Origin: Trichoplax sp. H2
Lineage: Eukaryota
Direction: 5' to 3'
NCBI GenBank assembly: GCA_003344405.1
Contig: NOWV01000012.1
Coordinates: forward strand, 806,001 to 870,000
DNA: 64,000 nt
Part shown: positions 1 through 64,000 of the stretch, in pieces
Layout: every line of letters starts with the position of its first letter
Numbering within the stretch: position 1 is the first letter of the stretch
Position numbers and translations under genes: made by a program
The notes under the pieces: model-generated
Databases searched by the model: none
What the model saw: only the letters and a program-made list of their open reading frames with translations
What the model was told of the DNA's origin: nothing

Positions 1-6730
<6,730 letters not shown>

Positions 6731-7029
6731 GACCGTCCAAATGTTCACTGTAAGTCGGACTGTTCAAGCACCGATATCGTCGAGGTCACTTTTGCCCTTT
6801 CTGCTGTGCAGTGCAGGTCAAGATTGAATCTGCGTTGACGTTGGAGTTTGACTAGACAAGGGTAGTGTGGCGTACTCTAGTCATACACCAACTTGCAATG
6901 GAATCCAATAGGCAATTGTAATAACGTAGAAATATTGTTTTAGTACCATAGCTGCAACGCCGAGGCACACTGCTGTACAATGTGTCCAGGGAAGAGACAA
7001 AGCGTGTGGTCTCCCGCCGTAACACACTC

Positions 7030-7279
7030 ACCTACAGTACGAAAACGAACACTGTAGACGTGATCGAACAACGGTCCACTCTGGTACTGTACTGTACGAG
7101 TACAGTATACTCTATCACAACGAGTACACTCGCGAGCTTGCTTACAGTCTGTTGTACTGTAGCCTCAGAGTACTGAGTACTCCTTGTGTACTGTACACTA
7201 CAGTGTACAGTACTTAATTTTACAGTACAGTAAAACCACGTACTGTACTGTACTGTACTAAGAAATAAAACAGCAGTAC
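7030..7279. repeat. TACAG/CTGTA (GTAC-rich) low-complexity tract upstream of NAA15
   Basis: Runs such as gtactgtactgtactgtac and tacagtgtacagtac. Confidence 0.8.
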
Positions 7280-7542
7280 AAATTGCTAGAAACATCAAGA
7301 GCCCAAGGTTGAAATGATCGACAGCATTTGACTCCAATATACAGTATTACACATGCATTGATTGATGTGGAATTGGAGTCCAATTTTAATGTACTGTAAA
7401 TGCCTTCAAAATTGATAGAAACATCAAGAGCCCAAGGTTGAAATGTTCGACAGTATTTGACTCCAATATACAGTATTACACATGCACTGATTGATGTGGA
7501 ATTGGAGTCCAATTGAATGTACTGTAAATGCCTTCAAAATTG
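7280..7542. repeat. Tandem direct duplication, 2 x ~129 bp
   Basis: aaattg(c/a)tagaaacatcaagagcccaaggttgaaatg...gtactgtaaatgccttc starts at 7280 and 7409 with few differences. Confidence 0.95.
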
Positions 7543-7751
7543 GAAAAGATCTAATAATTAATGAAAGGCTATACAGCTGAATAGCTTTCAACCAGTATAG
7601 AGAGCTCGCCACGCCCTGAAATCATGGCCTGTTGTACTGTACTGTGAACTGTTCTATTACTGTATTTGCTGAGTATACGTGTAAGTCCATTGGCACAGAT
7701 CAGAAAGAAACCTGAAGTTTCTTTCAACTCTTTTTGCTGCAAAAGTGTAGA

Positions 7752-7797
7752 ACCATGGACTAGTCAATCTTACCGGTAAGATTACGTCGTCCATGGT
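7752..7797. repeat. Interrupted palindrome/hairpin
   Basis: accatggac-tagtc-aatcttaccggtaagatt-acgtc-gtccatggt: a perfect 18-bp central palindrome with perfect 9-bp outer arms. Confidence 0.85.
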
Positions 7798-8059
7798 AGA
7801 ACTGTAGAGGATACTGTACTATACTGTACTGTAGGATAAAAAGGGTCTGACTCACTTCCTTGCATAAAGATACAAGTATAATCACTTCGATGCGTCCTTG
7901 TAAAAAGCTTGAGTACTGTTGGAAACTTCCATTAATTAACCTTAATTATTTCATTAATTAAAACGTCCCATGGAGACCGTCATAGACAGATGGACTACTA
8001 GACGATGTAAGATTGAGTAGTCTACAGTATGTGTTATGGACTCCATACCATGCTATGCA

Positions 8060-8290
8060 AAACTGTAAGTACGGTACCGGTACAGTACAGTACTGTAAAA
8101 AGAGGTCTGAAGTCTGTAGCTTACCAGTCGTGAGTTGGGTACTGTACAGTACAGTACGTACAGACCTGACTGTACGTACTGTACAGTACACGTGGACAGT
8201 GCAGCAGTGGATCCTGAGTGTCGTGTACTGTACAGTGTACAGTGTACAGTCTACAGTGTATTGTACTGTACAATTGGACTACTGGACTTG
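8060..8290. repeat. TACAG/CTGTA tract upstream of RNF121, containing a 13-bp-arm hairpin
   Basis: acagtacgtacag-acctga-ctgtacgtactgt near 8151-8182, plus multiple tacagtg and tactg units. Confidence 0.8.
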
Positions 8291-9719
8291 ACTGATGGAT
8301 TGGTGTTGACGAGTTCCTTAAGGTTAAAGCATTGGTTTCCTTCCCTACGATACAACTACTGAATGGACTGACAAAAAAGAGGGTGAGAAAACTGCCTAGT
8401 TTATCATCGATTCAACGTATAGACTACTCAATTTGGTAGGTATAGAATACTGTACAATCGTTTTCAATCATAGCCATCTCTTTCGATTGACTGTATTCTG
8501 CAATTCATGACCAAGAAATAGAGTCAATGGTCTGAACTTGCGGTCTCTCGTTGGCTTCAGTGCTGTTCGGTAGAATAATAATAAGTAGACAGTAGTGAAT
8601 GAATATTGTTCTAATTTGGCCTATCCAAATGAAATTACACTACGGTCTGCTAGTGACAGTCATTATGCTTTCAGTCTATTAATGACTGGATTAGACATAC
8701 TATACTGTTACGTCGAGCATGTTTCCATCGATTTCTGATGTGTATACCGCGCGTCTATACGGATAGGATCGTACACCTCTTGAATGCATCAATTAATTAA
8801 TCCATATACAGCACACGTACATACGTATACCCTGCGCTAGGTCAATAATAATCAATACCAGACCCAATATGAACTTGTGTCATATCCAAAAGCAACTTAA
8901 TACCTCATATGTAGACTGTTTAGAGAAAATCAATCATTCAGTTCATATGAATACTTTTGAAACCCTACTGTTGGTGAATACATACATACCATATCAAGTA
9001 GTCATCCAAGGTGTTGTTGTAAAAGCATGGCAAATACATAATAGTCTGCAAAGAGTAATTTATTGATCGATTTTGGATTACCGTAATAACAATAGATTGT
9101 TGTTCACGTACGGTTAATAATATTAAGAATGAACGCTAATTGCTGGACACGAATAATACTCGGATATAATTATAATTATTATTCGTCTTTATTATCAATG
9201 AGTAAAGTAGATCTACCGTCATAATTGCTTGTCAGGTAATACAGTGTGATTAATGCTTGACTTATTTGGATGACAATCATCATCTTGTTTTAAAAGTACA
9301 GCCCAACACATCAGCTCTGACTGCGTTCGGAGATTAACATCTGACAGTGATTGAGACAGTTGACTTTAAAGGTATATTGTATGGTAAATAGGATTTCAAA
9401 GTATTAACAGATTTAGAGTCAATTTTTGCCTGCTATATAATAATCAATCAACTACTGTCTATCATAGCTAGTTCAAAAATCAGATCATTTAAATTGATCG
9501 AATAAACAGCCGTGGACCATTTGTTATCATAGCTTATCGTACAATATATGTTTTGATCATATTTAAATATATAACACTTGCTGCTCTTCTGTATCATGTT
9601 TATAACCTGTAAGCTTTTGACTGTGCTACTAATTTATCTTCATATATTTTATCTCTAGGTAATTAAAACTACTCATAGCCGACGTATTGCTAGATTAGTT
9701 ACAATCAATTGAATTTGTC

Positions 9720-11774
<2,055 letters not shown>

Positions 11775-13891
11775 TTGGCAATATTTACGCAATGCGTATT
11801 ATTCACGAAAAATTAAGCCGTAGAACATTATTCGATTAATAAATATGCGTTCTATCCATAGTTAATTAATTAATCTTTGGTTACATTTTTAAGTATGATT
11901 CAATAATTCATCAAATCATAGTTTACCAAAATTAGATTTGACATACTGTATTATCACTCATATATCGCTAATAAGTGGGTTTACTATTCAGATCAGTGAC
12001 TAGTACGCGTTCTTTAAACAACTTCGATTCATATAAATAATATGGAGAAATTTTTTTTATAAGTAAATGACCCATTACATAAGTATACATATCTTGCAAA
12101 ATTTTCGCACACCACTTAGATATTCACAGAGCGTAGCTGTCTTTAGGATAATATTATAAATTTTATTGCTTAAAATACTAGGTAACTTGTACAAAATATT
12201 ATTCATGCATGAGACGATTTGTGCATACATCTGCTTCGCATGTATTATTATCTTGAAATCCTAACCATTCATTTGGCTAACTATTTTATCCTTCAGCCTC
12301 TGATGAGACCTGTTGATAACAGTTAATGATATGCAATAAATAAAATTTTATGCTCGTGAAATTTTTTGTCCCAGTCTTCCAGGCTAAGCCAATATTGCGT
12401 GCGTACGGTATGCGGCATCGATATCTCGTACGAATGGTTAATGACAAGGTACGATAGAAGGTTTGCATGCAGTGGCTTGCTTGTTACTCAAGTAAAGAAG
12501 GATAAAATACCCAAATATTCTTATATCACCGTGGATAATATTAGCTCTATAAGTAGAACATGCACACAGATTTGTTATCAAATTTTCATATCTGCAGCCG
12601 ATACAAAACTCGAAGTACTATAATATACTCGTATACACAGTCTATCATCATTGCGCTTGCTTACGGCAGAATCAGCTACTTATAGTATACAGACAAAGAT
12701 ACTGTATATCATCAATATACAGTAATAAAATGAATTGTTTTGTATTATAGACTTGCATTATTTATGAGCGAAGTAATCTGCGATTGAGTCAATACTACAG
12801 TAAATTGATATTAGTATAGTAGTAATTAATGATTGAAAAGCAAATGGCGAAAGATCAGATACCAAATATCTAGCATCAACGGTATGCTAGAACTCGATCA
12901 TATGTCTTCACGATATTGTGTAATGACATTGCAGATTTACATTATGAAATGGTTTAGGAGGTTTCGTCGTTCGAAAACTATAACACATACTCGTATACTA
13001 ATTATTGGATTCATGATTTAGATTGAAAGAGTAACATTGCAAATTTCAATTACAATTATAAAGGACTTTAATGTTGTATACTACTATATTTAACAAAATT
13101 ATACCATATATAACAAGTGTTTAATGGTGAAGCCGTAGTTTTAACACGGAAACTTATTCGGCTGATATAGCATTTGCAAATTATTCAATTTGATATGAAA
13201 GGTATTCTAAAAGACATACTAAGTTGTGATAGCCAATCGCCAATAGCGTACAGTGAAGCTTCCGTTGATTCAAGCTATAGTTTTAAAATCGTTGGAATAA
13301 AAAACAAGAAATAGAAAAACTATTTTTAAATTGGAGCAGTGGCGATAACTACTTTGCATCATGTAACTGTTACATGCCATTTCGAATGCCGCATATACGA
13401 TAAATAAGTACATATATATATTCGAATGCAATAAGCAGTAATTATATCTAACTTGCATTCAAATATGTTCACGGTAGAGCAAAAGAATTACATCAAATAA
13501 ACGATCAAGTTGATCCAATTGGCAATTTTAAATTTAAAATTAATATAGTAAAACCTTTTTTACTATTTCACTAATTTGCTACTACGACACTACACTATAA
13601 AATTAGTCTTATTTTAATAATTACAGCATTTAAAGGATATATCATAAAGTGTGGGATAATAATACAGCGATTTACAATTTCATAATTCCTTTACTATCAC
13701 TAGCGACGTGTAATAGTTTGTATACGTGTATGTATGTATGTATAGTATCACATTCATTAAAACCCATTAATTTGCATGATAGTTTACTTGATACTCATAA
13801 TCATCTACTTTAAGTTTGAACTTTTCTATTAGATACATTATCATTGATGTTTTGTTGGATTGTAGTAAAGATATTAATTTGCTAATGCGCA

Positions 13892-16800
13892 TTAAACTAC
13901 ACTGTTACGTTCAGCTAATACTTTCGATGATGCAGTCGAAGAATTGGTATGACTGACTTTTTTAGCTGTTTTAGGTGTTAAAATGCCTAATTTTTTTCTA
14001 AGTACACTACCGGCTCTATGACTACTGCGCGTAACCTTTTTGGCCGAATTAGTGTAACCATTTTGACTAGTTGATTTAGTCTTATCCTGTTGATTGCGAT
14101 TTGGCTTTTTAAATTCGATAGCTTGATTTTCATTGGTAGTCGATGATAGCACTGTAGGAGCATTATTACCATTAGATGATAGTAAAGCATCTAAATTTCT
14201 TGATCGATGGCGCAATCGAACGCGTTTACTTTCATCATGCGATAATTCGTTGGTGGCATTTCTTTTTTGTTTACCATAATTCGGATGGTTGTTATTATTA
14301 CTAACACTAGTTTTAGCTGCTAATGTACTACCGTGTTTAATTTGCTCTTCAGTTATCAAAGTATCATTTGAGATTTGCAATTCAATTGGATAAGATGATT
14401 GTAAATGCGATGGATTTTGTTGATTTCGACGATTTAATTCACCTAAACGAGTCCAATCAAAATGTTCTGGTTCATCATCTACCGTCATAAGACTACCAAC
14501 AGTATGTAGGCAACCTTTACTTGTACCACGAATATATGTACTAGCTAAACGCCGTGATGCTTGTACTTCATTATCATCGATACTGCTTTGTTCTTGTTGA
14601 TGTAGATCTTGTTTCTGTTGCTTAGTATTGTCGTTCTCTTTCAATTTAGCAGCAATATCATTAACAATATACGTAATACTTTTACGATTAGAAAGCTTTG
14701 ATTTAATTGATGAATTTAGTGATCTGTTATGCGAGACTGAGTCATCCAAGCTATCATCAGAGTAATACTCGTTTAAATCACGTTGAATTCTATTGGAGCA
14801 CAATACTGATGTATCAAGTATCGATTGGTTTGTTGTGTTTACTGCGATTGTTGTGGCTGCTGTTCTTAGAGATTTTATGCTTCCCATTTTAACATGATCA
14901 TGATCATTATCATCTTTTAATTTACTATGGTCTTGCTGTTGCGATAACGACGACGATGGATTATCCTGTATATATTTCAATTGAGTATCTAATGAACGTA
15001 CTTGGCCGCGCAGACGATTGTTAATTTTTTGCTCTTCTCTCAATTTAATTTCAGCAACATGTTTACCTTGGCTTAACAAATCATTATCGCGAACAAGGTA
15101 ACGGATTTTATTATATAACTTGGCCAATTCATCTTCTTTAATATTAAATTGACTTTTACGGCCATCATTATTAACGGGTATAACTTTTTCTGGATTATCT
15201 TTTAATTCCTCATATTTTGTTCTCATTTCTTTATATTGTGATTGTATATCCTGCAACGATTGCGATAATAAGATAGCATTATTGGTTGTAGTATCAGCTT
15301 GTTCTTTTTGTATATGTTGCAACAATTTATCTTGATACTCAGTTGCTTTCTTTTCTAATTGAGCTAAATTATTATCTTTTAAAATTAATTGACTTTTCAG
15401 TTGATTAATATCTTCATCATTCTGAGTTAATTTCTTTTCTAATTCTTGCACGCGATCATTAGTAAGACATTTGTTATGCTGTTCGTCTTGTAGTTTTTTG
15501 CTAAGTTCTTGAATGTCACTTGATAATTTGCATTTTTCTTCTGCATTGCTCCGTAAACTATTTTGTAATTGATTACATTTCAAGCGATAATCATTGGCAC
15601 ATTGATGCGCTTGTTTAATTTCGTTATCGTAACGTTGATGCAAGGCAACTTCTTCACTTAATTGTCTAGCCAATTCTTGTTGGTCCTTTAACCATTGCTT
15701 TTCCGATAACTTTAATTGATCAACTTGTTTTTGTAATGATTTCTTGAGGTCATCAGTTTCTTTCTGATACCTCACTTCAATTTCAGTCAATTTTGATTGC
15801 AATTGATCGATTACTTTCTTGTTTTTAGCTATTATCTGCTGATTCTGATTTAGTTCTGTATCTTTCTCTTCTTCTGCTTTGGTTAATTGTTCTTTAAGTA
15901 TTCTCTGATTTTGTTCATTATCTTTCTTATACTGATCATGTAAGGCAGTAATTTCTACCTTTAATGACGCGATAATATCATCTTTTTGTTGAATGCGTTC
16001 GTTAAGATCTTTCTTCAATTCCATTTTAAGATTTTGAACTTCATTATTAGCAAGCATAACTTTCTCTTCAGTATTTTGTAACAATGCTTGATGATTTGTA
16101 TCCTTCTCGGTTAAATTATCATTCATTGATTTAATTAAATGTTGTTGTTGACTTAATTGCTTTTCATATTTTTTAACGGCAACATCAAGTTCCTTTTCCA
16201 GTTGGTTAACCTTAACTTGTAATTCTTGCTTTTTCTCCTCATTGTATTGATATTTTCCTTTCAATTGACTGTGCATTAAGTCAAGTTCCCTTATTTGCTG
16301 CTGATAGGAAAAGGCTAGTCGTTGGTTATCTTCTTCTTTGGTGTTAAATTCAAGTTGTAATTGTTTTAATTGAAGCGTGTACTTTTCTTCCATATCAACT
16401 TTGGCTTTCTTAATTTGATCAAGTTGCTGTTCTAATTCTTTTATGTTCATTTTCATTTGTGATGTAGATTTGTCCAGTTTTTCCTGAAGATTTTGTAAAT
16501 CATTGGATAATTCTTGTTCTTTAGCATGATAATCTTCAATTTTTAAATTAAATGCTTCTTTCATTTGATGACGTTGTTCGATCTCATTTTGCAATTGATG
16601 ATTAATATTTTCAATATTAATTGAATGCTGCTTATGTATTTCTTCTATCAGTATTTGCTTAGCTGCAATATTGTGTTTAGCATCATCAAGTTGAGAGTTA
16701 GCTTCTTTAACTTTTACTTCTAAGGTTTCTTTGCACGTAAGCATATCCCGTAGTTGACTTTCAAGCTGAACATTTCGAAGATCGACATCATCTTTAATCG

Positions 16801-19800
16801 CTTTCATTTCATCAAGTTGCGTTTGAAGTTGATTAGTTTCGCATTCCAAGTGATTTAATCGTTCATGAGCTTCTAATGTCAAAGCCATACCACCAGTTGT
16901 TTCAGTTGCCTTAAAAGCTAAAAGAATATTATTTCAAAGAAAATTGTTAGACCGTTATATAAATGTTATGTTACTTCACTATACTTTGACTACACCTATA
17001 AATTCTCAAATTTTAATTACCAATTTCTTCTAACTGTTTTTGTTGTTCTTCAAATTGAACTGTGCGCTCTTTTAGTAATTCGGTAGTTTGTTCTTGTGCT
17101 AGCAGTAACTATCAAGCAAGAGAAAACAAGGAACGAAGCCAAACATTTGAGGTTCTCATTGATTCTGTACACGGCAGTTTTAATACACTTGAGAACAAAC
17201 TATGGTGTACATTGACTTTCTGTATACTCATCAAAGCTAATACGTAAATTTTATAGTGTCCTGGCTAATCATGAATCTTGAAGATTACAATGATTAAATA
17301 TAGAATACGTTTTGATAGTATCATTCGATACAAATCTACAGAATGTATAATATCGTACCTCATTTCTTTCTTGAGTTAACTTAGAAACAGTAACATCTGC
17401 TAATGTCAATTTTCCTCGCAATTCATCAATTGCGGATTCCGCTTGATCTAACTGATTTTGGATATTTTGGTTTTCAATGTCGAAACGGTAGGTAGCTTTC
17501 AACTAATAAATATACAATATGAAATCAAGATAAAACATAATTAGCTGTATAATTTCAACTTTAAGGTCAATATAATATAAATTAATTAGTAACGTAATCA
17601 ATTTCACAATTCAAAGTTCCAAAGTGAATTTTAACCGTTAGGCAATTTACTTTATCTTCCAGATTGTCTTTATCAGCAAGTAAATCTGCAACTTTGTTTT
17701 CCAATTCGTTGTATCCGTTTCGAATACCCTCCATTTCGTGTAAGCGTTGCCGAAGTCTAAACAGAACGAAATCGTTTTAAATAGCTACTTTTTTACTCCG
17801 TAGCGTATTGACCAGTTGTTACGATTGTGATGACATAAACAGAAATTATGCGAATGCATTTAATTAATACAAAAAATGATAAAAATTAATGTACATGTAA
17901 TAAGAAACAGTTATCGCAGGCAACTATGTATAAAAGTAGTTATAAAGTATGAACTATGTACATGCATGTATATTATATTGGTATTCAATGATACTGAATA
18001 TAATTTTAAAGCCAATGATATAATTCCTTACTTATCAATTTCGCAGTCTTTTGAATCAACATGATCTTGTAACATCGCGATGCCATCTAATTGTTGCTTA
18101 ACCAGATTAAGCTCACTGACTTGTTTGGTTAATTCTTTAATTTTTAGCTCTTTTTATATAAAGAGATTTAACTTATTAGCATTAAATATATTCTAAAATT
18201 GTTTTTAGCTAAGTATTCAGACTTAATTTTTTTAAGATTTATTGTATTGCATAAAAGAACTCACCTTTTTCCTGAATGATTTTGTTTTTTTCATTTAACT
18301 CCGATTCAAACTCAACTTCATTACCTTTATGAGATTTAAGTTGCCTTTTTAATGTGTCGATTCTTCTTTCCATTTGCAGTTCTTTCATCTATTTTAGAAT
18401 TAAATAAAAGATAATTAAAAAATTTTCGTAGGTTAGGTTTATCAATCACTTTTATAGCTTTCAGAGCGTAAATTTTTTATGTAGAAAGGTAGGTAAAAAT
18501 ACCTGCTTTTGTCTGTTGGCAAGATGTGGAGAGCAAAAGTTCTTTGCTATCATAGGTGAATATGCCATATTTATAAAACTGGGTTCTCTGGGAGATGAAG
18601 ATAAACAATATTCATCTTCTAAAATGCTCATTCTATCTACGTTCCCTAGTTTGATGTCAAAAGAAGTTGAAATATTTTTGAGAAGTTAGTATTTTATCTC
18701 CATTTCTAAAACCTAAAGTCATAATTTTCAAGTTAGGAAATAACTAACCATTTAACTTTATATTTTCTAATAGTGAACTAGTTAATTCGTTAGTCTCAAC
18801 TAGATCTGATACATGTTCTATTGCACTCTTGATAATTAATTGCACGTTGTTGTCCAGTTTGGTAATACAATTAATAAATATGGCCACATTATTACAGTGT
18901 ACAGCACAGCTTAATAATAGTGTAACCACCTATATAAGAAATATGTAAATGATATAAAATGTGTTATGATCGGTATTTTAATAATAACATTACCAACGTC
19001 AAGTAAAGCCAAATTTTAGGTTTATATCCAATTTACTAATTTTAAGTAATTTAACTAGTTCTTTGAATGATAGTGGTATTTATTGTTTATAAGATCTACT
19101 GTAATGATAATTTAACAATATTTCAATTTCATACTTGGTTAATTTGTTCTTATTAAGATTAAATGAGTAGTTGTGCATACCGCCGATATTCGAAGTACTT
19201 AATGCACTAACAATTAATTACTTTGAAATAAGTTGATATTTATGACACATACTTAATATTAGGTAAGACATGTTGGTGACTCAAATTTTACCTTCATAAT
19301 TTCGTCAGTATCGCAATTGACAACGATTTTCTTGCTACTGACAATATTTTTTAAAGGCTGTTGATAGAACTCTGTTTAAGATGATATAATCGACGAAATA
19401 TTAACTTTTTAGTAGAGCTTTTAACATCTACGATTTGAGATAGAAAACTACTACAATTATAGACCAGTTAATCATAATTAATGACTTTATTACCGTAATC
19501 TATATTTAATGGTTAGATACAAGTACAGCTCAGTTGCAATAGAATATGAAGTTCTATTTCAATGTATTAAATAAGGCATTTCATGTTTTTTGACTATTTC
19601 TACTTTTGTAATAATATCTATTGAGATATATAAATTTATCCTCATTTTTTACCTTCCATATAAGCAAATATTGCGCGATAGCGAGATTGCGGAGAATTAT
19701 CATTTTCGGTAGCATTAACTTTACATGTATCTTCACCGCTATGTAAGAAAATAATTTTACAAAATAAAGGCCATGCGTAACAAAAAATATTATGTACAGT

Positions 19801-22800
19801 ATTTGAACTAAAATAAACAGCATTGATTTTATAGTACAAATTACCTAAATCGTCTAATTACTTACTCTCAGAAAAGGAGCAATCGAAATACATTAACAAT
19901 TGTACCGCTTGTATTGTATTATAGCTAACATTAACAGTACTTAAGACTTTGGCGGTGCTCATATACTCGATCAGGAGAGTTATTGGTACGATTTGAGTGA
20001 GTTATATTAATAATTGTATTATTAAAAAACAATATATAAAAGCAATGTACTACAGCGCTGGAAAGTAACGGTTCATAGTCAAAGATCTAATTTAGTTAAC
20101 CTTCAGTAGACACTATATGACAATATGACGTAGTAAGTCATTCTCGAGTCCAGCTGATATCAAGATTGATATTAGCCGATCAGATATAAGATGTTAACCT
20201 TATTGGCTTTATATCGAATGATCACTCGAGTCCAAGTATTATTTATTTACATAATTTCGGGTAATGATATTTACTACCTTGTAAATGTACATTTTACGGA
20301 TAGCTGTAGTGGAAATAACATGTAAAATATTTACTAAGCGATTAAGCCAATCAGTTTTTAATGATAATTGGTTTAAAATTTGGTTCTACCAAAGGTGCTA
20401 ATTAATGCACTGTTATAATAATTTAAATAATCATGTGTTCTACTATTATTAAAGAGCCAATACCAACTGAAATTTTATTACTACATTATGACGTTATCCA
20501 GTTGCAGATGTATCATGATGTTGTATTCTTTAGTAAGGATAGAGAACTATGTTAGGGGATAGATGTACTATATTTATATATATACATATATTACATATAC
20601 AAGTATACAGATAGTTAAATTACAATAGTATGACCAGATGTTTTCTCACTAAAAGAGATTTTTCGCAACTATTCTATATTACCTAGTGTTGTAGACGTCT
20701 ATAAATCAATCTATAACTTATAATAGATTTCCTGTTCTATTAATTACATTGACACAGTAGCAGTTGTGCTTACTAAAAGTTAATTTTGAATACTTACAAT
20801 AATTTTAAAATATTGAATAAGATCTGTCCATCTTGTAATTCTTGATAGTGCTTAACTGTAGATGATATTACACCTGTACTGTTAATCTATAGCCATTTAA
20901 GAAACAGAAAATTAGATATGTAGACAAGGCAATAATGTAGTATAATGTTATTAAATATACAGTGCAACATGATCAAGATTTGTTACGGTATAAAGCAATT
21001 TTATGTTAATTTTAACACAAATTACACAAATTAGAGTCATTGTCAGGAAATAGATCTCATGGCATGTTAAAGTAATTAATCAATTAAGCTATCTGTGATA
21101 CAGGCATGTAAATGTTGTCCTCTATATGTGATATCTTGACTTTAAAATGATTTCCCAATTCTATTTTGCAAACATTTAGGAGGATATTAATAAAAAGTCT
21201 CCAGGCATTGTCGTAGATTCAAATGTCTGTTGTCTACGATAACAATAGAAATAATGAATAGCAGCAGACTGTAAACAATAGCTGGATGAAATTTATTTAT
21301 ATAACATCGACACGCATTGATCAATTATTTGATAATAACATATTGATCGGCTATTTCGTCTTGTTTATCATTGTTATAGTAAGAACTAGATAATCAGTCA
21401 TAATCTATTGTAGATATGATCGGTTTATTTACATGACAAATAAGTAACCATTTAGATATTAATTATTGACAATTCGATTACTACTTAATAGATTTGCTAA
21501 GGCATGTCATAAATGTAGATAAATAGGAGAAAAAAGTAGAAGGCCATGGTGAATGCTGACGCCGATATTTTACATTTTTCATCCTGAAATAGTTGGACCA
21601 ATTCGTAATTTACACAACATGCAATATCATAGAACGATGCCGATACTACCTTCTAATGTAATTTTACGTTTGAATACTTTGTAGTATTTTTTTAATTTAA
21701 TCTACTTAGCCAAGATTGAAGGCCAAGAAAAAAATAGAAACAATAATAGAACTCGAAATTTCACATTTTTTGAAATAAATGCTTGGCTCATTATTAAAAT
21801 GTTAGACTTAGGTATAAGCACTCTTAATAGATTATTGTGAATAAAGGTACTTGAATTTCTATTTTAGCCAAGCTGTTATTGTCCAACTCAGCTTAATCGT
21901 GATTATGAATTTGCGTTTCCGTAGTAGATCACTGCAATCAGTCACATTCATTAAGCTGCAGTAGTTTATGGTATTTCTACACTTTAAAATAGGTTGATCA
22001 ATTTGTTAATGAATTTATCCCTTGATTTAGACGTGCCTGATAGAGTACAGTAGACGCATATAACAGTACCAAGCAGAAAAAATTTAAAAATATCAAACTC
22101 GACACTTTGTCGTTATACCTTGATGTGATTAATAACTACTAGGCGGCTAACTGTAAATCGTATCCTAAAAATATCAGATGACAGTCGTATACGAATCTTA
22201 AGATATTCCACGATAATGAATTTATCGCCTTCGTTGTCATCAATATTTGATGTAGATGAACGCTTGATATTAATATTTAACGTAAAAAATATGCTTTACA
22301 TTTAAATGGACAATCGTTGTTTATAGTCTATTACAGGTACTACATTCCATAGATCAATAGAACTATTTAGAATTTCTTCTCTCGTAGTTCTATGAACTAG
22401 TGATTGATAGACATCGCTCCAATTAATTGATTCTAGCATCATTTAGAGATATCGATTTATTCATAAAAATGTACAGTACAATTGCAAACGGAATACTAAT
22501 CCATTTATAACGTATTCAGACAAAAGGGCGAAAAGATTTCTTTTCTAAAGCGGTAAACACGCGAGATGCTACTTATCATCTACTGCATTTAGCATCCTTA
22601 TTAAATATAATGGAAGAGAGGATTAAAATTTTTTAGTCTTTTATGATGATGATATACTGTAGTTCTTTAGACTCTTTCAGATTTAGTTGTGAACCTAAAT
22701 CTTAGTCAATCGATTGTCAACTGAAGTACAGTAATAAGCTTGCAATAGTTGGTTGAAAGAAATTTTCAGTATCTACTTATCTCTATCTGTCCACATTGTT

Positions 22801-23979
22801 TTAAATTAATATTTTCAAATATTGAACTATATTAGCGTAACAGATTGTTAATGAAACGCGGAAATAGTTGTAATTTCCCCTAAACTATTATTACAATCTA
22901 GAATAATAGAAGAATACGCCATTTCGAATGCAAACCAATGTTATCTTTTAAATTGAAATATGTATATTATAGACATATATCTATATTGCCTACTAAAGCC
23001 GTTTAATTGTTGAAGAAATTGTTAATCCTTGAAGGTAATTCTCTTTATTTGAAATGGGCAACTTGCTATTATTGTTCTAGTTATATTGATGCCACAGGGT
23101 CTACATTGCATATAAATACCGTATGGTTATCCTCTTCGTGGACGTTTAAACTCGTGCCACAAAAATACGCATATCAGTTTATTCTCGTTTATCATAAATT
23201 GGAATGGAACTAGTATAAGATGCTACTGTTTATGGAATGAAAACATTGTTCAATTGAAATATACGGTAATTGCATAATACGTCCAAGTTGGATCGATTAA
23301 CTTGACAGGTTAAAGGCGAAAGAAACAAAATTGTAGCGTTTGAATGAGACTCTTTTATATGAGAGAGCTCTTGTTAAATCTCTATTTTACCTTGATGGCT
23401 ATAAATGATGAATTGCAAAAAATTTTCTTGAATAAGGATCTTATTGATTATTGCTATGATAGATGTCGTAAGTAAAAAAAGGCTAAAAAATCAGTCGAAA
23501 TGGTTGTTATGCCCGTGTATTATCCTATGGGTTAATGCACAATACGTTAACTATAGTGTGCTATTTAGGAAATGTGATCGATCGCGATAAATAGGGGATT
23601 ATTATATCGATTTCCATATCTTCAGGAAATAATAACCTAGCAAGTTACACCATTTCAAAAAATAAGTCACTAGAGCCAAAGGACATAATATGATTCAGAC
23701 TTTTTATCAATGGAAATGGCTTTCTTGATATTTTTGTTGTATTTTTACTAAGTTTGAAGTACTTTTATAGTTCTATCTATCCTACGAGTACTATATCATT
23801 TTTTTTAGATTGCAATTTTAACAACGCTCATTTACGTTGGTTACGGTTAAGTAATCGCACAGTAATCGTCATAACAAGCAGAAAAGGTACTTGCTGTTAG
23901 CCTATTTGTAGTTGATACTGATCCATTCTGAATAACTTACCCATTCTAAAAGCGCAATGTGAAGCTGCTTGTTTGTCAT
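13892..23979 (-). CDS. NUMA1: Nuclear mitotic apparatus protein (NuMA)-like: N-terminal Hook/CH-like domain, long coiled coil, C-terminal NLM motif; ~3 kb terminal exon (13892-16917)
   Basis: The start exon MTNKQLHIALLEW|gtaagt (ATG 23979) splices to INSTGVISSTVKHYQELQDGQILFNILKL, which is Hook-domain-like. A heptad-rich coiled coil follows. The tail motif DDEPEHFDWTRLGELNRRNQQNPSHLQSSYPIE resembles the NuMA/LIN-5/Mud motif. Confidence 0.85.
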
Positions 23980-24997
23980 GTTGACATCCAGGCAAAATGC
24001 AGTTTACGGTCGAGAATTAATTAATAGAGCCACCAAGGGTGTAAGTATTTGACCACAGCGAGGGTTTTCCTTTTTATGATGCCAACTGCTATAATAAAAG
24101 TAGAGGATAAACCACGTGAGAATGGCCTTACAGTTTTGTTAATAGCAATAGTTTAACCAGGAGAAAGCCATCATATTCTTTATGACTAACAATGCAATAC
24201 TACTGTATAGACAATTAAAAGGATCGACAACAACAACAACAAAAACTTTCTCTTATCCTTTTACTGGAATTTTATTTTTTTTACCGATATAAGCCCTTTC
24301 AGTAAAGGATATTATGTCGACTAGCACGTTTTATAGGCTGCTTGATTATGATGAAATGGGTCATCGATCAAGTTATTAGCAGATAGAAACGTGTTGAAAA
24401 TTGGAGAAAGGAAATACGCGCGTATAGGAAAATAGCAATTTCACACATATACGCGTACAGTGTCTATAAAATCAATGTTTCCGCTACAATCTAAAAATAA
24501 AAAGTACAGTAGGATACTACAGTCAATTTTGAACAAGTCATTGATATGTTGATATTGTAGTGCAAATGGATCATCAATAAATGGCTTCGAGATTGGTATA
24601 CGGACTAATGTACAAAAAGAGATTAGGAATAGACTACTGGATTTATAGTCATCCATCGATTAGGCTTCATGACAAATATAGTTAACTATGATCATGATAT
24701 CTACTGCAGCCTATTGACGTTGAACATTTTAATTTTACGGAAAGAAAAGAATGGACACCGATGTTTAATCATAGTCATATTTAGTAATTTAAAATGTATT
24801 GTGGACATAGAGTAACTAAAGAAAGATAGAATGTTCGTTTATCGTTGACATACAGTAGAGAAGTTGATGGATAAATAATACGTTAGTATGCCTGCTATGA
24901 GTGGTTGTTGAAAGCATGTAATTGCTATCTACTACAGTACACTAAGTCAACTTGTACACTACTGTACCAGTAGAGTAAGTCAAGAATTGCTTGATAA

Positions 24998-25165
24998 GTT
25001 ATTGTTGTGCTTGTGTTGGATGTTGTAGGAAAATGGATGAAGATCGATATTTTATCCATCATTATAATCAGTCAACCCTTGAATGTGAGTTATTGTTGTG
25101 CTTGTGATGGATGAAGATCGATGATTTATCCATCATTATAATCAGTCAATCCTTGAATGTGAGTC
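24998..25165. repeat. Tandem duplication (~90 bp unit, second copy with an internal deletion)
   Basis: agttattgttgtgcttgtg...atggatgaagatcgat...tttatccatcattataatcagtcaa(c/t)ccttgaatgtgagt occurs twice. Confidence 0.9.
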
Positions 25166-26157
25166 ATTGTGCTATTTCATCTTATTGAAAATGGAGCAAC
25201 AGAATAGAATGTCAATAGTAGAGATTGAACTCGATCATGGAAGTCTACGCGTATGATGGATGATTGATCGGAATGACAATATCGACATCCTGTACAACTA
25301 GTGATGTTTGATTACTTACTTAATACTCCCTTATCAAGTTATGCCTCCCATTTACTATTGGAGTCGGGGTGTATACTAAACAGAGTACAATATATCAATA
25401 TCGGTTATATTGATAATATACGAGAATGTAGAAGGAATAGAATGTCTAAAGAGTCATCGATATGAAGACATGACGAAAAATAAGACTAAGTGAAAGGGTA
25501 TTGTATTGGCTAGGGATGGCAAGACGAATGCAGTACGTATCCATGATAGCGATATTTTCGACGATAACGTTATGCTGTTATTCTTCTAGGCTTGTTATTA
25601 GGCGGTCTCCCAATTTCAGTTATAACACCTATGATTGATAGCATAGAAAACTTGAGAGACTATTACAATCCAAGCCAAATGGATCACTACCTATTCTCTG
25701 GAGAAGTCGTAAATCGATACGAGGCGTTTTCAAAAATCTCCTTTCCAATTGTCAATGAATGAAGCTCAACAAGAACCATCTGTACCTATTTAGCGTCGTT
25801 TAACAAATTTCATTTACAGTCTCTATCCTCGATACATCTCTCTCTCTCTCTACACACACATTAACAATCCATGAGCTACCTTAACAATAAGATATCCTAG
25901 TAGAACGTGATGTGAACGTTGTTGCTATTGGAGGTGGCCATTTCAATTGCTAAATCTTCTCCAAAATCGATGAAAAGTTTTGAAAACTAGATAAACCAAC
26001 TGGTAACAATAACCGAATTAACGTAACATCTGTTGCAACAATAGACAATAGCCAAAAGGGCTAGATAGCATTTTGAATTTGATGAGCATGCGTGTTAGAC
26101 AGTTGCACGCCGTGAGCCGTTATTAGCGATTTTTGCATTCAAAGGCTAAAACTCGAA

Positions 26158-26662
26158 AACTGTACAGTACAGTACTGTATGTATACTGTACACTGTACAC
26201 TGTAAAAGACGACCTTTGGGCTGGAATCCGGCCCATAGCAGGGCTAGTTTGCAGTACGTAGACTGTAGTATGAACGACTTTCATGACTGTTCAGTTCTTT
26301 CATGGCCAAAAATGTGGAGGCTGCCTACTGTATTTTACTGTGCACAACCAGCGATAGTTGAAATGACCAGCAAAATCGTCAGCCAGTTCAGCTTCCACAT
26401 TTTGCAGTCGTTTGGTGTTCACAGTTTGAAGTTTGAAGCCATGTGTGACGTGTGTGTACACTGTACGTACAGTACTAACATTTCCAAAATACTGTACTGT
26501 ACTGTACTGTACTGTACGACTAATGGTGCCAGTACTGTACTGTACAGTACTGTACAGCCTCCACCGCAATCTACAGTACCATCTACCTTGAGTACTGTAC
26601 AGTACTGTATAAGGTACTGTACTCCCTAGCATGGATTACTAAACTACACCGCGTAGTCCATG
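26158..26662. repeat. TACAG/CTGTA tracts upstream of the inferred NuMA first (non-coding) exon
   Basis: actgtactgtactgtactgtactgtac and cagtactgtactgtacagtactgtacag; the tract ends with the hairpin gcatggattac...gtagtccatgc. Confidence 0.8.
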
Positions 26663-28526
26663 CCCGCAGGTTTCGATCAAGCCGCTGCTAGTTCATTCAT
26701 TAATAATTAATTAATTATATAATTTAACTATGAACTGTGAGGTTCAATTTGGTAATCTATCCGTACAGTTAAGAGAAATTTTACTCTGGATGTTTTCTTT
26801 TGGTTGAGCCACAGATACGCCTACAGTACTTTAATGACGATGGCAGAGGAGGGCCAACCAGCCGCGTTCATTCTTCTCTTCTGTAACGACTTAATTAATA
26901 TCTCTCGTCGTTATATGTATACTGTATACGCGTATGTTAGTGTATCTATGACGGACTACATCATTAATGCTATATATATATATATGCATATATAATTGCG
27001 TAGCCGACAAATGGCAATACTATGGGTAGATACGATTATTCGTTATTTGCTGAAGAGAAAGAAAACAAACTTCGTTTAGTCCTTTCCAGGCTTACAGTAT
27101 CATTAAACACTTCCTTAAGCAACAACGTGGCTATAATATGTATATAGCCGGATCGAGTTTTACTCATGACATCTATGTTATATATATATATATTATTAAT
27201 TCGGAAATTGAATAAGGTGGCATATTTATTATTAATTATTATAATACCGACGTGTAGTACACTACATTGTTGTAAAAGGTATTACGCATAGTGTCAAGGC
27301 TCTACCGGTTCACTAATATATACAGTAATGATAATAAATTGAAACTTATCACAAGTACAGTAAAGTGAATTGGCAGCCAATACTGTAGATAGCAGGTATC
27401 TTTAAAACATTGTCAAATCTTCTTTTACGAATTTACTAATTTCCAATACCATATGTTATGAGACAGTCATTAGTACTACACATCAAGCTGCAAACAAGGA
27501 CCCGGTAGCTGGTTTTATTAAATAAGAACGTGTTATGTCCCGCATAATTAATGAAGAGTAACAAACACTACTGTATTATTTCATTGTAAGATAAACAGAA
27601 TTAAACAGAGGGTCTCTAGTGCATATGTAACGGGGTATTAATAAAACAGAGCCTATGTATATACGAGTAAGATAGAAACATACTATAGTAACTCAATAAA
27701 AGACTTAATGGTTGGTTATTCATAGATAGTGCAGAAAAAAAGGAAACTCTAAAAAATTGCAGCTAATCAATGGAAAGTGCAACTAACTACGTGAATACTG
27801 CAAATGACGTCCAGTATTGTAAGCTACAAGTGACAAGCTAACTTTAGAATTTGTAGATAAATATGAGGCAATATTACCAACGCAGAACATCTAAGTTATT
27901 GATTCAAAATTAAATTAGGTTAATAAGGTGATACATAAGATTTCTTAATACTGTAGAAGTTAGGTAGTTGATATATCAGCCTTGTCCAAGCTCTTATTAA
28001 CCAAGCTATTTCACGGAAGTTTACAGGAAAGGTGTTTCATACAGTAGATACGATAAGGAAGGTTACTTAAAAGTGATACTGTATCATGCTTAGCAGTAGT
28101 ATCAAATGGTTAATATATCGCATACGAGCATATATATATACACACTTTAAAATATCTTACTAAGCTGTACTGCAAATAAATATATATATATACGCGTATA
28201 TGTAACAATCAGCAGATAATTTACTAATTTAAAAGGCATAAACATTCTTTATTTTTATTATTTTTATTTTGCAGATCAATCTTTCGCAGCTAATATCGTA
28301 TAAACGTTGTATACATTACAATACAGTAAAGAACTCCTAATACGATAAAAGCTATGCAATTATCCATTCTTTTAGATAAACAGTGACTTGTAAGCAACCA
28401 TTAATTTATATCTTGTTGTTGTCAGCAAAGCCAATTAGGTACCGAATAGAAATATGCAATATAAGCAATAAGAAAACTACACCATAAATGTATTATGATT
28501 AAAATGCTAAGTTAATTCCAACTTAA

Positions 28527-29540
28527 TCACTGGTTATCGAAAGATTTTCTTTCAGTTTTTTCCTTCTCGACCAAATCCAGATACGGTTTTAAGTAAAATT
28601 TATCCTATGAGACAATCACAACATATTAATTGCATAGTTGTAACACAGTAGAACATGAGGCATTCGTTTACAGATGTTGCTACAATGCGATAGCTTATTT
28701 GCGCAGATCATCTACAACAACTATCCAAAGATTGAATATTTATATTGAAATGGTGCAAAGTAACTTGAAATGTATAAACGATAAGTTGAATGTCTTCGAT
28801 ATTAAGTGATAAGATCTTAACATTGTAATAGACTAGATAGCTTGCGACTTACATCTTCAACCTTCGTCCATTCTTCTCTAGGTAGATAAGTATTTTTAAG
28901 AGAACAGTCTAAAGCCCTCTTAATTCTCCACTGTCTAGCCATGTATTCATCCTCTGGTAATCTACGTAAAGCTTCGGCAATATTTGGTATTTCATCGTTT
29001 AGCAAATCCTCTCTCTTTAAGCCTGAGAAAATAGAAACACGATATTAATGTTACCGATTTTGCTCACGATGTTTTTTACGATAGTACAGTAGTTGATAAT
29101 ATTCTATGCTTTATCATTCACTCTCGTACTCCAGTTTGGAATGCAGCAACGTATAGACAATAATTAATAAATGCACTACTGATACCGCAATTAAGAGTCC
29201 TGGGCTATGTTTCGTTCAATCGATTCAGTGATTACTGATTTTTACGTGTGATTATAATTATAATTCTTCAAGCGCTGATGACTATACGAATGAATGAATA
29301 ACTAAGTGTCCGTGGAGATTCGTTTACGAAAACTCCATGTTTCTGCTATTCGAAATATCCGCACGTATGGGATTATGAATTCACGTTACAATCACTTCTT
29401 CAAAGTTGAATGGCATATTACTAACCGTATTTTCGATAACCCGAAGCGTTTTGCCACCACTCTGCTACAGCGGCAAAAATACGCCGCGATAATGGCAGTT
29501 GCCTTGCAATTTCAGCACCTTTAACCACCTTGTTAGCCAT
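28527..29540 (-). CDS. UQCRB: Cytochrome b-c1 complex subunit 7 (QCR7); 3 coding exons
   Basis: MANKVVKG...WWQNASGYRKYG|LKREDLLNDEIPNIAEALRRLPEDEYMARQWRIKRALDCSLKNTYLPREEWTKVED|DKFYLKPYLDLVEKEKTERKSFDNQ-TGA, with GT-AG introns. Confidence 0.96.
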
Positions 29541-29550
29541 ATCACAAACA

Positions 29551-29564
29551 AAAATGGCCGCCGC
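29551..29564 (-). promoter_or_regulatory. YY1-like motif just upstream of the UQCRB ATG
   Basis: aaaatggccgccgc resembles the YY1 consensus and stands out as GC-rich in an AT-rich context. Function is not shown. Confidence 0.3.
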
Positions 29565-29609
29565 ACACGGTGTTCTAATAACAGTATGGTCTGCGTTAGC
29601 TCGAACTCG

Positions 29610-29772
29610 TTTACACACTGTACACTACAGTACTATACTGTACTACTGTACTGTCCAGTACACAATGTACACTTAAATTGTACAGTATAGTACACTGAGT
29701 ACAGTACAGTACTGTAGAGCGATTTCTTTACTGTACAGTACTGTACTTTACAGTGTACAGTACTGTACAGTC
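29610..29772. repeat. TACAG/CTGTA tract immediately upstream of UQCRB
   Basis: Near-continuous actgtac/acagtac units. Confidence 0.85.
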
Positions 29773-30838
29773 ATATCATACCCGCGTCTGCTTGTCTGTA
29801 TGTCTGTACACTTTCAACGAAAAACGTATCCATTTCCCAAAATTAACTCAAGCTGTCCAACAAGTTGTTCAACATCGTATGCTGATCAGCGTTATTGACA
29901 ATGAAATGTTGAATGAATGCTATGTTAAAATTGACACGAACGGTAGAGTAGTTTATTAATATAGTTTATTGAAACAATAACCTACTCAACAGCGGGTGAA
30001 TAGTAGAGCACACTTTAGTAAGAATAAGTCGCTTTTATAGAATCCGTAACTCATAACAACAACAGGAAAAAATATGTTGTATAGAATATTGTTATGAATT
30101 ACAGTTAGAACATCAATATGTCCATAACCTACGATAACAACATGACTAGGTAATATTGCTAATATGGAACATGCATAAACTTAGAACTTACTTTTCTAAC
30201 CCGAAATGAGTACAATCGCTATATAAACACTATATCACAACAGTAGTTGTATAGTTGTTATTGTGTCAAATCTCTCTCTCTCTGTATTATGATCCGGCAT
30301 AAACTGTCATACTATAGTCCTCTACTTATCAACATGCTATGTTGTACTAATTTGCAGCATTTTATAAATCATAACCCAAGAAACGCTGCGGATGTATACA
30401 GTATATACTCGTCTATATTGTGAGATCCGCCGCGTTATATTGGTAGTCGAATGGTAATGGAGAACACAGTTATTAGTTGAGTGAAGCGATTTTCCAGTTT
30501 TGAAATATTTACTTTATTAATACAGTCATCTAAAACATGCATCAGTAAACGTAACTCGTCGATACTAGTTGATCTTTTATTTTCACTACCAACGATGGCT
30601 ACAGTGCACGGGCATCTCTATTCACTGCTCATTACACTTTAGAATAATAGTAAAATGGAGCTTACTAATTCGATTCAATTATGGGTGATTTATTTTGATT
30701 TTGCTGCTGCTTTGTAGAAATAAATTCTAATTGTTAACAATGGTGCAATTGGATCAATGATCGCACCAAATGGTTCATATTTTGCTCTCCTCCCATCAGT
30801 GTTTTTTATTTTCCTTCTTATTGTCCCATGAGTCAGGA

Positions 30839-31116
30839 CAAATGGAGATGCAAAAGCTATTCTAGTCTTTGAGCGGGTTATTCGTTCCACAGATTGTAAG
30901 TAAGCAAGTTGAAGTTGACCGTTTGACGGCGTTATTAGTGTATACTGCATAGTAAAATGGAATATTTTCTTAACCCTTTAATTCAAATGGTGATGCAAAA
31001 GCTATTCTAGTCTTTGAGCGGGTTATTCGTTCCACAGATTGTAAGTAAGCAAGTTGAAGTTGACCGTTTGACGGCGTTATTAGTGTATACTGCATAGTAA
31101 AATGGAATATTTTCTT
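30839..31116. repeat. Direct duplication, 2 x 133 bp with a 12-bp spacer
   Basis: 30839-30971 and 30984-31116 differ at one position seen by eye (ggAgatg/ggTgatg). Confidence 0.96.
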
Positions 31117-31423
31117 CAAGACGCACTGGCGCTTGGCTGTGATAGTGCACGCGCAATGAAGAGTTTTGGATGCACCGCACAGCAGTTGAATCATTTAGGG
31201 ACTTGAACTAATGGACATCACGGGCGCTTGAATGGATCGATGGACGTTCTGACGATGAATGTTTTGGAGGACTACCACAACATTCAACATTATATAATCA
31301 ATCAACGACGCTGTACTGGAGGACATGGGCTAAACCTGACGTTGACAGTGTGGAGGAATTCGACCGGACGTGGAATATACTGTACTGTACACTGTACAGT
31401 ACAGTATATTCTATTGTGTCTTA

Positions 31424-31679
31424 GAGCACCCCTGCGCTGTGGTTGGCCTAGAAAGATCATGTGATTTTCTACGTACAGTATTTCACACGTACACTCGTAC
31501 AGTACTGTCTCGAGTCCCGGAAGTTCAACAACTTCATCCTACCGGTTAGCCAGTTAGAACTCTCGAGCACCCCTGCGCTGTGGTTGGCCTAGAAAGATCA
31601 TGTGATTCTCTACGTATTCATACGTACAGTACAGTATAGCACTGTCTGCAGTCCCGGAAGTTCATCCTACCGGTTAGCC
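31424..31679. repeat. Diverged direct duplication (~115-128 bp) carrying ETS-like and E-box-like motifs
   Basis: gagcacccctgcgctgtggttggcctagaaagatcatgtgatt...gtcccggaagttca...tcctaccggttagcc at 31424 and 31565. Confidence 0.92.
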
Positions 31680-32338
31680 TCGAATGCGCCCCAAAATCAC
31701 ATGGCCATCAACAGGCATACTGTGTAGTATCCAGGCAGATACTGTTACTGTACACTTGTATAGCCACCATTTCATGCTAAGGAGTTGTGGAGTAGAAGGA
31801 TGTGTCACATGACCCACTGTGACCTTGCACCCGCCCACTAAGAAGATTTGTACAGTATGGGAAAATATTTAAATTTGACCGCTTTCCCATACAAATCCCA
31901 ACAATATTTACACCCCTGGTTCAAAGCTTTGGTCTGTACTCTACAGTATACTGTACAGTGTACAGTTGGACATTCTTGACAATGCCCGACACCCCGGTGT
32001 ACTGTACAGTACAATGCCCGGCAATCCGGGCAATGCACCGTGACGTAACAGTATACAGTATATAGTAAATATTGGCCAAGGTAGGTTATGAAAGTAATTG
32101 CCAACCAACCGACCTTAGAGTGACGCACAAGATGGACGTCATCCTGTAGCACGATTCATTCATGGTTCACATGGTTTTAAAGGTAAGAAATTGCTCCAAT
32201 TTTCAAACCATTTCTTCTTCAGGATAGTGCTCAGCATTACAAGGGTTAAACCTTACAATCTTGTCCATTAGTGGCTTTGAAATGCTTGGGTCATGTTACC
32301 CTAGAAATGATAAATACTCTTTGACATGCCACTAAAAG

Positions 32339-32466
32339 GCGCATTTTACATCAGAACAAGAACCATTTGCTCATTGGCCTGATCTCCACTCAGCAAAAGA
32401 AGCTAGCAAACATGGTGGGGATCAGGCCAATGAGTAAACGTTTCTAATTTTATTATCAAAATGCGC
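32339..32466. mobile_element. Foldback/MITE-like inverted repeat
   Basis: Arms 32359-32389 (agaaccatttgctcattggcctgatctccac) and 32415-32445 are reverse complements with ~4 mismatches. Outer gcgcatttt/aaaatgcgc also pair. Mobility is inferred only. Confidence 0.45.
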
Positions 32467-32600
32467 TACTAGCGCAAAAGAGGGCCAATGATTTCCATTC
32501 TAGTCGTCTATATAGAATTATACAGATGCATATACTTTTTATTAGCATAAGTAACGGCAATCCCCTTCTATCCTCGGTCCTCCTCCCTTAACATAAATTC

Positions 32601-33240
32601 GACAGCCTTGCAGGCAAAAAGTACCCTTTTTTCAAAGGATTGTCCTCCCTTAACAGTTCGGATTGACAGTAGATACTGATTACCTTTTACTACAGTACTT
32701 GTACATTTGACAACCTTGAATGGAAAAGTACCCTTTTTTCAAGGGACTATCCTCCCTTAAGAGTTCAGACTGACACTACGTAGATACTGATTACCTTTTA
32801 CTACAGTACTTGTACATTTGACAACCTTGCAGGCATAAAGTACCCTTTTTTCAAAGGATTGTCCTCCCTTAAGAGTTCAGATTGACAGTAGATACTGATT
32901 ACCTTTTACTACAGTACTTGTACATTTGACAACCTTGAATGGAAAAGTACCCTTTTTTCAAGGGATTATCCTCCCTTAAGAGTTCAGACTGACAGTAGAT
33001 ACTGATTACCTTTTACTACAGTACTTGTAGATTTGACAACCTTGAATGGAAAAGTACCCTTTCTTCAAGGGATTATCCTCCCTTAAGAGTTCAGACTGAC
33101 AGTAGATACTGATTACCTTTTACTACAGTACTATACTTGTAGATTTGACGACCTTGAAGGGAAAAGTGCCCTTTTCTCAAGAGATTGTCTCCTTGACAGT
33201 GGAGATGAACAGTCGATACCAACTACCTTTTTCCTGCACT
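32601..33240. repeat. Minisatellite, ~108-bp unit, 5 full copies plus a degenerate sixth
   Basis: Units gaca(a/g)ccttg...aagtacccttttttcaa...cctcccttaagagttcaga...gtagatactgattaccttttactacagtacttgta start at 32601, 32709, 32820, 32928, 33036 and ~33147. Confidence 0.96.
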
Positions 33241-33720
33241 ACTTATAGGAATAAATTCTATCATGAAAAAACTAGCTATGATGCAGTAGAATTGGAAGGC
33301 AAGTCTTGATGACTTTTAGCCTGTTAGAAATATCAGCTATTATTATAATCGATCCTTTCAGATATATTTTAAACCCTCCCCATCCTCCCTCACAATTCTT
33401 CGGACAAAGCTCGGATGATTTTCTGCAGTATATACTCATAGGGATAATAAAAACTAACTACTGTACAGTATAGTGCAATTCTAAGGCAAGTCTGGATGGC
33501 TTAAAGCCTGTTATTAATTATATATTAGATCCTTTCCAGATGTATTTACCTTGAGAGTTCTCCCCTCTCGTGACGAAGCCCTGATATTATTCTGCAGCGT
33601 ACTCCTACAAATAATAAAATAAAAACCTTAACGGTAATTACCCTTTTCTCCGTTCTTGCGACGAAGTCGTGATGTTTTTCTCCAGTATACACGTATACTC
33701 ATACAGATAATAAATAACTG
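33240..33720. repeat. Old, diverged tandem repeat (~185-bp period)
   Basis: Recurrent blocks aaggcaagtct..gatg.ctt..agcctgtta, gatccttt.caga and gac.aag...gat..tt.tctgcag...tactc.ta...ataataaa. Confidence 0.6.
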
Positions 33721-36700
33721 CCATGCACGATATACGTACTGTGTGTGCCAGGGGATGCAATTTACAAAAGTAGTCATAACTCTTGCAGGAAATACCATAT
33801 CTCTATTTCATATTTATACAGTACATCCAAGTCGATGCTGTATACTGCTGGACTGTGTTCATTGTCATTTTTTGTGGCATACTTTGCAGAGCCAACGACG
33901 CCTAAAGAGAATTTTCTCTTACAAGTCCATGGCCAAGCAAGATTCTACTGTCCAGTGAATTCAATACTCATACTATGCATTTGTAGACAGTAAATAAAAT
34001 GAATCGGTCGATTAAACGAATTGTAACAGTGGGTAAAGGAACTAATGCAAAACCATCAGTGTATGGTACATCATCGTTTAGATGGACCCTAATCATAGCA
34101 TGCAGTAGATATCGATGCGTCTATTCAAAGTGTCAAATTGATCCAATATCTTCAAATCGAGATGCTAATATTTTTACAAGGTGGCAGCATACACCGTGCT
34201 GCCCATCATGGACTGTTATAGTACTCCTACAGTATAATTGGAGTAAACTAGTTCTACGAATGCAGTACATCAGCAAGCATAAGTTACCGTCAGTAACCGA
34301 TCAACTCCTTTCAAAATGGAACAAATTGTTTTAGTTTGTATAAAAGTAGGGATCACCATATTGATCCGAAAATATCATAAAACAACTTGAACATTGCCTG
34401 TATTGCTAAAGATTAATGATCAAAAACGACAGTATACATGAAAACAAACTTCTGGGCCATTCTATTTTAGCAGAAAATGACGTACAGTGCAAGTGTTTAG
34501 TAGCTTATTAATAGTTCGGTTAGGGTGATAAATGGATATATCACGGTCAAAGTAAGTGCTGTTGCAAACTTGAATACTATCGAGTTTACTGTAATACTAA
34601 ACAGCTATTGTCAAATCACCGATTGGAGTATGGTGGGCTACTTTCGCCTTAACCAATTGCTACTTTACATTGTTGAGATGCTGCTTGAAGTTTCCCGCAG
34701 ATGGTGAATGAAATCGAATGTTAAACACTAGTAGTGTGCCACAACTGTACAAAAAGCAACAGTCGTCTACATTTTGACATTATATACGCGTATATAGTAT
34801 TTTTATTTAATGCCATAGTTAGGCCCACTGACTATTTTGAGTTTTCAAACGATATTGGTCTTTGTTGTTGATGATGATGAAAACATGAACTATGGGAAAG
34901 TTTATATTTGCATCTCTACCCTGTACTTTTATAGACAATATCTATGATTAAACATTACTGGATGATCAGGGACTACCCGTCTCTGTTATAACATGCAGAT
35001 CAGATTACCGAGCTTACATAATAGTAGAGATCCAACTATCATAGATTGGATCGCCGCTTTCGCACTATGCAAAAATACCTCTGCGGATACTGCTTATGAG
35101 TCTGTAATATATGGTATTGGTGAAAAGTGTACTGTAGCATGAATCAAGACAACCTATAAACTGCCAGAAGTCCTTTTAAGGAAATATTTTGCCAGTGCAA
35201 TCATGATGATCATAACTTTTTCCTTAATATGTATCCAGAAAGAGAGAACAAGAAAGTGGCTAGTGTGGACGTGCACTTATCTAGCCTTGTCGTGCAGTTC
35301 ATGCTGTAATAATACTGTACTAACCTTACTTTTCGTTCAGTTGGATAAATATAGCGATAACGTCCAATTTTCTTAGCTTCCATTAAATGAACTAGTACTG
35401 TGACCTTCAATTTAGTACTCCTATACTTTAGTATGCTCAAAATGATAGAGTAACTTACTTGAAGAATGAACAAGAAATTGACTGATCGTATATTTATGTT
35501 ATATGTTGTACCCGTACTGTATAGACGGTTTCAATGATGGTCTCTTTCTAATGAAGACCTTAAAATTGGCTTTGGACCGGACTGAGGTTGGTAGCCATGG
35601 TGTTCTCCTTTTGATATAAGTTACATGGTAATAGATCTCGGCATGCAGTAGTTGTTTATCACTTTCTACTAGGAATCTCTAGCCTTCTCCTACAGTACTG
35701 TACGCCTAGTAGGCAGGAATCTATATAATGTAATACAGTTGTTTCTCACCTTATCCAAGCTATCAATGTTATACATTGCTATATATTTGTCGATTTCAAA
35801 GTATGAAGCATTAAAATGTACATACAATATAGTAGAAAGTTTTAAGCATCAAGTGTAACGCTTAGCAGCAAATCAGTAGATACAGACATAGTAATAGTTA
35901 CATGCCTCAACATACTGTACTGTGGATTGATTTGCATAATTGACAGTCAATAAATTGTAGAATTGTGCGCTAAAGTTTCTAACCTGTTAATAAAAGTTTC
36001 AACTCGATCGTCCTTGAACATTATAGTAATGTATCATATCGTTATATCAACTACAGAATAAGGTCTTTACCTTTTCAACGATAAAGCACTATAATTATGA
36101 TATTTCTGTGCTAGCAATATGTAACATTTATGATAGAATATTTTGATATAATTTTTTTTACAAGATTTAAAGCTGTCCCCATCCTTGGTAGGCTTTTGGA
36201 TTAATTCTATGGTATGTACGCTGGTATAGTACTTCAATTTTCGAATCGTGTTCAATGTATCTTTTATTTTGCAAAGCGTCAGATTGCTTCTGTAGTTGAA
36301 ATAAATTTCATCTACTAACAGTAGAATCACCTTTTACTTTTAAATCGTTTATGTAAATAGTTAGTATCAGTGATTAACATTGAACAATAGCATCCAAGCA
36401 CCGTAAACATTTATTTTAAACTAATTATATTATTAGACCCTTTCGACTTGAAATCGAATTAACCAAAGTAGTAACATACATTCATTTATTGGGATTATTT
36501 ACATCTATCCCCCGCATTATTAATTAATATCAATAAGTTTTAGCATATTACGAGTGATTCGAATTGAATACACATTAAATGCGTTTTGGATAAGATTGAG
36601 TTATCAAGTTTGAGATTGTATGTCATGTAAATTAGTACAGTTAAGCATTTCCAATCTTAGTAATAGCAAATACTTTTGAATGCTTAACCCTTTTAAGCCA

Positions 36701-37284
36701 AGCTACGTCTGATTAAATAATGTCTAGCTTCGTTTAGAACTAGAATTAATTTACAATTGCAGTATAGTAGTACATTAATTAGTTACGATATTACATTTCA
36801 ACGTAATCTTTTTACATTAAGATCATATGAGAGCAAGAAAAAGTCGGTAATCGAAAACTATAGTTATAGATGGTATTTCTTAAATCACACCGAGGGTAAA
36901 TATTAGATGCTAAAAGCATGTAAAACCAATGTTTTTGTATATGTAACATTCGGAATAATGTGAACGTCAGTAATAGAGTTGTATTGTTTAAGAAAGAATA
37001 CTTAGTAAGAGAACACAAGTCGATAATGAGCGCAAATACCATAGGTACAATGATGATTTGGTTTTGGAAATTTTTCCTGAGCTGCTTATGATACCGTATC
37101 GAGTTATTGGTGTTCTTTCATTCCTCTTGTAAATTGTTATGTAGTGAAAGGCTGAACGATCACAAGTAAAGTTTTGACTACTCCAAAATATCTACATACG
37201 TATAGCCATACTAATAGAATAATGTAGCCGAAATAATTAAACTAAACACATTTAATTGAGTTCATTAATTAATAAACAGATACA

Positions 37285-40200
37285 ATGGAATGCTCAGTAT
37301 GCAATAAAAAATACAAATTGGCCGAAATATATCCTAATAAGATATCACAAGTAGCAATGTGCAAGGTACGTCTTTAATTTGATATGATGTTTTGTATTGA
37401 AATCAGTCATGAGATGCATACTATGACAGTGATAAACTTGATTTTTCCTTGTAAGGCATGCCATGATTTCTCTTATAACTCTGAATGTACGCTGGATGAA
37501 GATGGCCATTATGCACAATGTGCTTGGTGTGGAGCTAGAAACGAAATTTTACTATGTAGTAGTTGTAAAAATAGTTTCTGCACTACATGCATTAGACAAA
37601 ATTTTGGTAGAAAAGTACTGGAAGTGATTCAAAATCTCAAATTTTGGAGATGCTTTGCTTGCGATGATCCGTTCATAAAAAGTTCACAAGAAAATTATGA
37701 GGGAATTTGCTTCGGTAGTAATTCGATAAAGGAAAGCAGCGTCGTGAAAGGCAGGTGTTATGGTAAACCGAGCGACAAGGACTTAATGGAATCCAAATCA
37801 ATCGATACAGCTAGTTATGCTCTTGGATCTGACGATGCCAGTGACGTTTCTACTAATGTTAGTGTAGGGGAACATAACTTGGATAGTAACGTTAATGAGG
37901 CGGTTTCGAATGTTGACTCTTTGGCAGTGGATAGAAACCAAGAGTTAAATCGATATTTAGCAGAAGATATGATAGCGGCTGATCAAACATATGACAGACA
38001 TAGCTGTGTTGACTTTGAAATTCGTTTATCTTCTGATGATTGGAAGAATGCACTAGACATGCATCGAACTGAGAATATAAATACAATTAGCAGCCGACGC
38101 CTGAAATTAGGAACGATGCCAACATTTCCTTGTTTTCATATAGTGGCTGTTGGTTTAGAAGATTTAAATATCAAAAAATTAAAACTGCTTTACCCGACGT
38201 ATAAGATTACAGTTGATCATGATCCTTTCTTATTGGAAGATAGAACCGAAGATAAGTCTTTAGATAGCGATTATGATAATCCTGATATACAGTCAATTCA
38301 TGATAGTCAAAGCGAAAGTCAGGAGTCCTCATTTTTAAGCAAGATAGAAAGAAAATTACTAGGGAAACAACATCCAAAGAGTCGAAAACACCGTCTTAAA
38401 TCGGACATTTCTGACATAAGTGATGGAAAATGTAATCATTCTAATGTAAAACGTATGAAATTAGAGTCTGGATCGTTGAATTCTGATGAAGATAATTATC
38501 CATCATCATCTCACGATATATCAGATAACGAATCAGATGAACCTATTTCGGATAATTCATCATTTTGGTCGAGTTGTAATGAATTCGATGATGAACATAT
38601 CGATAGTGAATGTAATCTCAGCGATAGTAATGAAGCAAGTAACAACTTTAGCGATAAATCAACAGAATACTCGTCATCAATTTCGGATTCTGATAGCTCG
38701 GTGTTGAATATGGAAGACCTGATTAGTGATAGAAAAGCAAGAGTGCGTCGATCAGTCGAGAAAGACCTTACAGATGCTGATAGTATCACGAGCATTTCAA
38801 CGGATACCGAAAGTAATGCTACCAAGGCTGTGCTAAAAAGCGCTTTGCAATATAGTCCTACTAAATCAGAATCTTCTAGGCATAAAGCAACTGTTAAAGA
38901 CTGTGAGATAACTCACCATGATAAAAGGCAGGTCTCTGTATCGTCGGAACGTCGTCGCGATAACCCATCAAGCCACTGTTCTTTCCGAAATGCAGATTCA
39001 GTGTGTGATAATTCGGTATCATCGGAACGTCGTCGCGATGACCCATCAAGCCACTGTTCTTTCCGAAATGCAGATTCAGTGTGTGATAATTCGGTAAAGA
39101 TATCTTCGACATTGACTTCTGTCAATGAGCCTGATAATCAGAGTGAACATGCAATGGAAATTATTGCTTCTAGTAAAGATAAAGAAAATACTCACCACAC
39201 TAATAACGTCGAAGATCGTAAATCACCTCCAAATGCTACGCATGAAGATGATTCTCCTTCTACAGTATGTTTAAAAAAGAACTCTGCTGGTCGTAAGAAA
39301 ATACGCCGGGTTCTTAACTATTTTGAGCTAGATCCGGAAACCCGAGCTGCGGCGAAGGAAGAAAAAAAAAGATTAGATCGCATTAAAGATCAGAAGCGTT
39401 CGAAAACTACTTCTTCTGCAACTAATAGTCAAGTAGATGACTTTATTTTAGAGAAACATGATAATAAAAAGATTGTTCACGTCCAATCATTCATTAGTAA
39501 GCATCTAAAAGCTCATCAGAAGGAAGGTATAAAATTTATGTGGACAAGCTGTATCGAGTCAGTTGATCGAATTGCTGAACCTGGATCTGGTTGTATAATT
39601 GCACATTCGATGGGCTTGGGTAAAACGTTACAGGTAGCTTCTAGCATTCGTATTGTTCCGGTTCATACTTTTAAACTTATTCTCAACTAATCACTGGTCT
39701 AAATAGGTTATCGCTTTCATCGATGCAGTATTGAACTATGGTAATGAAAGCATACAGAGCGTACTTGTAGTATGCCCTAAAAATGTTTTATTAAATTGGG
39801 CACTGGAGTTTAAAAAGTGGCTCAAGGGGGAAAATAGTTATAGTGTAAGTTATTACTAGAATTGTTAAAATATAAGAGAAATTCTTAATTAATCTGAAAA
39901 TATATGACCCTATATCTTGCAGGTACACACTTTTTCAGCTACCTTAAGCAGTACTAAGGACCGTTTGAGGCCTCTACGGCTCTGGCATGCTACGAAGGGT
40001 TTAATGATTATTAGTTATAATATGTATACGAAGTTGTTATCACCTGATAAATCTAATTTTGATCGCAGTTGTAATGATTTTCTTGAACAAGTTCTATTGG
40101 AACCTGGTGAGTAATGCTTACGCTTTACCTAATAACATTTATTTAACGTAACTTGGGTAAATTTTTCAATTATTGCAGGTCCGGACATTGTTATATGTGA

Positions 40201-43052
40201 CGAAGGACATTTGCTTAAAAGTCAAAAAACTAAAATTTCTGAGATTTTAAATAGAATCAGGACGAAACGACGTATTATACTAACTGGGACACCTTTACAA
40301 AACAATTTAAGCGAATGTATATACTCCGTAAAAAGATCTTTTATTTACAAATGTGCAGATGTACTTTACTATATTTACATTTTTTCCTTTCCTGGATCTA
40401 GATCTTGACTTAACTTTTGAATTATTTTTGTACCAGATTATTATATGGTCAATTTTGTTAAGCCACGGTTACTTGGCTCGATGAGTGAATTCAAAAATAG
40501 GTTCATTAATCCAATTCGTAATGGACTACATGCGGATTCTACAAGGGATGATGTAAAATATATGAAGAAACGCACTTATGTATTGAATTTGAAAGTCAAG
40601 GCTTTTGTACAGGTTGCCGGTGTAATGTTTTGTATTAGGTTATATGTTGAAGAATTTCTTTATTAACTTAGCTCGTTATACATTTATGCAGAGATACGAT
40701 TACGATGTGTTAGAGTCTGAGCTGCCTCCGAAACATGAATATGTTATTTATATTCGTATGTCGAGAAAACAATGTGAACTTTACAAATCTTACTTAGAAA
40801 AGTTTGCATCTGACGATCATCTACATTTTCGGACCTACTGTAAGTATTTTTCTCCCATCATCATTGTAACTATTTTCCTGCTATGAGGAATTTATAGATT
40901 TGGCTTTGTGTGTAGCTTTATTTGGTGATTTCTCGAACTTGACAAGCATTTGGACGTATCCTTGGAATTGGAAAAGAGATAATAATAATTCCATGAAGGA
41001 CATGGTTTCTGAAAACGATGAAGTCAGCACTGTTAGTGATGGAGGGTGCTCTACTACATGGAAAGATTCAAGTCTGGCTGAAGATTGTGACCATCTTCAA
41101 AATGATACCGGCATTATTGACGCTACGAGGCTTGATTTAGGTGATACGACCAAAGGAAATGAAAATGATACAGCTAATACACGTGTAAATAGTGATGACG
41201 GAAGTAAAAAGGCTGTAACCGTGGATCAGTTAGTATTAAACACTACTATTAATTCAGCTAGTGATAAAGATGCAGTTGATAGACATAAAAAGCGCTGGCT
41301 GGAACAACTTGCGAAGGTTCCACAAGAAGATCTTATGACATATTGTAACAAAATGAAAGTCGTTGTGAAAATAATCGATCTGGCCTATAAATTACAAGAG
41401 AAAGTAATTATATTCAGCCATAGTCTATGTTGTCTGACATTGATTGAAGAAGTATTGAGAGAGAATTGTACACCTAGCTTGTCATATGAAGACTACTGCA
41501 GAATGGACGGAAGAACGTCTGCGGAACTACGTCAGCGTTATATTGATAAATTTAATAATAGCAATAGCTATCGGTAAGACCTGTGTACTTGTACTCTGTA
41601 ATAAAGTATATTAGGTAATAAGATTAATTACATCATTTGTAGTTCTAAGAATTTTATTTGATCAAGGTGTTGATAATTTCTGCATAAATTAACTTTCTTA
41701 ACTTTCTAATGTTTTTAGATGCAGAGTATTCCTAATTTCGACGCGTGCTGGTAGCTTAGGAATTAATTTGACTGCTGCTAGTAGAGTAGTTTTATTTGAC
41801 GTTGGTTGGAATCCGTCTTATGATATGCAAGCGATTTTCCGTGCTTACCGATTTGGGCAAAGAAAAACGGTTTATGTTTATCGTCTTGTCGCAAAGGTAT
41901 GACTGTAAAGTTGACATATAAAGTAATTGCATCGATATTTAAATGGGATGATATGCGTGATTAGTCCTTCTTTACCCGAAACTGATAGGGTACAATGGAA
42001 CAAAAAATCTATGAAAGACAGGTTGATGTTATTTCAGGAATACGTATAGAAATGCAATAAATCCAACCATGAACTATACATATGCCTCTTCATTGAATTA
42101 GGTTACGAAACAATCATTAGCTTACAGAGTTATTGACAAGCGTCAAATCGAGCGCCATTATACCATGTCAGAATTGCAGGAACTGTATGCCTTTACTCCT
42201 GAGCCGGATAATTTAAAAACTCCCTTAGTCCCACAGGTTTACTGAACTATATTCTTGTTCAAGTCTAGGGATGTAATGCGTAACGGTATTTGATATGGAT
42301 CGTTTGTGTATAATTAGGATCAAATTCTTGCGGAAATTATACAGGATCTACATCCGAAAATCCTTTTAAGTTATCATGAACATGATTCTTTACTCAAGAA
42401 TATAGAATCAGAAAAATTAACAGAAGATGAGCGGAAGGCTGCATGGGAAGAATATAAAGCAGACGAAACGTAATCTTTTGATTTGAGAATCAGTCATTGT
42501 TATCATTCTTCACGTGGCAAGATTAACTTAAAATTTTTTATTTTATTTATTTACAATTCTTAGGCGGCAGTTAAAGCAGCTGCAAGGAAACGACAATCCC
42601 ATAGGTAATTCTAGTTATGTATGTTGAACCCGTTGTAGTTGGTATTATCATTACGAACGCAGCAGCTGAATTATAGGAAATAAGCTAGATTGATTGTTAT
42701 GGATTATGCAATACTTTTATTTGCTTGCTGCTTTTTTATCTTAATTTGATTATAATAAAGCATGCTATGCATATTCTGTATTTATTGCAAAGTGGTATTC
42801 TGAATTTATGCGAAGCGAATGTAGAAAACTTATTCGATCTCATTATCTGCCTATTTTGGATTAGGACTCGAGCAGGCGCAAAACATGCTATCATTGAATA
42901 CTAATGGAAGTTTTGGTAATAATCAAGAAATTGTAAATAGTACGACGGGCGAATTGCCGTCGCAATTGGATAATCGTAGTGAGATGTTACCATCAACTCA
43001 CGCTCAGTTGAATTTCCCTGGATATCGATCTTCATTCGGTTACATGGCTTAG
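37285..43052 (+). CDS. ATRX: ATRX-family SNF2 chromatin remodeller with N-terminal ADD zinc finger; multi-exon, true start may lie further upstream
   Basis: ADD domain: CSVC...CK|ACHDF...[14 protein letters not shown]...[20 protein letters not shown]...WRCFAC. ATRX-like GRKKIRRVL...[12 protein letters not shown]. Helicase motifs [36 protein letters not shown] and [11 protein letters not shown], then HEHDSLL...ERKAAWEEY. Stop TAG at 43050-43052. Confidence 0.93.
38938..39093 (+). repeat. In-frame 78-bp (26 aa) tandem duplication in the ATRX linker
   Basis: VSSERRRD(N/D)[17 protein letters not shown] occurs twice with near-identical DNA. Confidence 0.96.
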
Positions 43053-43997
43053 AACATGTAGATTGGTTGTTTATATAAATAAGATGTTACACGTTAAATA
43101 AAGTGTATTGTGAAGCATTGATAATTTTTCAATTATATTGTACGAGTATTTGTTTCTGGCCAAGTGGTAAGATTGGTAGAAGTTCGGCTGCTTTACTGTG
43201 GATAAATAGAAACGACTTCATTATAAAGCGTTCGACATTAGTGTATTATCTTCAAATTTTTATTTTACCTTTGAGATTAAAAGTAGAGCTATAAGAGATT
43301 TAGTCGTTCGCAGTTGCTATTAATACTAATTACAGTACAGTAGATATTCTGTTTTCGTATTGACATTCAGCTAGTTAATGTATGAAAATACTGAGTCTGT
43401 TATGTGTTTGCATATAAAGTTAAGTTTTCTTTGGTAACCCAGTATTATCTGTTATTGTTACAAACACAATTATAAATCTAACACTTTAAAGCGTTTTTTT
43501 ATATGGAATAATGTTTGTGATATCAGTACTGTATGTTATGCTGACAATCCTGTATTACGGTCTAATATGTTAAGGAAAGCAATAAATTTATTTTAGTAAC
43601 TTAAAAAGCTATTCGCAAATGTAATTGTAGATAGTTTAAAGTTATATTATCAATTGATGAGATCGGTGCTTGCGAATGCCTTAGTCGTTACGGAAACATA
43701 TATCTGTATAGTTTCGTGACATTTTGATTTATGTCAAATATAGTTGATTACAGACTTGACAGTAAATGAATCGACTTGATAACTACTTTGAAGAAATGTA
43801 AAATGACCACAGAAAATATTTGTATCATTTACCACTGGTGATACCATATTTATTTTCGGTAAGCGATGATACATTATAATTTATTCGAGCTATATGATAA
43901 TTTCAAAGGGATGTTCTTGAATATCCTTTTGATCAAAACTTCACGTTTCTTTTCAAACTATATGCGGAATGGTAAATGTGTAATGTTCAAGAAAAAA

Positions 43998-45068
43998 TCA
44001 CTGATCATTTTGTTGCTGTTTCTTTTTTCGAGGCGATTTCAGCTTTCTAGCATTGCCCATTTTGCGCCAATCAGCTGCTAATCGTATATCTTGCTTTGTA
44101 ACAGCACTAAAATCCAATTGCCTTAGATTAGGAAGGAGGGAAAGAACGTAATTCCTATATCCCTGTACGTCAACAATAGGGTTACCATGGAGTGCTATCG
44201 ATTTCAGCTCAGTTAAAGATGCTAGTTTATCAATCTCTTCTATGTCTTCGATTTTATTACCATGTAGATATAAAACTTTTATACATGGATAATTAAGCAA
44301 GACCTGTATATGTAGAGGAGCTGTTATTAGTTTAAATCTAAATTTTCAAACCGAATAATTGTTTAAGTTGAGCTATAATTTAGGATGTAACAAAATACCG
44401 TACCTTGTCAATTTTTGTTATACTGTTGAAAGACAAATCTAGCCATGACAAACCATTTGGTTTATCCAGAAGTTTTTCTACTACTTCTGGAAAGCCGTCA
44501 AAGTTTTTAACATAATTATTGTTAATTCGTAAAGAGTTGGTATGGTGCTTGCCGGAAGAGCTTATCTAGCAATTTGATGGCAATAGTCAGAGTTATTATA
44601 TTACAGTAGACTAAGATATGAACAATATTTAGATTATGTAAATTCGAGTAACTTTAGCTTCATACTTTGTATTTGACTTTTCCAAGCCTGGGTTCTTCAT
44701 TGCGGAGATCTACAATATTGATTGGAAATTGTAATGCTTGGATGATAGTTTTACATTTTGTCTAAATAACTTAAAATTTACGTTTCTTTCTAGCAATAGA
44801 GAAACCTTTGATAATTATATTATTTAGTGTGACAACATCAAGTAATATTTCTATTGGGACATTAAAGTATGCATTTCAGATCTCAAAGTATTAAGCATTA
44901 GCAACTTTCGATGAAAGATGCTTTAAGAGGAAATGACCATTGCAATAACAAGCAAGTATTACCAGAGAGTGTTTCGATGTGCTTGAAGGAGAAATCTAGT
45001 GGGGGCCCATTTTCAACATTACAATCAATGGCATGAACAATTTGGTGTCGGCGTGGACTGTTACTCAT
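43998..45068 (-). CDS. LRRC51: Leucine-rich repeat-containing protein 51; multi-exon
   Basis: MSNSPRR...GPPLDFSFKHIETLS|DLRNEEPRLG, LRINNN, LSWLDLSFNSITKID, VLYLHGNKIEDIEEIDKLASLTELKSIALHGNP...YRNYVLSLLPNLRQLDFSAVTKQD follow LRRC51 over its full length. Confidence 0.92.
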
Positions 45069-45663
45069 TTCGATATTTGTGTTTGTTAATGATACGAATT
45101 TTCCTATATGTAAAAATGAAATTGTGAAAGGCAAATATTGATCAGATTACTGTTGTAGTGATAATTTCGTGATTTCAATTTAATGATCGATATTTGTATC
45201 TATAAATTTGAGAGTAGTGATGAATTGTAAGTTATTGGTGTAAAATTAGTAAATAGTCAGAATACCTTTTCACTTGCAGCTGTTAGGGAATGCGTAGATT
45301 TGCTAGACGATTTATTTGATTACTAGAGTTTAGACAATAATAGATGTTGGTTTCTTCGTCCAATAATCATATCCTATTTCAATTGGGATTCATAGCCAAT
45401 GTTAACGTTGTTGGTATTCCTTGAGGGATTATGAATTGCTTTACGCGTAGGTAAGAATATTAGGAAATACAGTGGAATATTGTGCTGCAATAATATATTA
45501 TATCGATCAATTACATCTATCTGAAGAGGTAGTAACCAGTAACGTAACTAAGTATTAAGATATAAAATGGTTAACTTGGTATTTATCCATCTCTACGCCA
45601 ATATATACTGTAGTCTTGCTAGCATTTGTGATGGCAAAGGATCGGGTGTTGTCATAGCGATAG

Positions 45664-46660
45664 CGTGTACCGTACAGTGTACAGTGTACAGTACCATGGA
45701 CTACTCAATTATACTGTACGATGGCCCAGACGGCTCAGACAGTCAGACAGCCAAGACGGCAAAAATAGTTGTACAGTATACTTTGAACAATTGTATAATG
45801 TACAGTCCAGTCCACTTTTGCCAGTTCTACTGTACAATCTGATTATTTTCGATGTCTCCCCTTCGTTCAAAAATCAAAGTTGTATTCCGTTGAAATTCCA
45901 GTGTAGTATTTATATATACCCGTAGAAGGATATCTCCGAAGATAGATTATCATGATAACATGAACGTACAGTATAGTACTGTACTGTACAGTTTTTTCTT
46001 ACATTACACAGTACAGTACAGTACAGTACAGTATAACAGTACATGATGTACCGATGATTTAAAGTGTACTAATAGTACACAGTACAGTACAGTAGTCCTT
46101 GTCTGTACGCCCGTGCGTCTGTACTATTCTTTTAAGAACTACAGTACTGTACAGTGTACAGTGTACAGTACTGCCCTGTCCAGTACTGTAGCTACGAAAA
46201 GAGAAGTGCAGACATACAGACGTACAGACAAGGACTACTGTAGTACTGTATGTACTGTACTGTTAGTACAGTACACTTTAAGTCATCGGTATATCATATG
46301 ACTGTTTCGTCACTCTTCTATCTTTCGGCAGTTGCCGATTTCGTCAGCGACTTCTATTTTCTCTCTATCAACTGTTGACTATATTATACTATTATATTAT
46401 TCAGAGTAAAATAAAAATACTGAAGGTGAACTGTAGAAAGCAAGTGCTTAGTACTTTAATAGAGACGATTTCGTCATGCTTCCGACGGTACAGTACTGAG
46501 TACTGGAATCTACAGTACAGTACCTACTATACGTACAGTACAGTACCCGATCCAGTACAGTACAGTATTATACTGCATGAAAGAATAAAATGGACTCAGA
46601 GTCATGACAGTACGGTACTGTAGTCCGGTATACTGTACACTGTACAGTACTGTACTGTAT
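45664..46660. repeat. TACAG/CTGTA tracts filling the LRRC51-LAMTOR1 divergent intergenic region
   Basis: acagtacagtacagtacagtacagt and tactgtacactgtacagtactgtactgta, among others. Confidence 0.85.
46043..46297. repeat. Long imperfect inverted repeat (~110-120 bp arms)
   Basis: atgatgtaccgatgatttaaagtgtact...cagtagtccttgtctgtacg pairs with cgtacagacaaggactactg...agtacactttaagtcatcggtatatcat. Confidence 0.9.
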
Positions 46661-46845
46661 ATTGCTTCAGCCGCACACCACGCAGGAGCAGGTCGTCGGC
46701 AGTTCTCACTTGCAAGTTAGATGATTTTTGAATAGTAATCCTGACCGAAATCAGCTTCTAGGTGATCATCCAAACGGTCCATTGATCATCGGTTTTATAC
46801 ATCAATTGATTCTATATCTTTGCTGTAGAATTAATCACAAGCAGC

Positions 46846-48990
46846 ATGGGCTGCTGTTTCTCCAACTCCTCTGATGAACGTTTCGATGTTCAGGTAACAT
46901 GAGAAAGTGTCGAGTGTAGACGCGTCTAGATGACAGTGCTCTTCACATGCAGAAAAGAGTCATTTCCCATTGGAATATAAATTCACTTTATTCCAATGAT
47001 GGAATGACTACGCTTATGATACTACTGTACACTCCAATAATGCTTCCAATCGAGTCATAAGTAATGGATAAAAATGCTCTTGAAGCGACGATATACAATG
47101 CGTCTCTTTTCAATATTGTACAAGCACTATCTTGAGTTCAAAGAGTCATTTTTGCCGCCTGTTGTATCTTGATTGTTTGTCTGATCGTCAGCGTATGATA
47201 GAATTCGTATATGTTGAACAATGTATTGGTTGCGTTGCTTGTTTAGTAAGAATGGTACTTATAATGTCTAAACTCTGTTAATGGCATAATTGAATCGAGT
47301 AACCAAACGGTGTGATATTTTAGAATCCGATTATTAATGAGAGAACGCCTTTAATGGTGGATTCATCGGCAGTTCCATCACGTCCTGTATTTAGGTAAGT
47401 CACTACGAAACCTGATCATGGCTGGCATTTTCAAACTGTTAAACCTATATTTACGCGTATATCGTCAATAGAATAAAAGTAGCTAAATCAACTTCGTAAA
47501 ATAGCTCTATTTTACTCGGTAGATAGTCAACGATTTGCAGATGTTTTTCATTAGTAAATTACCTAGCTTAGGTTTTGCACCGGCTTTCAAATATTACCCA
47601 AAGTCTTACCTTTGTCGCAATGTTGTGCAGCATAAAGACTTTAGTCAGCCTATGAAACAGTGGACTTCATTACTCCGCACAGAGGACGATATAAGCTACA
47701 ATAGTAGTAAACCTTTTATGTACTGTACTATATTTACATGACATCAATGTATCAATCTAGATATCGAGAGAAAGTTGTTCTAATTGATATAGTTTTCTAT
47801 TTGATTGGAGAAAAATTCTTTTTTAGGCTGTAAATTACTTAGTATTGATAAGGTTCAATGTTGCCACCTATAAACATGAAATAATATTTACCTTAACAAT
47901 AATAGAAATAACTTATGTTCAATAGTAATGACTTTGCGCCCAACGAATCTTTAACGTCGCCCAAAGAGAATGATGAAAAGGGTGCTGTAAATAAAATATT
48001 ACATGAAGTTTCACGGTATGCAATGATTTACATACTACGTGGTATAAATTGAATCGATGCTATATCTTAAATTCTATGCTTTCTTGTGTGCTGGTATAAA
48101 TTGAATCGATAAAATAACCCTATAATTATTTCTAGAAATGTGATAGATATCGCAAATATGGAATCAGGAGGTATCGAGCAGATAAAATATTCAGAACGGG
48201 AGAAAGTATATAGGTAGGAATTTAATTATTCAATTAGATTTACAGTACCATTTGCTAGGACAAAATTTATAGTTGCTTCCTTTAGCTACTGTAGATGAAA
48301 GATATCATGATTTGCAATATAGCTTCATGTTTGCGAGATTTGATAGCGTGCATCATGTATATCAGTTATATGGTCTTACAATTGATTAGAATACATGATA
48401 ATAGCTTCGAGCAGTTAACTATACTAGAATTAATTTCCTTTGGTATCTTTAGGTTGATTTACTTACAGCTAATTCATGATATGAATGTCAATTAATTTGT
48501 ATTTGCGTATATTGTATGACAGTGACTTTACTGTGCCATTTAATATGTCATAGCAGTTGTAATCGACAATCTACCTCTTTGTGATTGAGTTATCACAGTA
48601 ACGATAAGTAATTTCTTGTCTTCCTACATTTTTAAACTTAGCTCAAAAGTAGCGGTGCTTGCTATCAAGCCAACTAGCAGTGCTAGAAATGATATTTTAA
48701 GTATTGATAGTGTATCTGTGGTCAACGTGCTAAGCGAAAAAACTACTAATGATAGAAAAATGGTGAGTAGCCAAATTACTTGAGCTAACAACGAGTCAAC
48801 ATGTATTAAGATTCTTATTGCTTGATGTTGCCAAGTTCTGCTTTGGCTATCATGGTATTTATTCATACTGATAGGTTTCATTTCACCTTATTAGATTACC
48901 GATAATATAAAGCAAGTAGCTTCGGCCTTTTCTTCGATGGGAATTAAAAGTACTAAGCCATTAGTTGTACAATTTGACTCAGTTCCTTAG
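46846..48990 (+). CDS. LAMTOR1: Ragulator complex protein LAMTOR1 (p18); 6 coding exons
   Basis: MGCCFS N-terminus (myristoylation/palmitoylation), NERTPLM, DEKGAVNKILHEVSRNVIDIA, YSEREKVYS and C-terminal IKSTKPLVVQFDSVP-TAG. All introns are GT-AG and phase-consistent. Confidence 0.92.
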
Positions 48991-49770
48991 CTATATTAAG
49001 AACGCAAAGTTATTAAATAAAGATTATCATAACTACCGTATCTATCGATATCGATGTGAAATGAAACTGGAATTAATATTATACCATTCCTATCGGTGAC
49101 ATTTTCGTTGCGTATTTCGGTGGCGTAAATTAACTGTTGGGTAAAATTGCAAAGTCAACGTTATAGCTAAATGGATTCCATCCTGTGATTAACCATAAAT
49201 TGACTGTATTTAAAAAATATTACTCTTGTGAATGTAAAGGAGGCGTTCAATATAGGATATTCATTTATCAATTTTCCTGTCTGAAGAATGGCCGACAACA
49301 CGTTGTAAAATTTAATTATCTTAAATGCATGCTATGTACAGATTAACAATTTCGTTTGTAACGAATCTACATAATATGTACATTTTCTTTTTATTATTAA
49401 CATCATTAGAGATATAATATTATCAAGACTGATCTAGATAGTGATTATCATCGTAGTAAAATTTTCATGATTGATTGTCCTTAACCTGTTGCTTGATATG
49501 CTCACTACAAATAGTATACTGTGATAATAGTGTGATTGCTACAATATCTAGCTTTCATATACGAAAATTAGCTGTAAACGTAGGCATTTAACAAGTTTTA
49601 GATCAATTATTCATCAATTCTATATATTTATTTTGTTTCAATAACGAGATTGTAAACCTACTATTAAATATAGCTAACGAGAAAATATATATTCAAGATA
49701 GGAGCTCTTTGAAAGCTATTTTCTTGCGGTTCATTTTGCTGTATTGAAATTTAAAAGAAATAAAATTATC

Positions 49771-50158
49771 ATTGAACTTTCGTTTATTTTGCCTTACGTA
49801 TATTTTAGTCACTACAGGTATTTTGAACTCATAGAGTAAAATAACGTCAACCTACTGTATAGGAGGGCATTTACTGTCTTGTTATTAATGTATTGTAAAT
49901 CTCTTATTGAACTTTTGTTTATTTTACCTTACGTATATTTTAGTCACTACAGGTATTTTGAATACATAGAGTAAAATAACGTCAACCTACTGTATAGGAG
50001 GGCATTTACTGTCTTGTTATTAATGTATTGTAAATCTCTTATTGAACTTTCGTTCATTTTACCTTACGTATATTTTAGTTAATACAGGTATTTTGAACTC
50101 GTAGAGTAAAATAACGTCAACCTACTGTATAAGAGGGCATTTACTGTCTTGTAAATCT
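49771..50158. repeat. Tandem repeat, 135-bp unit, 3 copies
   Basis: attgaacttt...ccttacgtatattttagt...gagggcatttactgtcttgt starts at 49771, 49906 and 50041. Confidence 0.96.
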
Positions 50159-51455
50159 CACGTATCATGCAGTCGTGTTTTCAAGTCAATAAATAGTTTT
50201 ATGTATCATATACGTATTCTGGTAGGCTAGCTTTTAATCCTATGAAATAGGATGACTGTATTCTCGATCACGGTTGTAATTCTTGAATAGAATTCTTTCA
50301 AGAAGTCGTATCTGATTGAACTACAGACTTCCTTGGAATTAGTGATATTTGTCTATGGATGTGTTTCAAGTGCAGCTAAAGACTACCATGTCCGATAATA
50401 AAAATTAACCGAGCATCATTTATATAGAGTTAAATACATATGTGTGCTCGTATGCGACAAGATAAACGTAACTATTCAAGTGTGCTGCACTTTTGTTTGT
50501 TTCTAGTGTGAATGTTAGTTACTGGTATACTCGTATATTCACCGATTATAATCATATACGTATGTTGCGTTACTATGAATTAACTGTCACAATATAACTC
50601 CAAGAATTCATGTACACTTTTACAGTATGCGTATTATCCAATACAGTATAAGAACATTTAGGTAGAACTTTTTAGAATACTTTATATAATTTGTACTCGC
50701 TGAATTACAATTAAACTAGCCTATGAACTGTAAATATCTGAGCTTCGATTGTATTAATACTGTATGCTAAGATTTTCGTATTTTTGTTGTTTTATAGGCA
50801 GCAATATACTCGTATCCTTCTTGGTAACGAGGACTTTGGATTTTTTCTTTTTATCTTGTATAGAAAATTTTAGTGGAAAGTTTATTTTCCAAGACGTCAT
50901 TATAGTGTAGAAATAAATAAATGTTAACATTTTTCAGTGGTGATACCAAGTAAAATTCTGTATAAGGATTCGATGGCATACGCATATATGGGAATACTGT
51001 AAGAGTAATCTTGAACAAGTATACAACACTAGACCGTAGAGTTGCAAGGACCACAGTATTACTGTTGCGTATCTAATAAGGTATTTTACAGTTATTCGCA
51101 GTTGAGGTCGAAGATATAGAAAGACGAGATTATTACATGGCAAATTTACCGATAGCATTCCATGTCTACAATATACGTACAGTAACGGTACAATGGCAAT
51201 TATACAAACTGTCTATGTTAGTATTGTACATTCGAATAGTTGTATAGTCAGTGTACGTAACCAAATTTGAACAAGTGTAAAAATGCTGGCAGTCTGGCCA
51301 ATTTGGAATTTCGTATGTCTTGATATTAGCGTTCACTAAAGCCAACAGTCAGATTGAATAAAACGATGGTAAAGGAATCCATTTGTTTGGACAACGATTG
51401 ACTCGATATCTTCCAGATCCACTTGACCAAAACGATCCACAGAAACAACTACTAG

Positions 51456-52151
51456 TTAGCGCGCATCAAAAACGATCACTATAAAATTGAGGCAAGATTA
51501 ATAGGAAAATGATTGCATTGCTCTGGACAGCGTTTGGGAATATACTATGAATAATGATAAAAGCACTAGAGTATAGCATGATTTTAGCTCAACTTACTTC
51601 TTTTGGTTCTTTTCTTATACAATATACGACAACCGCACTCACGACAACGAATTGGATCACGAGGTTTTATATCATTTTCCATTCGACAATCTAGATCATT
51701 TCAGATATGTAGCCATACGTGGTAGAAGAAGAAAAGAAGTTGATGATTACGCAGGTGAAGTATCGTAGGCAAAATCATGCACTTTATAGAAGCTGACAAT
51801 CATTTTATACACACAAAACAGCAGTAAAGCCTACAAAAGTAGCCTAGATCAATGTGATCTCTTTGGTCTAACAATACGAATAACGTATCAGAGTAGCGGT
51901 TGGCATAACGATATTTTAGCCTTAACGTATTTCACTTGGCATGGCAAGATTGCATTACTCGTATAATCCATTCCGATTGCAATCAACAGTCAATGCCAAG
52001 ATTTTAACAAACTCTTTGCTATCATAGTACTTGATATTGCTCTATCCGTCAGCATACCTCCACAAATATACTTGATAGAAATTTTGTTGGCATTAGCTGT
52101 AGAAGGCTGCGTGGATGTGGACGTACTTGCTGTTTGTTCGGCAGCTTCCAT
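51456..52151 (-). CDS. POLR2K: RNA polymerases I, II, III shared subunit RPABC4 (RPB12); 3 coding exons
   Basis: [10 protein letters not shown]...[49 protein letters not shown]. It is absent from the ORF track because the exons are short. Confidence 0.96.
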
Positions 52152-52234
52152 GTTGCATGCCGTCTATCTTTTTCAGCCTCAGACTTTAGTACAAGGATTA
52201 TAGTAAGAAGAGATACAGTTGACTGCACATTGTC

Positions 52235-53180
52235 GCCACTGCAGTGCACAGTATAGTACTGTGTGTACAATGTACAGTGTACAGTACTACATAGCGTACT
52301 GTACACTCTGCACTGTACGTACTGTACTAGTGTACACTGTACTGGATGTGGACCAGAGTACCTGTACAGTACTGTACAGTGTATGTTACAGTAAGGAAAA
52401 CGACTTCAGAAACGCTGTCATTACTGTGTCGAGTACAGTATATCCCATTTCCTTCCTTTCTTGTTTTGCTGGAAAAAATGAGCAGGGACAGGAGCTGCTG
52501 ACGGACAAAACGTCGTCTTTTATTAACTTGAGCGTAAAGTACAATACTACGGTGGCCCAGAAGGCTCAAACTACCTAAAAATAGCGTCCAAAATAATAAT
52601 AAAATAATGAAAAGGAGAGTGGTACAGTTTAGTACAGTAGCCATCTCTTGTGTCAGGCTGTGTGACCTGTACTGCTTACGTCACCAGTACAGTACAGTAC
52701 ACAGTGTACAGTCTTATTACCGTAAAATGCAATTTAGTACAGTAGGAGGCGATCCGATCCTTTGCCTAATACAGTTGAGTATAATGGATTAGTATGGCAT
52801 TGATGTATCATCTATGATACATTGGCACTTAACAGGTTCAAATTTTTGCATCACATCGTACAAAATGGATCGCAAATGCATGGTTTAAATATATCTGAAT
52901 ATCTGTATAGGAATGTGGATAGCCATTGGTCTTTTTTAAGCGTTTTACTTGTAGTTTTGACTATTCAAAGAAAAGAATAGTGTACAGTACAATAAGTATA
53001 CAGTACTGTACACTGTACTGTACAGTACTGTACAGTACAGTACAGTACAGTGAGTGTACAGTGTACAGTGTACAGTATGACCTCGTCACTGTACTGTACT
53101 GTGGATGAAGCGCTGCAAACTGAAAGCGTCCAAGACAAAAGGCTGATTTGACCTACTGTACTGTACTGTACGGTACACTG
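52235..53180. repeat. TACAG/CTGTA tracts in the POLR2K-CANX divergent intergenic region
   Basis: Dense blocks at ~52235-52440, 52620-52745 and 52980-53180. Confidence 0.85.
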
Positions 53181-53487
53181 TGGAAACTATACTATTCACT
53201 ATGCAGCCTTTTCAAGTGGACTCTCTCAAACGAGCGTGGTGGCAATTAAAAACCAACGAGTGCCACCAAGTCGTAGTATTGCCTGGAAAGAAGAAGAAAG
53301 GGTAAGGTAGCCATAACGCTGTTGGCTTGTAGAATGTTCAATGGATTCTTAGCCAGTGAAGGATGTGTTGCAAGCTTTTCATCTTAAAGTTTATTTTTTC
53401 TTTGATTCTTTTTCATGAAATTAGCGTATAGCATTTCTACCATTTCACTCAAGTCTACCATTTCCCTTTTTCATATTGGACAGCAAT

Positions 53488-56400
53488 ATGAACACGTGTT
53501 CGTATGCAATCTGCCTTTTGGTGCTCTTGACGACTACCATAGTCTACTGTGATGAAGCATCATCACTGGAAGAGGAAATGGAGGAATCAATGCCAGTATC
53601 CAAGGTAGTGTTGTGCCGTATCGATTTGGACATGGTTTATCATTCATTTTTTTACACTTCGATCATCATGACTGTCTAATATGGATGAACTTTCTACTCT
53701 CCTTGTCATATTACTACTGTACAATACTGTAGTTGAATGGATCAAGTGAATGTTGTTGTAATAGATGTACTGTACAGTATTGCTAGTCATTGCTATGACT
53801 TTGAATGTTTTAATGGACTCAATGCTAGTCATAACTGCTGTTGGAGAGTCATGTTGGAAATAACCTAATGATCAATCATTGGATTATCATCGACTTTAGA
53901 AGCCTTACCAAGTGCCCCTTTTAACTGATTATGATGTCTACTTATATGAAGCATTCCAGTCTGACGAGAGATATCGCAAAAGGTTAGACTAAAAATAAGC
54001 CTACAGTACACTGTAAGTTTCAAATTCCATTGCAATCTTGGTACTTGACGGGTAGTTCATGATGAGAGAGGGTAGCACAAAACTTCGCTTGATGCGTATA
54101 TCTATCTACAGTATGGATGAGCAGTACTCTACCTTGATCGATGCTTGTTTGCTTTTGATTCTCAACATGCGACAATGAAATAGGCCATTTTAATTTCAAT
54201 TGACTAGTTTATGATATCAACACCGCGGTAAGCAGTAAAAAGCGAGTCGAGATTGAGGAACATATCATGTCATGCATCATTTACTATTGTAAATTGTATA
54301 TTGCTTTATCTTTCATAATCGATATTGACAGTAAATGTCTGTTGCATCAATAAATAGAATTCAAAATTTCGACGTTGGTAACATCTGTATCATTGTATTT
54401 ACAGCTTCTGTATACTATCGGGCTTAGCAGTAACTTAAAATTGCCTAGTTGACTCAGCATACAGCTACTATCATCATTAATTATATTTATGTACTTATCA
54501 TCGATTTCTAGTAGTAATGATTTCATCTACATTTTACTCAATACTATATGATATACGCGTAGACACTCGATGGAGACGGTACACCATACTGTATGTAAAT
54601 TGATATCGTTAAAATTGAACAATACACGTTTAATTAACTGCACATTATTGCTTTTCATAATAATTAATTTATTAATTAGTGGTATATACTCTATATTCGA
54701 AAAATAATTCAATTGGATAGAATCAATACATACTATCAAAGACAGTGAAATAGAAAAGGTATTGTGATAAATTGACAGTGTACAGTTCTTATACACACAT
54801 ATTTATTTATAAGATGAAAATTGTTGGACAATAAAATGAACTCGATATGTATCATCCTTTGACTTTAAAATGATAGGTGATCAGTTTGTATGTCCTCGGT
54901 AAATGGAGGTAGTAACTTACAACTTACATTATATGTTATACACCTACACAGGTAATGATGTTGCGTTGGCTATCAATTTATAGTCATAGTGGAATAGGAT
55001 TTATATACGACATTGCTATCTTGAATTCCATAAACATTCTATTGGATGCATTGCAATACTCTGATAATCTTAGTAGTAGCTTACGAGGATTCGAGTTCAC
55101 TATGCTCACAAAGTAGGATTCTAAAACTTGGTATTAGCTAATACGGGTGAAATAAAGATTGCTAGATGAATTAGCATTTCAATCTTGATTATAGCTTATT
55201 ATTTGATTATAATGGATAAGTTAGTATTTTTGTTCTATCCATAGCCTATACTGTATTACGATTGACCATAGTCAATGTCTAACAATCGAAGCATATTATG
55301 TGTTTTCTGCTATTGTCTATACAGATAACTACACCTATTGAAATAGGAAAGATTGGCTAAGTAACTGTATGTATTCATGATTAATTTATACAGATGGATT
55401 GTATCGGAGGCTAAGAAAGATGGCGCTGATGCTGATATTGCTAAATATGATGGTAATCTTTCGTGTCATCGAACTTTATTGTAGACGTATTCTGACGCAC
55501 TTTATGCTATTAAGAAATAAGCAAGTAGAATTAATCATGCATAAAACTGGAGTTATATGAATCCTTCTTGTGGTGTTATTTAGGTCAATGGGAAGTTGAA
55601 GGTACTAAGAAATTAATTAACCGTGGTGATTTGGGATTAGTTATGAAGGTATACATTTCTTTTAACTACACGTTGATAGCCCTTATAGTAATACTATAAA
55701 TCTCCATCTGCTTGAAAATTGCGACAATAATGCTTGGTACTAAAGATATACTATCTTACTTCTACTATCATCTACAGTGTAGTTTTGTTATATTGGATTA
55801 CCAATTATTAGAATGCAAATTTTAATGTAGAGTATATTAGATACTATGTGAAACGTTACTGACGTAAAAAATGTGACTAAGCCGTATCCGCCATAAATTA
55901 TGGAGTCAAACTGCTCAGTTTGACGTAGTTATTGCAATACACTTGGAGTACATGTTACGCGCTCATTGAATTAGAGTAATCTTCATTCTAATTGACGTGC
56001 TACAGTATTGTATATAATTGATGTCGGCTTAAATATTGATTGATTGATATTAATTACACTAGCTATGGTGGTTAAAGCTAATTATTGTCTCTAGCTAAAA
56101 TACAACCTTTTGCTTAGATGGGACAGTTAGTGATTTCACTCTTTGATATTCTGCATTTTTTATGGAAATATAGTCAAGAGCAAAGCACTCTGCTATTTCA
56201 ACGATGTTGGATCAACCATTCGTTTTCGACACCAAACCATTTATCGTTCAGTAAGAATGTTGATCATAATAATTTTTGAAAGTATCGTAGATATAATATT
56301 GCAATTATAGTTTTCCCTAATGCTACAGTACAACAGCAAATGTAACAAATATTGCTACATACGTTATCTAAAATGATTAGATATGAAGTCCAGTTTCAAG

Positions 56401-59251
56401 ATTTTCAAGAATGTGGCGGTGCTTACATCAAATTATTATCGGCATCTGACAAGCTTAAATTGGTTAGATTATAGATTGATATTTTTGACCAATACGATAG
56501 CATTTATTTTGTACTTATTTAATATCTAATATTTTAGGAAGAATTACATGATAAAACTCCTTATACAATTATGTTTGGTCCTGATAAATGTGGTGAAGAA
56601 AAAAAGGTAGCCTGACAATATAATTTATCGTACATGATGCAATTTTACGTTTTAAAAAAAATTTTACCAAGGGAAATGAATATATCTTTAATATATATTA
56701 TATTTTATTATTAGCTGCATTTCATATTTCGTCATCAAAATCCTGTAACAAATGAATTCGAGGTCAGTTGTGGCTTTAGTCTTATTAGAATAATTTAAAT
56801 CTACTATTTAAGGCAAATTGATTACATATCTACACAATATTTATCGCATTCTATATGTAATAATAAGGAAAAACATGCCAAAAAACCAGATGTGGATATT
56901 GGCAAATTTTTCGATGATAAAACACATCTGTACAAACTCGGTTCGTACCCTTAACAGTTCTTTAGATGTTGATGGGATGATTTATAAAGATTAATTATTA
57001 AGTTTTAATTCTTATTTTAATAAATAGCAATCTTTCCTGACAATACCTTTAAGATCTTTGTTGATGGGGAGTTGGTCAATTCGGGTAGTCTGCTAGAAGA
57101 TTTTCAGTAAGTCGTAAAGTATAGCTTATTTTGATTTGTATTCAGTTACTAATTTGTATCCATCATGGTATACAACTTATTATCTGATTCACTAACTGAT
57201 TTATTAACTCTATCTTATAGACCTCCTGTGAATCCTCCAGAGGAAATTGATGATCCTGATGATAAGAAGCCAGACGAGTGGGATGACCGGGAAAAGTATG
57301 TATACTGTATTGTGTTTGATAACATTGAAAATCAATTTATTATAACTATCTTGAAATTTTTTTAGAATTGACGATTCGGATGCTCGAAAGCCTGATGATT
57401 GGTATTTTGCTAAATGCTATTTTCAAATTTACAAGAAATAATTAATATACAAACGCTTCATCGATGGTTGCTACATATGTATAGGGATGAAGATGAACCT
57501 ATGGAAATTCCTGATCCGGCTGCTGTAAAACCCGAGTCGTGGTTAGATGATGAACAACAATATATTGCTGATCCAACTGCTAAGAAACCCGATGACTGGT
57601 ATATTGAATAGATTGATTGCTTTATCACTGAAGTGTGTTACTTCCATCAAGATAGTCTTTTAGTGACCTTTGCAGGTAGTACAGTATGCTAAATTATCTA
57701 CTTGATGAAATATCTTATAGGGATGCAGAAATGGATGGAGAATGGGAACCGCCTTTAATAGGTAGAAAAAGTTGACAATCAATAGGTCTTTCTATTGTAA
57801 GCTTTTATTTATTATTCTAATTTTGTTATAGATAATCCTAAATGCAAAGAAAGTGGATGTGGAGAATGGAAGCCTCCTAAAATTCATAATCCTAAGTTTA
57901 AAGGTAAATGGATCGCACCAAAGATTGAAAATCCTAACTATCAAGGTGAATGGAAACCGAAGAAGATCAAAAATCCGAACTACTTTAATGATGAACATCC
58001 TTTTACAATGACTAGTATTGTAAGTTTAATTAATCGGTCATTATATGAAATGTGTGTGCAAATTATCCGATTTTATCAGCTCTAACTTATACCCAAATTA
58101 TTAGGCTGGACTTGGCTTTGAAATATGGTCAATTAGCCCAGATATTTGTTTCGATAATATTCTAATCACGTCTGACGAAGCAGCAGCTGAGAAAGTTGCT
58201 GTCGAAACGTATGTAAAGATGGATTATTGACTTTTGAAGTTACTACACTGAATTAAAATATTACTCTTTCAGCTGGCAAACGAAAAATCAACATGAGAAC
58301 TCTGTTAGTTCAGTAAGATTTAACAGCTTCATTTATGAAAACGAAATTATGATAGTGATTTTAATTAATGTACGTTTGATAATATTTAACCTAATACCTA
58401 GGGATCCTTCTTATCCCGATTTGCTGAAGCTGCTGAAGAGAAACCTTGGCTGTGGGTTGTGTACGGTTTAGCTCTCACTGTTCCATTTGCCATTCTTGGA
58501 TATCTTTGCTTTCCTAAGAAGGTCTGCTAAATATTTCGCAACTTTTTTATCAAGGATCAATTATATGCATTCGCCAGTATTAAACTAAGCATAAGTCAAG
58601 GATGATTAATAATAGATGATTCAATTTTTAAATAACAGCGTGACGAAGCTGCGGAAAGAAAACGAACTGATGCGCCATCTCCTGATGATCCACAAAGTAG
58701 CAGAGTAAGAATAATTTTTTTACCGATGGTTTATAACTACAATTATTACATATTAATTTAATTTAATATTCGAATAGCAGGAAGAACGAAGAAATGAGAA
58801 TGAATCTACCGAAGAACAGGTAATTATTACTCTGTAGAGGTTATTCTATATAATTTCTTGACGTTATTCTCGATATATGTTGTCCAGCCTTCTCAAGCCG
58901 CAACTGGTGGAAGTGATGCAGGTGGCACAGAAAGCGTAAGTGAGGGTACTGCGGCCGCATCAGAGGTAACTGTAATGTACTTAATCGTTTTCACACATCA
59001 CATTTTTTTAATATTATTGTTATGTAATGATCGATAGAGAGATAAGGAGGAAGAAGAATCAAAAGAAACGGAGAAGAAGAAAGTACCGGAACGAAAGTAA
59101 TGGAATTAAAATATTGAACTGTTTATGCAGTAGTTACTATAAGTATTTGCATTCACGATAATACTATTGATTACATTTTATAATTATTTTCCTTTGATTA
59201 TATAATTATAGATCTTCGCCACGTAGACGGAAAAAAACGCCAAAAGACTAA
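53488..59251 (+). CDS. CANX: Calnexin (ER lectin chaperone); many short exons
   Basis: Signal peptide [21 protein letters not shown], then [40 protein letters not shown]-domain repeats ([25 protein letters not shown]), GFEIWS, a TM segment [14 protein letters not shown], and an acidic tail ending [14 protein letters not shown]. Confidence 0.97.
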
Positions 59252-61238
59252 ATTTTATTGAAACGTTTAGTTTAAAGACGTTACAGCCATATTTATCATG
59301 TTATACATCTATTTAGTTCAGCTTTTAATAAATTTGTTATTTTGCGTTTACCCTTTTTCAAAGTGTTTGCATTGGCCTTTTAGTTGGAATAATTATGATG
59401 AGTACAATTTTACCATGTCTTTAAATTTTACGTTAGCAGATATAAAGTAGTTACCCAATTGTAGATTTACAGTGATAAATTCCTAAAATTATCGCTGTTA
59501 TAAAGTTATCGTCAATTACTGAATTTTGCGAATATTGAGCGTCACAGTAAAGTCATTGTTTGATATAATATACGTACTTATCTTATGTTAAATGTTTACG
59601 ATAAGGCTATTAACTAGTTATTTACTTAGATATTCGTTTTATTTCTAATACCTATCTTATCCGTTGCTAAGCTCGAGCTTTCGGTTAAAATTATATATCA
59701 AGGCTTGCGTTATATAATAAATAAATAAATTGAATTGTTTGTTAATACAGTAGATTGTGATGGCACGAACAGTACGGTAATTAGCTTGGCAATGAATGAA
59801 ATTGTTCATTTGTAGATTGATCATAATTATTTATAGCTGCCCTAAGTAATTAAGATGATGAGCATTTCCCATTTTTACTTAAATTGATTTGTACAAATAA
59901 TAAAATTAATTAACATACTATGTTTGATAAATAGTTTACATCATTGCTAGACTAGCATAATTTACAACACTGTGTAACCGCATGCATCATAGTTCTTAAG
60001 GTACCTGTACGTTGAGCACCAATATACAGTATTGTGCCCGTGGTGAATTCACCTAGCAAAGCTACGATTTTAAATATTTTCTTCGATTATAATTAGTAGT
60101 AATTCCAAAACTAAATTATATCTATGTAAGTGCAAAATTAACGAATCTCGTAAACTGCTGTAGAAACAAGATTAATATATACTTTTACTTCAACTGAAAA
60201 TGATGATATTTCGATCAAGATCGCATCAGATCGATGCAAAAATACTGTTGATTTGTTATCATAAATATATATAATATATATTATCAACTTTTCGCTAGAA
60301 GTGATGTCACCCTGGCATTTCTTACAATGTAATCATCTATTAGAAATTACTGATATAAAACCATTAAGACAAAAAGTAAATTAAATTTAACTGTTTAATA
60401 ACAAGATTTTAGCAGCCGTATCTACCATCACTAACAAGGTTTAATTCGAATCCCATTTATTTATTCCAGTAGCTAAGTCGAAAGCTTTACATGTTTCATA
60501 TGCATTTGCTCAGGTAGGACAGAGCTCAAATCATATGGGCATATGACACTTCGTTTTCTACATGATTCATCTCAAATGCAAGAACAAATAATTGCCCTAT
60601 GATCGAAATTAGTAAAATCAAGCTATCAATTATATTTACTGTACAATAAGTTGCTACCAGTAAAGTAGTCAATACTCATACAAAAATATTTATTTTTCTA
60701 GTAAAACTAGGGTAGAAAGTATAGAAATTATTTGTTCTCTTCGTTATGAAAAATATTAATTAGGAACCATAATAAATTACATTAAGGCAATATCTGTCTT
60801 GTATCATCTTATATAGATATTCCTAATAGCAGACGCATATCATAATTTAGGCATAGAATTGCCTTTCCAGTTTCTAAACAAAGTACCATACTTTCGCTCT
60901 TGCGGCGAGCATTACATCCGGTTATCCTAAACCTTGATATAGATCTAAACCAGAAATTTCAGTTAATACAATTAGTTATAATTTATCACACGATTTGCAA
61001 TAAAATCAGTTTCATAAAAGAGATATATTCATAATATGATATAATCGATGATGCAATACAGCTAAAGAAATAGCTCACTTACGGTATACGAATACATTTC
61101 ACATATGTTAGAATTTTTAGAGAAATTCTTAATTCTTTTTTACTGCATGATAGTAGTATTAACGTGAGACTAAACTTCGTGAACACAGTTCATAGACTAC
61201 ACTTAGAATCATGCACTGCTTCAGACGATACGTATGTT

Positions 61239-64000
61239 TTAAAAATTAACTCGAGTTCTTATCTTATTCAAATGCAAATCAGTCCGAGATACTACAGCTT
61301 AACAATGCATTTCAAATTTATGATGTAGTAATAATGTTATTACGTTGAAAGGTAACCTACCCATCCTATTATTTATTTTGCAATTTTATAACTATTGAAA
61401 CCTTTCAATCAATTACCAGCATACAATAACATACTTTTCTGAATATAACCCACGACATCGAATTCTGAAGAATATTAATCTTGACTGACGATATCTTTCC
61501 CATTTTATTATTTTTAACGAAGATGTGATAAAAGTTTCCATGATTAAATTTTCCAATATTGACAAAATTTTCGGTTTTAATTTCTTTCCCGTCTTGTAAC
61601 ACTAGTACTTCGGCATTATTCAAAATATCACCTGGATGTTCACTATTGCCACTTAGGATACAAATACTAGAAGATAAAAAAGATACTATGCAGTTAGACG
61701 ATATATTTGTCATAAAGATTAACATCATTACGCGCATTCAAACTGAAAAACAGCGCACGAAGATGAATTAGACCTTAAAAGCAAATGTTGCAAGCAGCTT
61801 GTAATAAATACTGATGTAAGTACATAAAGGTCTGATAGCAACACTCATAAAGTAAGTATAGTAATATTAAAAGAACATTTGAGAGTACTGTACTATATAG
61901 TACACGTATGTCTCACTAAAATACTAAAATTGCAGATACCTTTAAAATAAAATCTGTAAAGAAAATTTTACCGCGTTAATTGCTTGTATAAATAATTTCA
62001 CTCATACTCTTGTTTAACACATGTATGGTACAGATCAACAGCATAAGTGGAATCTGTTATGCACTTTATATAGTAGCTATGGAGCATGTTTGGACTGAAA
62101 TATGTTCAGTCGCCGCTTCTAAAAAAGTAATGACAGCTAGTGGTGGCAGGGATGTACTAAAAGTCACCAGTAGCCTCTAATGGCAAGTGTTTGTTGCTTT
62201 ACCTGCGTAACTCGACAGGCTTCAGCAATTGAATGTCTATGAAATCTCCTTTAATAGGTTTTACGCCCCAAAACATTCCTTTACCATTATAAGCAAATTC
62301 AATGGAATAACTTTGATGATGCTTTATGGTGGTTTTTATTTTAGCTGGAGGATTATTATGAGCCACAAACAGATTACCCATCCTAAATGATTTATCCTAG
62401 GCAAAATGAAATATTTTTAATCAAATAAGACAATAACCGAGAACTAATCACGTCAATAAAAGAAATCGTCTTCTCATTTAACAGTAAAGCTAAACTATCA
62501 ACTCCACACACGTGCTAAATTACTAACGCTAACGTCTTAGTAGTTAACAAATCCTTAATGAAAGCTGATATGTCGGAATCCTAACCTTCAATGGCTGAAC
62601 TTTACCAGCTAGCGAGGAATGCTTTCCGACGTGTTGAAATAGTGAAGGTCGAAAACGTTTAGATAATTTCTGTTTCTGAAGAGAACAGTGTCGCTGGAAA
62701 TTTATAAAGAAAATATTTTAGAAGTTCCATTTTAATAATACAAACTTAATCAATTCAAACTAGATAAAAATTCAAGACTAAATTGTTGCACGTATGAACG
62801 GGTAAAAATACTACATTCGAAATTATGCGAAGATCTGTTGACCAATACCATTGATTTATCTATTGAGCAAACTTTAGAATATAAAATATGATCTAGAAGC
62901 CAATCGCAAGGTTGGTCTTTATGAAACATTAACATGTAATTAACCATGTAAGCTAAATTTTCAGTTCGGAACAATTTACCTATCAATACAAAAGATTATA
63001 TATACATCAATTGTTAAGTACCATCAAAACATGTATCTAAAAAGAAAAACAACACAAAATTTGAAGAATAAATGCTACTCTATTCTTATAATAGAGTAGT
63101 TTGTATTTACCAATAAATCCTAATTGCGAAAAGAGTAAAACAAACCACTGTTGATCGCGTTGTTTCATAGCGAAATTCTTCATTTTAGAGATACAGTTAG
63201 GAGCAGAAATGACGTCATCTTCTAGCTAATTTGTAGCAGAAAGCGCGTTATTATAAACATCGAAAAACAACAATAATTGAGAAAAAATATGTATTCACAG
63301 TTTATTCAACTTAGTAATATATTGTTAGCAAATAGGTATAAGTAGAGGGTACTAGCTATAATCCATTTGATATCAAAATAGGTTCCTACTTTAATTATAA
63401 AAGTTAATAACCAGCATTACTCTGCCAAGGCAGTTGATGACGCTGTAGGGATTTACATGGAGGTAAATGCAGATAAAACTGGTGACTAACATACTGTACT
63501 GATGAACACTTAGTTTTACCTGAACGTAGTAAACGCCCTTGTTCATAACGTACATCATAAGGTAAGCATAATCCAAATTTTGTTTAGTTCTCCATCTTAA
63601 GTTGTACATCATAACATAATTTTTGTTAGAATATTTTTAATGATAGATGAAAGGAAGACTTTAAAATTTTATTATTTGCTACCTAACACGTTGTATATTG
63701 TCTCCTAACGTCAACGGCAGATGAGTAAGATCTGGATAATAGTCAGCTGCAGGTGCAATCATTTCTAAAAGGCCTGATGCAATGTATTGGCTAAACCTTT
63801 GCAATAAATCATTAAGTAATGAACTTAATACAAATATGTAACACACCGAGAAATGTAATATTGCTATAAAGATAAGAAATATTTTCTTACTTATCCGATA
63901 AGACTTTAGCGGTATCCTTGATAAATTTTATATTCGTCTATACAGTAGTTAAGGAGAAACAGACTTTCAATAATTCGTATATTATAATATAACGCTAAGG
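61239..64000 (-). CDS. MGAT4: MGAT4-family alpha-1,3-mannosyl-glycoprotein 4-beta-N-acetylglucosaminyltransferase (GT54); 5' end beyond window
   Basis: [23 protein letters not shown]...[23 protein letters not shown]...[42 protein letters not shown] and SGNSEHPGD. The terminal micro-exon IRTRVNF-TAA (stop ~61239) is tentative. Confidence 0.93.

What the first reader, a model, noticed from the sequence alone, without database searches (positions are those of the whole stretch)
7030..53180. GTAC-centred TACAG/CTGTA pentamer tracts mark essentially every promoter in the window
Seen: dense self-complementary (TACAG)n/(CTGTA)n/TACAGTG tracts at ~7.0-7.3, 8.1-8.3, 26.2-26.6, 29.6-29.8, 31.4-32.1, 45.7-46.7 and 52.2-53.2 kb. 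Each lies just 5' of a gene start (NAA15, RNF121, NuMA, UQCRB, ATRX side, LRRC51, LAMTOR1, POLR2K, CANX). Tail-to-tail intergenic regions and introns carry only scattered single copies. Inference: this looks like a lineage-specific promoter signature, a CpG-island analogue built from a simple repeat. It could act as a multivalent binding array, a nucleosome-positioning or cruciform-forming sequence, or a DNA-modification target at GTAC.
Basis: partly seen in the sequence, partly recalled or inferred. Interest (0 to 1): 0.8.

Follow-up and report, generated by a model that had tools for sequence, protein, structure and literature searches.

The report
Known Trichoplax ACAGT promoter repeat tracts
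These five-base repeat clusters in front of housekeeping genes are the already published ACAGT repeat of the tiny sea animal Trichoplax, and they appear to grow by small insertions that look like scars of a jumping gene, while a role in controlling the genes is still unproven.

Summary
The tracts are real (GTACAGTAC 86 times against 0.56 expected). The window is from Trichoplax. The repeat and its position upstream of translation/housekeeping genes were published in 2010 (PMC2871265), and this scan has found it many times on other DNA of this genome. It does not mark every promoter: tracts lie upstream of 24 of 29 proteasome/LSM genes and 0 of 20 GPCR genes. It is not a plain slippage repeat: the unit is GTAC plus A or T, and orientation switches at 86 of 208 junctions. 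New here: a hAT-like MITE is inserted at the 31.5 kb tract in a second copy of the region. Its copies gain CAGTA or CTGTA at lone TA sites, both orientations at five sites, polarised by the family majority. That matches the Sleeping Beauty footprint, an idea earlier scan notes had raised. No element able to write the footprints was found. Function as a binding array or CpG-island analogue is untested, and there is no CpG depletion to contrast with.

The parts
7033..7833 (.). GTAC-W tract (dense part 7033-7259) upstream of NAA15, in the NAA15/RNF121 head-to-head interval
   Evidence: NAA15 ATG 6730 on -; NAA15 by PDB match E 9e-15
8080..8455 (.). GTAC-W tract (dense part 8080-8271) upstream of the RNF121/RNF175-like gene
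   Evidence: gene by Atlas look-alikes, a lead only; ATG near 9720 with a 5'-UTR intron inferred from splice signals
26162..26623 (.). two GTAC-W clusters between the UQCRB 3' end and the NuMA-like gene (ATG 23979, -)
   Evidence: P0002 maps to 13895-23979, PDB NuMA match E 2e-4
29626..29768 (.). GTAC-W tract 86 bp upstream of the UQCRB ATG (29540, -)
31311..32013 (.). diffuse, polymorphic tract on the ATRX-like side; differs from a second copy (G000:C972, L104) by 5- and 7-bp modules
   Evidence: ATRX-like 5' end not located
31485..31505 (.). site that lacks the 458-bp hAT-like MITE present in the C972 copy of this region
45686..46275 (.). GTAC-W tract on the LRRC51 side of the LRRC51/LAMTOR1 head-to-head interval
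   Evidence: LRR by Pfam
46088..46242 (.). 155-bp inverted repeat with non-repeat arms (23 of 24 identical), TA-flanked and starting CAG; no second copy found
46488..46659 (.). GTAC-W tract 187 bp upstream of the LAMTOR1-like ATG (46846, +)
   Evidence: gene name rests on recalled N-terminus and a weak PDB match, E 0.3
52279..52744 (.). GTAC-W tract 128 bp upstream of the POLR2K ATG (52151, -); a 5-bp unit gain is seen behind 52432 in run X4
   Evidence: POLR2K by PDB E 5e-13
52982..53171 (.). GTAC-W tract 317 bp upstream of the calnexin ATG (53488, +), possibly inside the 5' UTR

Best explanation
The tracts are the published (ACAGT)n repeat of Trichoplax. They are not mainly slippage arrays. 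They grow by repeated insertion of a 5-bp module (CAG or CTG plus a duplicated TA) at TA sites, preferably in GTAC or GTA/TAC context (shown). That module is the canonical excision footprint of Tc1/mariner elements whose ends read CAG, so the likeliest writer is such a transposase system (inferred). Each event at a GTAC leaves two GTAC targets, so hit places attract more hits (inferred). Open chromatin at broadly active promoters is the preferred landing ground, which explains tracts at housekeeping but not GPCR genes and a second DNA transposon family sitting in the same places (association shown, cause inferred). On this reading the tracts are first a record of promoter accessibility; any regulatory role is secondary and unproven.
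For: Grammar: 483 of 500 5-bp GTAC steps have A/T as spacer, and 86 of 208 neighbouring steps switch orientation; 769 of 1,557 TA-to-TA spacers up to 6 nt are CAG/CTG. Polarised gains: among up to 32 MITE loci, lone TA sites that are plain in 14-22 copies carry +CAGTA or +CTGTA in 1-6 copies; both orientations at reference sites 64, 144, 188, 419 and 213; one site has grown a 40-bp mixed run. No gain at two TTAA sites (0 of 20, 0 of 26). In the window, one of four copies of a duplicated module has an extra CAGTA at a lone TA (about 31,475). TAC[A/T]GTA is the top TA-N3-TA word outside tracts too: 4.2x near housekeeping genes, 2.0x at GPCR loci. Sleeping Beauty footprints are TACAGTA/TACTGTA plus TACTA/TAGTA and others (bioRxiv 10.1101/659086); 1-nt spacers in tracts are C/G 115 to A/T 41, against 514 to 1,116 in controls. 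26 of 32 MITE loci have tract-rich flanks.
Against: No writer found: two DDE_3 and three DDE_1 (pogo-like) loci, none with TIRs within 1.5 kb of the match; the one Tc1-like gene with a DD34E triad has an in-frame stop or unresolved intron. Wang 2010 also found no intact elements. The 7-bp module (CAGTG/CACTG, 91 spacers) is not among the eight SB footprints. CA/TG against AG/CT spacers is not significantly skewed (25 to 14, p 0.13). Nearly all gains have 3 nt of microhomology (GTA or TAC), which templated repair would also use. MITE copies share ancestry and may include both haplotypes of one site, so copies are not independent events. The number of events needed genome-wide is very large. The footprint idea came from earlier scan notes.
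Confidence: 0.5

Rival explanations
1. Selected multivalent binding array: a placozoan factor binds TAC[A/T]GTA or GTAC repeats, opens or insulates housekeeping promoters and helps form promoter hubs. Not exclusive of a footprint origin.
For: 24 of 29 against 0 of 20, peaking 0.5-2.5 kb upstream of the first Pfam match, with no strand bias (732 to 655). Wang 2010: 54% of ACAGT repeats within 1 kb upstream of genes. A Hi-C neural network recovered a repeating ACAGT motif in T. adhaerens (PMC12817080). Promoter hubs at housekeeping genes with an enriched motif (PMC12221973).
Against: 5 of 29 housekeeping genes lack a tract within 3 kb. Two copies of one tract differ by many modules and a 458-bp insert. 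The modules accumulate inside a non-autonomous transposon, where selection for promoter function is not expected. No binding protein or deletion test in the papers read.
Confidence: 0.25
2. Templated insertion during break repair or template switching: a 3' end ending in GTA or TAC anneals to a nearby tract, copies a few bases and returns, so tracts seed themselves without a transposon.
For: Almost all polarised gains are at sites with G before or C after the TA, none at TTAA. It explains 7-bp and multi-unit gains. No writer element was found.
Against: Gains are mostly exact 5-bp TA-to-TA units rather than random tract pieces. One gain has only TA in common with the module (L116, site 144). 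The heptamer is enriched far from tracts, even at GPCR loci (2.0x). It does not explain how the first tracts arose.
Confidence: 0.2
3. The tracts are fragments or TIRs of one transposon family (the 'Mutator' of Kim et al. 2025).
For: A multicopy MITE carries internal tracts and is polymorphic at 31.5 kb. Kim et al. report Mutator TIRs with the loop-anchor motif at GP1 promoters.
Against: Window tracts share no homology with other loci beyond the repeat itself. The MITE's ends are built of GGACGT-type repeats, and PMC12817080 assigns the ACGG motif, not ACAGT, to the transposon. The MITE gains its tracts unit by unit.
Confidence: 0.08
4. Ordinary slippage microsatellite (ACAGT)n, enriched at promoters by chance or by relaxed constraint.
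For: Short pure runs exist, e.g. 46008-46033, 5.2 copies at 100%; some gains duplicate a neighbour unit.
Against: 41% of junctions switch orientation and no chain exceeds 8 steps. Units appear at lone TA sites with no neighbour to copy, in both orientations.
Confidence: 0.06
5. GTAC is a DNA-modification or nuclease target, a CpG-island-like mark. A staggered cut at GTAC, fill-in and one untemplated A would also give GTAC-A/T-GTAC.
For: GTAC o/e about 20 in tracts; spacer is A/T in 483 of 500 steps; gains are commonest at full GTAC sites (5 of 6 sites).
Against: Gains at GTAT, GTATA and TTTAC sites add bases the site cannot template (sites 144, 201, 213, 303). GTAC is not depleted in background DNA (o/e 0.92-1.36). 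No data on modification were available.
Confidence: 0.04

Closest known systems
(ACAGT)n microsatellite of Trichoplax adhaerens (Wang, Zhang, Meyer, Bao 2010, Biol Direct 5:18, PMC2871265; read parts 1-3 of 4)
   Same: Same pentamer, same genus, same position (54% within 1 kb and 85% within 5 kb upstream of genes), same gene class (translation, protein modification), same proposal of a binding-site role.
   Different: The paper treats it as a perfect tandem microsatellite; it does not describe mixed orientation, the 7-bp module, polymorphism or an origin, and has no negative gene class.
Placozoan promoter hubs, GP1 promoter motif and 'Mutator' TIRs (Kim et al. 2025, PMC12221973; read section 8, repeat-annotation method, passages; motif logo not seen)
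   Same: A motif at about a third of promoters, housekeeping-biased, absent from cell-type genes, tied to DNA transposons; domestication versus targeted insertion left open.
   Different: Whether their motif is ACAGT could not be checked. PMC12817080 (passages) lists ACGG as the transposon motif and ACAGT separately. The MITE found here has an 8-bp duplication (hAT-like), though 12 of 15 copies could also be read as 9 bp.
Sleeping Beauty / Tc1-mariner excision footprints (bioRxiv 10.1101/659086; passages)
   Same: TA becomes TACAGTA or TACTGTA in either orientation; minor forms TACTA/TAGTA also enriched.
   Different: Here stacked by the dozen at promoters; an extra 7-bp module; no element with CAG ends and no intact transposase with TIRs found.
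Vertebrate CpG islands; Drosophila GAGA repeats (recalled, not looked up)
   Same: Short-motif-dense patches marking broadly active promoters without strand bias.
   Different: No CpG depletion in background (o/e 0.94-0.95), no known binding protein, and an insertional rather than protective origin.

Membership tests
Trichoplax (ACAGT)n repeat (Wang 2010) | genome is Trichoplax | tested here: met
   window exon 100% identical to a protein the source names Trichoplax sp. H2
Trichoplax (ACAGT)n repeat (Wang 2010) | ACAGT pentamer in tandem, far above chance | tested here: met
Trichoplax (ACAGT)n repeat (Wang 2010) | lies upstream of housekeeping-type genes | tested here: met
   8 window genes; 24 of 29 against 0 of 20
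slippage microsatellite | homogeneous head-to-tail runs; gains copy the adjacent unit | tested here: not met
   86 of 208 orientation switches; gains at lone TA in both orientations
Tc1/mariner excision footprints | TA -> TA-CAG-TA or TA-CTG-TA, both orientations, polarised gain | tested here: met
   footprint set
Tc1/mariner excision footprints | minor footprint spectrum (TACTA/TAGTA, TACATA/TATGTA, TACGTA) | tested here: inconclusive
   1-nt spacers fit; 2-nt skew p 0.13; 7-bp module outside the set
Tc1/mariner excision footprints | an element with CAG-ended TIRs, TA duplication and a transposase in the genome | tested here: not met
   5 DDE loci without TIRs in 1.5-kb flanks; one single-copy 155-bp candidate; search not exhaustive, assembly may be incomplete
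Kim 2025 loop-anchor / GP1 motif | motif identity | not testable with these tools
   logo is in a figure; 4 of 6 supplements searchable, no hit
Kim 2025 loop-anchor / GP1 motif | ATAC, H3K4me3 and Micro-C loop anchor at the tract | not testable with these tools
   no chromatin data on hand
CpG-island analogue | motif depleted in background by modification and protected at promoters | tested here: not met
   CpG o/e 0.94-0.95 and GTAC o/e 0.92-1.36 in background; modification itself not testable
hAT-type MITE (the C972 insertion) | 8-bp target duplication | tested here: met
   15 of 21 two-ended copies perfect; a fixed 9-bp reading fails in 3 or 5 of the 15
hAT-type MITE (the C972 insertion) | short TIRs, subterminal repeats, multicopy, non-coding | tested here: met
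   13 of 15 terminal bases complementary; 67 matches listed from 40 of 540 candidates scored. hAT end and target consensus are recalled.
hAT-type MITE (the C972 insertion) | autonomous hAT partner with the same ends | tested here: inconclusive
   5 hAT dimerisation-domain loci; two checked for TIRs in 1.5-kb flanks, none seen

The most novel reading that the evidence does not exclude
Placozoan housekeeping promoters are built from stacked excision scars of a CAG-ended Tc1/mariner system that targets open chromatin and re-targets its own scars; the scar arrays were then co-opted as the binding code for promoter insulation and promoter-promoter hubs, perhaps read by a domesticated transposase-derived protein. 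Separately, the 'Mutator' family tied to loop anchors may be an 8-bp-TSD hAT-like MITE that rides into these tracts.
Probability: 0.2. Interest if true: 0.85.

Novelty: already known. Interest (0 to 1): 0.35.

Why it matters
The observation itself adds little: it has been in print since 2010. What would matter is the origin. If the commonest repeat of an early-branching animal is a self-amplifying pile of transposon footprints, it is a genome-wide record of which promoters are open in the cell lineages that pass DNA on, and it bears on the open question of whether transposon marks at placozoan promoter hubs are cause or by-product. The MITE family gives a neutral, polarised substrate for measuring the process. 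I did not find the footprint origin in print (searches, open-access library only), though earlier notes of this scan proposed it.

Tried and rejected
ATRX-like 5' end: a search for the full-length protein found nothing and a scan of 29.8-37.4 kb found no convincing upstream exon. 155-bp inverted repeat at 46088-46242 as the writer's MITE: 8 exact 14-mer matches and 18 matches with 2 mismatches; in the 6 and 10 loci outside the window's own site that I read, none had a partner arm or homologous body. Larger inserts inside MITE copies (L117, L120) are bounded by gaps or are other tract-rich DNA, not a TIR element. Tc1-like, pogo-like and hAT-like genes: no TIRs near them; mariner (Transposase_1) and MULE profiles were not searched. 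Fill-in plus A-tail at cut GTAC: fails at non-GTAC sites. Hairpin z-scores were not taken as evidence of cruciforms. Several rows were anchor mis-pairings inside repeats; I relied on the longer anchors and dropped tract-internal sites. The TA-free control (6 of 89 positions flagged) appears to be mis-pairing between the element's own repeats. A second motif (GAC[A/G]GAC, 0.42 per kb upstream of housekeeping genes against 0.02-0.03) is rare in this window (3 sites). RNA runs were contigs only, so no TSS could be mapped. Papers with nothing relevant in the passages seen: PMC6067683, PMC6336885. No source for placozoan methylation status was found.
Full report
Observation. GTACAGTAC occurs 86 times against a shuffle mean of 0.56. 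Using 8-mers of (ACAGT)n on both strands, dense clusters fall at 7.0-7.8, 8.1-8.5, 26.2 and 26.5-26.6, 29.6-29.8, 31.3-32.0, 45.7-46.3, 46.5-46.7, 52.3-52.7 and 53.0-53.2 kb. Smaller clusters of 5-8 hits lie in a few introns or gene-distal places.

Genes. NAA15, NuMA-like, UQCRB, ATRX-like, an LRR gene, calnexin and MGAT4 and POLR2K are supported by database matches. RNF121/175 rests on an Atlas lead. Tract-to-ATG distances are 86-618 bp for six genes, about 1.3 kb for RNF121-like and 2.5 kb for NuMA-like. Three tract pairs sit in head-to-head intervals. The ATRX-like start was not found. RNA data were contigs only. In run X9 a spliced calnexin contig carries differences at 52925, 53087, 53218 and 53225, so it spans the 52982-53171 tract. 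That hints that some tracts are in 5' UTRs; it is 1 of 4 runs and cannot fix a start.

Organism and prior art. A window exon is 100% identical to a protein the source labels Trichoplax sp. H2. Earlier scan notes pointed to Wang et al. 2010, which I read (parts 1-3 of 4). It reports ACAGT as the dominant microsatellite of T. adhaerens, 54% within 1 kb and 85% within 5 kb upstream of genes, enriched at translation genes, and proposes a binding-site role. Kim et al. 2025 describe promoter hubs at housekeeping genes with an enriched motif tied to 'Mutator' TIRs. The motif letters are in a figure I could not see; 4 of 6 supplements were searchable and gave no hit, and the two unreadable ones may bear on this. 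PMC12817080 (passages) found repeating ACGG and ACAGT motifs in T. adhaerens Hi-C models and assigns ACGG to the transposon. So the finding is known, and its identity with Kim's motif is open.

Wider test. I took 3 kb on each side of the 5'-most Pfam match for all 14 proteasome genes and all 15 LSM matches found and for the top 20 of 147 GPCR matches. With at least 10 hits in 300 bp as the cut-off, 13 of 14, 11 of 15 and 0 of 20 have an upstream tract; 3 of 29 housekeeping loci have one downstream. The anchor is not a TSS, one LSM locus had only 1.7 kb upstream, and a tract may belong to a neighbour. The 10 kb beyond the window's right end, which holds the MGAT4 5' part, has no tract, nor do the 20 kb before the window, which I did not annotate. 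The tracts mark a class of promoters, not all.

Grammar. In 83 tracts (13 from the window) the step between GTAC cores is 5 bp in 500 cases (A/T spacer in 483) and 7 bp in 93. Orientation switches at 86 of 208 junctions, and the longest chain is 8 steps. Background CpG o/e is 0.94-0.95 and GTAC 0.92-1.36, so there is no depleted background as with CpG islands. Outside tracts TAC[A/T]GTA is still the top TA-N3-TA word: 4.2x near housekeeping genes, 3.9x in the window's flanks, 2.0x at GPCR loci.

A natural experiment. A second copy of 31.0-32.3 kb (G000:C972, probably the other haplotype; inferred) differs by 5- and 7-bp modules and by a 458-bp insertion. The insertion is a multicopy element. 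15 of 21 two-ended copies have a perfect 8-bp target duplication, and its ends are imperfect TIRs with GGACGT-type subterminal repeats: a hAT-like MITE (family traits recalled). 26 of 32 loci have tract-rich flanks. Its unique segments are nearly identical between copies, which polarises changes. Lone TA sites that are plain in most copies carry +CAGTA or +CTGTA in a few, in both orientations at five sites. Two TTAA sites show no gain. One site has grown a mixed 40-bp run. Slippage cannot make a unit where there is none to copy. Copies are related and may include allelic pairs, so counts of copies overstate events.

Mechanism. TA to TACAGTA or TACTGTA is the canonical Sleeping Beauty footprint (10.1101/659086, passages). 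The fit is incomplete. One-base spacers favour C/G as predicted, two-base spacers are not significantly skewed, and the 7-bp module is outside the SB set. No writer was found among two DDE_3 and three DDE_1 loci. The one TA-flanked, CAG-ended inverted repeat in the window (46088-46242) has no second copy that I could find. Templated repair using GTA/TAC microhomology remains a real rival. Shown: unit-wise de novo gain, target bias, gene-class association. Inferred: transposase as writer, positive feedback, open chromatin as cause. Untested: any effect on transcription.

Verdict. Observation confirmed; interpretation partly supported; feature already known. Interest 0.35, carried by the unpublished origin question (searches found no paper proposing it in the held library) rather than by the sighting.

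Noticed in passing
L104:668-1125 (G000:C972); empty site near window 31485-31505: 458-bp hAT-like MITE family, 8-bp TSD in 15 of 21 copies, often readable as 9 bp, with GGACGT/ACGG subterminal repeats; could be what automated annotation calls placozoan 'Mutator' (untested).
   Followed up: yes
window 46088-46242: 155-bp near-perfect inverted repeat with non-repeat arms inside the LRRC51/LAMTOR1 tract; single copy as far as searched.
   Followed up: yes
window 3-53 kb: RNF121-like, NuMA-like, LRRC51-like and LAMTOR1-like genes are neighbours, as on human 11q13 (recalled), suggesting ancient microsynteny.
   Followed up: no
L094:1390-2520 (G000:C323, - strand): Tc1-like transposase gene with an intron and a DD34E triad, one in-frame stop or unresolved splice, no TIRs nearby.
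   Followed up: partly
L142, L143, L144; L095; L137-L141: Long open frames of pogo/CENP-B-like, IS630/Tc1-like and hAT-like genes without TIRs seen; probable domesticated transposases and candidate readers of the tracts.
   Followed up: partly
L036-L064 upstream regions; window 26950, 37993, 52500: Second motif GAC[A/G]GAC, 0.42 per kb upstream of housekeeping genes against 0.02-0.03 in controls; a GGACTAC-type word also recurs near tracts.
   Followed up: partly
window 7280-7542, 25033-25170, 30839-31116, 32597-33186, 38938-39096, 49771-50152: Recent tandem duplications of 74-145 bp units; the 78-bp one lies in frame inside the large ATRX-like exon.
   Followed up: no
L092 about 1690-1705 (C972 copy of window about 32000): Two telomere-type TTAGGG units inside a small palindromic insertion present only in the C972 copy.
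   Followed up: no
window 59.9-64 kb and L065: Two tandem MGAT4-like genes; no tract within the 10 kb holding their 5' parts.
   Followed up: partly
window 37378-39690: The ATRX-like gene has no close full-length relative in the protein search and its 5' exons were not found; it may be a divergent paralogue.
   Followed up: partly
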